A stretch of DNA of 63,557 nt, the filler included, from Bilabrum cf. latius (lineage: Eukaryota), in assembly GCA_965178125.1 (NCBI GenBank). It is 3 parts of 3 records of this genome, joined end to end, with 100 filler letters (N's around TTAATTAATTAA, not from the genome) between each part and the next. Parts side by side here need not be neighbours in the genome. Positions count along the whole stretch, not along the records: positions 1 to 26,702 come from CBCXTV010000031.1; positions 26,803 to 53,341 come from CBCXTV010000032.1; 1 more part is not named here. The stretch is one strand, 5' to 3'. The position numbers and the translations under genes were made by a program. Within the stretch, counting starts at the first letter, position 1. Every line of letters starts with the position of its first letter. The notes beneath the pieces were generated by a model. The model had not been told where the DNA came from and did not search any database. It saw only the letters and a program-made list of their open reading frames with translations. Positions 1 to 63,557 of the stretch are shown here, in pieces.

Positions 1-88
1 GTCTTAGAAGTTTTCCGGTTTTTGGCGCAAACCTTCTGGAGCAGACGACAGCAGCGAAAGACCCACCCAAGCTCCGCGGGAAGTGTGA

Positions 89-307
89 TACCTCTACGGT
101 TCCGGCATCTACTTGGCCGTGCACATATGCAAGGCGATGCACTACACCTGCGCGTCCGGCTGCACCCGCTTGAACGACAGGTTCCTCTCCATGCAAGTGG
201 TTCCGCGACAACAAGGTCGTGGAAGTGACAGACTAGGAGAGTACGCCGGGTTCAGATTCACGCCCATCAGGGACAGGTCCGGGTCCCGCGCTCGCGCTAC
301 CGCGTGA
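89..307 (+). pseudogene. PARP/ADP-ribosyltransferase catalytic-domain fragment
   Basis: The frame reads YLYGSGIYLAVHICKAMHYT, matching the PARP signature (Y/F)GxGIYFA...K(S/A)xxY. An in-frame TGA at 86-88 precedes it, so this is a fragment or a single exon. Confidence 0.45.
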
Positions 308-619
308 GGAGGCTATGCGCACGTATGAGGAGGGGAGAACTTCGTATAATAGTCTCTCGCAGACTCGAACTTTTGGCTCTCACCGAAGGACGGAATGTTA
401 GCCCTCCGCTACTTACGGTGTCTTTAGCTTCCGCCCTACACGTTCCCCGCCCGTGGTCAAGAGGGAGTTTGTCGAGACACGCACCCGCCCGAGAGCTCCG
501 GTCCTCTAAGCGCTCACGATCTCCCGCCCAGCGCGGTGCGAGCCCGCTTCACCGGGACTTGTCGCGTGCCTACGGAGGTGTCTTTTCCGAACCTGCCACT
601 GAAGACGTTAGGGAGCGAC

Positions 620-868
620 GGGAAACGGATGCACAACGGTATGCCACCCATGTCCTCGAGGAATCCACCAAGACGTTGTGGCCCGAGGTAGTGCGATTTT
701 CGGGAGAAGGATTCTTAGTACCTTATAGGGTACCCCCCAGGATCGCACTACGTGGGTTTGGGGGGTTGGTTTCCTTTCCTCTTGTTTTCGTGTGCACTCT
801 TCTGCGACCGCCCCCCCCGGGGAACGGATGCACAACGGTATGCCACCCATGTCCTCGAGAGATCCACC
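620..868 (+). repeat. ~50-bp direct repeat (620-669 and 820-868) bracketing the left origin-like hairpin
   Basis: AACGGATGCACAACGGTATGCCACCCATGTCCTCGAG..ATCCACC occurs on both sides of 688-820. Confidence 0.9.
688..820 (+). promoter_or_regulatory. Putative rolling-circle origin stem-loop, left copy
   Basis: GTAGTGCGAT (688-697) pairs with ATCGCACTAC (742-751). The loop contains TCTTAGTAC (713-721). The segment is a diverged ~130-bp direct repeat of 12133-12260. Confidence 0.6.
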
Positions 869-1072
869 GAGATCCGCACATACCTCTGCGGTGAACAGCA
901 CGTTACATGAGACCCTGACCGACCCGAGAGTCTCTGCCCTCAGTCTCCACGACTTCCCGCAGGATCCGCCCCGCTCCCACCGACGGCTCCTGCCGTACGT
1001 ACGACGCACCATTTTCAAAAGAGCATTGGCACCCGCTCCTCACCTAAGCGACGATACTGTCGCTGCGGTCCC

Positions 1073-2137
1073 TCACGGCACGCTCTCCGGTCCGCCCGGT
1101 GCGAACTCAGAGTCGTCGTCTGTCGAAACGTGGTCGCTGTGGAAGATGTTGCTCTGGCCGTCTGAGGACACGGCATCCTGCCAGTATCGACGCAACTGCT
1201 CCGCCACGTCCATGGCCGCATGGGAGCTCAGCGGGATCTGCTCGAAGAGAGCGTTACTGTCGTGCACTGCAAACAGCCTGGCCGCGACGCGATCTTGATG
1301 GCAAATTTCGAGTGTGGCGCGGATCCGGAAACAGTAGCCGTCCGGAAAGTTGCCCTGCATCAACTGGTCCTCCACCGCACACTGCGTGCACCAAATAGAC
1401 CGCTCGGTACGTCGTATGTAGCCGGGCCACAGGGAATGCAGCAACGAGTACTGAGCCCGACGCAAGCTCTTCGGGTTGAAGCTGTCCGCCTGCTTGACCC
1501 GACTGCAGGCCTGGCACTTGAGGTTGGTGATCACGGCCGACTGCTCCCCAGCCAAATACCAGATCGTACGCGAGCGCAGCCTACGAGGAATCCACTGGCC
1601 CGACTTCCGGGGCACGACCATCGCCAAGAGCTTCGACTGCGGCGCGTCGATCTGCACCCTCGACCCGCAATCGCTGAGCGTAATGGCGTCGTCGAACACC
1701 CACGTGCCGCCCCAAGCATGACGCCTGCGCTGCTGCCGGGAGCTCGGGTTCGGTACCTCGCGAGGCCTGTCGGAAGGGGGGTCCGTCGGCTGCGGTGGTG
1801 TCGGATACCAGGAGAGAGCGGTCCACGGATTGATGCACGTGGACGTTGCCGCCTCGCGCGTCGCCGGAGTGGCTGAGCTGTCTGGTCGACGAAACGGTGG
1901 CGCCCACGCCGTGCAGGCCGCCACCTGCGCGGGCACATCGGGCAAGAATGCGCCTGCAGGTTCACGTGGCCGAGGTCGGGGAAGCTTCGTCGGGGTCAGG
2001 GATCCCATCGAGGAAGCCGCGTTCGCCGCTGGGATGGTCGTGCTCGAGGTTGACGAAGTCGCGTTCGCCCCTGACATGGTCGTGGTCGAGGTCACGGCAT
2101 GGCCGCCGAGGGGTGAGCGCGATCGCGGGGGGTCCAT
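1073..2137 (-). CDS. Hypothetical CxxC...CxxC zinc-finger protein (Stc1-like spacing), 354 aa
   Basis: ATG start, low-complexity N-terminus, then LKCQACSRVKQADSFNPKSL...IWCTQC. It resembles the fingers in 8060-8911 and 27182-27969. Confidence 0.6.
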   Translation of the reverse strand: MDPPRSRSPLGGHAVTSTTTMSGANATSSTSSTTIPAANAASSMGSLTPTKLPRPRPREPAGAFLPDVPAQVAACTAWAPPFRRPDSSATPATREAATSTCINPWTALSWYPTPPQPTDPPSDRPREVPNPSSRQQRRRHAWGGTWVFDDAITLSDCGSRVQIDAPQSKLLAMVVPRKSGQWIPRRLRSRTIWYLAGEQSAVITNLKCQACSRVKQADSFNPKSLRRAQYSLLHSLWPGYIRRTERSIWCTQCAVEDQLMQGNFPDGYCFRIRATLEICHQDRVAARLFAVHDSNALFEQIPLSSHAAMDVAEQLRRYWQDAVSSDGQSNIFHSDHVSTDDDSEFAPGGPESVP

Positions 2138-3729
2138 CCGTTTAGTCTGCGGCCACGAGGCACGCGGCGAGCGTTACCACCGTGGACGCCTCCGTCGACC
2201 CCGTGTCCGGACGCGACTGGGGCCCTGTTGATGAGCGCATCGTGCGGGAGAGGCTGCTGCGGACTGCTGATGAAGCGGAGCTGGTCGACAGACGGAGCAT
2301 CGCTGGAGATGTCCTCCATGTCACACTCAAACAAGCGCCGTAGGGTCGAATGCAAGCGGCGCCTGCCGCTGGTAATGCCTGTCATATCGAAAGCGCCTTG
2401 CCACGAGCCAGACGAGAGCACTCTCTTCGTGCACTCAGCGACAACCCTGAGATGGCAAGAGACATCGACATGACCCGCTTCATGACGCGAGCGCTCCTGC
2501 ATCCACGTCTCCCGAAGGTCGCGCTTAAGAAGCTGAAAGACGAGAACGTCCAACGGCTGAAGCAAGAAGGTGAGTCGACCAGGAATAAACACGAGATCCA
2601 TGCCAAGGCCGTGTGCGAAGTTCACAATCTCAGTGGAAATGTGTTGGGGCGCGCAGTCAAGTATCACTATTGGATAGATCTCATGCTGAATGTCCATCCA
2701 AGAAGCGAAAAGCCGACGCAGAATGTCGAACATGAGGGACTGCGTCACCCACGAGCTCTCTCGGGCCCAGACTTCCATTCCGTCCACCATTTGGTTCGAC
2801 GCCCCACGCATCAAGCGCTTGCTCAGCCGCGTGTGCTTCCCGATGAGTATACGCGGGAGTCGTCGCTGGATTTCCGGGCAGTCGCTAATGAAACCCAGAA
2901 AGGTGTACGATCCTCGATTGCTATTCGAGGCGAGGCGCTCCGTGCGCGAACCAAGCGAAGCGGGCTCCGTTCCTGACCTCGGTGCGATGTACCCGCGCAT
3001 TCCCGGAAAGGCAAAGGGCACGCTGGACTCATCGAAGTTCACAAAGACGAGGCGGCGGTTGCGGGGCACTCGCGCTTCTGCGAATTCAATCCACTGATAG
3101 AAGACACGACACGCGAGTCTGACGTAATCGAGTGTTACCGGGGGCTGCTTCTTCAATCGGCCATGCCGAAGCCGCCAACGACGACGGAAGCGCAGGAGCC
3201 ACTGCCGTCGAGCCGAGTCCTTCCCCGCGCGAACGCCCATCCTCGCAAGCATGGCGAAAACCATGCTCCCAGTTGGAGCACACCCACGCTGCTCGTTCAC
3301 ATGGTCGATCCAAGCAACGACAGAAGCCTCGGCGAGAAAGGTCTCCGCGCGTGCCACGGACTCTCGATGACATGAGCGAAGAGGATTTCGCTGCCACGCC
3401 TCAACTGGGCGCCTCATGGTGAGCGCGACCTCCTCATCGACCTGCCTTTGAAACTCCTCCTGCGAAGCCGTCCGCGTGGAAACCTGTCGACTCTGCAACT
3501 GACGAGAGACATAGGTTCGAAGAGCTGCCTCGCCACCTCCGGGGTGATGACGAATAACCTCAGCGACCTGTGCCTCCATGGCGCGCAACCACGGATGGCG
3601 CAGCCCATTGCGCGCCCGTTGTCTCGCGTCTCTGAGACACTTCAGCTCCTTACTGATCCGTGCGAGCTGATCCGGCACCGAAGCAGAGGACATCATGACG
3701 CGTGAGGAACCGGGCAGAAGATCGCTCAC
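2092..3729 (-). CDS. pogo/Tigger-like (DDE_1 family) transposase, ~535 aa; likely ATG at 3693
   Basis: Catalytic triad motifs VNFDES, VILDCAPQH and FIPGRLTFLLQPLDVLVF. CENP-B/Tc5-type HTH signature WLLRFRRRW. Uninterrupted ORF. Confidence 0.9.
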   Translation of the reverse strand: MSDLLPGSSRVMMSSASVPDQLARISKELKCLRDARQRARNGLRHPWLRAMEAQVAEVIRHHPGGGEAALRTYVSRQLQSRQVSTRTASQEEFQRQVDEEVALTMRRPVEAWQRNPLRSCHRESVARAETFLAEASVVAWIDHVNEQRGCAPTGSMVFAMLARMGVRAGKDSARRQWLLRFRRRWRLRHGRLKKQPPVTLDYVRLACRVFYQWIEFAEARVPRNRRLVFVNFDESSVPFAFPGMRGYIAPRSGTEPASLGSRTERLASNSNRGSYTFLGFISDCPEIQRRLPRILIGKHTRLSKRLMRGASNQMVDGMEVWARESSWVTQSLMFDILRRLFASWMDIQHEIYPIVILDCAPQHISTEIVNFAHGLGMDLVFIPGRLTFLLQPLDVLVFQLLKRDLRETWMQERSRHEAGHVDVSCHLRVVAECTKRVLSSGSWQGAFDMTGITSGRRRLHSTLRRLFECDMEDISSDAPSVDQLRFISSPQQPLPHDALINRAPVASGHGVDGGVHGGNARRVPRGRRLNGWTPRDRAHPSAAMP

Positions 3730-4267
3730 AGCCGAAACGACGCGGACGGACCCGCTGCCAAGCTTCGCACTGCCTGTGGCCTCTGAAGATACCCGGGAGG
3801 GATAGGACGCAGGCGGGGAGCGAGAGCAAGCGAATGCCTTCCTGTCGCTGGAGGAGTGCTCAAAGCTGAAGACGCGCGGGAAGCACGCGCTCTGCTGCGG
3901 TCACACTGGCGCAAGCGAGACAAAACCAGGGAGAGGGATAGACACGTGCACAGCATTGAATACACCGCGCAGCATTGCGAGCGCGGTTTCTCGCCTGCGC
4001 TGAGCTGCCACTCTGCTCTCGTGCGGACGACATTGGCAACGGCAGCGCGTAGCTGCCAACTGGCCGTGCACGGGTACTGTATCGGCCACGGCAGCGCTGA
4101 GCTGCCAATTTCGGGTCGAGGAGCTCTCCTGAGGAAGACGAGGCCGGGAACTTTCGGCGAACACGCACACCCACCACCGCCCGGCACATGCGACGGCAAG
4201 CAATGTAAGGAACGACGTTGCGCGATCGAATCTCGACAGGAGGCTCCGATGCAGGAGCTGCCGAGGA

Positions 4268-4816
4268 CTAGGCACCGCCGGCGCCCGCCGCGCCGCTGGG
4301 GAGGACGACGGTCGGCGGCGGCGAGTCCTCGGAACCCATGTCGTCTGATCCTGAGGAATCCAGCACAGTTGAGGCAGTCTCGGTCATCTCCCAGTCCGTA
4401 CGCACCTCAACGATGAGACGACGCGGAGGAGCAGCGACTGCTGTGTCAGGTCCGTGGATGACGCCTCCGTCCACAAGACGGAAAGACCTACCCGCAACGG
4501 AGCCGCTTGCGCCAGACATCGCACGCCGAATCACGGGATCAAAGTCTGCATGGAACCGAGGAGCCTCATCGCGCAACAGGCCTGAGAGCAGCCTGATCAC
4601 ACTTTGGGCGTACTCCAGCTGAGCGCTCAAGCTTTCCGCACGCTGCTGCATGTTCTCGAAGCGCTGCTGCAGGTTCGACACCGCTGTCGAGTGAGGACTC
4701 GCTGGCGGGGCGGGGTTTGGGCGCTGCGGGGTCGCCACCGCGCGACGCGGCGACCTATCGCGGACAAAGGACGTCACCTCGTTCCGCGTCATGCTGCCGC
4801 ACCTCTCCTTCCTCAC
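4268..4816 (-). CDS. Hypothetical coiled-coil protein, ~175 aa
   Basis: Heptad segment LQQRFENMQQRAESLSAQLEYAQSVIRLL. The ORF stays open in the inverted copy at 61837-62382, which has a one-codon in-frame indel. Confidence 0.5.
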   Translation of the reverse strand: MRKERCGSMTRNEVTSFVRDRSPRRAVATPQRPNPAPPASPHSTAVSNLQQRFENMQQRAESLSAQLEYAQSVIRLLSGLLRDEAPRFHADFDPVIRRAMSGASGSVAGRSFRLVDGGVIHGPDTAVAAPPRRLIVEVRTDWEMTETASTVLDSSGSDDMGSEDSPPPTVVLPSGAAGAGGA

Positions 4817-5695
4817 ATTGACTCGAGCCGAATCGAAACTTGCAGGGACAGACGATCCTTTACCCTAGCGCTCCCCACATCGGGCATGAGTGGAATCCGA
4901 ACCAGCGCACGGCATCCCACAGGAGTTCGCACCGGGCTTGCCTCATGAGGAATCTTCCTGCGCGAAGAGGTAAAGCCACGGACAGAAGTCAGAGGTCGCG
5001 GGATGACACTCCAGCATACATGAGCTGCCCGCTGAATCCGCCGCCCCCGAGCCCCAAGCTGACAATCGAGGTAACAAAGTAGGAATGAGCAGGCGGGGGC
5101 GATGCCACTACGTCTCGCCGAACAGCCTGCCTCGCATGCGCTGTGCTGAAGACCTTATGGGAACCAGGAAGTGTGAACGTCTGTCACGTGAGGCGGAAGG
5201 GCTCCCACTGCATCACACCCCCTCTCTGGAATGGGATTTGGGCGCTGTGGGGTCGCCACCGCGCGACGCGGCGACCTATCGCGGACAAAGGACTTCACCT
5301 CGGTCCGCGTCATGCTGCCGCACCTCGCCGAATCGAAACTTGCAGGGACAGACGATCCTTTACCCAGCGCTCCCCACCCCGGGGATGAGTGGAAGCCGCA
5401 CCAGCGCACGGCATCCCACGCGAGTTCGGACCGGGCTTGCCTCATGAGGAATCTTCCTGCGCGAAGAGGTAAAGCCACGGACAGAAGTCAGAGGGTCGCG
5501 GGATGACACTCTAGGCACACATGAGCTGCCCGCAGAATCCTCCGCCCCAAGCTCCGAGCTCACAATCGAGGTAACAAAGTAGGAATGAGCAGGCGGATGC
5601 TTTGCCACTCCGTCTCGCCAAACAGCCTGCCGGGGAACCAGGAAGTGTGGACGTCTGCCACGTGAGGCGGAAGCGCTCCCACCGCATCACACCCT
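4715..5695. repeat. Imperfect tandem duplication, ~0.5-kb period
   Basis: 4716-5130 is repeated at 5237-5630, and 5160-5222 is repeated at 5633-5695. Confidence 0.9.
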
Positions 5696-5894
5696 TCCCG
5701 GGCAAGATATCTAGAGAGCTGCCCAATCCTGCACGAGAAACTCGGATTTTCACACGCTGCCGACCATATCGTTCCCAATCAAACGACCGTGCTCCTCCGA
5801 CGTCGCGCTCACCTCGGCGCAAGGATGACTCACTCGCGCTCTTCCTTCCGGAGCGCCCTCACAGTACGACGGACCCATTCGGGAAGCTCCCGCG

Positions 5895-7226
5895 TCACGC
5901 TGGCATCGTGAGGAGGAACCTTTCCGCATTCTGGAGAAGCTCCATGGCCCGCTTGATGTCATCCAAGGCCTCGTCACGCGAAGGACTCTGACGCACGGCG
6001 TTGCTGCAGGAGGCGGCGCCTCCTGCAGGAGGCTCGTCGCGTGCGGGAGCACGAGCGTCGTTGTCGCCGTCACCGGTATTCGCGCCAGCTTTTGGCACCC
6101 AACGCTTCGCTTCACCCGCAGAGGAACGGACATCATGGAGACTCCAGCCACGCGCAACCAGGCACTTCGCGCACCAGTCCTCAGGGAAGAAATAGCGCAG
6201 GTTCTCCTTCTTCCGGCGGATCTGGGGAAATCGGTACGCCGGATACTCGTTTTTGCAGTTCTTGCACCACACCCACCACGGCGTCGCGTTGTCGAACTTG
6301 TCGCAACACACCCGGCAAACTGGTTGGATCCAGTCCTTCCACTTCTTGAAGTACGCCGACCGGGGCTTGCAGCACTGGCACGCGTTGCAAGTCCATGTCG
6401 CCTCCTCCGCCGGCTCCGGCGCGACCTGCCGCAGCACGTACGTCTCCCCCCATGACGACTTCGCAGGGGGCTCCCATGGATCCCAGCTATCAGCGCCAGA
6501 GACCGCCCCGGCAGTGTGCGCAAGATTCACACGCTGCGATGACAATGCCTCTGCCACGCCGCCACCCGCCTTCCAAGCGGCTGCGTCGGTCCATACGTCG
6601 TCATTACCTCCGGGCACCACAGCACGTCCACCGCCGCGAGCATCCTCCTCCTCCGTCTTCTTGCCGCCGTCGTCTTCGGCGTCCTCCTTCGGCGCTGCCT
6701 TGCCGCTCTCCTCTCCGAGCATCCCCGTGGACGCCGCCTCCGCGCCGCCGCTCTCGATGTGGGAGCCGCCCGAATCATCGACGCTTGCCGCCGCGCCGGC
6801 GTGCTCCGCCGGGGCGTCGACCTCGCGCGCCAACATGCCGCCCTCGTTTCCCATATCACCGGCGCCTCGACGCCCACGAAGATTGCGGCCGTCTCCCAAG
6901 GAAACAGCAATGCTCTCGGACGGTTTCTCCTCAGACATCATCGGCAAAGAGACTCGGAGAATGCCGTTCCCGCAGAGTGCGCTGCTGACTCCCGAAGCCG
7001 AAAGAGGACCCGCGGAGAAGGAATCTCGCACATGCTCCCAGGAAAAGCAACTCCCCGCCCATTCCGAATGCAAGAACGGACTCCCGCCCTTTCCGAGATC
7101 GAGGGCGCATCGCGGGCGCATTTCCCGACTCGCGATCGGCCTCGGAAACCGACCACGAATCGGTAGGAGACGTGCGCCCGCGTTTGAAGAATACGCGGAG
7201 AAATACGAAGCCAAGGACACGAGCAT
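5895..7226 (-). CDS. Hypothetical protein with two CxxC...CxxC zinc-finger modules
   Basis: WTCNACQCCK...VCRVC and WCKNCK...WCAKC, preceded by an acidic, Gly-rich linker. Open copies occur at ~21290-22545, 55345-56667 and 59467-60759. Confidence 0.65.
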   Translation of the reverse strand: MLVSLASYFSAYSSNAGARLLPIRGRFPRPIASREMRPRCALDLGKGGSPFLHSEWAGSCFSWEHVRDSFSAGPLSASGVSSALCGNGILRVSLPMMSEEKPSESIAVSLGDGRNLRGRRGAGDMGNEGGMLAREVDAPAEHAGAAASVDDSGGSHIESGGAEAASTGMLGEESGKAAPKEDAEDDGGKKTEEEDARGGGRAVVPGGNDDVWTDAAAWKAGGGVAEALSSQRVNLAHTAGAVSGADSWDPWEPPAKSSWGETYVLRQVAPEPAEEATWTCNACQCCKPRSAYFKKWKDWIQPVCRVCCDKFDNATPWWVWCKNCKNEYPAYRFPQIRRKKENLRYFFPEDWCAKCLVARGWSLHDVRSSAGEAKRWVPKAGANTGDGDNDARAPARDEPPAGGAASCSNAVRQSPSRDEALDDIKRAMELLQNAERFLLTMPA

Positions 7227-7727
7227 CTCCCGGGCACCTTTCCCGACTCGCAGCCGGTCTCAGAGACGACCACGAATCGGCACGACAAGTGCGCCCGATT
7301 TCGTCCCCCGAAAAAGGACACAACTAGGACCCCGCGAGATCCGCATCTGCTCCTCACGCGCGGAACGTGTTTCGGTACGCAAAAAGCGGTCACATGGGAG
7401 GCCCGGAAAGCGTCCGGAAAACGGTTCAGAAATACCTTGCGTCACTCCTCCTGCGCGCCAGAAATCACACGACTTTTCGGTGACCGAAACAGGGCCCAAA
7501 AAACCAAAGATTTGCCCCTTCATGCCCGAAGACACAGCGTCACCGCCAAGCTGCCATCGCGGAGAAAATAAACCAGGTGGTGATGGAAAGTTACGTTACG
7601 GTGGAGCTCAGTGTCATTTGTGTGTTCAACAGTGTGTATGATGCCGCTTCGTCTGGATGTCCGAGTCCGGATTTCACCTGGGGTATGGCCTATTGTGTGG
7701 TCACGTTCGCGTAGCTTTCACGTGTCA

Positions 7728-7855
7728 ACAACGCGGAGGCTGCGAAAAGAACCATGCTCACGAACCATGCTCCACCGTAGCTTGATCACAACGCGGAGGC
7801 TGCGAAAAGAACCATGCTCCACCATAGCTTTCCAACAACGCGGAGGCTGCGAACG
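7728..7855. repeat. Three short direct repeats
   Basis: CAACGCGGAGGCTGCGAA(AAGAACCATGCTC) at ~7729, ~7788 and ~7836. Confidence 0.85.
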
Positions 7856-8059
7856 AACCGTGCACCACTGACCACCGTACAGCCCAAAAAGTACAAGTTT
7901 CTTGAACCCCAGGAGCAACATACGCGGGATACTGTCGAGCGCCCGTTCGCTCAGGTCACACGCGACAGCAAGCCGAACGCTCAGGTCGCACGCTCAGGCC
8001 ACACGCGGAAGCAGCGCCACGCAAGAGGCCAGGTTGAGAGGGAAAACCGTCACGCAAGC

Positions 8060-8911
8060 TCAACGCGGAGACCACGAGTCGTCATCGCTCCAAGCCTCGC
8101 GTCCAGACAGACGAACAAGCCCGCGCCATGCCTCATCGTAAAGATCCCTCTCGAAAACCCTGTGCTGCTTCATCGTTCCCAATGTCAGAATTTTCTCCGC
8201 AGTACAACGCTGCCCCTTCCGCTCCCCGGTCTCTACAATGAGATCCAACTGCATGCGAAGTGTTCCCGAGATCTTCTTCTTGTTCGCCGCGTTCATAATC
8301 GACGTCTTTGGCGCCGCGTCGCGCGCCTTCTCGCGACAAGCACGACAAGAAATCGCACCCCTGCCGCACGGAGAATCATCGGCATAAAGCGTGCGCTGCA
8401 CGCGACGTACGAGACGATCACGCATACGATGATTCAGGTCCGCCATGACACGATTGCAGCCGCAGGAAGAGCATACAAACTCCGCGAGGTTGAAAGCCTT
8501 AGAGTCCGACCAAACGACGCACTGTGTGTCCTGGGGTGCCTCACTGCCGAGCGCTGTTATGAGCACCGCCGGATGGGCCGGCGACTTAGGAAGAAGTCGC
8601 GAACCGGGAGGAAACACGCGAGGCCGCTTGAAACCGACATCTCCGGCAAGAGGCGCAAGCATCATCTCCACCTCGCCCTCCGGGGCGTGCTCGGAGGTCG
8701 ACGCGGCAACCACGGCCACATACGGTGCATCGGCGATACCGACGTAGGCCATCAAGCAACGCACCCACCTTCGGCCCGCGAGCGTACACGGCGCGCCTAC
8801 CGGAAGCAGAGGCTTCTGAGACCAAGAAATGTCTCGTCGGCGCGCGACGCGGCGACGTAAAAGCAAACGACCCGCCGGGTCCCAACCGCGGCACTGCGGA
8901 GACACACACAC
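8060..8911 (-). CDS. Conserved element zinc-finger protein (ortholog of 27182-27969); start uncertain
   Basis: VCSSCG...RLVRRVQR...SCRAC...PKTSIM...GTLRMQLDL...DLYDEA aligns by eye with SCEMCG...RVRRRVRR...RCRDC...PKNMVL...GAVKMTLEL...DLWAAA. Confidence 0.7.
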   Translation of the reverse strand: MCVSPQCRGWDPAGRLLLRRRVARRRDISWSQKPLLPVGAPCTLAGRRWVRCLMAYVGIADAPYVAVVAASTSEHAPEGEVEMMLAPLAGDVGFKRPRVFPPGSRLLPKSPAHPAVLITALGSEAPQDTQCVVWSDSKAFNLAEFVCSSCGCNRVMADLNHRMRDRLVRRVQRTLYADDSPCGRGAISCRACREKARDAAPKTSIMNAANKKKISGTLRMQLDLIVETGERKGQRCTAEKILTLGTMKQHRVFERDLYDEAWRGLVRLSGREAWSDDDSWSPR

Positions 8912-9156
8912 ACTTGCAACCCATCAGGCTGGGTGCCACGTGTGTGTGTGTCAGGCAAGCTCCCAATACTAGGCAAGCACTCCCCCGGACGAACGCGACG
9001 GACCACATGAAACTTGCGGAATGCCCCCATGTAGAAACCACATCCTTTTTGCACACGAAACGCATTGAGGACATTAGACCTTCAGGAGCACCGAAGCGGC
9101 TGCCGCTGCGGCTCCGGCGCTCGTGTGAACCGGACTGAAAACCTCAGCGGCCGGCG

Positions 9157-11442
9157 TCAGCTCTTCTGCACATCCGTGAGAGACAACAAGTCCTCGTCGA
9201 AGTAGAGCCGATCTTTCACCTCCACTTTCGTACAGTTGTTGTCAAGCCACTCGCGGTCCACCGACTCCGTCACGTCAGAGCCCCACGAATTCGTGCAGAT
9301 GATCAGGGCGATACCGTGGAGCCACACAGAGTATGCGAGGCTGTTCGTCTTGCTCTGGCCGAGCAGGGAGGGGTCAAGGCCAGCCTGAAAGACCTGTTTG
9401 TTGTTGACGACCCACAGGGCATTTGCCTCGTCGAACACAATGGCCACATGCCGACTTCGATCGAAGCCACGGAGCGGAGGTTCCACACTGCCCTGACAGT
9501 TCACAACAAGAGTCCTTTCGCTCCCGAAGAGATTCCGCGCGTACACTGTCTTCCCGAACCGGGAGTCCCCCACCAAGACAAGGAACTTGAAGCGCATGTG
9601 CGCGAACCACTCCTGACGATAGCTCTCGCGCCACTTCTCGACTTCGGGCACCACCTTAAAGGGGCGGAGCTTCGTCACTACGTGCACCGCGGCCTGCGCG
9701 CACACCTCTCTCCTCTCCGCGGCATTCTGTATGTGGAAGTCGATGGCGCGCACTAAGTTCTCGGCGTCCCGACACCGATACGCCACGAGTTCCCTTCTCG
9801 CGACGTCCGGATCCATTTTGAAGCGTGCGAACAACGCGTGCACGAACTTACCATTGACGACGAAATCGCGTCCGGCTCGGTAGTTCGTGGCGCAAAGCAG
9901 CGCACCGACTTTGGGAGCTTGACAATAATAGTGTAACTCCGACGCGCCACGTTCCTGCGCTTTCGCTGACCGCCCGGAGCCGTACACGACATTCGGCCTG
10001 CTGCCGGCCCACATGAAATCCTCCGCCACGCGACAACGATGCGACTTCTCGGAATCCGTCATGCATACGTGGAAGTGCACCAAGTTTGCGGCGTGCTTGC
10101 GGTGCAGGGAGAGCTCCATTTTCATGGACAGCTGAGGCCACATCATCCGCCGCGCGATGTCCTGCGCCCATGCCTTGAAGGTGGCCCAAAGCTCCACATA
10201 GAACGGAGACGCGAGAACCAATCGCCTCAGGACGCCCCTTGCCACGGATGCCGACATGATGTCGCGCACAGGCTCCTTTTCGACACCCCAGCGACCGTGA
10301 AAGGTAAGCATCACGGCCCTTCCCCGCCTCGTGTTCTTGTCGGACGCAGGCACAATCTCGCCCACGGGCACTGAATGCGATCCCGGATTCCTCACAACTT
10401 CGTCCCGCTGCCGCGCAAGCTCCGGGAAGAGCTCCTCGAAACGAAGCTGGCAAGGAGTGTCCTCCGCCCCCGCAGCCCAGTCTTTCAAGATGCACATGCG
10501 GTCACCGGGTACATTGCGAAGCGCCTCCCTGATGAGGCACCGCTTCCGCTGGTGTGACACCGACGCCGGAAACGCCAACTTGAAATCGTCAGGGAAAACC
10601 CGCAGGAGACGATAGATGACACTATCAATAGGACGAGTCGAAGGCCTTCCAGTCGAGCGCTGCGGCCCAGACGCTCCGGCCGCGGCACGAGCCGCGGGCG
10701 GAGGTCCGAGATGAGCCGCAAGACTCGATGCTGCATCGCCCTCAGCAGGGTCGCACTTCTGCCGAAGACGCCGCCTCTTCACGGGGGGCACGAAATCGGG
10801 AAGCATGAGCATCTGCGGTCGCCCCCTCGCATCGGGCGCAGAATCCTCGATGGGCAGAACCCCACGGTAACCTTGACTACTCCGCAGAAGCTGCACCGGC
10901 AAAAGTACTTCCTCTGACGGGGGTTCCAAATTGATGACACCCGCGGCGAGCGCTTCGGAGGCAGCAACGCGGCCAGGAATGTCGCCCTCAACGCTGAGGC
11001 CCTCATAAAGGACTCGTTCACCCACTACGCCGATCTGCCACTGACCGCTCGACTTGCCGTGGGACAACAAGCAGGCTCCCGGATCGCCCTCGCATTCTGC
11101 CTCGCATGCGACCTCGCATGAGGCCTCAATCATGTCGAGACTGGCGTCGAAGTCGTTCTCCGCATCGTCAAAGCCAAAACTCGGGACAGCGGCCGCGCGC
11201 GCTGCAGCCACCGAATTGGAGACACCGAGGCCACACGAGCACGTTGGGGACGCCTCGGACACCCCTAACAAAGCAGAGGTCGCCGTCGTGGACGCTTCTG
11301 ACTCCTGGCTTGTGGGGAGGCCATCGCACGGCACGCAGCTCGCGGAAACCCACGCGGGATCCCAGGAGCAGGATGCGACTCGGGACTTCAGCGACTCGGC
11401 AACAGACAAACTCATCGTTTCGCCCTTGAACGGAGCCGACAT
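9157..11442 (-). CDS. rep: CRESS/geminivirus-like replication initiator protein (HUH endonuclease + SF3 helicase), 761 aa
   Basis: Motifs in canonical order: motif I VMLTFH (~10300), HUH motif II LVHFHVCM (~10061-10084), motif III HYYCQAPK (~9910-9935), Walker A LVGDSRFGKT (geminivirus-like GDSRTGKT), Walker B IVFDE and motif C IICTN. NLS-like PPVKRRRLRQK. Confidence 0.9.
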   Translation of the reverse strand: MSAPFKGETMSLSVAESLKSRVASCSWDPAWVSASCVPCDGLPTSQESEASTTATSALLGVSEASPTCSCGLGVSNSVAAARAAAVPSFGFDDAENDFDASLDMIEASCEVACEAECEGDPGACLLSHGKSSGQWQIGVVGERVLYEGLSVEGDIPGRVAASEALAAGVINLEPPSEEVLLPVQLLRSSQGYRGVLPIEDSAPDARGRPQMLMLPDFVPPVKRRRLRQKCDPAEGDAASSLAAHLGPPPAARAAAGASGPQRSTGRPSTRPIDSVIYRLLRVFPDDFKLAFPASVSHQRKRCLIREALRNVPGDRMCILKDWAAGAEDTPCQLRFEELFPELARQRDEVVRNPGSHSVPVGEIVPASDKNTRRGRAVMLTFHGRWGVEKEPVRDIMSASVARGVLRRLVLASPFYVELWATFKAWAQDIARRMMWPQLSMKMELSLHRKHAANLVHFHVCMTDSEKSHRCRVAEDFMWAGSRPNVVYGSGRSAKAQERGASELHYYCQAPKVGALLCATNYRAGRDFVVNGKFVHALFARFKMDPDVARRELVAYRCRDAENLVRAIDFHIQNAAERREVCAQAAVHVVTKLRPFKVVPEVEKWRESYRQEWFAHMRFKFLVLVGDSRFGKTVYARNLFGSERTLVVNCQGSVEPPLRGFDRSRHVAIVFDEANALWVVNNKQVFQAGLDPSLLGQSKTNSLAYSVWLHGIALIICTNSWGSDVTESVDREWLDNNCTKVEVKDRLYFDEDLLSLTDVQKS

Positions 11443-11950
11443 TATTTGCGCAAATAATCCTTCGACGAATCGCGGAATGCCTCAAGATAGAACACTTGCC
11501 TCCGACACGCAATGCCCAGAATCCTTGCTGTTCGAAACACCGAAACTGCTGACACGGGACACACATGAGCACCGAGGCAGCTGAGTCTGCAGCTCGTGCC
11601 GCCCTGGGCGAGGTAGTACCGCTTCCGAGGGAAGGATTCTCGAAGCCAACGAAGGAAAGCATGGCGTTGCAATTAGCACGATCACAAACGCACTTCGGAG
11701 CCTGCCAGAGAGGATGACCGACCGACCGCCTTCTCGAACATAGAAACCGGCGAATACCACATGAGGCACGACGTTCCAGGGCATCCGAACCTGCGACATA
11801 CGCCAAAAAGGCCTCGCCGACAACCTGAAATGCACGCGAAATCGACAACCGAACGCCCAAAATCAGCCATCGGAACCCCCCCTCGAGGCAGCGCCTTCGG
11901 AGACATTTTCGGCCAGCGAAAAAAATGCGAAACACGACTGGAGGAGGCGA

Positions 11951-12260
11951 GGTAGTGCTCGGTAGTGCTCGTTTCGCGCGGTTTTTACATAAAAAAATGC
12001 CGTTTTTCTGGAAAAAAAAGCTCAAAAACCCCCAGTTTTTGACACGTAGTGCTCCGATTTTCCTGTAAAATGCAGGATTTTTTCACGGTAGTGCTCCCCT
12101 TTTTTCCGCTTTCCCCGACGCCAGGGACCGATGTAGTGCGATTTTCGGGGGAAGGATTCTTAGTACCTTAGAGGGTACCCCCGAGGGTCGCACTACGTGG
12201 GTTTGGGGGGTCTCCTTTCCTCTTATTCTCGCGTGCACTTTTCTGCGACTGCCCCCCGGA
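11951..12260 (+). promoter_or_regulatory. Putative rolling-circle origin: iterons plus long stem-loop upstream of rep
   Basis: (G)GTAGTGCTC at 11951, 11961, 12046 and 12087. A 21-bp stem with G-T wobbles pairs 12131-12151 with 12178-12198. The loop contains TCTTAGTAC (12158-12166). Confidence 0.7.
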
Positions 12261-12618
12261 CCTTCCGCGCATATCTGCTCGCTCTGATTCTACGGGGGGG
12301 CGGGGGTAATCAAGGATTAATGCCAAATTTGTCTTCCTTTCGTGCCCCTCCCGTTTTTCAAAGTTGTGCATGTCGAGTCTGCCCCTCCCGTGCTCTTGAC
12401 GACGGTGCTCGCGGACTGAGTGATTTCTGCCAGCACGTCCCGTGTATGCTGTCCGAGTGCGCGACTCCGCTGGGCAGCCGCATCCGCTGCTTTGTGCTGC
12501 TCGGGCTATCTGTGTCCGTCAAGACTGCGCTGTACTTGACGCTCTGCCCTCTTGCGATGGCTTCTGTGACGCGGGGTCTATCTGTAATCCTCGGTTCTCT
12601 GAACACGGGAAGCGCTTC

Positions 12619-13323
12619 TCACAAGGTCGACTTCGCCTGGCTCGTTGAGGAGTTGGCGGAGCTGCGTGCTGCGATCTCTTCTTTTTGCACCAACTGCAAG
12701 ATCTTCCTGTCTAGCACGATTTGGGCGAGCTCGTCGTCTGTGAGTTTTTTGGCGTTCTTCATGGTGCGCCTTTTCTGCCGGATGGTTTTGCGGATGGCCT
12801 TCGTTTTAGCCCGCTGCTCGAGCTTGAGAGCCTTGCGCTCCTCGGTAAGGCGTGTGATCGCTGCCGTCCACTTGTCGACGAACAAGGGTGTGTCGCCAGG
12901 TTCGTCCGTCTTGGCGGTCTTCTCTAGCGCTTCCATGTGTCCGTCTTTCGGGCAGGGCTCCTCGAAGAACTGCTGCGCATGATCTGGTTTCTGTGATCCT
13001 GCCTCCGTCGCTTCGGGTGGCGCCGCTGCATCCGCATCTCTAGGGGAGTCGAGCCGCATTGCGTCCTCCGGTTCTGCGTCGCTCGCCATGGGGTGTGCAG
13101 TGAGTTTGCTTCCTGAGTGGGCTGCTTTTCTGTGCGAAGCTTCTGGCAGTTGCTGTATTCCTGGGCCCAAAAAAAACTCAGCGAGAAGTGCTTTCACATG
13201 GAGGTGGTGCGGTAAGAAGTGCGCGGGTCCTTGTAGACTGAAGTGCTTCCTGCGCAGAATGGGAGAAGTTCCACTGCGGGGTCTCTCAGACGCGTCTGCA
13301 TGAGGAGGTGGGGGGTGCGTCAT
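12619..13323 (-). CDS. Small basic coiled-coil protein; likely ATG at 13089
   Basis: AITRLTEERKALKLEQRAKTKAIRKTIRQKRRTMKNAKKLTDDELAQIVLDRK, similar to RRHKRLMRRATRLDLEDLLEIAAAKK in Element 2. Confidence 0.65.
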   Translation of the reverse strand: MTHPPPPHADASERPRSGTSPILRRKHFSLQGPAHFLPHHLHVKALLAEFFLGPGIQQLPEASHRKAAHSGSKLTAHPMASDAEPEDAMRLDSPRDADAAAPPEATEAGSQKPDHAQQFFEEPCPKDGHMEALEKTAKTDEPGDTPLFVDKWTAAITRLTEERKALKLEQRAKTKAIRKTIRQKRRTMKNAKKLTDDELAQIVLDRKILQLVQKEEIAARSSANSSTSQAKSTL

Positions 13324-13964
13324 GGTTGCATGCGAGAAGGTGAGCTTCGAGGCGGCGCCTGGGAAAGCCTTTCTGGGTCGTCTGGATGCTGCGAAATTTG
13401 CGAAAAAGGGGTCCCAATTTTGGGCCCGTTTTCGGTGACAATTTCAAGCCTCCCGCATCGTGTTTTCCTCTTGTGTACCCCTTTTTGGGCTCAAAACTGG
13501 TCCCGGAAAGTGTGACCTCGAAACTGCGTCCTTCGCGGTCCTCCCTTTGGCTTCTGGGGCCTCAGGTGTTTCCCTTTTTTCTGTGGGCAGCACTCTTTTT
13601 TGCGGAAGGGCGTTCCAGATTTTTGTCTGACGATGCCGCTTTAAAAAAGGACTTCTGATGTGGTGCGTGCTGGGTCCTGTCATCTCCAGACTTCCTCCGA
13701 GGATGCACACATGAGCGGGAAGAGGACACACATTGGCAGAAGAACTTCTGGACTTGTGACTCTGAAGCGCTTTGCGACTTTGGCACTGCGTGCTGCCAGC
13801 GTTCATGCACCGAGAGCATGCGGATCTCCACGTGCTATGCGACTTCCGGAGAGAATGGGACCGATGGAACTATGTGACCCTCCAACTCCGGCGCTCGGCG
13901 GCCTTCTGCTGTTGCCTGCGGAGCTTTGTCTCCTCGCAACGCGCTGTTCTGCGGCATTTCGTCG

Positions 13965-16697
13965 TCAGGGCTCGTGCTTTACGCCGGGTGCCGGGGTCAG
14001 GCGCGCTCTCTTCGAAGGCTGTGCCTCAGTCCTGTTGGTGGAGGGCGACCTGGAATAGGATGAGGACGATCTGGAGCAGGATCTCGTGTCCTTGAGGCTT
14101 ACGCTCCTCGCGAGCTTCAACGAATTCCCGTGGAAGGTCCGCGGAAGGCTCACGTACTCCTCCTCGTCCACGTCATACGGCTCACTGCCCTGCTGCTGCC
14201 GCCACTGGTTGATCACAAGCTTGATGAACGTTTTGCCCCAGCTCCATTCGGAATGACTCTGTGCCTGCTCGGTGAGCCACTTGTTGTATGCGATGTTCAC
14301 CGTTTTGATGCCCTGCACCGCGGTGTAGAGATGCCCCGCGTTGAAGCGGTAACCTCGGTCGTCGGCATCCTGAAGGTTGTACCGGAGCCGGGCGTCCGCA
14401 TGGCCGATGTCGTCCGAGGGGATGTGCTCGAAGACCTTTTGGCACTGGCGGCTCACGAACGGGTCGACGATGCACTGCGTGCTTTCCGCGTACTTGATCA
14501 TGTGCCACATGGCTTCCTCGGCAAACCATTTGGAATAACTCAAGAGGTTATAGGTCTTGTCCTTGGCCCTTGAGTAGTTGTTCGCAATGTCCCGCAGTGC
14601 GGGCGAGTCCAGCACGGCGCGCCTCGTCTGGCACAGCGGGCCGTTCTTGAGGAGCTGCTTCCTGTTGCTCTTGTGCGGAGCGTACAGAGTTCGGATGACG
14701 TCTGGGATCACGGTGTCCGTGGCAGTCCTGCCCTTAAACATGAAGTGGTTCCAGGCCACGGTCCAGCTCATGATGGGATAGTGCACTTGCATCGGAGGTA
14801 TGAGCGTGAGGAGGCCCACGGTTTTCGCCAAGGATGCTCCCCAAGTAATCCAATCATCACTCGGGTTCTTCTCGTCGTGCCTCCTTTTGGGGATCATTTT
14901 CGGGAGGAGGAACGTTGGCGTTATGATGCGCTCCCCGAACTGCTTCGTGAGGTGCTTCATCATGCCCACCCAGACCTGTCCCAGCGGTTTGGTTGTCATG
15001 CGGATCACGACGAGGCGCGAGCTGCTGTCCCCCTTTAGGATGTCTTCCAACTCGTTCTGCAGCGCTTGCTTTGCCTCAAGGATGTAGTACTGGATGCTGT
15101 TGTCCTTCCCGTCGTTCATCCACTCCTGCTGCTCCTCTTGGCATCTCCCCTCGAGGCTATGCGCCGCCAAGTCCCTGTCGTCGCAGAGGACAAGCGCGTG
15201 GGTTGAGGGTGGCCACTCCAGCCATGAGGGCAGCTCGGCCCCCGGCATCTCCGTGTGGAGTTTATCGATCCACTTCTGCTTGACTTGGATCCATCGAGCG
15301 GTCTGCCATTTCAAGGGAGGCAGGGTGTTCATCTTGGGCCTCTTCATGGCTACCATGTCGAGCATTCTGTCGAGGGTGGGGATGCACATCATCGGCTGCA
15401 CCACGTGGATGCGGATGTCTCCGTACCTCAGGAAGTACGAATACGACCCGCCGCGTTTGTCCTGGAGGAGGTGGACGAACGTGTTGGTTTCGCCGGCGTG
15501 CTCGTGAACACCGCACAAGTCTTCGTAGGAGATGGGCACGCGCTCTGTTTTTTCCCAGACGAGGACAACCCCCCAACTCAGGGCCGCGCACACGGACATC
15601 ACGACGGACAATGTGTTTAATCGCTCGCCAAGAGTCCAGTCGTCACTCGGGTCGATCATTATGTACGGTTTCATACTGTGCCCTGCATCCGCACTTCGTC
15701 GTCCCGAGCCCCCCCACTCCGTGTCCATGCTCTCGGGAGTCGATGCGAGGACCGGGCTGGCTGCCAGCACAGATGTCATGCGGAGGCAATCTTCCCACTT
15801 CCATACCGGCCCTTGGAACGTGTCGAAGAGGCGGCGCCAGACGCAGCGTTCGAAGCTTCGGTTCGGGATCCGCATCTTCAGGAGCGCCTTCCTCCCCTCC
15901 GGGCTGATGAGATACCACTTTAGGCCCATGCCGACGTGGTAGGGGACCACAAATGTGTTGTCTACCCAGTGCGCCGGATAGGTCCGCACGTCCAAGAGGC
16001 GCTCGCAATTGTGGATGGAGGTGGAGTTTTCGCGCTGGAGGCTGACCATTCTCGGTGCTTCTGACCCCGCTAACATGGCCATCTGCGTCACCTTGGGGTT
16101 TTTCGCGATGGCGTGAAGAACTACGAGTAGCCGATCCACGCATGCTTCGCGAGGTTCGATATCATCTTCGACAACCATGAGCCATTCCGTCGGCGTGTGG
16201 TTCTCAGCCCACAGCCATGCGTTTCGATGGGATTGGATCGCCCCAACAGTGGCCGGATTGTATTTGCTCCAGTCCGTTATCTTGCCGGAGAAGATATCCA
16301 AGAGGGCCTGGTCTTTGACGATGTCGCGTCCATCTGGGTCCCTGTCGGTCTGCGGAAACACTGGATTGGGGAGCCGAAGGACCGCTCCCATGTGCTCGTG
16401 GAGTTCTCGCGCCCCTTTTTTTTGTCGCCACTCCTCGAAGCGGGACTCTTCCCTGCAGATCAGCAGACATGTCATCTTCCCGAGGTCCTGGCGATGGTGT
16501 CCGAATTGCGCCTGGAAGCCCGACATCTCCAGAGACGGGAAATGGCATGCGCTGTGTGTCCAGCGGCGATCTTGCACTTCTGCTCCCGAAACTCGCGAAT
16601 GCAGGATCCGGGAACATGAGCCTTGAAGGCGGCGGATTTTTGGATGGGGACACCCGCGTCCTCTCTTCGCGAGCTTCGTCCTGATCCGATGCCCCAA
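13965..16697 (-). CDS. Multidomain glycosyltransferase: GT25-like domain, followed by a possible fucosyltransferase-like domain; ~850-910 aa
   Basis: Long open frame with strong codon bias. GAIQSHRNAW...WLMVVEDDI resembles the GT25 pattern GCxxSHxxxW...LILEDD. TLGERLNTL...GVVLVWE resembles the GLGNRL motif of GT-B fucosyltransferases. Confidence 0.65.
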   Translation of the reverse strand: MGHRIRTKLAKRGRGCPHPKIRRLQGSCSRILHSRVSGAEVQDRRWTHSACHFPSLEMSGFQAQFGHHRQDLGKMTCLLICREESRFEEWRQKKGARELHEHMGAVLRLPNPVFPQTDRDPDGRDIVKDQALLDIFSGKITDWSKYNPATVGAIQSHRNAWLWAENHTPTEWLMVVEDDIEPREACVDRLLVVLHAIAKNPKVTQMAMLAGSEAPRMVSLQRENSTSIHNCERLLDVRTYPAHWVDNTFVVPYHVGMGLKWYLISPEGRKALLKMRIPNRSFERCVWRRLFDTFQGPVWKWEDCLRMTSVLAASPVLASTPESMDTEWGGSGRRSADAGHSMKPYIMIDPSDDWTLGERLNTLSVVMSVCAALSWGVVLVWEKTERVPISYEDLCGVHEHAGETNTFVHLLQDKRGGSYSYFLRYGDIRIHVVQPMMCIPTLDRMLDMVAMKRPKMNTLPPLKWQTARWIQVKQKWIDKLHTEMPGAELPSWLEWPPSTHALVLCDDRDLAAHSLEGRCQEEQQEWMNDGKDNSIQYYILEAKQALQNELEDILKGDSSSRLVVIRMTTKPLGQVWVGMMKHLTKQFGERIITPTFLLPKMIPKRRHDEKNPSDDWITWGASLAKTVGLLTLIPPMQVHYPIMSWTVAWNHFMFKGRTATDTVIPDVIRTLYAPHKSNRKQLLKNGPLCQTRRAVLDSPALRDIANNYSRAKDKTYNLLSYSKWFAEEAMWHMIKYAESTQCIVDPFVSRQCQKVFEHIPSDDIGHADARLRYNLQDADDRGYRFNAGHLYTAVQGIKTVNIAYNKWLTEQAQSHSEWSWGKTFIKLVINQWRQQQGSEPYDVDEEEYVSLPRTFHGNSLKLARSVSLKDTRSCSRSSSSYSRSPSTNRTEAQPSKRARLTPAPGVKHEP

Positions 16698-17584
16698 TTG
16701 AGCGCTCGACAGCAGGAACGATGAGGAACCTCAGTTCTGGTTTCGCATGTTTGCATGGCCTCTCGAAGCATGTCGTGTGCAGACCCTCCAAGCGCCTCGA
16801 TGTCTGAGCATCGCTTTCTCTCCGCACGCTTCGTGCAAGGAATGCAACTCGTGCGTACCATCGTGGAGTCCTGAGTCGTTGGCCGCGGACGCACTACGGG
16901 TCACAGAGACTCGGAAAGGGGAGCATGCCCGAATGCACATCGCGGACGGAATTTGTCCCACGCTATTGAAGGTGGTCACCGGACTCAGACTGCTGCGGTG
17001 CATGCTTCGCGCATTGAATGGAGGCGCGTAAAATCTTGCAGAATGCACAGAGGGGGTCATCCGAGCGGGATCTTTGTGTAGCATCTAGAGCGGCAGATCG
17101 TGCGCAGGGGAGAATCCACACGCGGACTCCGAGGAGTGAGTAAGGCCGGCCCTGGAAGTCGTGCCGCGAAAGCGAATGAGCGCAACATGGCGACTGACGG
17201 ACGTCGCACGCTACGTACTTGTGGTCGCCCTCGTCCGGTCGCCCATCCCGGCGAATGGTGGCGCTGCAAGATCTGCGATGCCCGTCCGTGCCCGTCCCTC
17301 CTGGACGGCTCTGCCGAGGATCAGGGACGCTCTGGTTGTTTTTCCCTGAGCACCTGCGTTTCGAAAGCGGTCTTCCGCGTTTGCTACTTCCCCTTCGAAC
17401 TCCCTGCATTTTTGGCCGGAAAAGGCAACGAAGACAGGCGTGTGCTCCATAGACTGCTCGGACGAGAAGGTGTGTGCAAGAGCCTTTCCCAATCGTCACG
17501 GGGGGTGAACTGCTGGGTCCGGAATGGATTTGACTCCTGGACTTTTGCGTGTGAAGCGTGAGGTGGGCGTGCTTCGTGGGAGGT

Positions 17585-19497
17585 TTCCGCATGCGGGGGG
17601 ACGGGAACTTTCCTGGGTCGCTGGGCCTGGGACCGGGTAGCGGGAACTCGGGGACTTTCCCCGGAAATGGATTCACAGAGCGTACGGTGATTTCCCGGGT
17701 CGCCCTTCTCGACCCCGAAGTGGAATTTGGCTTTCGGACCCGAATACAAGCTTAGAAGGAACTTTTTGTCTTCCGCGCCTGCGAAGGTGTGCCACGCGGG
17801 CGGTTCTTGTTCACGCACTTGCGCTGCAAGCAGTGAACGCGAGGCCGTCTGCGGTTTACGGCTACGTGTCATAGCGCGTCGTAGGATGTCGCGTTCCAAA
17901 AGAAGTCTAGCGGCTGGAGGGCGGTGAGTGAAGTGCACACGTAGTGATCGTGACGAACCGGGCGTCGACACTTGTCCTGGGCGACGTCCGAAACATCTAC
18001 GCTGCGCTATTACGGCCAGTCGTGTACGCTTGGTGTCGGAGGGAAGACCCCTACGGTGTATACGGTTGCCGACGAACATAGTGATGTGGTAAGCGCATTC
18101 GGAAGGGGGCGCACGAACGTGCGAGCAATAGCACGCCATTCCGCGTATCATGGTAGCCTGATATTACATGTGCCGCACAGAATTCTCAATCATTCGCGCG
18201 AAGTGTGTGCGGGGAGTACGCTTGGGGTGGATAGAAAAGAGATGTCGTCCGCAGGATGTGTGCTTCCCAAGGATTTGCTCGGAAGAATGCGGACGATCGT
18301 TTGGAATGCTGCTTTGCACGCAGACTCTATTTCATAGATATGCCTCCATTCGCTGTGACCCTCGTGCGACCGCTTCGGACGAGTTCCGCAATCTTCGCAA
18401 TCATGTGCATCCCATCTCGAGGTCTGCGGCAGCTTCTCCCGCAGAGGAGCCGCCGTGGGAGCCGCTTAGCATCCCCTCGTCGCAGGGACTTCACGGTACG
18501 GTGTTGTTTACGTCTCTCGGGGTTTTTGTGATGCTCAGGTGCGCGGCCTCTTGCTCTCTTCGTGACCGATTTCGTTGTCGCAGTGCTGTGGGTCTCCGTA
18601 ACGGGAATGTGAGGCAGTCTCGACACCTCGACGAGGTGTCATGCGTCATAAGGATCTGCGCGTCTTTGGTCACGGCAAGAGTGGGCGAGAGTCAAACGGG
18701 CAGAAATGATCGTAGCAGCAGCGCTCACGGGCCCGCGGCTCCGCGGTTCACTCCCGCTTGGGAGGGCTGACCAGCGTGTAGTGGGTGGGTCTTCCGGAAA
18801 GCGCCTAGAGATACTCATCGCATAGCCTTCCCTGGAACGAGTCCAGCATAGCCTTTTTTTTTTCGGCGGTCGTGGGGAGATACAATTCTCCCGCTGCGGA
18901 AGGCTGCACACTCCCGCATCGTGAAGTCAATCACGCAACACCGTGCCGACTCATGTACCGAGACCGATGCATCTTACCGTCAGCGGCGCTGGTGGAAGCC
19001 GCGCTGCGAACAAGCTCCTCTGCACCAGTTACCCCGCCTTTCCAATTCTCGCGCAACTGAACGTGACTCCTGTGGATACGCAGTTTCTTCACCCAGGGCG
19101 GGTGCTTCGCAACGTCGTGCGTGCCCCCTCTTGCCGTCGCGGGTGCTGAGACGCCTTCATGGTCATAAGGCGCCCTGAGCAGACTGCAGCGCGACTTCCA
19201 GTGACATTCCCGGCAAGAACACACTGCAGCTCACATGCAGCGAGCGGAAGGACCCAATCCCGCGCGTGGGGAGGCGCTATCGTGTTGTGTTGTGTGTCGT
19301 GTTTGTGGTTTATGTCGAGCTTTCGCACTGCGCGGAATCGGGAATTTCGGGGGTCCTTGGGCCCGGAATCGGGGACCGGAAAACTGAGGCAATTTTCGCC
19401 GCCAGATGGAGTGACGGAGAGTACCGTCGTTTTCGGGTCACCTTTTTCGGTCTCGAAATGGGAATCGGATTTGGGACAGGAATTGAAGCGGAGAAGG
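17585..19497. repeat. Diverged ~180-bp dispersed repeat (17585-17760 and 19320-19497)
   Basis: The two segments are colinear. Conceptual translations align: LLSLYSGPKAKFHFGVEKGDP versus LLRFNSCPKSDSHFETEKGDP. Confidence 0.6.
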
Positions 19498-19513
19498 GCC
19501 ACTCTAGGGCCTC

Positions 19514-20420
19514 CGGGAGCCCTCTTGGGGCCCCCAAACAGCAAAACAAACCCCGGGGCCCGAAACTGTGTCGCCGCAACTTAAATTCCTTGTGTGGATC
19601 GGCCATTTTTGGCCAAATCTGGGGGGGTCCCCTTCCGGGCCCCCCCAAAACGCTCCAAAAAAAAAACACCACAACGTGGCGTTTTGCGTCTTTTTAGGGC
19701 GGTTTAGGGGCTCTAAAATCCACTACAACGTGCGTTTTGCGTCTCTTTGGGGCGATTTAGGGGCTCTAAAATCCACCACAACGTGGCGTTTTGCGTCTTT
19801 TTTGGGCGATTTAGGGGCTCTAAAATCCACCACAACGTGGCGTTTTGCGTCGTTTGGGGGCTGCCTGGGGCCCATTTTTTCCACCACAACCTCGCGTTTT
19901 GCCTTTTTGGGGCCGGGAGCCCTCTCGGGGCCCCCAAACCGCAAAAACAAACCGGGGCCCGAACTGTGTCGCCGCAACTTAAAGTCCTTGTGTGGATCGG
20001 CCATTTTTGGCCAAATCCTGGGGGGGGTCCCCTTCCGAGCCCCCGAAAACGCTCAAAGAAAAAACACCACAACGTGGCGTTTTGCGTCTTCTTTTTTGGG
20101 CGATTTAGGGGCTCTAAAATCCACTACAACGTGGCGTTTTGCGTCTTTTTTGGCGATTTAGGGGCTCTAAAATCCACCACCACGTGGCGTTTTGCGTCCT
20201 TTTTTGGGCGATTTAGGGGCTCTAAATCCACCACAACGTGGCGTTTTGCGTCGTTTGGGGGCTCCTTGGGGCCCATTTTTTCCACCACAACCTCGCGTTT
20301 TGCCCTTTTTGGGGCCGGGAGCCCTCTTGGGGGCCCCGAAACAGCCAAAAAAAGCGGGGTCCGAGCTGTGTCGCCGCAACTTAAATTCCTTGTGCGGATC
20401 GGCCATTTTTGGCGAAATCC
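19514..20420. repeat. Higher-order satellite: ~400-bp units containing ~51-bp TTTAGGG-bearing subrepeats
   Basis: CGGGAGCCCTC starts units at ~19514, ~19914 and ~20317. The subrepeat is GGCGATTTAGGGGCTCTAAAATCCACCACAACGTGGCGTTTTGCGTC. Confidence 0.9.
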
Positions 20421-23400
20421 CCGCATCTGCTCCTCACGCGCGGAACGTGTTTCGGTACGCAAAAAGCGGTCACATGGGAGGCCCGGAAAGCGTCCGGAAA
20501 ACGGTTCAGAAATAAGTACCGTCGTTTTCCGGGTCACCTTTTTCGGTCTCGAAATGGGAATCGGATTTGGGACAGGAATTGAAGCGGAGAACGGACCCCA
20601 AGGTGTTACCTCTTGCCTCCATACGATGCTAGGATCTCCAGGTTTCTCAGTTTTAGGCAGCACTCGAAGGGGAAGCTTCCGACGGCGCGCCTATGACATG
20701 CTGCCACCCATCACCGTGGTCATCTGGAGGACTCCGCACCATTCGGAAAACGGCTCGCCCGCCGTGAGTGAACCAGCGATCGCCGTGTGCATCAGTAGGA
20801 CCCCCGCACCATTCGGAAAACGGCTCGCCCGCCGTAAGTGAAATGGCGTCCCGAAGGACCCGTGCTCCTTTTGAAAAACGGCTCGCCCGCCGTGTGTCCG
20901 CCGTGAGTGAACCAGCGATCGCCGTGTGCATCAGTAGGACCCCCGCACCATTCGGAAAACGGCTCGCCCGCCGTAAGTGAAATGGCGTCCCGAAGGACCC
21001 GTGCTCCTTTTGAAAAACGGCTCGCCCGCCGTGTGTTCCCGAGATCCTCCAGCCACGCCACCAGTCAATGTTCTCGCTCGCCGTTACGTCATGGAGCCCC
21101 ACGAAGTCGTGCAGATGATCAGGGCGATACCGTGAGCATCCTCCTTCTCCGTCTTCTTGCCGCCGTCGTACAGCCTGGCCGCGACACGATCTTGATGCCA
21201 AAACTCGAGGTTTCGCCGGCGTGCTCGTGAACACCGCACAAGTCTTTGACGATGCCCTGCATCAACTGGTCCTGCACCGCACACTGCATGCACGATGGCA
21301 TCGCGGAGATGAATTTCTCCGCATTCCGGAGAAGCTCCATGGCCCGGTTGATGTCATCCAAGGCCTCGTCACGCGAAGGACTCTGACGCACGGCGTTGCT
21401 GCAGGAGGCGGCGCCTCCTGCAGGAGGCTCGTCGCGTGCGGGAGCACGAGCGTCGTTGTCGCCGTCACCGGTATTCGCGCCAGCTTTTGGCACCCAACGC
21501 TTCGCTTCACCCGCAGAGGAACGGACATCATGGAGACTCCAGCCACGCGCAACCAGGCACTTCGCGCACCAGTCCTCAGGGAAGAAATAGCGCAGGTTCT
21601 CCTTCTTCCGGCGGTTCTGGGGAAATCGGTACGCCGGATACTCGTTTTTGCAGTTCTTGCACCACACCCACCACGGCGTCGCGTTGTCGAACTTGTCGCA
21701 ACACACCCGGCAAACTGGTTGGATCCAGTCCTTCCACTTCTTGAAGTACGCCGACCGGGGCTTGCAGCACTGGCACGCGTTGCAAGTCCATGTCGCCTCC
21801 TCCGCCGGCTCCGGCGCGACCTGCCGCGGCACGTACGTCTCCCCCCATGACGACTTCGCAGGGGTCTCCCATAGATCCCAGCTATCAGCGCCAGAGACCG
21901 CCCCGGCAGTGTGCGCAAGATTCACACGCTGCGATGACAATGCCTCTGCCACGCCGCCACCCGCCTTCCAAGCGGCTGCGTCGGTCCATACGTCGTCATT
22001 ACCTCCGGGCACCACAGCACGTCCACCGCCGCGAGCATCCTCCTCCTCCGTCTTCTTGCCGCCGTCGTCTTCGGCGTCCTCCTTCGGCGCTGCCTTGCCG
22101 CTCTCCTCTCCGAGCATCCCCGTGGACGCCGCCTCCGCGCCGCCGCTCTCGATGTGGGAGCCGCCCGAATCATCGACGCTTGCCGCCGCGCCGGCGTGCT
22201 CCGCCGGGGCGTCGACCTCGCGCGCCAACATGCCGCCCTCGTTTCCCATATCACCGGCGCCTCGACGCCCACGAAGATTGCGGCCGTCTCCCAAGGAAAC
22301 AGCAATGCTCTCGGACGGTTTCTCCTCAGACATCATCGGCAAAGAGACTCGGAGAATGCCGTTCCCGCAGAGTGCGCTGCTGACTGCCGAAGCCGAAAGA
22401 GGACCCGCGGAGAAGGAATCTCGCACATGCTCCCAGGAAAAGCAACTCCCCGCCCATTCCGAATGCAAGAACGGACTCCCGCCCTTTCCGAGATCGAGAG
22501 CGCATCGCGGGCGCATTTCCCGACTCGCGATCGGCCTCGGAAACCGAGATCTCCCGGGCACCTTTCCCGACTCGCAGCCGGTCTCAGAGACGACCACGAA
22601 TCGGCACGACAAGTGCGCCCGATTTCGTCCCCCGAAAAAGGACACAACTAGGACCCCGCGGATCTCCGCCGGAAACTCGTTTTTGCAATTCTTGCACCTC
22701 ACCCACCACGGCGTCGCGTTGTCGAACTTGTCGCAACACACCCGGCAAACTGGTTGGATCCAGTCCTTCCACTTCTTGAAGTACTCTGACCGGGGCTTAG
22801 GCCCTGGCACGCGTTGCAAGTCCATGTCGCCTCCTCCGCCGGCTCCGGCGCGACCTGCCACGGCACGTACGGCTCCCCCCATGACGACTTCGCAGGCGTC
22901 TTCCATGAACCCCAGGTTCCGACATCCTTCCCGTCTGCCACGCCGCCACCCGCCTTCCAAGCGGCTGCGTCTGACCATACGTCGTACACGACATTCGGCC
23001 TGCTGCCGGCCCAAATGAAATCCTCCGCCACGCGACAACGATGCGACCTCTCGGAGTCCGTCATGCATACGTGGAAGTGCACCAGGTTTCCGGCGTGCTT
23101 GCGGTGCAGGGAGAGCTCCATTTTCGTCCCGCTGCCGCGCAAGGTCTGGGAAGAGCGTCCGCATGGCCGACATCATCCGGAGCAGGGCGTCCGCATGCTC
23201 GACATCATCCGGGGGATGTGCTCGAAGACCTTTTGGAACTCGCGGCTCACGAACGGATTGACGATGCTCTGCGTGCTTTCCGGGGGGATGTGCTCGAAGA
23301 CCTTCTGGAACTCGCGGCTCACGAACGGATTGACGACGCTCTGCGTGCTTTCCGGGGGGATGTGCTCGAAGACCTTTTGGAACTCGCGGCTCACGAACGG

Positions 23401-24560
23401 ATTGACGACGCTCTGCGTGCTTTCCGCGTACTTGATCATGTGCCTCATGGCTGGGCCGCCCGCAACATCGACGCTTGCCGCCGCGCCGGCGTGCTCCGCC
23501 GGGGCGTCGACCTCGCGCGCCAACATGCCGCCCTCGTTTCCCATATTACCGGCGCCTTGACGCCCACGAAGATTGCGGCCGTCTCCCAAGGAAACAGCAA
23601 TGCTCTCGGACGGTTTCTCCTCAGACATCATCGGCAAAGAGACTCGGAGAATGCCGTTCCCGCCTGCTTGACCCAACTGCAGGCCTGGCACTTGAGGTTG
23701 GTGATCACGGCCGACTGCTCCCCACCCAAATACCAGACCGTACGCGAGCGCAGCCTATGAGGAATCCACTGGCCCGACTTCCGGGGCACGACCATCGCCA
23801 AGAGCTTCGACTGCGGCGCGTCGATCTGCAACCTCGACCCGCAATCGCTGAGCGTAATGGCGTCGTCGAAGATCCACGTGCCGCCCCAAGCATGCCGCCT
23901 GCGCTGCTGCCGGGAGCTCGGGTTCGGTACCTAAAAGCCGTACACGACATTCGGCCTGCTGCCGGCCCAAATGAAATCCTCCGCCACGCGACAACGATGC
24001 GACCTCTCGGAGTCCGTCATGCATACGTGGAAGTGCACCAGGTTTCCGGCGTGCTTGCGGTGCAGGGAGAGCTCCATTTTCGTCCCGCTGCCGCGCAAGG
24101 TCTGGGAAGAGCGTCCGCATGGCCGACATCATCCGGAGCAGGGCGTCCGCATGCTCGACATCATCCGGGGGATGTGCTCGAAGACCTTTTGGAACTCGCG
24201 GCTCACGAACGGATTGACGATGCTCTGCGTGCTTTCCGGGGGATGTGCTCGAAGACCTTTTGGAACTCGCGGCTCACGAACGGATTGACGATGCTCTGCG
24301 TGCTTTCCGGGGGGATGTGCTCGAAGACCTTTTGGAACTCGCGGCTCACGAACGGATTGACGACGCTCTGCGTGCTTTCCGCGTACTTGATCATGTGCCT
24401 CATGGCTGGGCCGCCCGCAACATCGACGCTTGCCGCCGCGCCGGCGTGCTCCGCCGGGGCGTCGACCTCGGAAAGTGTTTCGGTACGCAAAAAGCGGTCA
24501 CATGGGAGGCCCGGAAAGCATGGCATCACCCTTGCCGTCCCCATCACTGCGTCGTGGGAT
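20421..24560 (-). mobile_element. Scrambled mosaic derivative of Element 1
   Basis: Concatenated pieces matching 7340-7434, 19420-19497, 9290-9315, 5930-7150, 9982-10120, 14395-14510 and 1488-1760, among others. 72-bp tandem arrays at 23211-23425 and 24167-24380. Confidence 0.85.
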
Positions 24561-25504
24561 GCTGCTCAAGATAACTCGGCGTCTGTTTAGTCGAGGGCTG
24601 TCTTGACTAGGAGTTTGGCGGTGAAATCCAGGAGTTCCGTCTGCATCGTCAGGCTCTTGCCTTTCTGTACCATATCAAGAGGAGAGGGAAGACATGCAAA
24701 ACCGACCCGCGACTAATTCTATCCTACGGCCAAGCCACCTGCGGCGTCCGCGCGACTGGGCGTGCACGAGAACCGGCGCACTGCACTGCTTGAAATGCCA
24801 CGCTCCCGAGCGAAGGGAGTACGTTGTTCTGCAGAACGCTCTAGTCTTGGTGCGCTTGCAGCGGCACTTATCGGTGCGCCGCGGGGAACGGCTCGCGTGG
24901 GATTCGGAGGCGTACCCGGCCCACGACGGGAGGAGTTCCCCAGTTACGTCTGGAGTGATTGGGGGACAAGGTGGGCATCAAGTCGGCGCCTCCTGAGCGT
25001 ATCACAGAGGATGACGAACCGCCCGCCCCGCTTCGATCCCGACCTCGAAGTGCACTCGAAATCAAGGCGGAACGCTGGAAATCCGCCCCGAAACCCTCCA
25101 TGTTTGTTGACAAGGACCCAGGCTGCGCTCCGACAAGCTGACAAACTTCGTCAGCCTCCGAAGGGTCTTCATTAAATATTCAACGCTTCCGGGGTCAATG
25201 AGGTAATGCACTACCAAAGAGCAGCTGGGCCGTGTGTCGTCCGAGATGACAAAGATCGTGGGCATCATCGATCCAGAGGGCGTCAAAGGCACGGACGACG
25301 CGGGCGACATTGACCCCGACGGGCTGGAGGTCCTGGACCGCGTCTGGACGCCCCATCCGGAAGTATTCCTAAGCGCTCCCGACGGACGAGACCTTCTCTG
25401 TCTGAAATCAGGCACCCAACCCTTCCGCACAAGGTGAAGAGAGAACGCCGACGGACAATATCCTCTCTTTTGCACATCGGGCATCCAACCCCTCCGCACA
25501 GGTG

Positions 25505-25730
25505 AGCAAGCGACGAGTTCCCTTCTCGCGACGTCCGGATCCATTTTGAAGCGTTGGAACAATTCGTGCACGAACTTACCATTGCCGACGAAATCCCGTA
25601 CGGCTCGGTAGTTGGTGTTGCAAAGCAGCGCACCAACTTTGGGCATCTGACAATAATGGAGCTCGAAGGCGCGGCGCTCCTGGGCTTTCGCTGCCCAACC
25701 GGAGCCGTACACGACATTCGGCCTGCTGTC
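25505..25730 (-). pseudogene. rep: Diverged rep fragment (motif III region)
   Basis: SRPNVVYGSG...ELHYCQMPKVGALLCNTNYR...FKMDPDVARRELVA matches 9780-10000, with substitutions and loss of one Tyr codon. Confidence 0.85.
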
Positions 25731-26264
25731 CGGCTCGCACGGTTTGTGGCGCAAAGAGGACGAATGCTCCAACCCGCCGCGCCTGGTAATGGTATGGACG
25801 AGCTGGGCGTCAGTGATCGTTCCTTTTTCCCGGACGCAACGGACCCGATGAAATTTTCGCGCGCTGAGCAGACCCCAAATTTACGATGAAGAAGCCCAAA
25901 TCCTGCGTCCATGAAGGCCTTGCGAGGCCGCCTGCTATTGGCAGTCGACGCTCCGGGATCCACTGCGCAATGCAGTTTTGCAGAGCGATGCAGTATGCGC
26001 GGGAAGACGGCAAAATGGATCCGTATCTTTGGGAAGAGGTCTGTGCATCGCACAGCTGCCGCACGGAGAGCTGCTTCCGTTCCACGGCTGGTGAGGGCCC
26101 GATGCTGCTCTACTCATGCCCCACGGCCACACACTAAGAGGAACGGATTGTGTCAGGATCCCGCCGCAGCATGGGTACGCGGATCTGCCTCCATAGGGAC
26201 GGACGGGAGGAGCTGCCGGCGGAGGGCGGGCGGGGGTCCGGCCAAGCCAAGCGGCCAGGTACTT

Positions 26265-26410
26265 CACGCTCTGCCCTATGGCGCTGGGTTCTGTGAGGCG
26301 GGGCCTATCTGTGATCCTCGGCTCTGTGAAGGTGCGAAGCGCTATTCACGATTCGACTTCGCCTTACTCCTGGATGAGGCGGCGGAGCTGCGTGCTGGGA
26401 TCTCTTCCTG
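26265..26410 (-). pseudogene. Diverged fragment of the 3' end and flank of the coiled-coil gene
   Basis: Colinear similarity to 12537-12680 (ACGCTCTGCCCT...TCGACTTCGCCT...GGCGGAGCTGCGTGCTG). Confidence 0.7.
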
Positions 26411-26702
26411 TGGCGTCCGAGCGCGATGGCGAGTGCACGCTTGGCCGTCATAGAGAAAGGCACGGCGAAGTACCACATCTTCGCCACCCACCACATTTCG
26501 CCAAGCACCACCTCGTTGGCAGGCTTCGGGAACGCGAAACGCACAAGTTCTCTTGGTTTCCGCGTTGAGTGTGCCTGACCACGAGCGTCCTTGGCGCCGT
26601 CAGCGTGCCTGCTCTCTGCGTTGATTCGGACGCGTACCCGGCTCGCGTGGGCATGGACCTCCCCAATCCGGCAGAACCGTGAGCTCCTGGCATCCCACCT
26701 CT

Positions 26703-26802
26703 NNNNNNNNNNNNNNNNNNNNNNNNNNNNNNNNNNNNNNNNNNNNTTAATTAATTAANNNNNNNNNNNNNNNNNNNNNNNNNNNNNNNNNNNNNNNNNN
26801 NN
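26703..26802. other. Artificial assembly gap/linker
   Basis: N44-TTAATTAATTAA-N44, exactly 100 bp. Confidence 0.98.
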
Positions 26803-27181
26803 TGCACACCCTCCACCATGCTCTGAAACATAGACTCTCTCTGCCGCGGAAACCTCGTGTGTGCATCAGGAAACTTATTTTGTGACGATGAACTTGTAAC
26901 CATGCGCATAGAAAAAGAAGTGATATGAACGGATGTTGGGGACATGCTGCCAAAAATGCCTCGGATCCGACTGCCTGCCGCAGGCCCTTGCCATGCAACA
27001 CCCAGATTCCGACACACTGGAAGCGGGCCAGGGAGACCAAGCTTTTTCACCGGACAGGCGCCACGAGTCCCCAACCCCGCACTGTGGCGCGCCCGAATTG
27101 AATGGGCGAGTTTCCCGCGCCGCGGGGCCACGACACCCCGGTGGGCTCGGCCACACCCGGGATGTTGACGGTGAGCTACGC

Positions 27182-27969
27182 TCACTGGCCCGCAAGATCC
27201 GCCTCATCCGAATCCGACTCCTCGGAGGAAGTTCCGAATGGGCCGGGCAGCTCCATGATCCAGGGGGCGGCAGCAGCCCAAAGATCCGCATCCATGGTCT
27301 TCAAACTTTGCCCCGCGCCGAGATCGCGCGACGTCTCATAGCACACCCTGTCGCCGCCCTCGTAAGGCGTCTCCAGCTCGAGCGTCATCTTCACGGCTCC
27401 TCGGAGATGCCCGGACTGTATGGCTTCGAGAACCATATTTTTCGGCGACTTGCTCTTCATGATGCAATCACGGCATCGAGCACCTCCTTTTTTCCCCCGC
27501 GGCCTCGGGTCCTCGGATGCGATGGCGCGGCGGACGCGGCGACGCACACGACTCAAGGCGGGATTGTTGAAAGCCGCGATGGACTTCTGGACGCCGCACA
27601 TCTCGCAGCTGACGTCCGAAAGCGCCCAATCGTCAAAAAGGGACTCATACCAGGAATCCTCTGATCCGTGCTTTTGCGGCCTGCGGACGAGCCGGCATGC
27701 GGGATGCAGAGAGGTCGCTGCCAAGTCCCAAACGACCCTGCCATCGCTGCCTGCAGGATGCAGGCCGGCGCCCGGACCGGCCCGGGCCCGGGCCCGGGCC
27801 CGGGCCCCGGGCCCGGGCCCCGGGCCCCGGGCCCCGGCCCGGCCCGGGCCCGGCCCCCGGCCCCGGCCCCGGGAACGGCCGGCCTGGCCCGGCCCCGGAC
27901 CTGGCCCGGGCGCAGCCCGGGGGCATTCGGCTGGCCCTTCTGCGAACCTTCTCCGCTGCCCGAAGCCAT
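27182..27969 (-). CDS. Conserved element zinc-finger protein; predicted join(27969-27948, 27750-27182)
   Basis: Homologous to 8060-8911. An AAG|GT...CAG|G intron at 27751-27947, which contains the GGGCCC tract, joins the ATG at 27969 in frame. Confidence 0.65.
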
Positions 27970-28606
27970 GGCAGCCTCGAGGACACGCAGGTCAGTGACT
28001 GGCGGCAGCGGTGGGCCCGGCCACTTCCGCTCAGTGCTGCTCGCAAATGCGCTTCGGACACAAGGACAATCGGGAAAATGCATGTACCGGGGCATCCCTG
28101 GCGCACTGAAGCACTGAATGCCGGCTTGGAAACACTGTGACCCGGCAAGGGGTTTTGCTGTGGCATCCTGTGAACCTCATCCCAGACTGGTGCGGGGCGG
28201 CTTTTGCTCCTAGTTCCGGTCCCCATTTCCGGGGCCGGAAAACGGCCCCAAAACAAGCACGAAAAAAACCGAAACTGACTGTGCGGATCGCTCTTTTTCG
28301 GCACGTTTTCTGGGCCGGAAAACGGCCCCGGAAACGGGGACCCGACTTCCAAGCATCTCGGGCGTCGGATCCAAGCCAAATTTCGTCTCGCACAGGAGGC
28401 GGTTTTCATCACCGGGCGCCACCACCGGCTACAACCTCGCCCACTCACTGAGCCGCCCACACACAGCAACAGCGAACCGGGACGAGAGAGATGAGAGACG
28501 AGAAAGAGAGCGACAGAAACAAGGACAGATGAGAGAAGAGCGAAGAGACGAAGAGAGAGGAGGAAAGAGATCGGAGAGACAAGAGGCGAGGCAGGAGAGA
28601 CTGGAC

Positions 28607-28748
28607 GCCCGCCCACCCGCCCGCCCGCCCGCCCGCCCCGCCCGCCCGCCCGCCCGCCCGCCCGCCCGCCCGCCCGCCCGCCCGCCCGCCCGCCCGCCCG
28701 CCCGCCCGCCCGCCCGCCCGCCCGCCCGCCCGCCCGCCCGCCCGCCCG
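28607..28748. repeat. (CCCG)n microsatellite; second copy at 43267-43408
   Basis: Direct reading. It is preceded by a GA-rich tract at ~28480-28600. Confidence 0.95.
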
Positions 28749-28919
28749 CGCCAGCGCCCCGTGCCTCCTGGGGCTAAATGATTGGGTTCACCAGACTTTT
28801 TGCTGCTACTTTCAGGAATTGACAACTGCTGCAGTCCGCATGATTCACCTCAAAAGATGTGGTGCTTTGCGCGCGCGTGATCCTGCCGCAACTTCCCCTT
28901 CCGTAAGTATGCCCGGACT

Positions 28920-30365
28920 GGGCCCGGCCCGGCCCCAGGCCCGGCCCGGGCCCGGGCCCGGGCCCGGCCCGGGCCCGGGCCCCGGCCCGGGCCCCGGCCC
29001 GGGCGCAGGCCCAGGCCCGGGCCCGGGCTCGGGCCGGGGCTGGGCCCGGGCCGGGCCCGGGCCCGGGCCCCGCCCGGGCCCAGGCCCGGGGCCCGGGCCC
29101 GGGCCCGGGCCGGGCCCGGGCCCGGCCCGGGCCCAGCCCCGGCCCGAGCCCGGGCCCGGGCCTGGGCCTGCGCCCGGGCCGGGGCCCGGGCCCGGCCCGG
29201 GCCCGGGCCCGACCCGGTCTCGGGCCCGGCCAGGGCCCGGCCCGGGCCCGGGCCCGGGCCCGGGCCCGGGCCCGGGCCCCAGCCCGGGCGCAGGCCCAGG
29301 CCCGGGCCCGGGCTCGGGCCGGGGCTGGGCCCGGGCCGGGCCCGGGCCCGGGCCCGGGCCCCGCCCGGGCCCGGGCCCGGGCCCGGGCCCGGGCCCGGGC
29401 CCGGGCCCGGGCCCGGGCCCGGGCCGGGCCCGCCGCGCCCGGCCGGGCCCAGCCCCGGCCCGAGCCCGGGCCCGGGCCTGGGCCTGCGCCCGGGCCGGCG
29501 CCCGGGCCCGGCCCGGGCCCGGGCCCGGCCCGGTCCCGGGCCCGGCCAGGGCCCGGCCCGGGCCCGGGCCCGGGCCCGGCCGGGGCCCGGGCCCGGGCCC
29601 GGCCTGGGCCCGGGCCCGGGCCAGGGCCCGGGCCTGGGCCCGGGCCCGGGCCCGGCCCGGGCCCGAACCCGGGCCCGGGCCTGGGCCCGGGCCCGGGCCT
29701 GGGCCCGGCCCGGCCCGGGCCCGGGCCCGGCCCGGGCCCGGGCCCGAGCCCGGCCCGATTAGGTTCACCAAACATTCTGCTGCAACGTTCAGGAACTGAC
29801 AGCTCCTGCAGTCCGCAGTATTCACCTCACATCATCGGTGCAAGAATGTCGATCAAGTGCCTTGCGCGCGTATGATCGTTCCGCAGGTTCACCGACGGAA
29901 GCCTTCTTACGAGTTCTCGTTCCTCCAACTGAGTATGGTCGCCACGCCTTCTGCTGCACTTTTCACGAACTGACAATTGCTGCAGTCCGCACTCTTCACC
30001 GGCTCACATTATCGGTAGGAGCGACGGGCGGCGTGTGCAAAACGCAATCAGCACGAGCGGGCCCGGCCCGGGCCCGGGCCCGGCTCGAGCCCGGGCCCGG
30101 GTCCGGGCCCGGGCCCGGGCCCGGGCGCGGGCCCGGGCCCGGGCCCCGGGCCCGGGCCCGGCCCGGGCCCGGGCCCGGCCCGGGCCCGGCCTGGGCCCGG
30201 GCCCGGGCCAGGCCCGGGCCCGGGCCCGGGCCCGGACCCGGGCCTGGGCCCGGGCCCGGGCCCGGGCCCGGGCCCGGGCCCGGGCCCGGGCCCGGGCCCG
30301 GGCCCGGGCCCGGCCCGGGCCCGGGCCCGGCCCGAGCCCGGGCCCGGGCCTGGGCCCGGGCCCGG
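28920..30365. repeat. (GGGCCC)n self-complementary microsatellite tracts (28920-29757 and 30058-30365); repeated at +14,660
   Basis: Direct reading. Further tracts at ~27775-27900, 31170-31440 and 33980-34280. Confidence 0.95.
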
Positions 30366-30902
30366 ACATCTCACATCATGGGCGCAAGAATGTCGATCAA
30401 GTGCTTCGCGCGCGTATGATCCTTCCGCTGGCCCGGCCCGGGCCCGAGCGCGCGGTGCGCGCCCACCGGGCCTCAGCGCGCGCCGCCAGCGCGCGCGACG
30501 CACGCGCGCGCGGAGCGCCCGCGCGCGCGGGGGCCCCGGCCCGCGGCCGGGGCTCCGGGGCCCCGGCCCGCGCCGCACCCCGCCCGCCCCGACCCGGGTG
30601 GGCCCAGCCACTCCCCGGCTCCTCCCGGGTGGGCCCGGCCACTCCCCGGCCGGACGCCCGCATCCGACCCCCTGCCCCCCCACCCCCCCTAAAATTCGAG
30701 AAGGCGAAACACTTCCCTTAGGATCTACTCGAGGAGGCGTGCACCTGGCTGCTTCTCGCGTGGCGTTTTTTCCCGGCCGCGGCGCTCCCGCGGCGTTTTT
30801 TGGTGCTTTCCCCCATACTGTCGTGCGATTTCGTGCCGTTTTTTTCTGGCTTTCCCCCATATTGTCGTGCGATTTTGGCCTTTTTTCCTCCTAAGCCTGC
30901 CC

Positions 30903-31140
30903 GGTTCGGAGTCGGGGGCTGTTTACCTTTAAAAAATTTTAATAGTTAGAGCGCCCCGCAACTCCGAATCGTAGGGGTAGTTCGGAGTCGGCTCGGAGTC
31001 ACTCGGAGTCGCTACCCCTCTAGCTCGGAGTCCGATTTGGGGGTCCAAAACTGGGCTTTTTTGCCACTTTCAGAAAAAAAAACCCAAGCGAAAACGCGTT
31101 TTTTTGGCTCAAAAATCGCAAAAAAATGGGGAAAATGGAC
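30903..31140 (-). promoter_or_regulatory. Putative rolling-circle origin of Element 2
   Basis: Imperfect stem TTCGGAGTCGGGGGC (30905-30919) / GCGCCCCGCAACTCCGAA (30951-30968) around an AT-rich loop that reads AACTATTAA on the minus strand (30947-30939). TCGGAGTC iterons at ~30906, 30982, 30993, 31003 and 31025. Confidence 0.6.
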
Positions 31141-32022
31141 ACCCCGCGGCGTCTTCTCGCAAGAGACGTGGCCCCGGGCCGCGTCGGGGCCGGGTCTGGG
31201 CCGGGCCCGGGCCCGGCCCGGGCAGGGCCCGGGTCCGGGCCTCGTCCGGCCCGGGCCCGGGCCCCGGCAGGGCCCCGGCCGGGTCTGGGAGGGGCCGGGG
31301 CCGGGCCCGGGCAGGGCCCCGGCCTCGCCCGGGCGGGGTCTGGGACGGGCCGGGGCCGGGCCCGGGCCGAGTCTGGGACAGCCCGGGCCGGGTCTGGGAC
31401 GGGCCGGGGCCGGGCCCGGGCCCCGGCAGGGCCCGGGCCGGGTTTGCAACGCGGTGACATGCTCGAGGCGGCGGGGGGGGGGGGGGGGGGGTATGGCCGG
31501 GCGGGGGGGAAGGCGGGCGGGCGGGCGCACGGGGGACGCGGGCGGGCGGCCGGGCGGGCTGGCCGGGCGGGGGCGGGCGGGGGGCGGGCGGGCGGGGAGC
31601 GGGCGGGCGGGGGGGGGGGGGGGGGGCTGGGCGGGCGGGGGCCCGGTCCGGACCGGGCCCCGGCCCCGACGGGGGCCTGGGCCGGGTCCGGGCCGGTCCC
31701 GAACCGGGGCCCGGGCTGGGCTTCGGCCGGCAACAGGAACGCACATTCGCCTCGCACTGTTCGCATGGACTCCGCCGCCTCCGAGGCCGCACCACAAACT
31801 CGCACAACTCTCTGCGACGACTCCCGCTCCCCCGCCCTGTGAGCGCTGGCTCATGCTCGGCGTCGGAGGCCCCCGGTGCGCCGCTCATGCTCGACCCACG
31901 CATGCGGCGCGAACAAAAAATATGCAGATCCGGAGAGATAAACATCACTGGGGCTTGGCAAATCGGGCGGGGGTGTGGGCACGGCCACTCCACCCCCCTG
32001 CGCTTCGCCTCGCGGCCGGGAC

Positions 32023-33420
32023 CTAGTCTTCCCATATCTTGACCTTGATGTCCACCGGGCATGAATTCTCCTCGACCCAAGCGCGCGCTTCCATGTCCAC
32101 CGCGCCGCACCCTTTCCAGAACTCGTTGCTACGGACATGTAGGTTACTCAAACGCTGTATACACAGCCGTTCATGTAGGTTACTCAAACGCTGTATACAC
32201 AGCCGGTTCCCGGAACTTTCAAGACCAAGACAGAAATTGATGGCATCCATTGGATGGTTTCCGGACGAGATCATAAAAACGCAATGCGTACCATGATCAA
32301 CGAAAAAAGTCTATAAGGAAAACAGACCCCGCCCGCCCGCCGACAGGAAAAAACAACCGGCAAATATGTGAGGTTGCAAACGGCTGCGGCTCCTTGTCCC
32401 TTCCCGGCGCGACCCGACGGCGCTTGGCGACGAGGCTCTGGCAGTACTGGGACCTGCCGAGCGGCTGCATCCGGCTGAACCACTTGAATGGCTTCCGCCC
32501 GACAGCTTCGACAATTAGCTGCCGGCGTGGTGACCGGGCCGTCTGCAAAGCGGCTGGCCGAGCCGCTTGGCGCAGCGTTTGTGCCGCCGCCTCCCCCTTG
32601 GCCGCCGGAAGCAGAGGCGACAGAGTCTGACCCCCTTGTGCACGGAAACAAAAGCGCGGTCCCTGGCCTCGCCTACTCGCGGATGCTCAGCGCTCCAAGC
32701 GGGGGCTCGGCCACACCGCCTACGCGCGCGGAACCACTTGAAGATCAACGCCCGACAGCTTCGACAATTAGCTGCCAGCGTGGTGACCGGGCCGTTTGCA
32801 AAGCGCCTGGCAATTGCAGGCGAAGGCTCCGTTCGGGGGGGACGACCTGCTGGCGAATTCCGCGCCTTCTGCTACCCCAACGACAAATTCGATGTCGTCC
32901 GCGGCCGCGCGCCGCAGCGTATGAATCTGCAGCAGGGCCGCGGGTATGATAAGAGGCGGGAGTGGCGGATCCTATGACGCGTGTGGTGGTGTGTGGCTGT
33001 GGGTGTGCGTGTGACAGGAAAAAATCTCTCGACTATCAGCGTCCGAAGACGGAGCCCCCAGGGAGGCATCTATCAAATTATGATCTCGTCGACAAACAAT
33101 CAAAATGGATGCCTCAGCAACGGGACCACATAACAGAATTGTGCAATGCAAATGACTGCTGTTTCCAATTTGCAATTCTTGGAGCACTGATCAGGGTCGC
33201 CCGCAGGCATGCCAACTACCATCTGACGAAAAACAACCCCGCCATGCAGAGCAAGGTGAGCGACCGGCTTCACACTGCATGCACACGCAGGAATGAATAA
33301 AACGCGCTCCACTCGAAGGCAATTTGACTCACCCACATACCAGATGCCTGCAGACGAAGCGAAACATACAAAATCGCAATGCGCTGGGGGCAAGACGATG
33401 GCCAAAAAAACTCCGATGTG
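32023..33420 (-). pseudogene. rep: Decayed rep homolog; helicase core missing
   Basis: Colinear remnants in shifting frames: FIHSCVCM (cf. LVHFHVCM), DDIEFVV (cf. RAIDFHI), RKPFKW (cf. LRPFKV), VYSV* (cf. AYSVW) and SNEFW...ARAWVEENSCPVDIKVKIWED (cf. TNSW...DREWLDNNCTKVEVKDRLY). Confidence 0.65.
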
Positions 33421-34458
33421 TTTGACCGAGCGTTCATTTGTTCAGTGGCACCAGACCGCGAACGGATCCCCCCCCGTCCAAGGGGGGGGCCACAACCCCA
33501 GACGCCTGGTCCGCGCCTGCAGCACGACCGCGAAGAAAAGGACAGTCCGTGCAAACCGCCGGCAAAGCGTCGCCGCACAAGCTGCTGTGCTGGCAACACC
33601 ACTGCAACAGCGGGGGGCCCGGCGTGGTTCGAACGATGGGGGGGCACGGCCACTCTCCTGGCAGATCCGTCGGGGTGCGGCCAGGCAAGCACCTCCACCT
33701 GGTCGCAGCCGGAGGCGGACGCATCGCCATCCGCGTCCCCGAAGGGGAGTGCGGACCAACCGTACGCTTCGGCATCAGGAGCAGGGACTACCGTCTCGAC
33801 GCCGGACGCCATCGGCGCCTGAGGATTCGTATCGCATTCGAGGGTTGAGGGCCGCGCAAAATGCGCTCCTGGCCGGAAGGTATGCGGCACAGACGGAACA
33901 AAGAGGCTGCATGTGGCATGCCATGACAACCTGGACACACTTTCACGAATGCGCAGCAGCTGCACGAATGGGATGTTCGGGCCGGGGCCCGGGCCCGCCC
34001 CCGGGCCCCGGCCCCGGCGCCGGCCCGGGCCTGGGCCGGGGCCCCGGCCCCGGCCCCGGCCCCGGCCCGGGCCCCGGCCCCGGCCCCGGCCCGGGGCCGG
34101 GGCGGAGGATGAGGTGAGAGTGACCTGGCGCACAGTGGCACACAAGAGTGCCATGACGAAAACGGACACATTCTGAGAAACGCTCAGCATGCCGGGCCGG
34201 GCCCCCGCGCCGGGCCCGGGCCGAGCCCGGCCCCGGCCCGGCCCGGGGCCCGGGCCGGGGCGCGGGCCCGGGCCCGGGCCCGGGAGGCGCGCGGCGAAGC
34301 GGTCGGGCGGGCACCGCCCGGCCGCAGCCAGGGGCCCCGGCGCGCAAACGGGGGATCCCACAACATGCTTTCGCCAAGGGTCTTGTCGCTTCTCGGCTCA
34401 CATGCGCGCGCTGTGAACTCCCACTCTCTTTCCGGCAGCCGAGGGCAATGCAGGCAGG

Positions 34459-36364
34459 TCAGTACATCGCGCCGGACCTTGTCCGGCGAGGGGCGGGGGG
34501 CTCGGCCACTCCTGCCCTGGCGCCCGCGGAGGCGCCCGCGGAACTCGCCGCGACAGGACCGGACTTTGCTCTTGCGAGCGGCGGCCCCAGTCGCCTGGCG
34601 ACCGGGACAGGGCGAGCCACAACGGCAGCAGCCCCTTCAAGCCGTCTCCGAAGGAAGCGCCGAGGGGGCCCAAGAAGAGACTGAAGCATGAGCGGAGCCG
34701 GTCGCCCCAGGAGCTCCGCGAAATCCTCCGGCGACGGCGGCGCCAGAGGCAGCGGCAAGGTCGTACCCAAAGCATCAGAGATGCGCGATCGGAGAGTCGC
34801 GCCGGGTCCGCGCAAGCCGTTGGCCCACATGCGCCCCGCGCTGTCTGTGTCCACCACATGCTGCCGCATCGCGGCCGCAGCGATATCGATCCACCGCCCT
34901 GGAGGCAAAACGCCGTCCGCGCTCTCTGCCCGACAAGTCGTCTGCCCGGAGCTGATGGCGGCTTTGAGGTGTTGGAAGACATGCGTGTCGAGCGGCTGCA
35001 ACAGCCAGGTCATGGATGCCGGGACGAGCGCGACGAAAAGGCCCAGGCGCGCGATGTGGTTGACGACTTGCCACGACAAGTGCTGCGGTGCGCAGTCCAT
35101 GACCAGGACCACTGGCCGACCAGGATGTACCTCCCTGCAAGCTCGACGAACCCGGGTCAGGATGCCGCAAAAGACCGGCCCGGTCACCCAGCCCTTCGTG
35201 CCAGGGATGTGCACCAATGGGGCGGCCAAGACCGCCAGTCTCTCTCGATCGGCTCGTGTCATGCGCTCAGTGTGTGGCAGGAGGATCTGGGGCAAGCGCG
35301 CATGGACCTCGGGGTCGTCGGCAATCGCAGCTACATAGGTCATGTGGCCTCTCGCTTCCCGCAGACTGATGCGCGCATACCGCTGCCGACCCACAGCGGC
35401 TAACTTCCCCACACAATGGCCTCGTCTTGGAGCCATTCCTCGCGAAATGGCCGTTTCGTCGAGGTTGACGACAATGTAGGGCTCGTCCCGAAGGACCCCG
35501 AAGCGCAGCCACTGGCACCACTGGAAGAAGGCCGCGACCTGGGTCGCCCAGGAACGGAAATCTCGGCTGATTTTTCCGAAAACAGGTCCCCGTTTTTGGG
35601 GCCGTTTTTTGGCCCCAAAAATGGGGACCCCCTATTATGCGGACAATAGGGTGGCCCCATTTTTGGGGCCGTTTTTCGGCCCCAAAAATGGGGCCAAAAA
35701 CTGCCCCAAGAATCGGCCCAGAATTTCGCCCACGGACCTTCCGGCTCTGCATCTCGGGGGCTACAGCGGAGCGCCAAGGCATGATCCGCAACCGGACGTG
35801 CCACCTCTTCCGAAACCTCAGCGCCCAATTCTTTCTGAACCCGCCCCGCCGCAGTTGCGCCACAAAAGCGGGGTACCGGCCGCGCCGCTCTGCGACTGGC
35901 CAGTTCTCGACCAACCACTTCGCCACCTCCGCGACTTTCGGCGAGGAGCCCCTCGTGTTAGCATCGTTGATGCGGAGGACGACACGAGCCTCAGCGACGA
36001 CCATCGCGGCCCGCCAAGCGAGCCGACTCTGGACTGCTGCCTCCAAGTGGCCCGTCGCGACGCTCACCACACTCGCCAGCGCGAGGGCGGGCGGTGCGGG
36101 GGCCCTCGGCCCGCAACCCGGGCGCGCGCGCTTGCCACATCGATTTTGCATGACATGAGTAGCGATGAGATCCCATTCACTTCCCTCATGGGACAGGCTT
36201 TGGGCGACGCGCAAGAGCACCCAGCGAGAAAACGACAGTCGCTTTGGCAAGGCATGCTCCCTCGCTCGCCTCGTTGCTCGCCGCCCTTCTCTCTGCAGCT
36301 CTTGCACAATTTCCTTCTGCGCCCTGATCATCGCTTCTAGCTCTCTGCGGGCGACGGCAGGCAT
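34459..36364 (-). CDS. pogo/Tigger-like DDE transposase, 568 aa; join(36364-35738, 35538-34459)
   Basis: Removing a 199-bp AAG|GT...AG|G intron gives SRK-VAAFFQW...VVNLDET...LVMDCAPQH...VPASMTWLLQPLDTHVF, colinear with the intronless 2092-3729 protein. Confidence 0.88.
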
Positions 36365-36549
36365 GCTGGTGAGGGCAGGCTGACGCGAGGAGCTTGGGCC
36401 CAAGGGCGCTGCATGCCCGTCCCTGCTTCACCATGTGGCCCGCCCACCCAGGTGGGCCTCTCCACCGCGACCCCTTTCTTACACACACTCATCGTCTTCC
36501 TCTTACCCTGAGCGACATGCGTCCCACACCTAACTCAAGACATGGTGTG

Positions 36550-36760
36550 CCTGAGGCGTCGCCTGGCGTCGACGACAGCAGCGCTGACACGAGACCGGGC
36601 GGTCTTCCTGAGCGCCACCGTCATCTTATGCAGGGCTGTTTTGGTCTCTTGGCGCGCCTCCCGAATCTTCGCCGATGCGCCGATGTGCTTCACTCATGCG
36701 CTCCATCTCCGCTACCATGACTGAGTCGCCTCCGGGCGTCAAGACTGTTACCTGTGGGGG
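36550..36760 (-). pseudogene. Paralogous fragment of the first exon of the coiled-coil gene
   Basis: KHIGASAKIREARQETKTALHKM versus KHIATVAKIREARQEARKAMNKM at 37660-37730. Confidence 0.6.
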
Positions 36761-37256
36761 CTGGCCAAACCAGAGACACGAAACCCGGACAAGAATGTTA
36801 CTGGACGGGGGAATGAAGCCATGTCACACTCACTTTTAGTTGTCCTCTGACGCTTAGTCTTAGTCCTAGCCCTACACGCACTCGCCTTTGCACTCGACTG
36901 CGGACAACGTTGGCACGCTCATGCACACAGGTGTCACTCACGGAACGCAGGAGAAGATGCGCAGACGCTTATCTGGAACGGCCGCGCCTCCTTGTTGGAA
37001 AGATCTTGCTCTGAGTCTGACGCCTTGTGCAGGGAAACAAAAGCGCGGTCCCTGGCCTCGCCGTACTCGCGGATGCTCAGCGCTCCAAGCGGGGGCTCGG
37101 CCACTCCGCTTTGTTTGCTTCACTCGCGCCCGGTGCGGGAAATGCCCGAAGACTCGAGCCCTGGCGCCTCACCTCTCAGTGGGCCGGGAAAAAAAGGCCG
37201 CCCTCTCGGGGCGGACCGGTGCCGACATCTCGGGACTGGCGACTGTCGCCGGTTCC

Positions 37257-37800
37257 TCAATCAGCGCGCTCCTCTTCCTCCTCTTCCTCGCGGGGCCCGT
37301 CAGGGCCGGGGTGGACCTCGCTGCTGCTGGCGGCGCCTGTCGCCGTCGAAGGCCCACTGCCGGTTGACGCCGCGCCCTGGGCTGGCGCCACCTCTGCGGC
37401 GCGCGCCGCTGCAACGGCCTCGAGCTCCGGCGCGGTCCACTTCTTGGCCGCAGCGATCTCGAGCAGATCTTCCAAATCTAGTCTCGTCGCCCTGCGCATG
37501 AGGCGTTTGTGGCGCCGGTTCCCCTTCGCTATTGTCTTTGGGGGCGACATGGGGATGACACCTAGCTCATGACATGGACTGTCTGGGGCCGGACCCTGGC
37601 TCCGGGACGGAAGTGCTGACATGAGACGGGGCGCTCCCTCTTGAGCTCCACCCCCATCTTATTCATGGCCTTTCTGGCCTCTTGCCGCGCCTCCCGAATC
37701 TTCGCCACAGTGGCGATGTGCTTCCCTGATCCGGCGCATCTCGCCTTCCGGGCTGAGTCGGCATCGGGCCTCCGGACTCGAATCGGAGGCGGGTGGCAAA
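37257..37800 (-). CDS. Small basic coiled-coil protein, probably two exons; start uncertain
   Basis: AKIREARQEARKAMNKMGVELKR and GNRRHKRLMRRATRLDLEDLLEIAAAKK lie in different frames ~110 bp apart. Together they match the 12619-13323 protein. Confidence 0.55.
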
Positions 37801-38336
37801 AGCAAAAGCCGGAAACCCGCTGAAGAATGGCTGAGGTGGGAAGCATTTGGCCACTAGCCTCGTGTCCGCAGTACATACACACAGTCGTCACTTCCACGCT
37901 CGCCACAGAACCCTGGGAGGCCACGAACCTCGGCCGCTAGGGCCCGCTCACTCAAACGTTCCGGCCCTGGCCCCAGGGCCCGGCCCCATGTCTGACGGAG
38001 AACCCTGGGTGGCCACGAAGGTGGGCCGCCCGGGGCCGCACCACCACACGATCAGGCCCAGGGCCCGGGGCCGGACCGGGCCCGGCTAGGGCCCGGGGCC
38101 TGGCCACTGGCCGGGCCCACATGGGGTCGACCAGACCCATGGCAAATGCGACGCATGCTGGTATGACAAGGCACTCGAATGACTGATGCTTTCTGCCACC
38201 AGAACCCGCGCGCCCCGGCAACCTCAGAGATGTTGCGGCGCGCGACCGGCGCGCACTTGCAAGTGAAAGGGCGCGGCAACGGCCAAGGAGTGGACGCAGG
38301 GGCACGGCCACTCTGCATCAAAACGGGCGCCTGGGC

Positions 38337-40531
38337 CTAGCGAGCGCTCTCTTCCCAGATCTTCACCGCGCGGGCAAGGGCCTCCTCTCGGATCTGCCAT
38401 TCCCGCGACCAAAAGGTGCAGGCCTCGCACACCTGGCAGTTACTTGGTGTCAGGCTCATGGGGGTCAAGTTCGCCACGCCAGTGAGCCGGAACGCAGGGC
38501 AGCTCGTCGCCACCTCCGCGGCAACTCTCGCGCAGGCCATGCTCGTGTGCCGCCCCGACTTGCACAGGAGCACCACCGTCAGCTGTGTCCCGTTTGCCGT
38601 CCCCTCGCGCATGGCCGCCAGCATCGCGAGGGCCGCGGGCTGCACGACCTGCCGGAAGTTGGCATGGCACACGATGGGGCCGAAGTTCTGCGGGTGGGTC
38701 CCGAGGTGGCGCCGGTGGCCTTGGTCCGACGGCTTGGGCAGGGGCCGGGTGTCGACGACGCACAGAGGGCCGTCCGTCCCCGGGAGTGTCTGCCGGATCG
38801 CCTTCTCGACGGTTTTGGCGTCCCAACTGTGCGTCGTTGCGTAGCTGTGGCAAAGCTCCCTGCACACAACGACATGGGGGAGCTCGAAAAGGATTGGCGG
38901 GCGAGATGCGGCAAGGAGCGAAGGCCAAAGGTTGGGCAGCGGGTGGCAAGAGGGGGTGGGGGGGCCTCGGGACGGCGGGCGACGCAGGTGACGGCAAGAG
39001 CGGGGATGAAGGGGACACAGCTTCGGGGCGGATAAACCTGTGGCTGGCAGGCAATGGGGCACTGAAACAAACGACGGTGGCTTAGTATGCGGGAACGTTT
39101 CGGGAGTCCTCACCAACTGCCCGAGGAAGCGCAAGCCTCCGTAGACGATGCGGACGTTCACCCTTCGCGCAGGGGCCTCAGCCCTTGAGCCCGAAGCGGC
39201 CTGAGAGAGCGAAGCGGCCTGAGGCGGCGACGTCGGCGGCGATGGTGGCACCGCCGGCACATCGGTGGGCCCGGCCACTCCCGACATGCCGAAAGTTGCG
39301 GCTGCGGCCTCCCGGTCGCTCGGCCTCGGCCGCCGGAGGCACGTCCACCAGCAGCAGTACCAAGGCTCGTCTCGGCAAGTCTCCCGGTCGTTCCGCTGGA
39401 GCCGCCCCTCTTCGAGGCGCCGCCTGTAGACCCCCCTCCAAGCAGCGTCGCACATCTTTCCGAAGCGCTTCGCCGGTTCCTCCCCGAACGTCGCCAGAAC
39501 AGCCGGGTCGCAGTTCGCGAGCTTGGCGATGCTCCGGTCCACTCGCGCTTCCAGGTTGTCCAGGTCATTCGGCAAGGCCGAACCACATATCGTCGGCCCG
39601 ACCAGAGACGGCCGCTGTGCGCTTCTGTCCACCTCGCCGTGCCGAACCTTCGCCAAGGCCAGCAAGCGCTCGCGCAAGTCCACGTCCTCAGAGGCAGCGG
39701 GCTGAGTTCCTTCCGTGTCGTAACCGCGCAAAAAAAGGAAGTCGAGCGGCCTGTACGCCATCCGGCCCGTCAGCGCACCCTCGACGAGGCGACAGACGAC
39801 GCACAGGCCCGAGGTGTCCTTGCCGCGTCGGAAATGGTACGCGACGCCGATGATGTACTCCGGCGTCATGAGGTTGTCGCAGTCCAGGTTGACCAGCACC
39901 TTCGCGCTGTTGCCCGCCGACCACATGGCGAACTGGTGCGCCCCGTTCTTGGCCCAGGATGCATGCCAGTACTGCAACTGCTGCGGGCCGGCCCGGCCAG
40001 TGCCCGCAACAAGGGCTCCTGGTCGATGCGGCATCCAGCTCGGCGCGTCGACGCCGTTGTCCCTTGCCGCAGCCGGCCAGCAGCGCCGCCCGAGGCCACC
40101 AGCAAGAAGCCGCTGTCGAGCGCCCACAGGAAGCGCGACCGGATGTCCTCCCAGGTGGACTGGTCGTCCTCGCCGAGCAACAACACACAAAACTTCACAC
40201 AGCGGCGCCAGGGGAAGGCTACGGCGAGGTTCACCGCCAGCGACACGAGCAACTGCGCGCCCCTGCCCATGCAGGTCGTGCAGAAGAGCATGGGCCCCTG
40301 CAGACCCAAGTCCTCGGCGTCGCATCCTCGCTTCAGCGAGGTTTGCAGCTGCGCCAGCCAAAAGTCGCGGCTCAGGGAGGCGACTCGGGAGAGAACGGCG
40401 TCGCCTGGCACTGGATGCTCTGGCTGGGGTGAGGGCGAGGTCAATGCGGGAGGAAGGGGGGCACACAAAAGAGAGCCACCCGCCCGGGTGCATCCCAGGA
40501 GGGGCTGATGTGGGGGCGAAGGGAGCTTCAC
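38337..40531 (-). CDS. GT-A (GT2/GT7-like) glycosyltransferase fused to a C-terminal RapZ-C-like domain; frame change near 40060
   Basis: FCTTCMGR...NL in one frame. In the next frame: HASWAKN...LVNLDCDN (DxD), LTGRMAY...LRGYD...EDVDLRERL. C-terminal TVVLLCKSGRHTSMA. Confidence 0.7.
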
Positions 40532-40538
40532 AAGGACC

Positions 40539-41435
40539 CTAGCTGCACTTGGACACTTGCGCGACGGATGGGTTCTTGCGACCCCGGGAGCCCCGACAAA
40601 CCTGGAGGAGCTCCTGCGCTCCCAAGCTGTGGTGCACCTGTTCGCTGCGGACGACCGCGGCGGAGGCGTCCCCGGAGAGTGCAGAGGACGTGTCCAAGCC
40701 CTTCGTCGCCCCTGGATTCACCGGCCCTGGCTCGGACCTCCCGAGAGCTTGAGCACGAGCGAAGGTCTCGTGCATTGTCAACTCGTCCTCCGGGCCGGAC
40801 CCTTCGGACGCCGAGTCTGGCTCCGCCGCCTGGTCGGCGGGGTCCTCGTCCGGGCCGGGAGAGCCTTCGGGGCCCAACCAAGGCTCCGCCGTCAAGCCGT
40901 CGAGGCCTATGTTGCAGATCCACACCCGGCTCGCCAGGGGCCAGCCCTCCACGCTGCGGAACTTCCTGCGAATGTGATCCCGCAATCGCATGTAGAAGGG
41001 CGCAGTGGAGCCCTGAGGCCCTGTGATGTGCAAGCTCGAGCGCGCCTTCTCGGGCCCGGTCTGCCGACGCTTCCGTCGGCCCCGGAGGGTGAAACCGACG
41101 CCGAGATCCTGGGCCAGTTGGAGCCACCAGTTGTAGTCGCCTACGCTGCCCCTGTCATTGAAGAGCGTGCCAATGGACAAGTCCGCAGGAATAACAACAT
41201 TGAGAAGCTCACCGTCAGGGCGCCAGATCCTACCGCCGGCCTGGGCCTGACTTGCCGGGTGGTCGCCCTTCTTCCCTGCCTTTCCGGTGCTCGATGCCAT
41301 GGCAGCCGCGAGGACACGAATGACAGTGGGTGGCGGCAGTGGTGGGCCCGGCCACAGCCGCTCGGCGATGCCGGGAAAGGCGCTTCGGAAACAAGGACAA
41401 TGAGGAAATTGCATGTAGACCGGCCCATGCCGCAC
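40539..41435 (-). CDS. Hypothetical protein with possible degenerate KH-like domain; ATG at 41300; may be the 5' exon of the glycosyltransferase
   Basis: VVIPADLSIGTLF...LAQDLGVGFTLRGR...LHITGP resembles the SF1/STAR-type KH pattern but lacks a clean GxxG. Confidence 0.4.
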   Translation of the reverse strand: MRHGPVYMQFPHCPCFRSAFPGIAERLWPGPPLPPPTVIRVLAAAMASSTGKAGKKGDHPASQAQAGGRIWRPDGELLNVVIPADLSIGTLFNDRGSVGDYNWWLQLAQDLGVGFTLRGRRKRRQTGPEKARSSLHITGPQGSTAPFYMRLRDHIRRKFRSVEGWPLASRVWICNIGLDGLTAEPWLGPEGSPGPDEDPADQAAEPDSASEGSGPEDELTMHETFARAQALGRSEPGPVNPGATKGLDTSSALSGDASAAVVRSEQVHHSLGAQELLQVCRGSRGRKNPSVAQVSKCS

Positions 41436-41841
41436 TCTCCCAAGGAAACAAACCTTGACACATGCACACCCTCCACCATGCTCTGAAACATAGACTCTCT
41501 CTGCCGCGGAAACCTCGTGTGTGCATCAGGAAACTTATTTTGTGACGATGAACTTGTAACCATGCGCATAGAAAAAGAAGTGATATGAACGGATGTTGGG
41601 GACATGCTGCCAAAAATGCCTCGGATCCGACTGCCTGCCGCAGGCCCTTGCCATGCAACACCCAGATTCCGACACACTGGAAGCGGGCCAGGGAGACCAA
41701 GCTTTTTCACCGGACAGGCGCCACGAGTCCCCAACCCCGCACTGTGGCGCGCCCGAATTGAATGGGCGAGTTTCCCGCGCCGCGGGGCCACGACACCCCG
41801 GTGGGCTCGGCCACACCCGGGATGTTGACGGTGAGCTACGC

Positions 41842-42629
41842 TCACTGGCCCGCAAGATCCGCCTCATCCGAATCCGACTCCTCGGAGGAAGTTCCGAATG
41901 GGCCGGGCAGCTCCATGATCCAGGGGGCGGCAGCAGCCCAAAGATCCGCATCCATGGTCTTCAAACTTTGCCCCGCGCCGAGATCGCGCGACGTCTCATA
42001 GCACACCCTGTCGCCGCCCTCGTAAGGCGTCTCCAGCTCGAGCGTCATCTTCACGGCTCCTCGGAGATGCCCGGACTGTATGGCTTCGAGAACCATATTT
42101 TTCGGCGACTTGCTCTTCATGATGCAATCACGGCATCGAGCACCTCCTTTTTTCCCCCGCGGCCTCGGGTCCTCGGATGCGATGGCGCGGCGGACGCGGC
42201 GACGCACACGACTCAAGGCGGGATTGTTGAAAGCCGCGATGGACTTCTGGACGCCGCACATCTCGCAGCTGACGTCCGAAAGCGCCCAATCGTCAAAAAG
42301 GGACTCATACCAGGAATCCTCTGATCCGTGCTTTTGCGGCCTGCGGACGAGCCGGCATGCGGGATGCAGAGAGGTCGCTGCCAAGTCCCAAACGACCCTG
42401 CCATCGCTGCCTGCAGGATGCAGGCCGGCGCCCGGACCGGCCCGGGCCCGGGCCCGGGCCCGGGCCCCGGGCCCGGGCCCCGGGCCCCGGGCCCCGGCCC
42501 GGCCCGGGCCCGGCCCCCGGCCCCGGCCCCGGGAACGGCCGGCCTGGCCCGGCCCCGGACCTGGCCCGGGCGCAGCCCGGGGGCATTCGGCTGGCCCTTC
42601 TGCGAACCTTCTCCGCTGCCCGAAGCCAT
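41842..42629 (-). CDS. Zinc-finger protein, second copy
   Basis: Copy of 27182-27969 at +14,660. Confidence 0.65.
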
Positions 42630-45562
42630 GGCAGCCTCGAGGACACGCAGGTCAGTGACTGGCGGCAGCGGTGGGCCCGGCCACTTCCGCTCAGTGCTGC
42701 TCGCAAATGCGCTTCGGACACAAGGACAATCGGGAAAATGCATGTACCGGGGCATCCCTGGCGCACTGAAGCACTGAATGCCGGCTTGGAAACACTGTGA
42801 CCCGGCAAGGGGTTTTGCTGTGGCATCCTGTGAACCTCATCCCAGACTGGTGCGGGGCGGCTTTTGCTCCTAGTTCCGGTCCCCATTTCCGGGGCCGGAA
42901 AACGGCCCCAAAACAAGCACGAAAAAAACCGAAACTGACTGTGCGGATCGCTCTTTTTCGGCACGTTTTCTGGGCCGGAAAACGGCCCCGGAAACGGGGA
43001 CCCGACTTCCAAGCATCTCGGGCGTCGGATCCAAGCCAAATTTCGTCTCGCACAGGAGGCGGTTTTCATCACCGGGCGCCACCACCGGCTACAACCTCGC
43101 CCACTCACTGAGCCGCCCACACACAGCAACAGCGAACCGGGACGAGAGAGATGAGAGACGAGAAAGAGAGCGACAGAAACAAGGACAGATGAGAGAAGAG
43201 CGAAGAGACGAAGAGAGAGGAGGAAAGAGATCGGAGAGACAAGAGGCGAGGCAGGAGAGACTGGACGCCCGCCCACCCGCCCGCCCGCCCGCCCGCCCCG
43301 CCCGCCCGCCCGCCCGCCCGCCCGCCCGCCCGCCCGCCCGCCCGCCCGCCCGCCCGCCCGCCCGCCCGCCCGCCCGCCCGCCCGCCCGCCCGCCCGCCCG
43401 CCCGCCCGCGCCAGCGCCCCGTGCCTCCTGGGGCTAAATGATTGGGTTCACCAGACTTTTTGCTGCTACTTTCAGGAATTGACAACTGCTGCAGTCCGCA
43501 TGATTCACCTCAAAAGATGTGGTGCTTTGCGCGCGCGTGATCCTGCCGCAACTTCCCCTTCCGTAAGTATGCCCGGACTGGGCCCGGCCCGGCCCCAGGC
43601 CCGGCCCGGGCCCGGGCCCGGGCCCGGCCCGGGCCCGGGCCCCGGCCCGGGCCCCGGCCCGGGCGCAGGCCCAGGCCCGGGCCCGGGCTCGGGCCGGGGC
43701 TGGGCCCGGGCCGGGCCCGGGCCCGGGCCCCGCCCGGGCCCAGGCCCGGGGCCCGGGCCCGGGCCCGGGCCGGGCCCGGGCCCGGCCCGGGCCCAGCCCC
43801 GGCCCGAGCCCGGGCCCGGGCCTGGGCCTGCGCCCGGGCCGGGGCCCGGGCCCGGCCCGGGCCCGGGCCCGACCCGGTCTCGGGCCCGGCCAGGGCCCGG
43901 CCCGGGCCCGGGCCCGGGCCCGGGCCCGGGCCCGGGCCCCAGCCCGGGCGCAGGCCCAGGCCCGGGCCCGGGCTCGGGCCGGGGCTGGGCCCGGGCCGGG
44001 CCCGGGCCCGGGCCCGGGCCCCGCCCGGGCCCGGGCCCGGGCCCGGGCCCGGGCCCGGGCCCGGGCCCGGGCCCGGGCCCGGGCCGGGCCCGCCGCGCCC
44101 GGCCGGGCCCAGCCCCGGCCCGAGCCCGGGCCCGGGCCTGGGCCTGCGCCCGGGCCGGCGCCCGGGCCCGGCCCGGGCCCGGGCCCGGCCCGGTCCCGGG
44201 CCCGGCCAGGGCCCGGCCCGGGCCCGGGCCCGGGCCCGGCCGGGGCCCGGGCCCGGGCCCGGCCTGGGCCCGGGCCCGGGCCAGGGCCCGGGCCTGGGCC
44301 CGGGCCCGGGCCCGGCCCGGGCCCGAACCCGGGCCCGGGCCTGGGCCCGGGCCCGGGCCTGGGCCCGGCCCGGCCCGGGCCCGGGCCCGGCCCGGGCCCG
44401 GGCCCGAGCCCGGCCCGATTAGGTTCACCAAACATTCTGCTGCAACGTTCAGGAACTGACAGCTCCTGCAGTCCGCAGTATTCACCTCACATCATCGGTG
44501 CAAGAATGTCGATCAAGTGCCTTGCGCGCGTATGATCGTTCCGCAGGTTCACCGACGGAAGCCTTCTTACGAGTTCTCGTTCCTCCAACTGAGTATGGTC
44601 GCCACGCCTTCTGCTGCACTTTTCACGAACTGACAATTGCTGCAGTCCGCACTCTTCACCGGCTCACATTATCGGTAGGAGCGACGGGCGGCGTGTGCAA
44701 AACGCAATCAGCACGAGCGGGCCCGGCCCGGGCCCGGGCCCGGCTCGAGCCCGGGCCCGGGTCCGGGCCCGGGCCCGGGCCCGGGCGCGGGCCCGGGCCC
44801 GGGCCCCGGGCCCGGGCCCGGCCCGGGCCCGGGCCCGGCCCGGGCCCGGCCTGGGCCCGGGCCCGGGCCAGGCCCGGGCCCGGGCCCGGGCCCGGACCCG
44901 GGCCTGGGCCCGGGCCCGGGCCCGGGCCCGGGCCCGGGCCCGGGCCCGGGCCCGGGCCCGGGCCCGGGCCCGGCCCGGGCCCGGGCCCGGCCCGAGCCCG
45001 GGCCCGGGCCTGGGCCCGGGCCCGGACATCTCACATCATGGGCGCAAGAATGTCGATCAAGTGCTTCGCGCGCGTATGATCCTTCCGCTGGCCCGGCCCG
45101 GGCCCGAGCGCGCGGTGCGCGCCCACCGGGCCTCAGCGCGCGCCGCCAGCGCGCGCGACGCACGCGCGCGCGGAGCGCCCGCGCGCGCGGGGGCCCCGGC
45201 CCGCGGCCGGGGCTCCGGGGCCCCGGCCCGCGCCGCACCCCGCCCGCCCCGACCCGGGTGGGCCCAGCCACTCCCCGGCTCCTCCCGGGTGGGCCCGGCC
45301 ACTCCCCGGCCGGACGCCCGCATCCGACCCCCTGCCCCCCCACCCCCCCTAAAATTCGAGAAGGCGAAACACTTCCCTTAGGATCTACTCGAGGAGGCGT
45401 GCACCTGGCTGCTTCTCGCGTGGCGTTTTTTCCCGGCCGCGGCGCTCCCGCGGCGTTTTTTGGTGCTTTCCCCCATACTGTCGTGCGATTTCGTGCCGTT
45501 TTTTTCTGGCTTTCCCCCATATTGTCGTGCGATTTTGGCCTTTTTTCCTCCTAAGCCTGCCC

Positions 45563-45800
45563 GGTTCGGAGTCGGGGGCTGTTTACCTTTAAAAAATTTT
45601 AATAGTTAGAGCGCCCCGCAACTCCGAATCGTAGGGGTAGTTCGGAGTCGGCTCGGAGTCACTCGGAGTCGCTACCCCTCTAGCTCGGAGTCCGATTTGG
45701 GGGTCCAAAACTGGGCTTTTTTGCCACTTTCAGAAAAAAAAACCCAAGCGAAAACGCGTTTTTTTGGCTCAAAAATCGCAAAAAAATGGGGAAAATGGAC
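45563..45800 (-). promoter_or_regulatory. Putative origin of Element 2, second copy
   Basis: Copy of 30903-31140 at +14,660. Confidence 0.6.
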
Positions 45801-46682
45801 ACCCCGCGGCGTCTTCTCGCAAGAGACGTGGCCCCGGGCCGCGTCGGGGCCGGGTCTGGGCCGGGCCCGGGCCCGGCCCGGGCAGGGCCCGGGTCCGGGC
45901 CTCGTCCGGCCCGGGCCCGGGCCCCGGCAGGGCCCCGGCCGGGTCTGGGAGGGGCCGGGGCCGGGCCCGGGCAGGGCCCCGGCCTCGCCCGGGCGGGGTC
46001 TGGGACGGGCCGGGGCCGGGCCCGGGCCGAGTCTGGGACAGCCCGGGCCGGGTCTGGGACGGGCCGGGGCCGGGCCCGGGCCCCGGCAGGGCCCGGGCCG
46101 GGTTTGCAACGCGGTGACATGCTCGAGGCGGCGGGGGGGGGGGGGGGGGGGTATGGCCGGGCGGGGGGGAAGGCGGGCGGGCGGGCGCACGGGGGACGCG
46201 GGCGGGCGGCCGGGCGGGCTGGCCGGGCGGGGGCGGGCGGGGGGCGGGCGGGCGGGGAGCGGGCGGGCGGGGGGGGGGGGGGGGGGCTGGGCGGGCGGGG
46301 GCCCGGTCCGGACCGGGCCCCGGCCCCGACGGGGGCCTGGGCCGGGTCCGGGCCGGTCCCGAACCGGGGCCCGGGCTGGGCTTCGGCCGGCAACAGGAAC
46401 GCACATTCGCCTCGCACTGTTCGCATGGACTCCGCCGCCTCCGAGGCCGCACCACAAACTCGCACAACTCTCTGCGACGACTCCCGCTCCCCCGCCCTGT
46501 GAGCGCTGGCTCATGCTCGGCGTCGGAGGCCCCCGGTGCGCCGCTCATGCTCGACCCACGCATGCGGCGCGAACAAAAAATATGCAGATCCGGAGAGATA
46601 AACATCACTGGGGCTTGGCAAATCGGGCGGGGGTGTGGGCACGGCCACTCCACCCCCCTGCGCTTCGCCTCGCGGCCGGGAC

Positions 46683-48080
46683 CTAGTCTTCCCATATCTT
46701 GACCTTGATGTCCACCGGGCATGAATTCTCCTCGACCCAAGCGCGCGCTTCCATGTCCACCGCGCCGCACCCTTTCCAGAACTCGTTGCTACGGACATGT
46801 AGGTTACTCAAACGCTGTATACACAGCCGTTCATGTAGGTTACTCAAACGCTGTATACACAGCCGGTTCCCGGAACTTTCAAGACCAAGACAGAAATTGA
46901 TGGCATCCATTGGATGGTTTCCGGACGAGATCATAAAAACGCAATGCGTACCATGATCAACGAAAAAAGTCTATAAGGAAAACAGACCCCGCCCGCCCGC
47001 CGACAGGAAAAAACAACCGGCAAATATGTGAGGTTGCAAACGGCTGCGGCTCCTTGTCCCTTCCCGGCGCGACCCGACGGCGCTTGGCGACGAGGCTCTG
47101 GCAGTACTGGGACCTGCCGAGCGGCTGCATCCGGCTGAACCACTTGAATGGCTTCCGCCCGACAGCTTCGACAATTAGCTGCCGGCGTGGTGACCGGGCC
47201 GTCTGCAAAGCGGCTGGCCGAGCCGCTTGGCGCAGCGTTTGTGCCGCCGCCTCCCCCTTGGCCGCCGGAAGCAGAGGCGACAGAGTCTGACCCCCTTGTG
47301 CACGGAAACAAAAGCGCGGTCCCTGGCCTCGCCTACTCGCGGATGCTCAGCGCTCCAAGCGGGGGCTCGGCCACACCGCCTACGCGCGCGGAACCACTTG
47401 AAGATCAACGCCCGACAGCTTCGACAATTAGCTGCCAGCGTGGTGACCGGGCCGTTTGCAAAGCGCCTGGCAATTGCAGGCGAAGGCTCCGTTCGGGGGG
47501 GACGACCTGCTGGCGAATTCCGCGCCTTCTGCTACCCCAACGACAAATTCGATGTCGTCCGCGGCCGCGCGCCGCAGCGTATGAATCTGCAGCAGGGCCG
47601 CGGGTATGATAAGAGGCGGGAGTGGCGGATCCTATGACGCGTGTGGTGGTGTGTGGCTGTGGGTGTGCGTGTGACAGGAAAAAATCTCTCGACTATCAGC
47701 GTCCGAAGACGGAGCCCCCAGGGAGGCATCTATCAAATTATGATCTCGTCGACAAACAATCAAAATGGATGCCTCAGCAACGGGACCACATAACAGAATT
47801 GTGCAATGCAAATGACTGCTGTTTCCAATTTGCAATTCTTGGAGCACTGATCAGGGTCGCCCGCAGGCATGCCAACTACCATCTGACGAAAAACAACCCC
47901 GCCATGCAGAGCAAGGTGAGCGACCGGCTTCACACTGCATGCACACGCAGGAATGAATAAAACGCGCTCCACTCGAAGGCAATTTGACTCACCCACATAC
48001 CAGATGCCTGCAGACGAAGCGAAACATACAAAATCGCAATGCGCTGGGGGCAAGACGATGGCCAAAAAAACTCCGATGTG
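46683..48080 (-). pseudogene. rep: Decayed rep, second copy
   Basis: Copy of 32023-33420 at +14,660. Confidence 0.65.
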
Positions 48081-49118
48081 TTTGACCGAGCGTTCATTTG
48101 TTCAGTGGCACCAGACCGCGAACGGATCCCCCCCCGTCCAAGGGGGGGGCCACAACCCCAGACGCCTGGTCCGCGCCTGCAGCACGACCGCGAAGAAAAG
48201 GACAGTCCGTGCAAACCGCCGGCAAAGCGTCGCCGCACAAGCTGCTGTGCTGGCAACACCACTGCAACAGCGGGGGGCCCGGCGTGGTTCGAACGATGGG
48301 GGGGCACGGCCACTCTCCTGGCAGATCCGTCGGGGTGCGGCCAGGCAAGCACCTCCACCTGGTCGCAGCCGGAGGCGGACGCATCGCCATCCGCGTCCCC
48401 GAAGGGGAGTGCGGACCAACCGTACGCTTCGGCATCAGGAGCAGGGACTACCGTCTCGACGCCGGACGCCATCGGCGCCTGAGGATTCGTATCGCATTCG
48501 AGGGTTGAGGGCCGCGCAAAATGCGCTCCTGGCCGGAAGGTATGCGGCACAGACGGAACAAAGAGGCTGCATGTGGCATGCCATGACAACCTGGACACAC
48601 TTTCACGAATGCGCAGCAGCTGCACGAATGGGATGTTCGGGCCGGGGCCCGGGCCCGCCCCCGGGCCCCGGCCCCGGCGCCGGCCCGGGCCTGGGCCGGG
48701 GCCCCGGCCCCGGCCCCGGCCCCGGCCCGGGCCCCGGCCCCGGCCCCGGCCCGGGGCCGGGGCGGAGGATGAGGTGAGAGTGACCTGGCGCACAGTGGCA
48801 CACAAGAGTGCCATGACGAAAACGGACACATTCTGAGAAACGCTCAGCATGCCGGGCCGGGCCCCCGCGCCGGGCCCGGGCCGAGCCCGGCCCCGGCCCG
48901 GCCCGGGGCCCGGGCCGGGGCGCGGGCCCGGGCCCGGGCCCGGGAGGCGCGCGGCGAAGCGGTCGGGCGGGCACCGCCCGGCCGCAGCCAGGGGCCCCGG
49001 CGCGCAAACGGGGGATCCCACAACATGCTTTCGCCAAGGGTCTTGTCGCTTCTCGGCTCACATGCGCGCGCTGTGAACTCCCACTCTCTTTCCGGCAGCC
49101 GAGGGCAATGCAGGCAGG

Positions 49119-51024
49119 TCAGTACATCGCGCCGGACCTTGTCCGGCGAGGGGCGGGGGGCTCGGCCACTCCTGCCCTGGCGCCCGCGGAGGCGCCCGCG
49201 GAACTCGCCGCGACAGGACCGGACTTTGCTCTTGCGAGCGGCGGCCCCAGTCGCCTGGCGACCGGGACAGGGCGAGCCACAACGGCAGCAGCCCCTTCAA
49301 GCCGTCTCCGAAGGAAGCGCCGAGGGGGCCCAAGAAGAGACTGAAGCATGAGCGGAGCCGGTCGCCCCAGGAGCTCCGCGAAATCCTCCGGCGACGGCGG
49401 CGCCAGAGGCAGCGGCAAGGTCGTACCCAAAGCATCAGAGATGCGCGATCGGAGAGTCGCGCCGGGTCCGCGCAAGCCGTTGGCCCACATGCGCCCCGCG
49501 CTGTCTGTGTCCACCACATGCTGCCGCATCGCGGCCGCAGCGATATCGATCCACCGCCCTGGAGGCAAAACGCCGTCCGCGCTCTCTGCCCGACAAGTCG
49601 TCTGCCCGGAGCTGATGGCGGCTTTGAGGTGTTGGAAGACATGCGTGTCGAGCGGCTGCAACAGCCAGGTCATGGATGCCGGGACGAGCGCGACGAAAAG
49701 GCCCAGGCGCGCGATGTGGTTGACGACTTGCCACGACAAGTGCTGCGGTGCGCAGTCCATGACCAGGACCACTGGCCGACCAGGATGTACCTCCCTGCAA
49801 GCTCGACGAACCCGGGTCAGGATGCCGCAAAAGACCGGCCCGGTCACCCAGCCCTTCGTGCCAGGGATGTGCACCAATGGGGCGGCCAAGACCGCCAGTC
49901 TCTCTCGATCGGCTCGTGTCATGCGCTCAGTGTGTGGCAGGAGGATCTGGGGCAAGCGCGCATGGACCTCGGGGTCGTCGGCAATCGCAGCTACATAGGT
50001 CATGTGGCCTCTCGCTTCCCGCAGACTGATGCGCGCATACCGCTGCCGACCCACAGCGGCTAACTTCCCCACACAATGGCCTCGTCTTGGAGCCATTCCT
50101 CGCGAAATGGCCGTTTCGTCGAGGTTGACGACAATGTAGGGCTCGTCCCGAAGGACCCCGAAGCGCAGCCACTGGCACCACTGGAAGAAGGCCGCGACCT
50201 GGGTCGCCCAGGAACGGAAATCTCGGCTGATTTTTCCGAAAACAGGTCCCCGTTTTTGGGGCCGTTTTTTGGCCCCAAAAATGGGGACCCCCTATTATGC
50301 GGACAATAGGGTGGCCCCATTTTTGGGGCCGTTTTTCGGCCCCAAAAATGGGGCCAAAAACTGCCCCAAGAATCGGCCCAGAATTTCGCCCACGGACCTT
50401 CCGGCTCTGCATCTCGGGGGCTACAGCGGAGCGCCAAGGCATGATCCGCAACCGGACGTGCCACCTCTTCCGAAACCTCAGCGCCCAATTCTTTCTGAAC
50501 CCGCCCCGCCGCAGTTGCGCCACAAAAGCGGGGTACCGGCCGCGCCGCTCTGCGACTGGCCAGTTCTCGACCAACCACTTCGCCACCTCCGCGACTTTCG
50601 GCGAGGAGCCCCTCGTGTTAGCATCGTTGATGCGGAGGACGACACGAGCCTCAGCGACGACCATCGCGGCCCGCCAAGCGAGCCGACTCTGGACTGCTGC
50701 CTCCAAGTGGCCCGTCGCGACGCTCACCACACTCGCCAGCGCGAGGGCGGGCGGTGCGGGGGCCCTCGGCCCGCAACCCGGGCGCGCGCGCTTGCCACAT
50801 CGATTTTGCATGACATGAGTAGCGATGAGATCCCATTCACTTCCCTCATGGGACAGGCTTTGGGCGACGCGCAAGAGCACCCAGCGAGAAAACGACAGTC
50901 GCTTTGGCAAGGCATGCTCCCTCGCTCGCCTCGTTGCTCGCCGCCCTTCTCTCTGCAGCTCTTGCACAATTTCCTTCTGCGCCCTGATCATCGCTTCTAG
51001 CTCTCTGCGGGCGACGGCAGGCAT
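49119..51024 (-). CDS. pogo-like transposase, second copy (intron 50199-50397)
   Basis: Copy of 34459-36364 at +14,660. Confidence 0.88.
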
Positions 51025-51916
51025 GCTGGTGAGGGCAGGCTGACGCGAGGAGCTTGGGCCCAAGGGCGCTGCATGCCCGTCCCTGCTTCACCATGTGGCC
51101 CGCCCACCCAGGTGGGCCTCTCCACCGCGACCCCTTTCTTACACACACTCATCGTCTTCCTCTTACCCTGAGCGACATGCGTCCCACACCTAACTCAAGA
51201 CATGGTGTGCCTGAGGCGTCGCCTGGCGTCGACGACAGCAGCGCTGACACGAGACCGGGCGGTCTTCCTGAGCGCCACCGTCATCTTATGCAGGGCTGTT
51301 TTGGTCTCTTGGCGCGCCTCCCGAATCTTCGCCGATGCGCCGATGTGCTTCACTCATGCGCTCCATCTCCGCTACCATGACTGAGTCGCCTCCGGGCGTC
51401 AAGACTGTTACCTGTGGGGGCTGGCCAAACCAGAGACACGAAACCCGGACAAGAATGTTACTGGACGGGGGAATGAAGCCATGTCACACTCACTTTTAGT
51501 TGTCCTCTGACGCTTAGTCTTAGTCCTAGCCCTACACGCACTCGCCTTTGCACTCGACTGCGGACAACGTTGGCACGCTCATGCACACAGGTGTCACTCA
51601 CGGAACGCAGGAGAAGATGCGCAGACGCTTATCTGGAACGGCCGCGCCTCCTTGTTGGAAAGATCTTGCTCTGAGTCTGACGCCTTGTGCAGGGAAACAA
51701 AAGCGCGGTCCCTGGCCTCGCCGTACTCGCGGATGCTCAGCGCTCCAAGCGGGGGCTCGGCCACTCCGCTTTGTTTGCTTCACTCGCGCCCGGTGCGGGA
51801 AATGCCCGAAGACTCGAGCCCTGGCGCCTCACCTCTCAGTGGGCCGGGAAAAAAAGGCCGCCCTCTCGGGGCGGACCGGTGCCGACATCTCGGGACTGGC
51901 GACTGTCGCCGGTTCC

Positions 51917-52460
51917 TCAATCAGCGCGCTCCTCTTCCTCCTCTTCCTCGCGGGGCCCGTCAGGGCCGGGGTGGACCTCGCTGCTGCTGGCGGCGCCTGT
52001 CGCCGTCGAAGGCCCACTGCCGGTTGACGCCGCGCCCTGGGCTGGCGCCACCTCTGCGGCGCGCGCCGCTGCAACGGCCTCGAGCTCCGGCGCGGTCCAC
52101 TTCTTGGCCGCAGCGATCTCGAGCAGATCTTCCAAATCTAGTCTCGTCGCCCTGCGCATGAGGCGTTTGTGGCGCCGGTTCCCCTTCGCTATTGTCTTTG
52201 GGGGCGACATGGGGATGACACCTAGCTCATGACATGGACTGTCTGGGGCCGGACCCTGGCTCCGGGACGGAAGTGCTGACATGAGACGGGGCGCTCCCTC
52301 TTGAGCTCCACCCCCATCTTATTCATGGCCTTTCTGGCCTCTTGCCGCGCCTCCCGAATCTTCGCCACAGTGGCGATGTGCTTCCCTGATCCGGCGCATC
52401 TCGCCTTCCGGGCTGAGTCGGCATCGGGCCTCCGGACTCGAATCGGAGGCGGGTGGCAAA
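51917..52460 (-). CDS. Small coiled-coil protein, second copy
   Basis: Copy of 37257-37800 at +14,660. Confidence 0.55.
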
Positions 52461-52996
52461 AGCAAAAGCCGGAAACCCGCTGAAGAATGGCTGAGGTGGG
52501 AAGCATTTGGCCACTAGCCTCGTGTCCGCAGTACATACACACAGTCGTCACTTCCACGCTCGCCACAGAACCCTGGGAGGCCACGAACCTCGGCCGCTAG
52601 GGCCCGCTCACTCAAACGTTCCGGCCCTGGCCCCAGGGCCCGGCCCCATGTCTGACGGAGAACCCTGGGTGGCCACGAAGGTGGGCCGCCCGGGGCCGCA
52701 CCACCACACGATCAGGCCCAGGGCCCGGGGCCGGACCGGGCCCGGCTAGGGCCCGGGGCCTGGCCACTGGCCGGGCCCACATGGGGTCGACCAGACCCAT
52801 GGCAAATGCGACGCATGCTGGTATGACAAGGCACTCGAATGACTGATGCTTTCTGCCACCAGAACCCGCGCGCCCCGGCAACCTCAGAGATGTTGCGGCG
52901 CGCGACCGGCGCGCACTTGCAAGTGAAAGGGCGCGGCAACGGCCAAGGAGTGGACGCAGGGGCACGGCCACTCTGCATCAAAACGGGCGCCTGGGC

Positions 52997-53341
52997 CTAG
53001 CGAGCGCTCTCTTCCCAGATCTTCACCGCGCGGGCAAGGGCCTCCTCTCGGATCTGCCATTCCCGCGACCAAAAGGTGCAGGCCTCGCACACCTGGCAGT
53101 TACTTGGTGTCAGGCTCATGGGGGTCAAGTTCGCCACGCCAGTGAGCCGGAACGCAGGGCAGCTCGTCGCCACCTCCGCGGCAACTCTCGCGCAGGCCAT
53201 GCTCGTGTGCCGCCCCGACTTGCACAGGAGCACCACCGTCAGCTGTGTCCCGTTTGCCGTCCCCTCGCGCATGGCCGCCAGCATCGCGAGGGCCGCGGGC
53301 TGCACGACCTGCCGGAAGTTGGCATGGCACACGATGGGGCC
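52997..53341 (-). CDS. 3' end of the glycosyltransferase/RapZ-C-like gene, second copy, truncated by the gap
   Basis: Copy of 38337-38681. Confidence 0.7.
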   Translation of the reverse strand, partial: GPIVCHANFRQVVQPAALAMLAAMREGTANGTQLTVVLLCKSGRHTSMACARVAAEVATSCPAFRLTGVANLTPMSLTPSNCQVCEACTFWSREWQIREEALARAVKIWEESAR

Positions 53342-53441
53342 NNNNNNNNNNNNNNNNNNNNNNNNNNNNNNNNNNNNNNNNNNNNTTAATTAATTAANNN
53401 NNNNNNNNNNNNNNNNNNNNNNNNNNNNNNNNNNNNNNNNN
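53342..53441. other. Artificial assembly gap/linker
   Basis: N44-TTAATTAATTAA-N44. Confidence 0.98.
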
Positions 53442-56400
53442 GCAGTGATGTGGACGGCAAGGGTGATGCCATGCTTTCCGGGCCTCCCATGTGACCGCTT
53501 TTTGCGTACCGAAACACTTTCCGGGGTCGACGCCCCGGCGGAACACGCCGGCGCGGCGGCAAGCGTCGATGTTGCGGGCGGCCCAGCCATGAGGTACATG
53601 ATCAAGTACACGGAAAGCACGCAGAGCGTCGTCAATCCGTTCGTGAGCCGCGAGTTCCAAAAGGTCTTCGAGACATCCGCCCGGAAAGCACGCAGAGCAT
53701 CGTCAATCCGTTCGTGAGCCGCGAGTTCCAGAAGGTCTTCGAGCACATCCCCCCGGAAAGCACGCAGAGCATCGTCAATCCGTTCGTGAGCCGCGAATTC
53801 CAGAAGGTCTTCGAGCACATCCCCCCGGAAAGCACGCAGAGCATCGTCAATCCGTTCGTGAGCCGCGAATTCCAAAAGGTCTTCGAGCACATCCCCCGGA
53901 TGATGTCGAGCATGCGGACGCCCTGCTCCGGATGATGTCGGCCATGCGGACGCTCTTCCCAGACCTTGCGCGGCAGCGGGACGAAAATGGAGCTCTCCCT
54001 GCACCGCAAGCACGCCGGAAACCTGGTGCACTTCCACGTGTGCATGACGGACTCCGAGAGGTCGCATCGTTGTCGCGTGGCGGAGGATTTCATTTGGGCC
54101 GGCAGCAGGCCGAATGTCGTGTACGGCTTTAAGGTACCGAACCGGAGCTCCCGGCAGCAGCGCAGGCGGAGACATCCGCCCGGAAAGCACGCAGAGCATC
54201 GTCAATCCGTTCGTGAGCCGCGAGTTCCAGAAGGTCTTCGAGCACATCCCCCCGGAAAGCACGCAGAGCATCGTCAATCCGTTCGTGAGCCGCGAATTCC
54301 AGAAGGTCTTCGAGCACATCCCCCCGGAAAGCACGCAGAGCATCGTCAATCCGTTCGTGAGCCGCGAATTCCAAAAGGTCTTCGAGCACATCCCCCGGAT
54401 GATGTCGAGCATGCGGACGCCCGGCTCCGGATGATGTCGGCCATGCGGACGCTCTTCCCAGACCTTGCGCGGCAGCGGGACGAAAATGGAGCTCTCCCTG
54501 CACCGCAAGCACGCCGGAAACCTGGTGCACTTCCACGTGTGCATGACGGACTCCGAGAGGTCGCATCGTTGTCGCGTGGCGGAGGATTTCATTTGGGCCG
54601 GCAGCAGGCCGAATGTCGTGTACGGCTTTAAGGTACCGAACCGGAGCTCCCGGCAGCAGCGCAGGCGGCATGCTTGGGGCGGCACGTGGATCTTCGACGA
54701 CGCCATTACGCTCAGCGATTGCGGGTCGAGGGTGCAGATCGACGCGCCGCAGTCGAAGGTCTTGGCGATGGTAATGCCCCGGAAGTCGGGCCAGTGGATT
54801 CCTCATAGGCTGCGCTCGCGTACGATCTGGTATTTGGGTGGGGAGCAGTCGGCCGTGATCACCAACCTCAAGTGCCAGGCCTGCCCCGGAAGTCGGGCCA
54901 GGGCATTCTCCGAGTCTCTTTGCCGATGATGTCTGAGGAGAAACCGTCCGAGAGCATTGCTGTTTCCTTGGGAGACGGCCGCAATCTTCGTGGGCGTCAA
55001 GGCGCCGGTAATATGGGAAACGAGGGCGGCATGTTGGCGCGCGAGGTCGACGCCCCGGCGGAGGGGGGGGGCCGTACGTGCCGTGACAGGTCGCGCCGGA
55101 GCCGGCGGAGGAGGCGACATGGACTTGCAACGCGTGCCAGGGCCTAAGCCCCGGTCAGAGTACTTCAAGAAGTGGAAGGACTGGATCCAACCAGTTTGCC
55201 GGGTGTGTTACGACAAGTTCGACAGCGCGACGCCGTGGTGGGTGAGGTGCAAGAACTGCAAAAACGAGTTTCCGGCGTACCGATTTCCCCAGATCCGCCG
55301 GAAGAGGGACGGGCCTCGATCTCGGAAAGGGCGGGAGTCCGTTCTTGCATTCGGAATGGGCGGGGAGTTGCTTTTCCTGGGAGCATGTGCGAGATTCCTT
55401 CTCCGCGGGTCCTCTTTCGGCTTCGGCAGTCAGCAGCGCACTCTGCGGGAACGGCATTCTCCGAGTCTTTTTGCCGATGATGTCTGAGGAGAAACCGTCT
55501 GAAAGCATTGCTGTTTCCTTGGGAGACGGCCGCAATCTTCGTGGGCGTCGAGGCGCCGGTGATATGGGAAACGAGGGCGGCATGTTGGCGCGCGAGGTCG
55601 ACGCGCCGGCGGAGCACGCCGGCGCGGCGGCAAGCGTCGATGATTCGGGCGGCCCCCACATCGAGAGCGGCGGCGCGGAGGCGGCGTCCACGGGGATGCT
55701 CGGAGAGGAGAGCGGCAAGGCAGCGCCGAAGGAGGACGCCGAAGACGACGGCGGCAAGAAGACGGAGGAGGAGGATGCTCGCGGCGGTGGACGTGCTGTG
55801 GTGCCCGGAGGTAATGACGACGTATGGACCGACGCAGCAGCTTGGAAGGCGGGTGGCGGCGTGGCAGCCGGGGCGGTCTCTGGCGCTGATAGCTGGGCTC
55901 TATGGGGGACCCCTGCGAAGTCGTCATGGGGGGAGACGTACGTGCCGCGGCAGGTCGCGTCGGAGCCGGCGGAGGAGGCGACATGGACTTGCAACGCGTG
56001 CCAGTGCTGCAAGCCCCGGTCGGCGTACTTCAAGAAGTGGAAGGACTGGATCCAACCAGTTTGCCGGGTGTGTTGCGACAAGTTCGACAACGCGACGCCG
56101 TGGTGGGTGTGGTGCAAGAACTGCAAAAACGAGTATCCGGCGTACCGATTTCCCCAGATCCGCCGGAAGAAGGAGAACTTGCGCTATTTCTTCCCTGAGG
56201 ACTGGTGCGCGAAGTGCCTGGTTGCGCGTGGCTGGAGTCTCCATGATGTCCGTTCCTCTGCGGGTGAAGCGAAGCGTTGGGTGCCAAAAGCTGGCGCGAA
56301 TACCGGTGACGGCGACAACGACGCTCGTGCTCCCGCACGCGACGAGCTTCCTGCAGGAGGCGCCGCCTCCTGCAGCAACGCCGTGCATCAGAGTTCTTCG

Positions 56401-58284
56401 CGTGACGAGGCCTTGGATGACATCAACCGGGCCATGGAGCTTCTCCGGAATGCGGAGAAATTCATCTCCGCGATGCCATCGTGCATGCAGTGTGCGGTGC
56501 AGGACCAGTTGATGCAGGGCATCGTCAAAGACCAGGCCCTCTTGGATATCTTCTCCGGCAAGATAACGGACTGGATCAAATACCATCCGGCCACTCTTGG
56601 GGCGATCCAATCCTATCGAAACGCATGGCTGTGGGCCGACGGAATGGCTCATGGTTGTCGAGGATGATATCGAACCTCGCGAAGCATGCGTGGATCGGCT
56701 ACTCGTAGTTCTTCACGCCATCGCGAAACCCCAAGGTGACGCAGATGGCCATGTTAGCGGGGTCAGAAGCACCGAGAATGGTCAGCCTCCAGCGCGGAAA
56801 CTCACCTCATGCACAACTGCGAGCGCCTCTTGGACGTGCGGACCTATCCGGCGCACTGGGTAGACAACACATTTGTGGTCCCCTTCCACGTGGGCATGGG
56901 CCTAAAGTGGTATCTCATCAGCCCGGAGGGGAGGAAGGCGCTCCTGAAGATGCGGATCCCGAACCGAAGCTTCGAACGCTGCGTCTGGCGCCGCATCTTC
57001 GACACGTTCCAAGGGCCGGTATGTAATGTCCGTCGTGATGTCCGTGTGCGCGGCCCTGAGTTGGGGGGTTGTCTCGTCTGGGAAAAAACAGAGCGCGTGC
57101 CCATCTCCTACGAAGACTTGTGCGGTGTTCACGAGCACGCCGGCGAAACCTCGAGTTTTGGCATCAAGATCGTGTCGCGGCCAGGCTGTACGACGGCGGC
57201 AAGAAGACGGAGAAGGAGGATGCTCACGGTATCGCCCTGATCATCTGCACGACTTCGTGGGGCTCCATGACGTAACGGCGAGCGAGAACATTGACTGGTG
57301 GCGTGGCTGGAGGATCTCGGGAACACACGGCGGGCGAGCCGTTTTTCAAAAGGAGCACGGGTCCTTCGGGACGCCATTTCACTTACGGCGGGCGAGCCGT
57401 TTTCCGAATGGTGCGGGGGTCCTACTGATGCACACGGCGATCGCTGGTTCACTCACGGCGGGCGAGCCGTTTTCCGAATGGTGCGGAGTCCTCCAGATGA
57501 CCACGGTGATGGGTGGCAGCATGTCATAGGCGCGCCGTCGGAAGCTTCCCCTTCGAGTGATGCCTAAAACTGAGAAACCTGGAGATCCTAGCATCGTATG
57601 GAGGCAAGAGGTAACACCTTGGGGTCCGTTCTCCGCTTCAATTCCTGTCCCAAATCCGATTCCCATTTCGAGACCGAAAAAGGTGACCCGGAAAACGACG
57701 GTACTTATTTCTGAACCGTTTTCCGGACGCTTTCCGGGTCTCCCATGTGACCGCTTTTTGCGTACCGAAACACGTTCCGCGCGTGAGGAGCAGATGCGGA
57801 TCTCCGCGGGGTCCTATTTGTGTCTTTTTTCGGGGACGAAATCGGGCGCACTTCTCGTGCCGATTTGTGGTCGTCTCTGAAACCGGCTGCGAGTCGGGAA
57901 AGGTGCCCGAGATGCTTGTGTCCTTGGCTTCGTATTTCTCCGCATATTCTTCAAACGCGGGCGGCAGTGGCTCCTGCGCGGGAGCTTCCCGAGTGGGTCC
58001 GTCGTGCAGTGCGCTGGGTAGGTCCGCAGGTCAAGGAGGCGCTCGCAGTTATAGACGTAGGTGGAGTTTGCGAGCTGCCGGCCGACATGCTCATGTGGTG
58101 ACCGGAGGTCACCACATGAGCATGTCGGCCGGCAGCTCGCAAACCCCACCTGCGTCTATAACTGCGAACGCCTCCTTGACCTGCGGACCTACCCAGCGCA
58201 CTGAGCAGACAACGCATTTGTGGTCCCCCTCCACGTCGGCATGGGCTTGAAGTGGTACCTCAGGAGGATTTCACTTGCGCCGGC
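53442..58284 (+). mobile_element. Scrambled mosaic derivative of Element 1; inverted sister of 20421-24560
   Basis: Shares novel junctions and the 72-bp arrays with the left mosaic. It retains extra glycosyltransferase pieces (56520-57150) and differs in order and copy number. Confidence 0.85.
55345..56667 (+). CDS. Chimeric ORF: double zinc-finger gene fused in frame to fragments of the 1073-2137 and glycosyltransferase genes
   Basis: ...AMELLRNAEKFISAMPSCM, then QCAVQDQLMQG, then IVKDQALLDIFSGKITDW...RNAWLWA. Confidence 0.45.
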   Translation: MHSEWAGSCFSWEHVRDSFSAGPLSASAVSSALCGNGILRVFLPMMSEEKPSESIAVSLGDGRNLRGRRGAGDMGNEGGMLAREVDAPAEHAGAAASVDDSGGPHIESGGAEAASTGMLGEESGKAAPKEDAEDDGGKKTEEEDARGGGRAVVPGGNDDVWTDAAAWKAGGGVAAGAVSGADSWALWGTPAKSSWGETYVPRQVASEPAEEATWTCNACQCCKPRSAYFKKWKDWIQPVCRVCCDKFDNATPWWVWCKNCKNEYPAYRFPQIRRKKENLRYFFPEDWCAKCLVARGWSLHDVRSSAGEAKRWVPKAGANTGDGDNDARAPARDELPAGGAASCSNAVHQSSSRDEALDDINRAMELLRNAEKFISAMPSCMQCAVQDQLMQGIVKDQALLDIFSGKITDWIKYHPATLGAIQSYRNAWLWADGMAHGCRG

Positions 58285-59165
58285 CCCCAGGATTTCGCCA
58301 AAAATGGCCGATCCGCACAAGGAATTTAAGTTGCGGCGACACAGCTCGGACCCTGGCTTTTTTTGGCTGTTTCGGGGCCCCAAGAGGGCTCCCGGCCCCA
58401 AAGAGGGCAAAACGCGAGGTTGTGGTGGAAAAAATGGGCCCCAAGGAGTCTCCAAACGACGCAAAACGCCACGTTGTGGTGGATTTTAGAGCCCCTAAAT
58501 CGCCCAAAAAAGACGCAAAACGCCACGTGGTGGTGGATTTTAGAGCCCCTAAATCGCCAAAAAAGACGCAAAACGCCACGTTGTAGTGGATTTTAGAGCC
58601 CCTAAATCGCCCAAAAAAGACGCAAAACGCCACGTTGTGGTGTTTTTTTTGAGCGTTTTCGGGGGGCTCGGAAGGGGACCCCCCCAGGATTTGGCCAAAA
58701 ATGGCCGATCCACACAAGGACTTTAAGTTGCGGCGACACAGTTCGGGCCCCGGTTTGTTTTTGCGGTTTGGGGGCCCCGAGAGGGCTCCCGGCCCCAAAA
58801 AGGGCAAAACGCGAGGTTGTGGTGGAAAAATGGGCCCCAGGCAGCCCCAAACGACGCAAAACGCCACGTTGTGGTGGATTTTAGAGCCCTAAATCGCCCA
58901 AAAAAGACGCAAAACGCCACGTTGTCGTGGATTTTAGAGCCCTAAATCACCCCAAAGAGACGCAAAACGCCACGTTGTAGTGGATTTTAGAGCCCCTAAA
59001 CCGCCCTAAAAAGACGCCAAACGCCACGTTGTGGTGTTTTTTTTGAGCGTTTTGGGGGGCCCGGAAGGGGACCCCCCCAGGATTTGGCCCAAAATGGCCG
59101 ATCCACACAGTTCGGGCCCCGGGGTTTGTTTTGCTGTTTGGGGGCCCCAAGAGGGCTCCCGGGAG
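58285..59165. repeat. Higher-order satellite; inverted copy of 19514-20420
   Basis: GACGCAAAACGCCACGTTGTGGTGGATTTTAGAGCCCCTAAATCGCC subrepeats. Confidence 0.9.
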
Positions 59166-59466
59166 GCCCTAGAGTGGCCCTTCTCCGCTTCAATTCCTGT
59201 CCCAAATCCGATTCCCATTTCGAGACCGAAAAAGGTGACCCGGAAAACGACGGTACTTATTTCTGAACCGTTTTCCGGACGCTTTCCGGGCCTCCCATGT
59301 GACCGCTTTTTGCGTACCGAAACACGTTCCGCGCGTGAGGAGCAGATGCGGATCTCCGCGGGGTCCTAGTTGTGTCCTTTTTCGGGGGACGAAATCGGGC
59401 GCACTTGTCGTGCCGATTCGTGGTCGTCTCTGAGACCGGCTGCGAGTCGGGAAAGGTGCCCGGGAG

Positions 59467-60759
59467 ATGCTCGTGTCCTTGGCTTCGTATTTCTCCGCGT
59501 ATTCTTCAAACGCGGGCGCACGTCTCCTACCGATTCGTGGTCGGTTTCCGAGGCCGATCGCGAGTCGGGAAATGCGCCCGCGATGCGCTCTCGATCTCGG
59601 AAAGGGCGGGAGTCCGTTCTTGCATTCGGAATGGGCGGGGAGTTGCTTTTCCTGGGAGCATGTGCGAGATTCCTTCTCCGCGGGTCCTCTTTCGGCTTCG
59701 GCAGTCAGCAGCGCACTCTGCGGGAACGGCATTCTCCGAGTCTCTTTGCCGATGATGTCTGAGGAGAAACCGTCCGAGAGCATTGCTGTTTCCTTGGGAG
59801 ACGGCCGCAATCTTCGTGCGCGTCGAGGCGCCGGTGATATGGGAAACGAGGGCGGCATGTTGGCGCGCGAGGTCGACGCGCCGGCGGAGCACGCCGGCGC
59901 GGCGGCAAGCGTCGATGATTCGCTCGGCCCCCACATCGAGAGCGGCGGCGCGGAGGCGGCGTCCACGGGGATGCTCGGAGAGGAGAGCGGCAAGGCAGCG
60001 CCGAAGGAGGACGCCGAAGACGACGGCGGCAAGAAGACGGAGGAGGAGGATGCTCGCGGCGGTGGACGTGCTGTGGTGCCCGGAGGTAATGACGACGTAT
60101 GGACCAACGCAGCAGCTTGGAAGGCGGGTGGCGGCGTGGCAGCCGGGGCGGTCTCTGGCGCTGATAGCTGGGATCAATGGGGGACCCCTGCGAAGTCGTC
60201 ATGGGGGGAGACGTACGTGCTGCGGCAGGTCGCGTCGGAGCCGGCGGAGGAGGCGACATGGACTTGCAACGCGTGCCAGTGCTGCAAGCCCCGGTCGGCG
60301 TACTTTAAGAAGTGGAAGGACTGGATCCAACCAGTTTGCCGGGTGTGTTGCGACAAGTTCGACAACGCGACGCCGTGGTGGGTGTGGTGCAAGAGCTGCA
60401 AAAACGAGTATCCGGCGTACCGATTTCCCCAGATCCGCCGGAAGAAGGAGAACTTGCGCTATTTCTTCCCTGAGGACTGGTGCGCGAAGTGCCTGGTTGC
60501 GCGTGGCTGGAGTCTCCATGATGTCCGTTCCTCTGCGGGTGAAGCGAAGCGTTGGGTGCCAAAAGCTGGCGCGAATACCGGTGACGGCGACAACGACGCT
60601 CGTGCTCCCGCACGCGACGAGCTTCCTGCAGGAGGCGCCGCCTCCTGCAGCAACGCCGTGCGTCAGAGTTCTTCGCGTGACGAGGCCTTGGATGACATCA
60701 AGCGGGCCATGGAGCTTCTCCAGAATGCGGAAAGGTTCCTCCTCACGATGCCAGCGTGA
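59467..60759 (+). CDS. Double zinc-finger protein; copy of 5895-7226
   Basis: Near-identical translation with a 13-aa in-frame deletion. Confidence 0.65.
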   Translation: MLVSLASYFSAYSSNAGARLLPIRGRFPRPIASREMRPRCALDLGKGGSPFLHSEWAGSCFSWEHVRDSFSAGPLSASAVSSALCGNGILRVSLPMMSEEKPSESIAVSLGDGRNLRARRGAGDMGNEGGMLAREVDAPAEHAGAAASVDDSLGPHIESGGAEAASTGMLGEESGKAAPKEDAEDDGGKKTEEEDARGGGRAVVPGGNDDVWTNAAAWKAGGGVAAGAVSGADSWDQWGTPAKSSWGETYVLRQVASEPAEEATWTCNACQCCKPRSAYFKKWKDWIQPVCRVCCDKFDNATPWWVWCKSCKNEYPAYRFPQIRRKKENLRYFFPEDWCAKCLVARGWSLHDVRSSAGEAKRWVPKAGANTGDGDNDARAPARDELPAGGAASCSNAVRQSSSRDEALDDIKRAMELLQNAERFLLTMPA

Positions 60760-61836
60760 CGCGGGAGCTTCCCGAATGGGTCCGTCGTACTGTGAGGGCG
60801 CTCCGGAAGGAAGAGCGCGAGTGAGTCATCCTTGCGCCGAGGTGAGCGCGACGTCGGAGGAGCACGGTCGTTTGATTGGGAACGATATGGTCGGCAGAGT
60901 GTGAAAATCCGAGTTTCTCGTGCAGGATTGGGCAGCTCTCTAGATATCTTGCCTGGGAAGGGTGTGATGTGGTGGGAGCGCTTCCGCCTCACGTGGCAGA
61001 CGTCCACACTTCCTGGTTCCCCGGCAGGCTGTTTGGCGAGACGGAGTGGCAAAGCATCCGCCTGCTGATTCCTACTTTGTTACCTCGATTGTGAGCTCGG
61101 AGCTTGGGGCGGAGGATTCTGCGGGCAGCTCATGTGTGCCTAGAGTGTCATCCCGCGACCCTCTGACTTCTGTTCGTGGCTTTACCTCTTCGCGCAGGAA
61201 GATTCCTCATGAGGCAAGCCCGGTCCGAACTCGCGTGGGATGCCGTGCGCTGGTGCGGCTTCCACTCATCCCCGGGGTGGGGAGCGCTGGGTAAAGGATC
61301 GTCTGTCCCTGCAAGTTTCGATTCGGCGAGGTGCGGCAGCATGACGCGGACCGAGGTGAAGTCCTTTGTCCGCGATAGGTCGCCGCGTCGCGCGGTGGCG
61401 ACCCCACAGCGCCCCAATCCCATTCCGGAGAGGGGGTGTGATGCAGTGGGAGCCCTTCCGCCTCACGTGACAGACGTTCACACTTCCTGGTTCCCATAAG
61501 GTCTTCAGCACAGCGCATGCGAGGCAGGCTGTTCGGCGAGACGTAGTGGCATCGCCCCCGCCTGCTCATTCCTACTTTGTTACCTCGATTGTCAGCTTGG
61601 GGCTCGGGGCGGCGGATTCAGCGGGCAGCTCATGTATGCTGGAGTGTCATCCCGCGACCTCTGACTTCTGTCCGTGGCTTTACCTCTTCGCGCAGGAAGA
61701 TTCCTCATGAGGCAAGCCCGGTGCGAACTCCTGTGGGATGCCGTGCGCTGGTTCGGATTCCACTCATGCCCGATGTGGGGAGCGCTAGGGTAAAGGATCG
61801 TCTGTCCCTGCAAGTTTCGATTCGGCTCGAGTCAAT

Positions 61837-62382
61837 GTGAGGAAGGAGAGGTGCGGCAGCATGACGCGGAACGAGGTGACGTCCTTTGTCCGCGATAGGT
61901 CGCCGCGTCGCGCGGTGGCGACCCCGCAGCGCCCAAACCCCGCCCCGCCTAGTCCTCACTCGACAGCGGTGTCGAACCTGCAGCAGCGCTTCGAGAACAT
62001 GCAGCAGCGTGCGGAAAGCTTGAGCGCTCAGCTGGAGTACGCCCAAAGTGTGATCAGGCTGCTCTCAGGCCTGTTGCGCGATGAGGCTCCTCGGTTCTAT
62101 GCAGACTTTGATCCCGTGATTCGGCGTGCGATGTCTGGCGCAAGCGGCTCCGTTGCGGGTAGGTCTTTCCGTCTTGTGGACGGAGGCGTCATCCACGGAC
62201 CTGACACAGCAGTCGCTGCTCCTCCGCGTCGTCTCATCGTTGAGGTGCGTACGGACTGGGAGATGACCGAGACTGCCTCAACTGTGCTGGATTCCTCAGG
62301 ATCAGACGACATGGGTTCCGAGGACTCGCCGCCGCCGACCGTCGTCCTCCCCAGCGGCGCGGCGGGCGCCGGCGGTGCCTAG
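61837..62382 (+). CDS. Hypothetical coiled-coil protein; copy of 4268-4816
   Basis: Near-identical translation. Confidence 0.5.
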   Translation: MRKERCGSMTRNEVTSFVRDRSPRRAVATPQRPNPAPPSPHSTAVSNLQQRFENMQQRAESLSAQLEYAQSVIRLLSGLLRDEAPRFYADFDPVIRRAMSGASGSVAGRSFRLVDGGVIHGPDTAVAAPPRRLIVEVRTDWEMTETASTVLDSSGSDDMGSEDSPPPTVVLPSGAAGAGGA

Positions 62383-62956
62383 TCCTCGGCAGCTCCTGCA
62401 TCGGAGCCTCCTGTCGAGATTCGATCGCGCAACGTCGTTCCTTACATTGCTTGCCGTCGCATGTGCCGGGCGGTGGTGGGTGTGCGTGTTCGCCGAAAGT
62501 TCCCGGCCTCGTCTTCCTCAGGAGAGCTCCTCGACCCGAAATTGGCAGCTCAGCGCTGCCGTGGCCGATACAGTACCCGTGCATGGCCAGTTGGCAGCTA
62601 CGCGCTGCCGTTGCCAATGTCGTCCGCACGAGAGCAGAGTGGCAGCTCAGCGCAGGCGAGAAACCGCGCTCGCAATGCTGCGAGGTGTATTCAATGCTGT
62701 GCACGTGTCTATCCCGCTCCCTGGTTTTGTCTCGCTTGCGCCAGTGTGACCGCAGCAGAGCGGGTGCTTCCCGTGCGTCTTCAGCTTTGAGCACTCCTCC
62801 AGCGACAGGAAGGCATTCGCTTGCTCTCGCTCCCCGCCTGCGTCCTATCCCTCCCGGGTATCTTCAGAGGCCACAGGCAGTGCGAAGCTTGGCAGCGGGT
62901 CCGTCCGCGTCGTTTCGGCTGTGAGCGATCTTCTGCCCGGTTCCTCACGCGTCATA

Positions 62957-63557
62957 ATGTCCTCTGCTTCGGTGCCGGATCAGCTCGCACGGATCAGTAA
63001 GGAGCTGAAGTGTCTCAGAGACGCGAGACAACGGGCGCGCAATGGGCTGCGCCATCCGTGGTTGCGCGCCATGGAGGCACAGGTCGCTGAGGTTATTCGT
63101 CATCACCCCGGCGGTGGCGAGGCAGCTCTTCGAACCTATGTCTCTCGTCAGTTGCAGAGTCGACAGGTTTCCACGCGGACGGCTTCGCAGGAGGAGTTTC
63201 AAAGGCAGGTCGATGAGGAGGTCGCGCTCACCATGAGGCGCCCAGCTGAGGCGTGGCAGCGAAATCCTCTTCGCTCATGTCATCGAGAGTCCGTGGCACG
63301 CGCAGAGACCTTTCTCGCCGAGGCTTCTGTCGTTGCTTGGATCGACCATGTGAACGAGCAGCGTGGGTGTGCTCCAACTGGGAACATGGTTTTCGCCATG
63401 CTTGCGAGGATGGGCGTTCGCGCGGGGAAGGACTCGGCTCGACGGCAGTGGCTCCTGCGCTTCCGTCGTCGTTGGCGGCTTCGGCATGGCCGATTGAAGA
63501 AGCAGCCCCCGGTAACACTCGATTACGTCAGACTCGCGTGTCGTGTCTTCTATCAGT
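62957..63557 (+). CDS. pogo-like transposase, 5' part, running off the window end
   Basis: Reverse complement of 3093-3693. The frame is open to the end of the window. Confidence 0.85.
   Translation, partial: MSSASVPDQLARISKELKCLRDARQRARNGLRHPWLRAMEAQVAEVIRHHPGGGEAALRTYVSRQLQSRQVSTRTASQEEFQRQVDEEVALTMRRPAEAWQRNPLRSCHRESVARAETFLAEASVVAWIDHVNEQRGCAPTGNMVFAMLARMGVRAGKDSARRQWLLRFRRRWRLRHGRLKKQPPVTLDYVRLACRVFYQ

Follow-up and report, generated by a model that had tools for sequence, protein, structure and literature searches.

The 63,557-nt stretch of DNA analysed here (the window) encodes a CRESS-like Rep and pogo-type DDE transposases, which raises the question of whether the two belong to one family of mobile elements or only accumulate in the same DNA. 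The window is composed of three contigs separated by N spacers: A (1-26702), B (26803-53341) and C (53442-63557). The Rep, DDE and zinc-finger genes named in A and B are all on the minus strand and differ in order between the two contigs, as the first-pass annotation had reported. The explanation we favor, at a probability of roughly 60%, is a family of TIR/TA transposons that carries a Rep replicon module, moved by cut-and-paste and putatively copied by rolling circle. As part of that explanation, the three contigs probably represent repeats in the genome of a GC-rich eukaryote in which a single family of 12-15 kb mobile elements has spread. Comparison of the window with contigs of four public runs revealed 1-nt homopolymer differences, and therefore frameshifts in the window are uncertain. 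No RNA family was detected in the window with Rfam, and no RNA run was among the 24 public runs listed. The ORFs at 5895-7226 and 21119-23176 and several in B were rejected as genes; each either overlaps DNA derived from Rep, in a different frame, or is a product of GC content.

The Rep unit of contig A and its excision footprint

The intact Rep of contig A resides in an 11,987-bp unit (A-inner; 7435-19421, minus strand) that is bounded by TIRs and also carries a Zn-ribbon gene, a small basic gene and a gene encoding an 836-aa glycosyltransferase (GT)-like protein. The unit is absent from contig C, which is the reverse complement of the flanks of A, matching on both sides, minus 7435-19421. 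The left TIR (7435-7459, plus strand) is 25 nt with the core CGTCACTCC and matches the right end at 16 of 25 positions; the right TIR (19397-19421, minus strand) is its inverted copy. The 9-mer core occurs twice in the whole window, once in inverted orientation at each end of the unit, and a degenerate 21-nt TIR pattern found two matches in the window versus 0 expected. The left end reads TA followed by CCTTGCGTCACTCC and the right end GGAGTGACGGAGAG followed by TA, the TIRs starting with CC and finishing with AG. The duplicated TA target sites (7433-7434 and 19422-19423) are each 5 nt from the core common to both ends.

Where A has the 12-kb unit, contig C, otherwise a near-identical copy, contains a TA-AG-TA footprint (59254-59259, minus strand). 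The footprint is the product of a recent excision, and therefore the system is probably still active. Contigs from two public runs, X3 and X4, have the same footprint junction, and the filled junctions were covered by contigs of X2 (left and right), X3 and X10 (right only for the latter two). A pristine empty site lacking the footprint was absent from the window. The TIRs, TA duplication and footprint are consistent with the earlier proposal of integration through a DDE enzyme and suggest such a route, the enzyme presumably being the family's own.

The proposal that Rep and pogo transposase share one unit in A did not survive: the Rep unit is delimited by TIRs and a TA duplication of its own that leave out the pogo gene, which lies 3.7 kb outside. 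The two genes thus occupy separate nested units. A search of 7435-19421 with the DDE HMM retrieved nothing significant. The transposase gene (2092-3729, minus strand) is an intact ORF identified by Pfam DDE_1 (E 1.5e-11), has close homologs at 56-64% identity and belongs to an older outer copy of the element. In that copy Rep fragments at 22702-23172, 23934-24128 and 25065-25880 (22702-25880 overall, minus strand; Rep HMM E 3e-17 to 6e-20) are 85-94% identical in amino acids to the intact Rep, and fragments of Rep and of the 836-aa protein, both of the same family, lie beside the DDE. That the transposase might be an independent insertion with TIRs of its own found no support, there being no convincing pair around 2092-3729; the inverted pairs of 19-22 nt and 77-84% GC in that region were judged to be chance. 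With the DDE outside the unit that holds the intact Rep, linkage of the two is not obligatory. The arrangement would be explained if A-inner, the DDE-less derivative that holds the only intact Rep of the window, were nested in an older, scrambled copy still holding an intact DDE, and it would require mobilisation in trans.

The Rep protein, its family and the associated genes

The Rep gene (9157-11442, minus strand) was identified by motifs, an AlphaFold model and Foldseek as encoding an HUH endonuclease fused to an SF3-type helicase. The 761-aa ORF with HUH and P-loop motifs and conserved catalytic residues bears out the original description of it as intact. Family alignments of 12 and then 65 members revealed invariant residues E443, H456/H458, Y506, K511, G630-K631-T632, E672 and N718, with H456-F-H458 (the HUH motif), Y506 and the Walker A K631 each invariant in 65 of 65 rows and T632 in 12 of 12. 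Also conserved are the SF3 Walker A (GxSxxGKT), Walker B ((I/V)FDE) and motif C (CTN). There is a single conserved Tyr, and motif III is an invariant Y506-x4-K511 (HYYCQAPKxG) rather than the canonical YxxK. The GC3 of the gene was 0.72.

The AlphaFold model (pLDDT 85.3) gave its best structural matches over both domains with CRESS Reps (Foldseek E 1e-14 to 1e-9 across about 400 columns), and AAV2 Rep68 (E 2e-7) and Vientovirus Rep (E 5e-6) were also matched over both domains. The helicase fold matched papillomavirus E1, AAV Rep40 and B19 NS1, while VIA-align returned a generic AAA+ core (Z 10-12) and was uninformative on the HUH domain. By sequence the family is nearly invisible to curated resources. 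None of 12 members matched the Pfam families Viral_Rep, Gemini_AL1 or Parvo_NS1, two of 65 gave a weak match to Gemini_AL1_M only (E 0.0012), and a PDB sequence-profile search with Rep retrieved no Rep. The family is nevertheless large, comprising at least 720 clusters at 50% identity and 1,665 cluster representatives (50% identity) at E <= 1e-10. No relative was present in IMG/VR viral contigs. A search of 185,579 species genomes returned one match, on a 1,859-nt MAG contig, and the family is therefore not considered prokaryotic. The invariance of catalytic and ATPase residues in 65 diverse members, together with the very large family, argues for selection on the enzymatic function of Rep.

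Directly downstream of Rep in A is the Zn-ribbon gene (8060-8911, minus strand), which has a homolog in B (27185-27991, minus strand) with a common CxxC...CxxC pattern (28.6% identity over 140 aa, E 1e-7), confirming the homology of the zinc-finger pair. The order Rep, Zn-ribbon is shared with the metagenome locus L001, where the Zn-ribbon homolog (HMM E 2.4e-15) is also directly downstream of Rep. The Zn-ribbon gene is the one element of the cargo for which conservation between the units, as first claimed, was upheld; it was not upheld for any other cargo gene. The small gene at 12619-13323 (minus strand) has a basic, coiled-coil-like C-terminus by translation, but its suggested pairing with B 37257-37850 was not significant (E 0.025 over 32 aa).

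The 836-aa conserved protein (13965-16475, minus strand; GC3 0.77) has seven full-length homologs at 34-69% identity, and its N-terminal ~230 aa may adopt a GT25-like GT-A fold. The leads are an atlas assignment to GT25/GT11 at 0.89, an invariant E103-x-D105 (EDD) at the DxD-type position, and Foldseek matches to GT25 and GT-A proteins, led by Mimivirus R655 and COLGALT1 (E 1e-3 to 3e-2, the lowest being 1.3e-3), obtained with a low-confidence model (pLDDT 54.6); PDB sequence profiles returned nothing relevant. In B, a 718-aa ORF (38337-40493, minus strand) possibly has a GT2-like N-terminal domain, based on an atlas lead to GT2/GT7C at 0.89, and has a homolog at positions 1-756 of locus L029 (34% over 144 aa, E 7e-22). 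Neither the GT-like ORFs nor the basic and Zn-ribbon genes had a meaningful Pfam match, even at E 10. The A and B proteins are candidate glycosyltransferases by these GT-A fold leads, and no homology between the two was detected.

An iteron-plus-hairpin origin had also been proposed. Both features are present in A-inner, as 2.3 copies of a 47-nt iteron-like direct repeat near the left end (7762-7868) and a hairpin with 23-nt arms between Rep and the Zn-ribbon gene (8901-8952; z -3.6), but they are about 1 kb apart and the canonical CRESS nonanucleotide ANTATTAC was absent from the window.

Contig B and circular forms

Contig B consists of 1.81 head-to-tail copies of a 14,660-bp unit (26803-41462, minus strand), 26803-38681 being 100% identical to 41463-53341 over 11,879 nt. 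Its pogo-type DDE (34459-36427, minus strand) is in two frames (34462-35631 and 35270-36427) and was recognised by motifs, the DDE HMM and similarity to the A transposase (31.6% identity over 193 aa, E 8e-25), which establishes the pogo-type transposases reported for both contigs. The motifs NxDE, DxxxxH and QPLD were retained in six of six aligned sequences, with the catalytic Asp triad (DDD) conserved. Within the gene is a palindromic module (35585-35696) with a counterpart in L029. The decayed Rep placed at 32023-33420 is real in part: a relic of ~35 aa from motif C to the C-terminus (32029-32136, minus strand) was detected by tblastn with the Reps of L033, L034 and L029 (E 4e-4 to 9e-4), whereas 32137-33420, the rest of the presumed gene, has no recognisable similarity and the A Rep found no tblastn match there at E <= 0.1. 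The relic is downstream of the DDE, the same placement as Rep in L029, L033 and L036. No abutting TIRs were resolved in B, where palindromes in GC satellite DNA dominated the search output. A satellite array lies just downstream of Rep in both B and L002. Within the favored explanation, B, which lacks a working Rep, in our judgment probably represents a second subfamily in decayed form.

A direct repeat of 99 nt at the ends of the related locus L014 implies a circle of 13,056 bp, the circularity being read from the terminal repeat by itself. L014 contains about 11 same-strand ORFs with dispersed gene-end hairpins, a DDE recognised by Pfam DDE_1 at 4e-5 and, upstream of Rep, a (TA)n palindrome (964-1039) that is more origin-like than TIR. 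The unit sizes are 12.0, 13.1 and 14.7 kb for A-inner, L014 and B, respectively. The intact catalytic motifs of Rep, the circular 13-kb relative and the head-to-tail contig B are the grounds on which we infer Rep-driven rolling-circle replication.

The same observations might be accommodated by a small DNA virus or provirus of protists that uses Rep for replication and the DDE as integrase, with a capsid too divergent to be recognised. The circular 13-kb L014 with its same-strand ORFs and gene-end hairpins would fit a virus, as would the affinity of Rep to viral Reps, the viral identity of the atlas clusters nearest the GT-like cargo and the presence of near-identical DNA in public runs under at least six organism labels. 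We regard a virus as unlikely, however. In accord with the first-pass annotation no capsid or packaging domain was recognised by Pfam in the ORFs of the window or L014 (8 of 10 L014 ORFs had no Pfam match of any kind), and the IMG/VR viral contigs held no relative. To our knowledge, 12-15 kb is also larger than known CRESS capsids accommodate.

Somewhat less likely still is a giant pogo transposon that captured a Rep now passive or repurposed, for example as a regulator or nickase, and that moves purely by cut-and-paste without replication. TIRs, TA duplication and footprint are indeed the only marks of mobility actually seen, no canonical origin was found in the window, and no A-inner circle junction (19421 to 7435) was among the 15 joints listed out of 56, an absence that means little in contig data of four runs. 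Against a passive Rep stand the invariance of its catalytic and ATPase residues across a very large and diverse family, the circular relative L014, and B as a perfect head-to-tail 1.8-mer.

Linkage of Rep and DDE and relation to known elements

The proposal of a family combining Rep and pogo DDE holds in metagenome relatives, though it fails for A-inner itself. A same-strand DDE was found in 5 of 36 Rep-bearing metagenome loci (L002, L014, L029, L033 and L036), including all three loci longer than 10 kb and two shorter ones. Most of the 31 loci without a DDE are too short to judge; no DDE was found in the downstream flank of L035 (4.3 kb) or in the flanks of L019 (3.1 kb), L009 (3.0 kb), L024 (2.7 kb) and L001 (2.4 kb). 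In a quick tree of Rep the five carriers fall on separate branches, three in starred clades and two apart within one weakly supported group. L029 and L033 pair most closely, in Rep (49%) as well as in DDE (40%). The B relic best matches L029-type Reps (L033, L034, L029) and the B DDE best matches those of L033 and L029, and B and L029 share the order 718-aa-like ORF, DDE, Rep. The Rep homolog P0004 (53%) is recorded on one contig of 14,535 nt, and the DDE homolog P0161 (58%) on one of equal length. No convincing TIRs were found in L002, L014 or L029. Across subfamilies the Rep-linked DDEs score 55-107 bits with one another versus 53-135 bits with two DDE-1 proteins, P0163 and a Durusdinium protein, whose gene neighbourhoods are not visible. 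Since the linked DDEs are no closer to one another than to these proteins, the scores do not point to a single ancient union of Rep and DDE, and capture may have happened more than once.

Least probable is that a Rep element and unrelated pogo transposons accumulate independently in a repeat graveyard, as the separate TIRs and TA duplication of the A Rep unit, the pogo gene outside it, the scrambled repeat mosaic flanking it and bit scores that do not support DDE monophyly might suggest, for same-strand DDEs occur in every Rep locus above 10 kb and in two shorter ones of separate Rep lineages, the B-L029 gene order is conserved, a 13-kb closed circle is among the carriers, and the outer copy in A holds Rep and 836-aa-protein fragments beside the DDE.

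In the transposon family carrying a Rep replicon module, three proteins would form the core, namely the CRESS-like HUH+SF3 Rep, the DDD transposase of pogo type and the small Zn-ribbon protein, with variable cargo that may include GT-A-like proteins. Integrated copies would have TIRs of ~25 bp and a duplicated TA and would be moved cut-and-paste by an enzyme of the Tc1/mariner/pogo class, excision and insertion being performed by the family's own DDE. By nicking an origin, Rep would amplify an excised or circular form of the element through rolling-circle replication.

Elements of the pogo/Tigger type (Tc1/mariner) are typically 1-3 kb. They share with the present family DDE_1, the DDD triad with QPLD, the TA duplication, short TIRs and the 2-nt footprint, but the elements described here exceed them in size four- to tenfold, encode a replication protein along with other cargo, and in the intact copy have no transposase of their own between the TIRs. 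Teratorn, reportedly a fusion of a piggyBac transposon with a herpesvirus of about 180 kb in an animal host, likewise joins a cut-and-paste DDE transposon to a self-replicating viral module, but differs in transposase superfamily, replicon type, size and host. The ends 5'-TC...CTRR-3' of Helitrons, without TIRs, differ from the CC...AG TIR ends found here.

Reps of CRESS-DNA viruses and pCRESS plasmids (Cressdnaviricota) have the same HUH and SF3 fusion and single conserved Tyr, but in the part of the account available to us the replicons are 1-6 kb, versus 12-15 kb here, and have no integrase or tyrosine/serine recombinase, in contrast to the DDE with TIRs; here neither a capsid nor a nonanucleotide hairpin was found, and motif III is Y-x4-K (Kazlauskas et al. 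2019, PMC6668415). Replitrons and Helitrons are also eukaryotic mobile elements with a Rep-class HUH endonuclease. As far as the accessible description goes, Replitrons have a Y1 Rep that includes an oligomerisation-like domain but lacks a helicase, Helitrons have a PIF1/SF1B helicase and two Tyr, as opposed to SF3 and one Tyr here, and in both the Rep itself is the transposase and TIR/TA marks are lacking (Craig 2023, PMC10288648).

The claim that no such element had been described requires correction. One earlier report combining a Rep with transposases was found, and no other Rep-plus-pogo family was encountered in the full-text literature searched. In the portion consulted, Liu et al. (2011, PMC3198968) describe a multicopy repeat of Tuber melanosporum, a 'geminivirus-like transposon' in which one ORF is Rep-like and two encode transposases, and which also has a microsatellite and TIRs of 37 bp, all features with counterparts here. 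Compared by description only, the Tuber element differs in its fungal host, in a Rep recognisably geminivirus-like (the present Rep has no Pfam or PDB sequence match), and in that the text seen, which names no transposase type, reports no target duplication, unlike the TA found here (PMC3198968).

Surveys of viruses and transposons by Pfam or solved-structure profiles will have missed the Rep family, because it is absent there by sequence. A broader reading, which we offer tentatively and hold somewhat short of even odds, is that a widespread unnamed lineage of protist elements, built on this large HUH+SF3 Rep family, lives both as an episome copied by rolling circle through Rep and as a cut-and-paste transposon with TIR/TA ends, moving from chromosome to circle and back and perhaps from host to host. 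If so, it would be a eukaryotic counterpart of integrative plasmids. A dual lifestyle, if true, would link Tc1/mariner-pogo transposons with CRESS-like replicons, two major classes of eukaryotic mobile DNA, and would provide a concrete route for the entry of Rep genes into eukaryotic genomes and a way for plasmid-like replicons to persist in protists. The footprint-bearing copy in contig C makes the system open to experiment.

Inverted-repeat ends in contig A and an excision footprint in contig C

The G+C content of the window is 57-77% and long ORFs are therefore present in all six frames; homology or a GC3 signal was required for an ORF to be accepted as a gene. The N runs of fixed spacer length divide the window into contig A (1-26702), contig B (26803-53341) and contig C (53442-63557). 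Contig C was found to be the flanks of A in reverse complement with approximately 99% identity, A 3093-7434 pairing with C 63557-59258 and A from 19420 onward with C from 59257 downward. Since C matches the flanks of A on both sides, A contains approximately 12 kb that is absent from C. The flanks of this unit contain a direct repeat of 1.26 kb (5896-7152 and 21291-22547, 98.7% identity; 1.37 kb by another count) and 72-nt tandem arrays in which Rep-derived DNA occurs in other frames (22983-24470 and 53598-54668). Long pseudo-ORFs arise from these repeats; the ORF at 21119-23176 is one of them and was not accepted as a gene. Contigs from four public sequencing runs agreed with one another and differed from the window assembly between 6900 and 19900 by homopolymer indels of one base, among them those at 18222, 18264, 19324 and 19433; thus, much of the 1% difference between A and C may be sequencing error, and frameshifts in the window are to be read with caution.

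At the breakpoints, A reads GAAA-TA followed by CCTTGCGTCACTCC at the left end of the unit and GGAGTGACGGAGAG followed by TA-CCGTCG at the right end. This 11,987-bp unit (7435-19421), here called A-inner, has inverted repeats as its ends; these agree at 16 of 25 positions and are built around a perfect 9-mer, of which the 63.5 kb contain no other occurrence. The TA is located exactly 5 nt from the 9-mer core at both ends, and a degenerate 21-nt end pattern that includes the TA gave two matches against zero expected. Contig C reads GAAA-TA-AG-TA-CCGTCG at the breakpoint, retaining both TAs and the unit's final two bases, and this TA-AG-TA is the classic Tc1/mariner-pogo excision footprint. In an alternative parse the unit was inserted between the TA and the AG with no duplication, which would require the symmetric TA to be a coincidence. 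Both states recur in public-run contigs, the filled junctions in X2 (left and right), X3 and X10 (right), and the footprint junction in X3 and X4.

A-inner encodes a Rep, a Zn-ribbon gene, a basic gene and an 836-aa gene (ORF836); a DDE transposase was not found within 7435-19421 with the DDE HMM. The flanks contain an intact DDE gene, pieces of ORF836 and three fragments of Rep whose identity to the intact one is 85-94%; they are a scrambled copy, older than A-inner, belonging to the same element family. The first-pass annotation had held that inverted repeats and a TA duplication belonging to the transposase would speak against a joint element; unexpectedly, and only partly as envisaged, such ends were found on the Rep unit and not on the transposase. 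DNA nearly identical to 7435-17400 (83-89% of sampled words) was present in 10 runs from 6 studies with 6 coded organism labels, and one public run yielded 29,339 variant contigs over 13 kb of the window. This DNA may be carried by an associate or symbiont common to several sampled organisms, or the element may be present in very high copy.

A large orphan family of Rep proteins

The Rep is a 761-aa ORF (9157-11442, minus strand) with HUH and SF3-type motifs. Eleven relatives with 30-53% identity were recovered from a collection of 5.8 billion proteins, and all 11 are devoid of a Pfam domain or informative name. The conserved half (residues 370-761) contains LTWNGxWG, an invariant Glu, HFH and HYYxQxPKxG, together with the helicase motifs Walker A GxSxxGKT, Walker B FDE and CTN. 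Motif III is Y-x4-K and not YxxK. Sequence profiles of the Rep gave no match to Pfam or PDB and did not place it in a curated Rep family. An AlphaFold model built from the alignment was confident (mean pLDDT 85.3), and with Foldseek both domains aligned to AAV2 Rep68 (E 2e-7) and Vientovirus Rep (E 5e-6), while the C-terminal half aligned to papillomavirus E1 and B19 NS1. Among the best 50 matches in BFVD (E 1e-14 to 1e-9 over approximately 400 columns), more than half were unnamed and the named entries were nearly all CRESS-type Reps, with one parvovirus NS protein. Because of these structural matches, the original designation of a CRESS-type HUH+SF3 Rep is right for architecture.

When 1.84 billion cluster representatives were searched with a Rep profile, 720 proteins were recovered at E ≤ 1e-30, 1,665 at 1e-10 and 2,439 at 1e-3. 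One match was obtained among 185,579 prokaryote species represented by one genome each, on a 1,859-nt MAG contig (L037 1-1859), probably a eukaryotic or mobile fragment binned in error; the MAG is labelled Proteobacteria. Judging from these searches, the family is large and unannotated, and apparently non-prokaryotic.

Pogo-type transposases, linkage and cargo

The DDE ORF of A (2092-3729) matched Pfam DDE_1 with E 1.5e-11 and has few close relatives (56-64% identity), the next matches dropping to 23-25%. The homolog in B (34459-36427; 31.6% identity over 193 aa, E 8e-25) reads in two frames. The motifs NxDE(T/S), DxxxxH and QPLD, typical of pogo-type enzymes, were kept in all six DDEs aligned, those of A and B and four metagenome homologs. 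The frame change in B is located at a strongly folding palindromic module (35585-35696 and 50245-50356). A similar module is present in the metagenome contig L029 (3902-4111), the DNA fold z values being -8.2 and -11.4; the two have CC(C/A)AAAATGGGGCC in common and occupy the same relative place within the DDE gene, though the elements are divergent. The module could be a MITE, an intron or a cis-acting site.

Linkage was evaluated at 36 loci encoding a Rep relative, which were found by scanning JGI metagenome contigs with a pattern. A same-strand DDE was identified by BLASTP and the DDE HMM in five (L002, L014, L029, L033 and L036, the last a fragment), and these five include each of the three loci that exceed 10 kb. 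No DDE was seen in the other 31, most of which are 1-4 kb; five of them have 2.4-4.3 kb of flank with no DDE. Near-duplicate sets were observed (L031/L036, L014/L015/L028 and L009/L019, 87-99% identical by blastn; L006/L007 and L024/L025, paired by ORF clustering only), so that the elements recur across samples and independent lineages number fewer than 36. When 31 Reps were placed in a quick ML tree, the window Rep and the five linked loci came out on separate branches, two of the five in a weakly supported part. For Rep (49%) as well as DDE (40%), L029 and L033 are mutual closest relatives. P0004 (Rep) and P0161 (DDE), which are most closely related to the A genes, each list a single 14,535-nt contig and are probably on one contig. 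Similarity of DDEs across subfamilies was 55-107 bits versus 53-135 bits to two DDE-1 proteins of unseen gene neighbourhood; since the former is no greater, one ancient union is not demonstrated. In L014 (1-13155), which has approximately 11 ORFs on the same strand, the two ends share a 99-nt direct repeat; this is the usual sign of a closed circle, and one of 13,056 bp is implied. No capsid was recognized by sequence comparison of the window ORFs or of those of this circle.

Contig B is a 14,660-bp unit present 1.81 times, 26803-38681 being 100% identical to 41463-53341 over 11,879 nt; this form could reflect a circular molecule, a tandem array or an artefact of the assembler. The decayed Rep reported there was partly recovered: the Rep of A found nothing at E ≤ 0.1, whereas L029-group Reps detected a relic from motif C to the C-terminus (32029-32136; E 4e-4 to 9e-4), and a decayed Walker-A-like stretch upstream is suggestive only. 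The minus-strand order is a 718-aa ORF (ORF718), a small basic ORF, DDE, Rep relic, a 3.3-kb GC satellite and the Zn-ribbon gene. The relic is convincing because its position matches the order in L029 (ORF718-like, 34% over 144 aa; DDE; Rep) and in L033 and L036 (DDE, Rep). Relic and gene order thus identify B as a decayed member of a second subfamily.

The proposal of conserved cargo held for the Zn-ribbon gene (A versus B, E 1e-7), a homolog of which is directly downstream of Rep in L001 as in A (HMM E 2.4e-15), and failed for the basic gene pair (E 0.025, not significant) and for ORF718, which has no similarity to ORF836. The Zn-ribbon gene is the sole conserved accessory gene. ORF836 has a GC3 of 0.77 and seven full-length homologs. 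An invariant EDD, atlas neighbours at 0.89 and the best Foldseek rows (Mimivirus R655, COLGALT1 and vaccinia H3; E 1e-3 to 3e-2; model pLDDT 54.6) are three weak lines suggesting a GT25-like GT-A domain at the N-terminus. ORF718 gave an atlas lead to GT2/GT7C only.

Origin-like features and relation to known elements

The iteron-plus-hairpin origin of the first-pass annotation was borne out as to its parts, A-inner having 47-nt repeats (2.3 copies) near the left end and a stable hairpin between the Rep and Zn-ribbon genes, with no canonical nonanucleotide. Upstream of its Rep gene, L014 contains a palindrome centred on (TA)n, with repeated TGCCTGTTTGG. These features are origin-like and are not proof of an origin. 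L014 (1-13155) also has at least 19 dispersed hairpins with a constant core, GGGGAGCTTGCAGCCCC, and variable complementary flanks, located mostly between ORFs, which look like a gene-end or terminator signal. Two subfamilies have satellite arrays of short period immediately downstream of Rep, the one in B (28600-32000 and 43260-46660; GC 76%, 8-12-nt periods) and the other in L002 (3275-4400; a 9-nt GGCTTGGTT-type array).

No described Rep-plus-pogo family turned up in full-text literature searches; further precedent may lie in paper supplements, Repbase and Dfam. A multicopy element described from Tuber melanosporum contains a microsatellite, a Rep-like ORF and two ORFs for transposases, and has TIRs of 37 bp with no obvious duplication (Liu et al. 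2011, PMC3198968); where that description has a microsatellite, B and L002 have satellites downstream of Rep. Replitrons are described as lacking a helicase (PMC10288648), and the integrative pCRESS plasmids of bacteria as bordered by direct-repeat attachment sites and not by TIRs (PMC6668415). The present element is thus a Rep-bearing TIR transposon, a kind for which there is precedent. Overall, the first-pass observation was partly confirmed and its interpretation partly supported. Rolling-circle episomal replication is plausible but unproven. There is good support for the family of elements and for its mobility of pogo type. What it adds to the known kind is a defined pogo-type enzyme, the TA duplication and the footprint, together with a relative in circular form and an orphan Rep family of very large size.

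What the first reader, a model, noticed from the sequence alone, without database searches (positions are those of the whole stretch)
9157..11442. Intact, oversized geminivirus-like Rep in a eukaryotic genome
Seen: all RCR motifs (I, HUH, III) and SF3 motifs (GDSRFGKT, IVFDE, IICTN) lie in one 761-aa frame. I see no arginine-finger motif after motif C. Motif III is atypical (HYYCQAPK rather than YxxK), and there is a ~370-aa low-complexity N-terminal extension with an NLS-like basic patch. Established: GDSRTGKT and the lack of an arginine finger are traits of geminivirus/genomovirus Reps, which are only ~350-360 aa. Inference: a distinct and potentially active Rep lineage.
Basis: partly seen in the sequence, partly recalled or inferred. 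Interest (0 to 1): 0.8.

Follow-up and report, generated by a model that had tools for sequence, protein, structure and literature searches.

The report
Rolling-circle plasmid-transposon of dinoflagellates
This gene is the replication enzyme of a large, apparently undescribed family of multicopy 14-27 kb DNA elements, probably plasmids of dinoflagellate algae, that pair a geminivirus-type rolling-circle replicase and origin with a cut-and-paste transposase.

Summary
The 761-aa ORF is real (minus strand) and is an HUH-nuclease/SF3-helicase Rep: the AlphaFold model matches CRESS and parvovirus Reps in both domains. It is not a lone endogenised geminivirus gene. It sits on a 27.2-kb unit assembled head to tail, with at least 44 near-identical full-length copies, all on small contigs; the assembly also holds a second, dinoflagellate-like 18S. 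Five sibling Rep units (25-31% identical) share a core: pogo-like DD35D transposase, small coiled-coil protein, hairpin with TAATATT in its loop, Rep. The same order recurs in independent metagenome contigs (5 of 5 with enough upstream DNA). The Rep family is large (895 clusters at E<=1e-30), has no Pfam match, an invariant YxxxxK motif III and the gemini/genomo-type Asn where others have an arginine finger; the only named members are Symbiodinium proteins. No capsid was recognised. Best reading: rolling-circle nuclear plasmids of dinoflagellates that can integrate through their own transposase (0.55); rival: chromosomal tandem arrays (0.27). Circularity, nicking, integration, expression and host are inferred, not shown. 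Ten literature searches found no description.

The parts
9157..11442 (-). Rep, 761 aa: N-terminal extension (aa 1 to about 370), HUH nuclease, helical linker, SF3 helicase
   Evidence: (pLDDT 94.9 for aa 365-761)
9808..10335 (-). HUH nuclease domain (aa 370-545): motif I 10300-10314, HUH 10069-10077, sDBM/GRS-like RPNVV 9985-9999, motif III Y506-x4-K511 within 9910-9933
9235..9570 (-). SF3 helicase motifs: Walker A 9547-9570, Walker B 9427-9441, motif C 9289-9303, invariant Asn736 (9235-9237) at the likely arginine-finger place
   Evidence: PMC8780604 passage; equivalence of the position inferred from spacing
12131..12198 (-). Origin-like hairpin 1, about 0.7 kb upstream of Rep; candidate nick nonamer TAAGAATCC at 12162-12154 (alternative TAAGGTAC 12170-12163)
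   Evidence: nick site inferred by position only
11951..12096 (+). Iteron-like repeats of the hairpin stem (GGTAGTGCTC at 11951, 11961, 12087; GTAGTGC at 12046)
   Evidence: binding by Rep inferred
688..755 (-). Origin-like hairpin 2, a near copy of hairpin 1 on the same strand; the two flank Rep and transposase, 11.45 kb apart
2092..3696 (-). pogo/Tc5-like transposase, 534 aa, intact D222-D347-D383 (DD35D); core gene of all sibling units
   Evidence: (DDE_1 E 1.4e-11)
12619..13323 (-). Small basic coiled-coil-like protein just upstream of the origin; positional homologue in sibling units
   Evidence: weak match of the window copy, E 7e-5, to a profile of five siblings
13965..16526 (-). 853-aa ORF, glycosyltransferase-like (GT25 plus GT11); a lead only
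   Evidence: Atlas 0.88-0.89, under the 0.9 mark; PHROG glucosyltransferase E 0.0013; no Pfam match
8060..8752 (-). 230-aa ORF downstream of Rep with a distant homologue in the W2 unit
   Evidence: 29% over 140 aa, E 4e-6
19513..20420 (.). Nested 54-bp and 401-bp tandem repeats; possible binding or partition locus (speculation)
20421..26702 (.). Mosaic region of rearranged fragments of the unit's own genes, Rep fragments included
26803..53341 (-). Separate contig: 1.8 copies of a 14,660-bp sibling unit with the transposase (main exon 34462-35631) but only a Rep C-terminal remnant (32026-32310); probably non-autonomous
53442..63557 (+). Separate contig made wholly of the same 27-kb unit, in a rearranged order

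Best explanation
The ORF is the initiator-helicase of a multicopy, capsid-less rolling-circle replicon (a nuclear plasmid, 27 kb here, about 14-25 kb in siblings) most likely belonging to a dinoflagellate present in the sequenced culture. Inferred mechanism: Rep binds the stem repeats, nicks the hairpin loop with Tyr506 using His456, His458 and Glu443 for metal, unwinds with its SF3 ring while host polymerase extends, and reseals at the next origin copy, giving circles and head-to-tail multimers. The co-conserved DD35D transposase most likely moves or integrates the element into chromosomes now and then (or recombines it), which makes it a self-replicating transposon. Shown: sequence, predicted fold, repeat structure, gene linkage, motif conservation. 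Inferred: circularity, nicking, integration, host.
For: Fold: five best VIA matches of the nuclease model are CRESS Rep nucleases, Z 7.0-8.0, rmsd 3.1-3.6, 93-113 aligned; the two-domain model hits viral Reps at E down to 3e-15. 44 of 105 matches are full-length copies at 99-100%, all matches on C44-C108, period 27.2 kb. About 350 kb of these contigs show no junction to unrelated DNA apart from one internal insertion. TTAATATT occurs once per unit in a hairpin 2.1-2.6 kb before the Rep stop in 5 of 5 sibling families, expected 0.01-0.06 per contig; one has the full TAATATTAC. Transposase and coiled-coil gene lie upstream on the Rep strand in 5 of 5 metagenome loci with 6 kb or more upstream (4 distinct), and the transposase lies downstream in 2 more; every adjacency of the cycle ori-Rep-g4-DDE-coil-ori is seen in some contig. 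Triad invariant in 6 of 6 aligned. Host: Symbiodinium members, GT/GC-AG phase-0 intron at one site of the transposase gene, second 18S on small contig C95. Rep copies in family D differ by 25 synonymous and 18 non-synonymous codons.
Against: No circular contig or terminal overlap was found in 80 metagenome loci; assemblies cannot tell circles from long arrays. No terminal inverted repeats or target-site duplication were found, so a transposition role is unproven. Copy C63 is decayed and carries a Copia-like insertion, and fragments of a Symbiodinium-like cluster lie on 440-530 kb contigs, so some copies may be chromosomal. The window's own hairpins lack TAATATT, and only 3 of 16 metagenome loci with 1 kb or more of the upstream zone have it exactly. 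Family E copies showed 8 synonymous and 18 non-synonymous differences. The dinoflagellate label of the C95 18S is my recall of sequence features, not a database result.
Confidence: 0.55

Rival explanations
1. The units are chromosomal head-to-tail arrays in a dinoflagellate nucleus, inserted by the transposase and amplified in place by Rep; free circles are only intermediates.
For: Contigs hold up to about 13 tandem units with 0.4-1.5% divergence; decayed copy with retroelement insertion; dinoflagellate genes commonly form tandem arrays (PMC12584245 passages).
Against: No host junction in about 350 kb; several families have similar unit sizes and a circularly permuted gene order in independent samples.
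Confidence: 0.27
2. A virus or satellite with a large circular genome whose capsid is too divergent to recognise or is borrowed from a helper virus.
For: CRESS-type Rep and origin; glycosyltransferase-like cargo resembles giant-virus genes (lead only); several ORFs remain unassigned.
Against: Recurrent gene families are Rep, transposase, coiled-coil and g4, none capsid-like by sequence; two scans of IMG/VR found no relative. No capsid fold prediction was run, so this is not excluded.
Confidence: 0.1
3. A Helitron- or Replitron-like transposon in which Rep itself is the transposase and the DDE gene is a domesticated CENP-B-like maintenance factor.
For: HUH transposons exist in eukaryotes (PMC10288648 passages); no TIRs found; tandem repeats that could be a binding locus.
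Against: The hairpin lies inside the unit with the CRESS-type loop, not at an end; SF3 helicase rather than none or SF1B; catalytic triad kept in 6 of 6 aligned sequences.
Confidence: 0.08

Closest known systems
Geminiviridae, Genomoviridae and pCRESS9 Reps
   Same: Y1 HUH nuclease fused to SF3 helicase; HxH motif II; GxSxxGK[TS] Walker A; Asn instead of the Arg finger (PMC8780604); sDBM-like P[HN][IV] stretch; origin loop TAATATT(AC) in siblings (PMC5399927 gives TRAKATTRC and TAWWDWRN).
   Different: Motif III is YxxxxK; large helical insertion after motif I and long N-terminal extension; no Pfam Gemini_AL1 match; separate long branch; genome 14-27 kb rather than 2-3 kb; no capsid seen; carries a DDE transposase.
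Pyropia (Porphyra) pulchra plasmids and CRESSV6
   Same: Eukaryotic algal plasmids with a CRESS-type HUH-SF3 Rep on the gemini/genomo side of the tree (PMC6668415 passages).
   Different: Sequences not compared here. No transposase is mentioned in the passages read; from recall these plasmids are under 7 kb.
Replitrons and Helitrons
   Same: Eukaryotic mobile DNA with a Rep-class HUH nuclease, multicopy.
   Different: Replitrons lack a helicase and Helitrons have Y2 plus SF1B (PMC10288648); neither has an internal CRESS origin or a second, DDE transposase.
Polintons, casposons, Teratorn (recalled)
   Same: Same logic: an own replicase coupled with an integrase or transposase.
   Different: Replicase is a rolling-circle Rep rather than a B-family polymerase or herpesvirus machinery; integrase is pogo-like; no TIRs found.
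pogo/Tc5 (Fot1-like, DD35D) transposases and CENP-B
   Same: DDE_1 match (E 1.4e-11), weak HTH_Tnp_Tc5 match (E 0.04), D-D-35-D triad.
   Different: Not flanked by recognisable TIRs; always embedded in the Rep unit in the loci examined.

Membership tests
HUH Rep with SF3 helicase (CRESS-type Rep) | HUH nuclease fold with motifs I and II and one catalytic Tyr | tested here: met
   H456, H458 in 139 of 140 (one gap), Y506 in 140 of 140
HUH Rep with SF3 helicase (CRESS-type Rep) | C-terminal SF3 helicase with Walker A, B and motif C | tested here: met
   VIA alone ranks generic AAA+ folds tied with PCV2 Rep (Z 10.4, rmsd 2.7, 121 aligned) and SV40 T
HUH Rep with SF3 helicase (CRESS-type Rep) | Nicks its origin in vitro | not testable with these tools
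   needs an assay
Geminiviridae / Genomoviridae | Rep motif III YxxK | tested here: not met
   Y-x4-K invariant in 140 of 140; YxxK per PMC5399927
Geminiviridae / Genomoviridae | Rep falls inside the gemini/genomo Rep clade and matches Gemini_AL1 | tested here: not met
   0 of 12 members match in Pfam; family on its own branch, SH-aLRT 98-99 in quick trees
Geminiviridae / Genomoviridae | Asn in place of the arginine finger | tested here: met
   N736 invariant; PMC8780604 passage; positional equivalence inferred
Geminiviridae / Genomoviridae | Stem-loop with TAATATT-type nonamer | tested here: inconclusive
   met in 5 sibling families; window family has a variant loop
Geminiviridae / Genomoviridae | Genome of 2-3 kb per component | tested here: not met
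   units of 13.7-27.2 kb
Cressdnaviricota | Capsid protein gene | tested here: inconclusive
   none among recurrent families by sequence; no fold prediction of accessory ORFs
Replitron | Rep without helicase, short terminal direct repeats | tested here: not met
   SF3 helicase present
Helitron | Y2 Rep fused to SF1B (Pif1) helicase | tested here: not met
   single invariant Tyr, SF3 helicase
pogo/Tc5 transposon | DDE_1 domain with intact DD35D triad | tested here: met
pogo/Tc5 transposon | Terminal inverted repeats and TA target duplication | tested here: inconclusive
   none found within units (output partly cut), and no integration junction was available
Plasmid (episome) | Exists as free circular DNA | tested here: inconclusive
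   head-to-tail assembly and permuted gene order; no terminal overlap

The most novel reading that the evidence does not exclude
A new class of eukaryotic self-replicating transposon or plasmid, widespread in dinoflagellates and aquatic metagenomes, that replicates as a 14-27 kb rolling circle with a geminivirus-related Rep and integrates through its own pogo-like transposase; the origin hairpin may itself be the joined left and right ends, and the glycosyltransferase-like cargo may modify DNA or the cell surface.
Probability: 0.4. Interest if true: 0.92.

Novelty: categorically new. Interest (0 to 1): 0.8.

Why it matters
The parts are known, but the pairing of a CRESS-type Rep and origin with a pogo transposase on a large eukaryotic replicon was not found in ten literature searches, and the family (about 900 to 2,900 clusters at 50% identity) is invisible to Pfam. 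It would add a deep, capsid-less branch beside geminiviruses and genomoviruses, bearing on the plasmid-versus-virus origin of that clade. It would give dinoflagellates, known for tandem arrays and huge genomes, a native rolling-circle amplification and integration system whose activity can be tested directly. It also shows that such elements enter assemblies of co-cultured organisms as small contigs and can be taken for host genes.

Tried and rejected
Pfam, PHROGs, PDB-sequence and PLSDB searches gave no Rep match. IMG/VR scans with two alignments found no relative; the first metagenome scan found none. No RNA holder listed. Rfam: nothing in the window. The dinoflagellate spliced-leader motif was not found in G000, which neither supports nor excludes the host. 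The TAGTATT at about 8966-8972 beside the CA-repeat hairpin was considered as origin and set aside: siblings have nothing alike downstream of Rep. Terminal overlaps: none in 80 loci. Laid contigs gave no sharp ends and cannot show them. g4 family: no Pfam or PDB match and no homology to the window's 853-aa ORF, so its glycosyltransferase label rests on an acidic motif only. Foldseek on the nuclease domain alone had no match at E<=0.001 (best 1.4e-3). The higher helicase score of gemini/genomo-type Reps (median 20 bits, n=106) than HLQG-type Reps (median 0.25, 32 of 34 scored) is partly circular because the first set was chosen by a similar Walker A. The C52-C102 codon comparison was out of register and dropped. 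Earlier findings of the scan: none.

Full report
Observation. Pfam gives no match. The hairpin folds far better than shuffles (z -6.45). The window is three contigs joined by N spacers.

The protein is a Rep. AlphaFold2 on aa 365-761 with 140 sequences gave pLDDT 94.9. Foldseek's best solved matches are AAV2 Rep68 and Vientovirus Rep; the best named viral models are CRESS Reps, a genomovirus first (E 1.3e-14). VIA on the whole model is filled by generic AAA+ folds tied with PCV2 Rep. The nuclease domain alone (pLDDT 96.8) has as its five best VIA rows two Vientovirus entries and nanovirus, circovirus and geminivirus Rep nucleases (Z 8.0-7.0). These Z values are middling, but the ranking is consistent; Foldseek's top row is TYLCV Rep at E 1.4e-3.

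It belongs to a large unnamed family. A 12-sequence profile found 895 clusters at E<=1e-30, 1,952 at 1e-10 and 2,938 at 1e-3 among 1.84 billion representatives. In 140 aligned sequences Y506, K511, K542, R617, K631, E672, N718, W732 and N736 are invariant; E443, H456 and H458 are in 139. So motif III is YxxxxK throughout. The extension before motif I has a median of 200 aa (85 of 139 have 150 or more), so the size is a family trait. PMC8780604 (passages) states that Geminiviridae, Genomoviridae and pCRESS9 have an Asn at the Arg-finger place; N736 fits this. In quick helicase trees the family is one side of a long branch against gemini/genomo-type and HLQG-type Reps from IMG/VR (long-branch warning given; CRESSV6, pCRESS9 and P. 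pulchra Reps not included). The only species-named members seen are Symbiodinium microadriaticum and S. necroappetens proteins, in the window Rep's subclade; all others are environmental.

Genomic setting. In the own assembly (48.6 Mb, 111 contigs) 44 of 105 matches are full-length at 99-100% identity, and all 105 lie on C44-C108; only 104 of 195 candidates were scored, so this is a floor. The period in C44 is 27.2 kb. 176 kb read from C44, 70 kb of C48, 40 kb of C47, C63 and the window's first and third contigs consist of this unit or its rearrangements, with unmatched pieces under 450 bp except one 2.6-kb Copia-like insertion in the decayed copy C63. Five further Rep families at 25-31% identity lie on other small contigs, with periods of 13.7, 14.7, 15.0, about 21 and about 25 kb. 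The assembly has two 18S types, 77-83% identical: an array on C12 and one on small contig C95. C95 looks dinoflagellate to me (recall). Ten runs from six studies under six organism labels hold 83-92% of the Rep-region words (one may be the source). Four laid runs cover 30 of 30 bins of window 1-20000 and share many letter differences. This fits a high-copy element of one co-cultured organism.

A conserved core. All-against-all comparison of units showed that the DDE ORF at 2092-3696 (Pfam DDE_1, E 1.4e-11) has homologues in all six Rep families and in the window's second contig, and that a small coiled-coil-like gene precedes the origin in five siblings and weakly in the window. All 82 transposase matches in the assembly lie on C44-C108. 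TTAATATT occurs once per unit, on the Rep strand, inside a hairpin 2.1-2.6 kb before the Rep stop in five of five sibling families (z -2.5 to -8.7; expected 0.01-0.06 per contig); one reads TAATATTAC; a close variant contig (C59) has a one-letter change. The window's hairpin occupies the same place, between coiled-coil gene and Rep, with a variant loop, and has a second copy at 688-755.

Independent test. A metagenome scan returned the best 80 of 103 loci (53 clusters at 85% identity). Five of five with 6 kb or more upstream have transposase then coiled-coil gene then Rep on one strand (two are near-identical); two more have the transposase 7-10 kb downstream. Of 11 loci of 8 kb or more, 7 have the transposase; the other 4 have under 1.2 kb upstream and end at or soon after g4, a fourth recurrent gene. 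After dereplication 8 of 14 TAATATT hits fall in the upstream zone that makes up 14% of the bases (p 2e-4; zone fixed), but only 3 of 16 loci with 1 kb or more of the zone have the exact word, and several others show one-letter variants in hairpins. The DD35D triad is invariant in 6 of 6 aligned sequences. In most siblings and metagenome loci examined the transposase gene is broken at one site by a phase-0 intron-like insert with GT or GC donor and AG|G acceptor (one possibly GA); the window's family lacks it. GC-AG and GA-AG are called canonical dinoflagellate splice sites in PMC12584245 (passage).

Mechanism. By analogy with CRESS Reps (PMC6668415, PMC7826260, PMC5399927 passages), Rep nicks the hairpin loop, stays bound through Tyr506, unwinds as an SF3 ring and reseals at the next origin, giving circles and multimers. 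Two same-strand origins per 27-kb unit could also release 11.5-kb and 15.7-kb subcircles (inference). The transposase most plausibly integrates the element; no TIRs were found, so recombination or CENP-B-like maintenance remain open. I put free plasmid at 0.55, chromosomal arrays at 0.27, virus or satellite at 0.10, Rep-driven transposon at 0.08.

Novelty. Searches of the open library (listings and abstract starts) found no description of this family or of a Rep-plus-pogo element. The Symbiodiniaceae viral-gene survey PMC9651163 has no occurrence of ssDNA, CRESS, replication-associated or geminivir in its main text. Replitrons lack a helicase (PMC10288648 passages). I read passages only and no supplements; subscription papers are not covered, so a prior description cannot be excluded. 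It works like a geminivirus-type replicon but is not a member of Geminiviridae, Genomoviridae, Replitrons or Helitrons.

Noticed in passing
G000:C63:24682-27310 (L180): 2.6-kb insertion with Copia-like gag and RNase H remnants (motifs recalled) inside a decayed copy of the unit (94-96% identity, frameshifted Rep), with about 7 bp duplicated.
   Followed up: partly
L131:2142-3443, L099:6187-7803, L119:9295-10569 and G000 families B, C, F: Fourth recurrent gene (g4), often in pieces that suggest exons, with an acidic motif reminiscent of GT-A glycosyltransferases; no Pfam or PDB match.
   Followed up: partly
window 38337-40493 (-): 718-aa ORF in the second contig with glycosyltransferase-like motifs (recalled resemblance to GT2/GT7); only a weak Pfam RapZ C-terminal hit (E 0.004).
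   Followed up: no
G000:C12 about 942000-1030000 and C95:6099-7900; C111:31424-33097: Two eukaryotic 18S types in one assembly, plus a weaker SSU match on C111: the assembly mixes organisms.
   Followed up: partly
sibling families B, C, F and window second contig (30794-30886): Shared motif near the origin, roughly TTCCCCCATA-TGT-GTGCGATT, absent from the window's own family.
   Followed up: partly
transposase intron in families B, D, E, F and W2 (just above window 35631): The intron-like inserts are rich in short inverted repeats and resemble hairpin elements found elsewhere in the units; possibly introner-like.
   Followed up: no
window 8900-8975: CA/TG-repeat hairpin next to TAGTATT (minus strand) 190 bp downstream of the Rep stop.
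   Followed up: partly
G000:C51, C54, C64 (L071-L076, L083-L084): Other small contigs share large ORFs with each other (85% DNA identity between C51 and C54) unrelated to the Rep units; perhaps another multicopy element or virus.
   Followed up: no
P0007 and the region before motif I in many family members: Helical stretch with a weak HMG-box match (E 0.0047, 1 of 12 members); may be a DNA-binding accessory domain.
   Followed up: no

What the first reader, a model, noticed from the sequence alone, without database searches (positions are those of the whole stretch)
11951..12260. Geminivirus-style origin: tandem GGTAG iterons, long hairpin and a variant nonanucleotide
Seen: GGTAGTGCTC-GGTAGTGCTC (11951-11970) and two more copies lie between the rep start and a 21-bp stem whose arms also contain GTAGTGC. 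The loop holds TCTTAGTAC, a 6/9 match to TAATATTAC with the same terminal TAC. rep is on the opposite strand and reads away from the hairpin. A degenerate half copy (CGAGGTAGTACC...GGGAAGGATTCT, 11609-11640) ends at the start of the nonamer. Established: begomovirus origins have this layout, and GGTAG repeats are a known Rep-binding iteron. Inference: a nick site at TCTTAGT/AC. An alternative inner hairpin, GTACC...GGTAC, overlaps it.
Basis: partly seen in the sequence, partly recalled or inferred. Interest (0 to 1): 0.8.

Follow-up and report, generated by a model that had tools for sequence, protein, structure and literature searches.

The report
Replication origin of a Rep-transposase element
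The hairpin and repeats look like the real replication start of a large, high-copy mobile element, probably from a dinoflagellate alga. It pairs a virus-type rolling-circle initiator with a cut-and-paste transposase and belongs to a widespread, apparently undescribed family; it is not a geminivirus.

Summary
In detail: four GTAGTGCTC repeats, a 19-21-bp stem (z -5.1) and the TCTTAGTAC loop beside an intact HUH/SF3 rep. It is not a geminivirus. Window 1-26702 is one unit of a 26.7-kb head-to-tail repeat (108 copies of the loop in G000). rep and this hairpin lie in a 12-kb module with imperfect terminal inverted repeats, TA duplication and Tc1/pogo-type excision footprints. The DD35D transposase and a second hairpin copy lie outside it. 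Five other Rep families in the same assembly (26-31% identical) also carry the transposase. At the same position and strand they have an iteron-armed hairpin with xAATATT(T)AA in the loop (9 of 9 contigs), and strand skew flips there, as it does here. 11 of 14 metagenome Rep loci of 5 kb or more carry the transposase too; named relatives are from Symbiodiniaceae. So the site is very likely the Rep origin. The nick position is unresolved: the loop departs from the family motif, the stem shows no covariation, and AAGGATT/CT is a rival. No capsid was found. The closest precedent is a decayed Rep+transposase element in truffle. Free circles versus chromosomal arrays remains untested.

The parts
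11951..11970 (+). two tandem iterons GGTAGTGCTC
   Evidence: four upstream copies in 36 of 36 counts at rep-side origins (overlapping fetches recount some sites), none beside the second origin
12046..12054 (+). third iteron (GTAGTGCTC)
12087..12096 (+). fourth iteron
12131..12198 (+). origin hairpin (ori2): arms 12133-12151 and 12178-12196; outer 9 bp are an invariant inverted iteron pair; inner AAGG/CCTT stem 12152-12155 with 12166-12169
12158..12166 (+). preferred nick-site candidate TCTTAGT/AC (cut 12164/12165), inferred
   Evidence: at the 3' side of the inner loop, like the motif in C58, C50 and C73; invariant in all haplotypes
12152..12160 (+). rival nick-site candidate AAGGATT/CT (cut 12158/12159)
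   Evidence: 6 of 9 to TAAGATTCC; kept whole in the half copy; two low-depth contigs of run X11 stop at 12158
11609..11640 (+). degenerate copy of the 5' arm plus AAGGATTCT, between the rep start and the iterons
9157..11442 (-). rep, 761 aa: long N-terminal extension, HUH (HFH), Y-x4-K, SF3 Walker A GDSRFGKT, Walker B and motif C
7435..19421 (.). module B, 11,987 bp: rep + ori2 + cargo, bounded by imperfect TIRs and TA
7435..7531 (+). left terminal inverted repeat, preceded by TA at 7433-7434
   Evidence: also joined to TA at 8558-8559 in C87 and at 11755-11756 in run X12
19328..19421 (-). right terminal inverted repeat, followed by TA at 19422-19423
12619..13323 (-). small basic coiled-coil ORF, found upstream of the origin in sister families; true start uncertain
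13965..16526 (-). 853-aa cargo ORF, glycosyltransferase-like (lead only, score 0.89)
8060..8752 (-). 230-aa ORF downstream of rep, shared with L079 and window segment 2
2092..3696 (-). pogo-like transposase (DDE_1 above cut-off, weak HTH_Tnp_Tc5), D222/D347/D383 = DD35D, intact, outside module B
680..816 (+). second hairpin copy (ori1), 88% identical, same loop, no upstream iterons, between 55-bp direct repeats (619-673, 818-872)
19424..26702 (.). variable mosaic of fragments of the unit, including a decayed rep piece (25065-25880) and a copy of the empty TA site (20421-20594)
1..26702 (.). one whole repeat unit (contig G000:C74); base 26702 runs into base 1 in C44, C45 and C49
53442..63557 (-). 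separate contig: module-B-less variant with a TA-AG-TA excision footprint near 59257

Best explanation
The hairpin is the Rep-binding and nicking origin of a capsid-less nuclear mobile element that carries two engines: a CRESS-type HUH/SF3 Rep and a pogo-type DD35D transposase. Shown here: the sequence anatomy, intact Rep motifs, the tandem unit, TA-flanked ends with excision footprints, and the same gene pair and origin position in other families. Inferred: Rep binds the GTAGTGC iterons (direct copies near its own start, inverted copies in the arms), the hairpin opens, and Rep nicks the + strand in the loop. I put the cut at TCTTAGT/AC at about 0.5, AAGGATT/CT at about 0.25 and elsewhere at about 0.25. 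Rolling-circle and/or recombination-dependent copying then yields head-to-tail multimers of 14-27-kb units, while the transposase cuts TIR-bounded modules out and pastes them into TA sites. In this unit the job is split: module B has rep and the full origin, the remainder has the transposase and a captured minimal origin, so the two parts complement each other. The host is probably a co-sequenced dinoflagellate rather than the assembly's main organism.
For: Positional conservation: 9 of 9 fetched G000 contigs of five other Rep families have one xAATATT(T)AA per unit in a hairpin 0.1-1.3 kb upstream of rep on the opposite strand; chance is 0.001-0.006 per 2 kb. Cumulative A-T skew over the 26.7-kb unit peaks at 12035 and amino-keto skew at 11938; amino-keto skew peaks within 200 bp of the motif in 7 of those 9 contigs. 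Four-fold sites flip across the hairpin although all genes are on one strand (rep A40:T80, cargo ORF A55:T30). Rep catalytic residues H87, H89, Y137, K142 and Walker A are invariant in 60 of 60 aligned homologs; fold and feature neighbours are CRESS and AAV Reps. Loop and outer arms are unchanged in all G000 haplotypes seen. Footprints at 7 primary empty sites: 4 TA-AG-TA, 2 TA-G-TA, 1 TA. The left end is joined to three different TA sites. Rep+DDE: 9 of 9 G000 contigs, 13 of 57 metagenome loci and 11 of 14 of those of 5 kb or more. L089 has a 99-bp terminal direct repeat, as a circle would.
Against: No covariation in the stem: 0 pairs changed on both sides, 3 of 19 broken in some copies (only 4 distinct, close rows). 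This loop lacks the family motif (4-5 of 9 matches). A better match (AAGGATTAA, 6-7 of 9) lies outside the hairpin at 12311-12319, does not fold well (z -1.9) and is absent from ori1. No crossover between the two origins was found in 20 targeted stretches, though two active nick sites in direct repeat might be expected to give some. xAATATTA[AC] was found 0 times in 59,975 bp upstream of rep in 51 metagenome loci, so the motif is not family-wide. C55 shows no skew peak at its hairpin, and ori1 shows none. A skew that reverses at the origin is the pattern of bidirectional replication or transcription more than of one-way rolling circle. No biochemical or read-end data exist.
Confidence: 0.75

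Rival explanations
1. The site is a Rep-bound origin or promoter switch that is not nicked: Rep loads as a helicase (papillomavirus E1 / polyomavirus T style) and replication or transcription runs both ways from it.
For: Strand skew reverses at the hairpin over several kb and at four-fold sites; the loop lacks the family motif; no origin hybrids.
Against: Nicking residues are invariant in 60 of 60 homologs; sister families show a geminivirus-like motif in the loop on one fixed strand.
Confidence: 0.12
2. The hairpin is a terminus of a Helitron/IS91/Replitron-like rolling-circle transposon, and Rep is its transposase.
For: HUH Rep next to a hairpin; tandem copies; two X11 contigs leave the reference at 12158 and one joins at 12194 (depth 2-3).
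Against: The hairpin is internal; flanks of both origins are continuous in every G000 copy examined; ends are TIRs with TA duplication and DDE-type footprints; Replitrons lack a helicase and Helitrons have an SF1B one (PMC10288648).
Confidence: 0.06
3. It is an endogenous or episomal CRESS DNA virus (geminivirus-like) with an unrecognised capsid, which picked up a transposase as integrase.
For: Rep feature neighbours are Cressdnaviricota Reps; origin layout; one circular-looking contig (L089); several ORFs remain unannotated.
Against: Only Rep and DDE are shared by most of the 16 element groups compared (15 and 13), and no other ORF cluster spans more than 5. No capsid family hit in Pfam scans of 26 ORF queries. 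0 relatives in IMG/VR in two scans. Units are 12-27 kb, with GT-like cargo and an LTR insertion.
Confidence: 0.05
4. The hairpin is a passive by-product of repeat shuffling in a satellite-like array, and the tandem layout is an amplification or assembly artefact.
For: 19424-26702 is a mosaic of fragments; ori1 sits between direct repeats like a captured piece; no host flank was seen at the contig ends fetched.
Against: Same position, strand and architecture in five families only 26-31% identical; the region is held by runs of 6 studies at 0.85 or more of its words; units differ by discrete, footprinted events.
Confidence: 0.02

Closest known systems
Begomovirus / geminivirus origin (PMC10653810; passages read)
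   Same: Iterons between rep and a stem-loop, rep on the opposite strand, HUH+SF3 Rep; sister families have xAATATTAA, one base from TAATATTAC.
   Different: Loop TCTTAGTAC (6 of 9); 26-nt loop with iterons built into long arms; 12-27-kb units; no capsid found; pogo transposase; Rep has no Gemini_AL1 hit (Gemini_AL1_M weak in 4 of 60); non-plant host.
Geminivirus-like transposon of Tuber melanosporum (Liu et al. 2011, PMC3198968; section 8 read)
   Same: Rep-like gene plus transposase within TIRs, recent amplification.
   Different: There the ORFs are interrupted, TIRs are 37 bp, no TSD is seen, copies are interspersed and no origin is described in the section read. Here: intact Rep and DD35D transposase, TA duplication, footprints, a defined origin, tandem units and many lineages. 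Whether the two share descent was not tested.
pogo / Tc1-mariner DDD transposons (family traits recalled)
   Same: DDE_1 domain, DD35D spacing, TIRs, TA duplication, short excision footprints.
   Different: Carry a replication initiator and origin; 6-27 kb; in this unit the transposase lies outside the TIR-bounded module.
Replitrons and Helitrons (PMC10288648; passages read)
   Same: Eukaryotic mobile elements with an HUH Rep.
   Different: There Rep is the transposase, with no helicase (Replitron) or an SF1B helicase (Helitron); no DDE partner, generally no TSD; 'dinoflagellate' occurs 0 times in that paper's main text.
pCRESS and red-algal Rep plasmids (recalled)
   Same: Capsid-less circles replicated by a CRESS-type Rep.
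   Different: No transposase or TIRs recalled; tblastn of this Rep finds nothing in PLSDB.

Membership tests
Geminiviridae | HUH + SF3 Rep of geminivirus type | tested here: inconclusive
   motifs and fold present; 0 Pfam Gemini hits for this protein, Gemini_AL1_M weak in 4 of 60 relatives; atlas neighbours carry Gemini_AL1
Geminiviridae | nonanucleotide TAATATTAC (or TAAGATTCC) in the loop | tested here: not met
   0 TAATATTAC in the window; best loop matches 6 of 9
Geminiviridae | iterons between rep and stem-loop | tested here: met
Geminiviridae | 2.5-5.2-kb components | tested here: not met
   units 12-27 kb; size range from the abstract of PMC6607972
Geminiviridae / Cressdnaviricota viruses | capsid protein gene | tested here: inconclusive
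   none found by Pfam or shared-gene clustering; accessory ORFs were not folded
Cressdnaviricota viruses | encapsidated circular ssDNA | not testable with these tools
   only assemblies and contigs available
pogo/Tc1-mariner transposons | DD(D/E) transposase | tested here: met
   DDE_1 E 1.4e-11, above cut-off; D222, D347, D383
pogo/Tc1-mariner transposons | terminal inverted repeats | tested here: met
   about 95-nt imperfect repeat, score 61 against a maximum of 52.5 in 300 random windows
pogo/Tc1-mariner transposons | TA target duplication and excision footprints | tested here: met
pogo/Tc1-mariner transposons | transposase inside the TIRs (autonomy) | tested here: not met
   outside module B in this unit; inside the inverted repeats in relatives L111 and L118
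Replitrons | Rep without helicase; short terminal direct repeats | tested here: not met
   SF3 helicase present; ends are inverted repeats
Helitrons | Y2 Rep fused to SF1B helicase; no TSD | tested here: not met
   SF3 motifs and TA duplication
Tuber geminivirus-like transposon | Rep + transposase + TIRs | tested here: met
Tuber geminivirus-like transposon | common descent of Rep and transposase | not tested
   the truffle sequences were not fetched

The most novel reading that the evidence does not exclude
These elements are an undescribed class of self-replicating eukaryotic DNA transposons. They excise and insert with a pogo transposase but multiply as nuclear episomes or concatemers from a geminivirus-style origin using their own HUH/SF3 Rep, without a capsid. 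They are widespread in dinoflagellates (680 Rep clusters at E<=1e-30), several families coexist and recombine in one host, each with its own iteron code, and Rep-only and transposase-only halves can complement each other. They would be native nuclear replicons of dinoflagellates.
Probability: 0.45. Interest if true: 0.92.

Novelty: new variant of a known kind. Interest (0 to 1): 0.8.

Why it matters
It turns an isolated 'geminivirus-like' hairpin into the origin of a large, recurring family in which a CRESS-type Rep is stably coupled to a pogo transposase. I found no description of this family in ten literature searches; the one precedent found is a decayed truffle element. It bears on how ssDNA-virus Reps become transposon engines. 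It may explain 'Replication-associated protein' genes in Symbiodiniaceae assemblies. It also offers a defined origin + Rep + transposase set from which an episomal or integrating vector could be tested in dinoflagellates, whose nuclear genomes are hard to transform (recalled). Six origin families in one assembly make iteron-Rep specificity directly testable.

Tried and rejected
1) Replicational release between the two origins: predicted hybrid origins at irregular spacings. All 20 targeted stretches had matching flanks; the irregular units instead lack module B. One C106 copy has an ori1-like left flank on an ori2 hairpin, with the switch outside the loop. 2) Stem covariation: none. 4) AAGGATTAA at 12311-12319 as nick site: outside the hairpin, weak fold, missing from ori1. 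5) My first idea that ori1 is the native origin of an older unit: weakened, since it has no iterons, no skew switch and flanking direct repeats. 6) IMG/VR: no Rep relative in two scans; two exact 17-mer hits lie in unrelated coding DNA. 7) PLSDB no match; PDB sequence searches uninformative; one short GTDB MAG contig, not followed. 8) No RNA holder listed. Runs X11-X14 gave only short, low-depth contigs and none spans 12159-12178. 9) No nucleotide-level match to the origin in 57 metagenome loci. 10) The Rep tree is the quick version without known viral references, so it places the protein only within its own family. 11) search of earlier findings returned nothing relevant.

Full report
OBSERVATION. 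GGTAGTGCTC lies at 11951, 11961 and 12087, with a fourth copy lacking the first G at 12046; the 9-mer occurs 4 times against 0.18 expected. The stem pairs 12133-12151 with 12178-12196 (19 bp, three G.T; 21 with two outer pairs), folds at z -5.13 and is the best hairpin of the surrounding 12 kb. TCTTAGTAC is at 12158-12166. A second copy of 12125-12257, 88% identical with the same loop, lies at 680-816.

THE REP. ORF 9157-11442 (minus strand, 761 aa) has no Pfam hit, but its last 392 aa show HUH, Y-x4-K and SF3 Walker motifs. H87, H89, Y137, K142, G256/G261/K262 and N349 are invariant in 60 of 60 aligned homologs. The model (pLDDT 74) matches AAV Rep68, Vientovirus Rep and geminivirus Rep domains and CRESS Reps in BFVD at 10-17% identity; atlas neighbours are Cressdnaviricota Reps. 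The family is large: 680 representatives at E<=1e-30 and 2330 at E<=0.001. Members named with an organism, among 20 clusters looked up, are from Cladocopium and Symbiodinium.

THE UNIT. Window 1-26702 is the whole contig G000:C74; in C44, C45 and C49 its last base runs into its first. The loop 14-mer occurs 108 times in G000; the 100 listed are on C44-C93 and none is on C1-C43. C44 holds a dozen units in tandem. Some units lack 7435-19421. That 11,987-bp module starts and ends with an imperfect inverted repeat of about 95 nt and is flanked by TA on both sides. At 7 primary empty sites the junction reads TA-AG-TA (4), TA-G-TA (2) or TA (1); this is the footprint pattern of Tc1/pogo excision (recalled). 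The left end is also joined to TA at 8558-8559 in C87 and at 11755-11756 in a contig of run X12. A pogo-like transposase with DD35D spacing is encoded at 2092-3696, outside the module. 19424-26702 is a variable mosaic of pieces of the unit.

THE FAMILY. A search of G000 with a relative found further Reps on ten more contigs, several repeating at 13.7-15.1 kb. All 9 that I fetched also encode the transposase. They form five families 26-31% identical to this Rep. In metagenomes 13 of 57 Rep loci, and 11 of 14 of 5 kb or more, carry it; several of these are close kin, about seven lineages in the tree. L089 (13,155 bp) has terminal direct repeats, L111 and L118 have inverted repeats around transposase plus rep, and L108 has 5.6-kb inverted arms. 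Clustering ORFs of 16 element groups gave Rep (15) and DDE (13) as the only core; no other cluster spans more than 5 groups, and none looked like a capsid.

IS THE HAIRPIN THE ORIGIN? In C58, C55, C50, C102 and C61 the order is transposase, small basic ORF, intergenic hairpin, rep. In 9 of 9 contigs the loop, on the strand opposite rep, holds xAATATT(T)AA once per unit, 0.1-1.3 kb from the rep start in the 8 measured; chance is at most 0.006 per 2 kb. In C50, C55, C61 and C73 the arms are built of family-specific repeats with extra copies nearby. Our hairpin has the same position (716 bp from the rep ATG, after the small basic ORF), strand and architecture. Independently, cumulative skew over the 26.7-kb unit peaks at 12035 (A-T) and 11938 (amino-keto). 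Amino-keto skew peaks within 200 bp of the motif in 7 of the 9 other contigs, measured on 10-kb stretches; C89 fits by A-T only and C55 not at all. Four-fold sites reverse across the hairpin although all genes share a strand. I therefore take the site as the origin (about 0.85 including the non-nicking variant).

WHAT IS NOT SETTLED. The loop does not carry the family motif. TCTTAGTAC matches TAATATTAC at 6 of 9, and AAGGATTCT matches TAAGATTCC (Eragrovirus, Becurtovirus; PMC10653810) at 6 of 9. The first sits at the 3' side of a 10-nt loop closed by an invariant AAGG/CCTT stem and keeps the T/A at the cut, which I weigh more. The second is kept whole in the half copy, and two depth-2-3 contigs of X11 leave the reference right after it. 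Among 4 distinct haplotypes there is no compensatory change; 3 inner pairs break, while the outer 9 bp and the loop never vary, though invariance among such close copies says little. No origin hybrids were found. More distant relatives lack the motif upstream of rep (0 in 59,975 bp of 51 loci), although L078 and L080 show their own repeat arrays there and L094 and L099 share a TAATACTAA motif. The reversal of skew may mean two-way replication or transcription.

HOST. G000 (48.6 Mb, 111 contigs) has an rDNA array on C12 and a different 18S on the small contig C95; that C95 looks dinoflagellate is my recall, not a call. Runs under six organism labels in six studies hold 0.85-0.93 of the words of 9000-13500 (one may be the source). 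This fits a shared, co-cultured host whose high-copy DNA alone was assembled. A copia-like LTR insert with a short duplication in C63 points to a nuclear location. No host flank was seen at the contig ends fetched, so chromosomal arrays and episomal concatemers cannot be told apart.

COMPARISON. It works like a begomovirus origin but fails membership on nonamer and size, and no capsid was found. It meets the pogo tests except autonomy. It is not a Replitron or Helitron (PMC10288648, passages). The nearest precedent is the Tuber Rep+transposase+TIR element (PMC3198968, passages and section 8). A survey of viral genes in Symbiodiniaceae (PMC9651163) has 0 whole-word hits for CRESS, Rep, rolling or gemini in its main text; its supplements and those of the other papers were not read and could list such genes. 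All other papers were seen as search listings only. Repbase and subscription journals are not covered by these searches.

VERDICT. A real origin-like structure, correctly spotted, in an element that is more interesting than the label: an apparently undescribed Rep+pogo family. New variant of a known kind; interest 0.8.

Noticed in passing
window:26803-53341: A different element in tandem (14,660-bp unit): pogo transposase split in two ORFs, GT/RapZ-C-like ORF shared with metagenome relatives, only a Rep C-terminal remnant (32026-32310), and an AT-loop hairpin near 30915-30975. Probably a rep-less member of the same class.
   Followed up: partly
L089, L078, L111 and window 35270-36364: The transposase is split at the same Lys codon, followed by GT or GC, suggesting a conserved intron with GC donors in two of four; the window's 2092-3696 copy is uninterrupted.
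   Followed up: partly
L108:1-5634 and 11793-17426: 5.6-kb perfect inverted arms around transposase+rep, with imperfect palindromes at the tips: possibly a linear hairpin-ended form, or an assembly effect.
   Followed up: no
L062:1-1714 and L064:4682-7310 (G000:C63): The C63 copy has rep broken by pieces of the C102/C50 and C89 families, and a 2.6-kb TG...CA copia-like insert: families recombine with each other.
   Followed up: partly
L144, L147, L150, L160: The TIR core CGTCACTCC a few bases after TA is shared by the C58, C50, C102 and C52 families.
   Followed up: partly
L146:2035-2204, L154, L144: A G-run/AAGGATTC-like motif recurs near the origins of C55, C61 and C58 and in L080, and matches the 5' arm end of this hairpin: possibly a host-factor site rather than a nick site.
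   Followed up: partly
window:26703-26802 and 53342-53441: N spacers with an AT 12-mer: the window joins three separate contigs.
   Followed up: yes
L033 (G000:C95), L034 (C12), L169 (C111): Two distinct 18S types and an AT-rich organelle-like SSU in one assembly: mixed organisms.
   Followed up: partly
window:19513-20420 and 23211-24381: 54-bp and 401-bp repeats just outside the right TIR, and 72-bp tandem copies of a piece of the cargo ORF, vary between units.
   Followed up: no

What the first reader, a model, noticed from the sequence alone, without database searches (positions are those of the whole stretch)
26803..53341. Exact 14,660-bp head-to-tail unit: possible episomal circle or fresh concatemer
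Seen: the offset is constant at 14,660 across ~11.9 kb of overlap, including long GGGCCC, CCCG and poly-G tracts that should mutate quickly. The contig contains no flanking non-element DNA. Inference: an over-assembled circular molecule, a collapsed tandem array, or a very recent rolling-circle concatemer. All of these fit RCR amplification, although an assembler duplication is not excluded.
Basis: partly seen in the sequence, partly recalled or inferred. Interest (0 to 1): 0.75.

Follow-up and report, generated by a model that had tools for sequence, protein, structure and literature searches.

The report
Circularised dinoflagellate transposon lacking its replicase
The repeated stretch is an assembler's double read of a very abundant ring or chain of DNA, probably from a dinoflagellate, whose two transposon ends are joined, and its relatives pair a cut-and-paste transposase with a virus-like rolling-circle replicase, which may be an undescribed kind of self-copying mobile DNA.

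Summary
The repeat is real: contig C75 (26,803-53,341) is 1.81 turns of a 14,660-bp unit, with 11,879 bp identical. The exactness probably reflects assembler overlap and dates nothing: four public runs show about 500 variant sites. The unit is absent from the main organism's chromosomes, and its rRNA fragments match a second, dinoflagellate-like rDNA. It is a large pogo-like DD35D transposon whose inverted ends are joined at 28,280 by one CTG/CAG with no TA, the junction predicted for a religated excised Sleeping Beauty circle (PMC6943129). One metagenomic relative shows an integrated TA|CAGT end. Relatives carry a HUH-SF3 Rep just after the transposase (10 of 12 loci with room); here only a decayed Rep 3' end remains. 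Nine sister contigs have the same junction, two of them also Rep-deleted. Best reading: a Rep-defective member of a transposase-plus-Rep family that passed through a circle and is amplified as circles or concatemers, probably in trans. Free circle versus chromosomal array is unresolved, and the junction itself was not covered by the read check.

The parts
26803..53341 (.). Contig C75: 1.81 turns of the 14,660-bp unit; features at 26,803-38,681 recur 14,660 bp further on
28210..28350 (.). Joined terminal inverted repeats (imperfect, about 70 bp each); axis at 28,280, CTG on +, CAG on the gene strand; no TA between the ends
   Evidence: hairpin z -5.9, 0 of 200 shuffles as stable
42870..43010 (.). 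Second read of the same junction (axis 42,940)
28279..42941 (-). One full element read from end to end (14,660 bp plus the shared trinucleotide)
   Evidence: inferred from the junctions and from the TA-flanked end of relative L128
27185..27760 (-). Small ORF with a weak Stc1-like cysteine motif; no homologue in the sister contigs tested
   Evidence: Pfam E 0.014-0.024, below cut-off
39320..41300 (-). Cargo gene: unknown N-terminal domain plus GT-A glycosyltransferase; one ORF in relatives, changes frame in this contig (a probable intron, and an indel where the laid runs differ); ends approximate
   Evidence: 30-39% identity to genes of L117, L122, L128, L131, L135; relative's model matches GT-A folds, Z 13.6, rmsd 2.7 over 169 residues, model pLDDT only 42
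38337..38920 (-). RapZ C-terminal-like cargo ORF
   Evidence: PF22740 E 4e-4, below cut-off; syntenic homologues
37257..37580 (-). Small basic, probably coiled-coil ORF conserved upstream of the transposase (core 37,434-37,532); a 72% identical 288-bp segment pair lies at 37,544-37,829 and 36,512-36,797
35738..36364 (-). Transposase exon 1 (209 codons)
   Evidence: colinear with the N-terminus of P0010
35539..35737 (-). Predicted phase-0 GT-AG intron holding a palindrome that resembles the inner part of the terminal repeats
   Evidence: same insert in P0010 and P0016; splicing not shown
34459..35538 (-). Transposase exon 2: pogo-like DDE_1 domain with intact D..D35D triad
   Evidence: PF03184 E 3.5e-6, above cut-off; alignment; weak Mos1 match E 0.03
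32023..32139 (-). Decayed 3' end of the HUH-SF3 Rep (motif C region to stop), at the position where relatives carry Rep; looser likeness by eye to about 32,330
   Evidence: profile of relatives' Reps: 10.3 bits, E 6.8e-5; best of 61 shuffled or reversed controls -3.3 bits
30908..30975 (-). AT-rich loop in a GC stem, shared one per unit by four families; candidate replication origin or promoter
   Evidence: weak fold here (z -2.0, 7 of 200 shuffles), strong in C73 (z -9.1)
28774..30431 (-). Four scrambled fragments of 18S 3' end and ITS1 (28,774-28,849; 29,757-29,826; 29,825-30,058; 30,370-30,431), 81-90% identical to the second rDNA (C95)
28606..31721 (.). CCCG, GGGCCC and G-rich arrays (28,606-28,749; 28,911-29,757; 30,058-30,365; 31,173-31,721); smaller ones at 27,779-27,911, 33,978-34,101, 34,192-34,284
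9160..11481 (-). Context, contig C74: intact HUH-SF3 Rep of a 26-27-kb sister family
2095..3900 (-). Context, contig C74: pogo-like DDE transposase of that family
   Evidence: PF03184 E 1.8e-11

Best explanation
C75 is the assembler's 1.81-fold read-out of a high-copy, end-joined DNA element from a co-sequenced dinoflagellate-like eukaryote. The element is a large pogo-like transposon. Steps: (1) an integrated copy sits between TA dinucleotides with ends beginning CAGT (shown for one relative, inferred here); (2) the DD35D transposase excises it with 3-nt overhangs (inferred from Sleeping Beauty); (3) the two overhangs are ligated to give a circle with one CTG or CAG core and no TA (junction shown, enzymology inferred); (4) in complete family members a HUH-SF3 Rep, encoded right after the transposase, copies the circle by rolling circle into circles and head-to-tail concatemers (gene linkage shown, activity inferred); (5) this unit has lost most of Rep but kept the junction, the transposase and a candidate origin, so it is a defective member that needs a helper Rep (loss shown, helper inferred). 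Whether today's copies are free circles, concatemers re-inserted in chromosomes, or both is not settled; I put at least some free circles or concatemers at about 55%.
For: Junction: 16 of 1,329 AC[A/T]GT centres scored 35 or more as hairpins, the rest 24 or less; the 16 fall one per unit in C55, C59, C73, C75, C89, C101, C102, L111, L128, L135; one more each in the parts of C50, C52, C61 fetched. L128 has TA|CAGT at 214-219 and the same end joined without TA at 17,178. PMC6943129 Fig. 6B legend predicts CTG or CAG at such junctions. 11 of 11 end pairs of the C101 family in the assembly are joined. The variant is fixed within a family on the gene strand (CTG in C50, C52, C57, C101, C102; CAG in C59, C73, C89), as expected if the joined form is inherited. 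Rep: 10 of the 12 metagenome loci with 2.5 kb or more after the transposase have it there on the same strand; HUH, Tyr, Walker A/B and motif C present; best fold matches AAV2 Rep68 and Vientovirus Rep. Parallel Rep loss in C89 and C101. High copy: 10 runs of 6 studies hold 0.61-0.78 of the words, one of only 153 Mb. Host: 0 of 86 transposase and 0 of 96 Rep matches on C1-C43; ITS1-containing fragments match C95; a Rep homologue is annotated in Symbiodinium.
Against: No circle, single-stranded DNA, transcript or enzyme activity was observed. The laid stretch stopped at 42,400, so the junction was not checked in independent runs. Only one TA-flanked end was found, in a short-read metagenome contig whose two copies are 90% alike and could be a mosaic. 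The 26-27-kb C74 family shows no symmetric junction. Hairpins with other centres are also common. C75's two ends agree in the first four bases and then only partly. No Rep-bearing close relative of C75 was found in the assembly, so the helper is unidentified. Sleeping Beauty circles cannot re-transpose. C44 assembles about 15 units over 361 kb, and successive units differ in C55, C59, C89, which fits chromosomal arrays as well. The dinoflagellate label for C95 is recalled, not tested against a reference set. Two of the 12 loci lack Rep, and many of the ten are close relatives. Fold-search TM-scores for Rep are low (about 0.2).
Confidence: 0.66

Rival explanations
1. Chromosomal macrosatellite: a joined circle or concatemer was inserted once long ago and has since been expanded and homogenised as tandem arrays by recombination, like rDNA. 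No free circles exist now and Rep is not needed by this unit.
For: Successive units differ slightly in C55, C59, C89; C44-C49 hold many units in a row; L128 looks like an integrated multimer; the unit carries rDNA fragments and microsatellites; large tandem arrays are reported in Alexandrium (PMC3229502 passages); fixed junction variants also fit inheritance in arrays.
Against: Several families keep an intact Rep and transposase in every unit. Three Rep-deleted forms keep the same two cis elements. C72/C80 and C102 close as complete circular permutations.
Confidence: 0.24
2. The element is a capsid-encoding virus (CRESS- or parvovirus-like) of a dinoflagellate, and C75 is a defective genome.
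For: Rep resembles CRESS Reps by features and AAV Rep68 by fold; several units are near 14.65 kb; L113 has 5.6-kb mirror ends; defective forms are typical of such viruses (recalled).
Against: No capsid match in Pfam or PHROGs among the 29 and 23 proteins scanned; no relative of the transposase and only weak 2.2-2.8-kb Rep hits in IMG/VR; unit sizes span 5.9-27 kb; introns and transposon ends.
Confidence: 0.06
3. Assembly artefact: a single-copy or dispersed linear element was falsely joined and duplicated by the assembler.
For: The exact overlap is itself assembler-like; no raw reads of this assembly were seen.
Against: The contig's wrap point is bridged by contigs of three runs from three studies, one with no differences over 309 bp. 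The end-to-end junction has a specific biochemical form and recurs in ten contigs and three metagenome loci.
Confidence: 0.04

Closest known systems
pogo-superfamily DD35D transposons (Passer; PMC9976928, passages) and Sleeping Beauty excision circles (PMC6943129, passages and Fig. 6 legend)
   Same: DDE_1 transposase with D..D35D, inverted ends, TA target in one relative, CTG/CAG junction as predicted for religated ends
   Different: 14-27 kb with cargo and a Rep instead of 1.6-4 kb with one ORF; the joined form dominates, whereas Sleeping Beauty circles are rare dead ends
CRESS-DNA viruses and pCRESS plasmids; AAV Rep68 (PMC8406172 and PMC10288648, passages)
   Same: Y1-type HUH endonuclease fused to an SF3 helicase in complete members; circular or concatemeric form; candidate stem-loop origin
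   Different: No capsid found; far larger; carries a DDE transposase, terminal repeats and introns; no Pfam Rep family matched
Replitrons and Helitrons (PMC10288648, PMC6431247, passages)
   Same: Eukaryotic mobile DNA with a HUH Rep; Helitrons use a circular intermediate
   Different: Replitrons lack a helicase, Helitrons have Y2 Rep with SF1B helicase; in both the Rep is the transposase and there is no DDE enzyme
Polintons/Mavericks and Teratorn (PMC6431247, passages)
   Same: Large transposons that join a DDE enzyme and inverted ends to their own replication genes
   Different: They use protein-primed PolB or herpesvirus genes and often capsids; here a pogo transposase with a rolling-circle Rep
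TnGBS elements of streptococci (PMC3942029, passages)
   Same: Works like them: DDE excision to a circle with joined ends, then plasmid-like replication
   Different: Bacterial, Mutator-like transposase, 6-10-bp flank-derived spacer, conjugation; here eukaryotic, pogo-like, overlapping 3-nt junction, no transfer genes seen

Membership tests
pogo / Tc1-mariner DNA transposon | DDE_1 transposase with DD35D triad | tested here: met
   PF03184 above cut-off; D28, D149, D185 of exon 2
pogo / Tc1-mariner DNA transposon | Terminal inverted repeats | tested here: met
   imperfect, about 70 bp, joined at 28,280
pogo / Tc1-mariner DNA transposon | TA target duplication around an integrated copy | tested here: inconclusive
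   no integrated end of C75 in the assembly; one TA-flanked left end in relative L128, no matching right end
pogo / Tc1-mariner DNA transposon | Short single-ORF element (1.6-4 kb for Passer) | tested here: not met
   14,660 bp with at least five ORFs and a Rep remnant
CRESS-DNA virus | HUH plus SF3 Rep | tested here: not met
   C75 keeps only a decayed 3' end; met in sister units and relatives
CRESS-DNA virus | Capsid protein gene | tested here: inconclusive
   no Pfam or PHROGs capsid match; the small conserved ORFs were not folded
CRESS-DNA virus | Circular single-stranded genome with nicked stem-loop origin | not testable with these tools
   candidate AT-loop hairpin only
Replitron | Y1 Rep without helicase as the transposase; no DDE enzyme | tested here: not met
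   family Rep carries SF3 motifs and a separate DDE gene is present
Helitron | Y2 Rep fused to SF1B (Pif1) helicase | tested here: not met
   450-770-aa Rep with SF3 motifs; no Helitron Pfam match
Polinton/Maverick | Protein-primed PolB and retroviral-type integrase | tested here: not met
   neither found among the ORFs scanned
rDNA array or extrachromosomal rDNA | Complete rRNA genes in the unit | tested here: not met
   no Rfam match in the window; only four short degenerate fragments

The most novel reading that the evidence does not exclude
Dinoflagellates carry a widespread class of nuclear transposon-plasmids: pogo-like transposons that excise, close into circles and then persist and multiply outside the chromosomes with their own HUH-SF3 Rep, reaching hundreds to thousands of copies, carrying cargo such as a glycosyltransferase, and spawning Rep-less satellite circles such as this one.
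Probability: 0.42. Interest if true: 0.9.

Novelty: categorically new. Interest (0 to 1): 0.74.

Why it matters
Excised cut-and-paste circles are usually treated as dead ends. Here the joined form is the dominant one and appears to be inherited, which suggests that capturing a rolling-circle Rep can turn such a circle into a replicon. That would add a eukaryotic group beside Helitrons, Replitrons and Polintons. It could explain part of the size and repeat content of dinoflagellate genomes, and it would offer a native replicon and transposase for a group that resists transformation (PMC6380556, search listing only). In practice it also warns that most small contigs examined in this assembly are probably not from the named small-genome organism, and that exact terminal overlaps do not date a duplication.

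Tried and rejected
rDNA unit: no Rfam match in the window; the 9,545-bp array on C12 that matched is the main organism's rDNA and matched only through the 18S fragment. Intact Rep in the unit: a first profile gave only E 0.26; the remnant appeared with a profile of closer relatives. Palindrome in the transposase as a disrupting MITE: better read as an intron kept in homologues. Prokaryotic origin: two short MAG contigs at 27-30% among 185,579 genomes. Viral collection: nothing for the transposase, weak small hits for Rep, one apparently chance match to a terminal-repeat pattern. A lone terminal-repeat hit in C57 was a junction with a homopolymer indel, not an integration site. Spliced-leader relic: none in 220 loci or in the contigs. 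No RNA holder listed: no evidence either way. Summed Logan depths (X1: 4e4-4e5) are not used as copy numbers. I first took the third contig of the window for C76; it is C107, and my joined 'C76' was dropped. PDB sequence search with the Rep profile found nothing. The ends of C44 were fetched, but their rows were cut from the output, so nothing is claimed about them. Ten literature searches showed no description of this gene pair in eukaryotes; the library is open-access only, Repbase was not searched, and no supplements were read.
Full report
1. Observation. The window joins three contigs with N spacers: C74 (1-26,702), C75 (26,803-53,341) and C107 (53,442-63,557). C75 is 1.81 turns of a 14,660-bp unit; 26,803-38,681 equals 41,463-53,341 base for base. 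Four DNA searches covering all but about 1.5 kb of simple repeats found the unit only on C75.

2. What the exactness means. Other small contigs are also periodic: C101 5,947 bp (100% between turns), C73 13,720 (99.99%), C59 13,713-13,717 (99.3-99.9%), C89 about 11,100 (94-99.5%), C55 about 21,400 (98-99%); C50, C52, C57 about 14,650-14,690, C61 about 15,100 and C44 about 27,200 with some 15 units. Ten public runs from six studies and six organism labels hold 0.61-0.78 of the words of 34,400-41,462, one with only 153 Mb; one of them may be the source sample. On 34,300-42,400 four runs cover 29-30 of 30 bins and differ at about 500 sites, many mixed within a run. So this is a diverged multi-copy family, and the exact overlap is most simply one consensus read twice (inference). 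The wrap point 41,462/41,463 is bridged in X10 (309 bp, no differences), X11 and X1; the pieces listed for X4 do not show it. Single contigs have depths of 10-20 in the 152-Mb run and about 9,000 or more in X1; the tool warns these are not copy numbers, but they are hard to reconcile with a single copy in a gigabase genome.

3. Whose DNA. C1-C42 are 0.54-2.85 Mb where probed, C1 starts with TTAGGG repeats, and C12 holds an rDNA array with a 1,700-nt 18S. C95 holds a second rDNA, 76-86% identical to the first; I read its 18S as dinoflagellate from memory. The unit carries four fragments of 18S 3' end and ITS1 that match C95 at 81-90%, and the main organism at about 70% or not at all. None of 86 transposase and 96 Rep matches lies on C1-C43 (lower bounds). 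A Rep homologue is annotated in two Symbiodinium species. The unit therefore most likely comes from a co-sequenced dinoflagellate, of which only high-copy DNA assembled (inference).

4. Genes. All lie on the minus strand: a glycosyltransferase gene with an unknown N-terminal domain, a RapZ-C-like ORF, a small basic ORF, and a pogo-like transposase with intact D..D35D and one predicted intron. A scan of metagenomes gave 262 relatives of the transposase, of which 80 loci were returned. L128 and L135 show the order glycosyltransferase, RapZ-C, small ORF, transposase, Rep; L117, L131 and L132 show parts of it; L113 and L122 have cargo inverted after Rep. Ten of the 12 loci with 2.5 kb or more downstream have Rep there on the same strand (the same ten with a profile not built from them); many are close kin. 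The Rep has HUH, Tyr, Walker A/B and motif C, looks CRESS-like, folds nearest AAV2 Rep68 and Vientovirus Rep with low TM-scores, and has 693 representatives at E below 1e-30. In C75 only its decayed 3' end remains, at 32,023-32,139 (E 6.8e-5; 61 controls at most -3.3 bits). C101 is a C102-type unit without Rep and C89 a C73-type unit without the 5' part of Rep.

5. The junction. Each unit has one long hairpin centred on AC[A/T]GT: 16 of 1,329 such centres score 35 or more, all one per unit, and the rest 24 or less; three more contigs follow the rule. In L128 the same arm also occurs alone, preceded by TA and unrelated DNA, reading TA|CAGT; 16,960 bp on, the two ends meet with a single CAG and no TA. 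For Sleeping Beauty, religation of precisely excised ends is expected to give CTG or CAG through a central T:T mismatch, and such circles do not transpose again (PMC6943129, passages). Both variants occur here, each fixed within a family. In the C101 family 11 of 11 end pairs in the assembly are joined; for C75 2 of 2. Against: hairpins with other centres are common too, the C74 family has no symmetric junction, only one TA-flanked end was found, and my read check ended 540 bp short of the junction because I chose the stretch before finding it.

6. Candidate origin. A second element occurs once per unit in four families: an AT-rich loop in a GC stem, upstream of Rep in three families and downstream of the remnant in C75, and kept in all three Rep-deleted units; C59 and C61 gave no hit. 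Its core recalls the geminivirus origin (recalled). It could equally be a promoter. This is a lead only.

7. Mechanism. Shown: joined ends, gene linkage, Rep loss, multi-copy presence. Inferred: excision with 3-nt overhangs, circle closure, rolling-circle copying by Rep, trans-replication of defective units (0.66 for the whole). The main rival is a chromosomal array founded by such a circle (0.24); long multi-unit contigs cannot decide, since an assembler can also walk through variant circles. Virus (0.06) and false join (0.04) are weak.

8. Comparison and novelty. It works like bacterial TnGBS elements (PMC3942029, passages) and parallels Polintons and Teratorn (PMC6431247, passages), but fails a defining feature of each eukaryotic family tested, including Replitrons and Helitrons (PMC10288648, passages). 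Ten searches of the open-access library found no account of a pogo transposase paired with a HUH-SF3 Rep; PMC9651163 (term search) does not mention CRESS or ssDNA elements in Symbiodiniaceae. Subscription journals, Repbase and supplements were not seen. An earlier unchecked note of this scan (e1-7626523) describes what looks like the same family in another genome; it is not independent support, and I read it after reaching this view. What this locus adds is the reading of the palindrome as a circle junction and the Rep-defective forms.

9. Verdict. Real feature; the exact duplication is an assembly read-out, while the element behind it belongs to an apparently undescribed family. Interest 0.74.

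Noticed in passing
window 1-26,702 (C74), 53,442-63,557 (C107); G000 C44-C49, C53, C56, C65-C72, C78-C80, C93-C108: A 26-27-kb Rep-plus-transposase family, 99% identical across many contigs; C72 and C80 are circular permutations; C44 holds about 15 units; no symmetric end junction found
   Followed up: partly
window 13,968-16,730 (-): 921-aa ORF of the C74 family with a weak glucosyltransferase match (phrog_854, E 0.0015): different families carry different glycosyltransferases
   Followed up: partly
L059-L060 (G000:C95): Complete rDNA of a second eukaryote in the assembly, dinoflagellate-like by recall
   Followed up: partly
L035-L039 (G000:C12, 0.94-1.03 Mb): Main organism's rDNA: 9,545-bp units with a short divergent 18S (1,700 nt) and a linked 5S gene on the same strand
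   Followed up: partly
L071 (G000:C111): 38.4-kb contig, 24% GC in the first 10 kb, with tRNAs; probably the mitochondrial genome
   Followed up: no
L113:1-5,634 and 11,793-17,426; L122: 5.6-kb mirror-image ends around transposase and Rep, and inverted cargo after Rep: a subfamily with long inverted repeats, hairpin intermediates or amplification chimeras
   Followed up: partly
window 35,539-35,737; L128:8,458-8,597; C73, C101: The transposase intron sits at the same place across families and holds a palindrome like the inner terminal repeats; possibly a self-regulatory binding site
   Followed up: partly
L128:2,581-4,857; window 39,320-41,300: The GT-A protein's nearest Atlas clusters are phage GT2-like proteins; a role in modifying DNA bases such as hydroxymethyluracil is an untested idea
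   Followed up: partly
run X1: Extremely high depth on the unit (single contigs about 9,000 or more in a 2.9-Gb run); library type not on record; may be an enriched or amplified library
   Followed up: no
C89:7,362-7,461; C55:11,176-11,220; window 25,992-26,039: Short LSU rRNA-like fragments in three other families, so rDNA capture is not unique to C75
   Followed up: no
G000 C52 1-1,709 and 14,561-16,356 versus C55: A 1.8-kb block shared at 92% between two otherwise unrelated families, with half-copies of terminal repeats: exchange between elements
   Followed up: no
G000 C50, C52, C57, C102 versus C75: An unrelated family (about 30% transposase identity) has almost the same unit length, 14,640-14,690 bp; coincidence, size selection or a size constraint
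   Followed up: no
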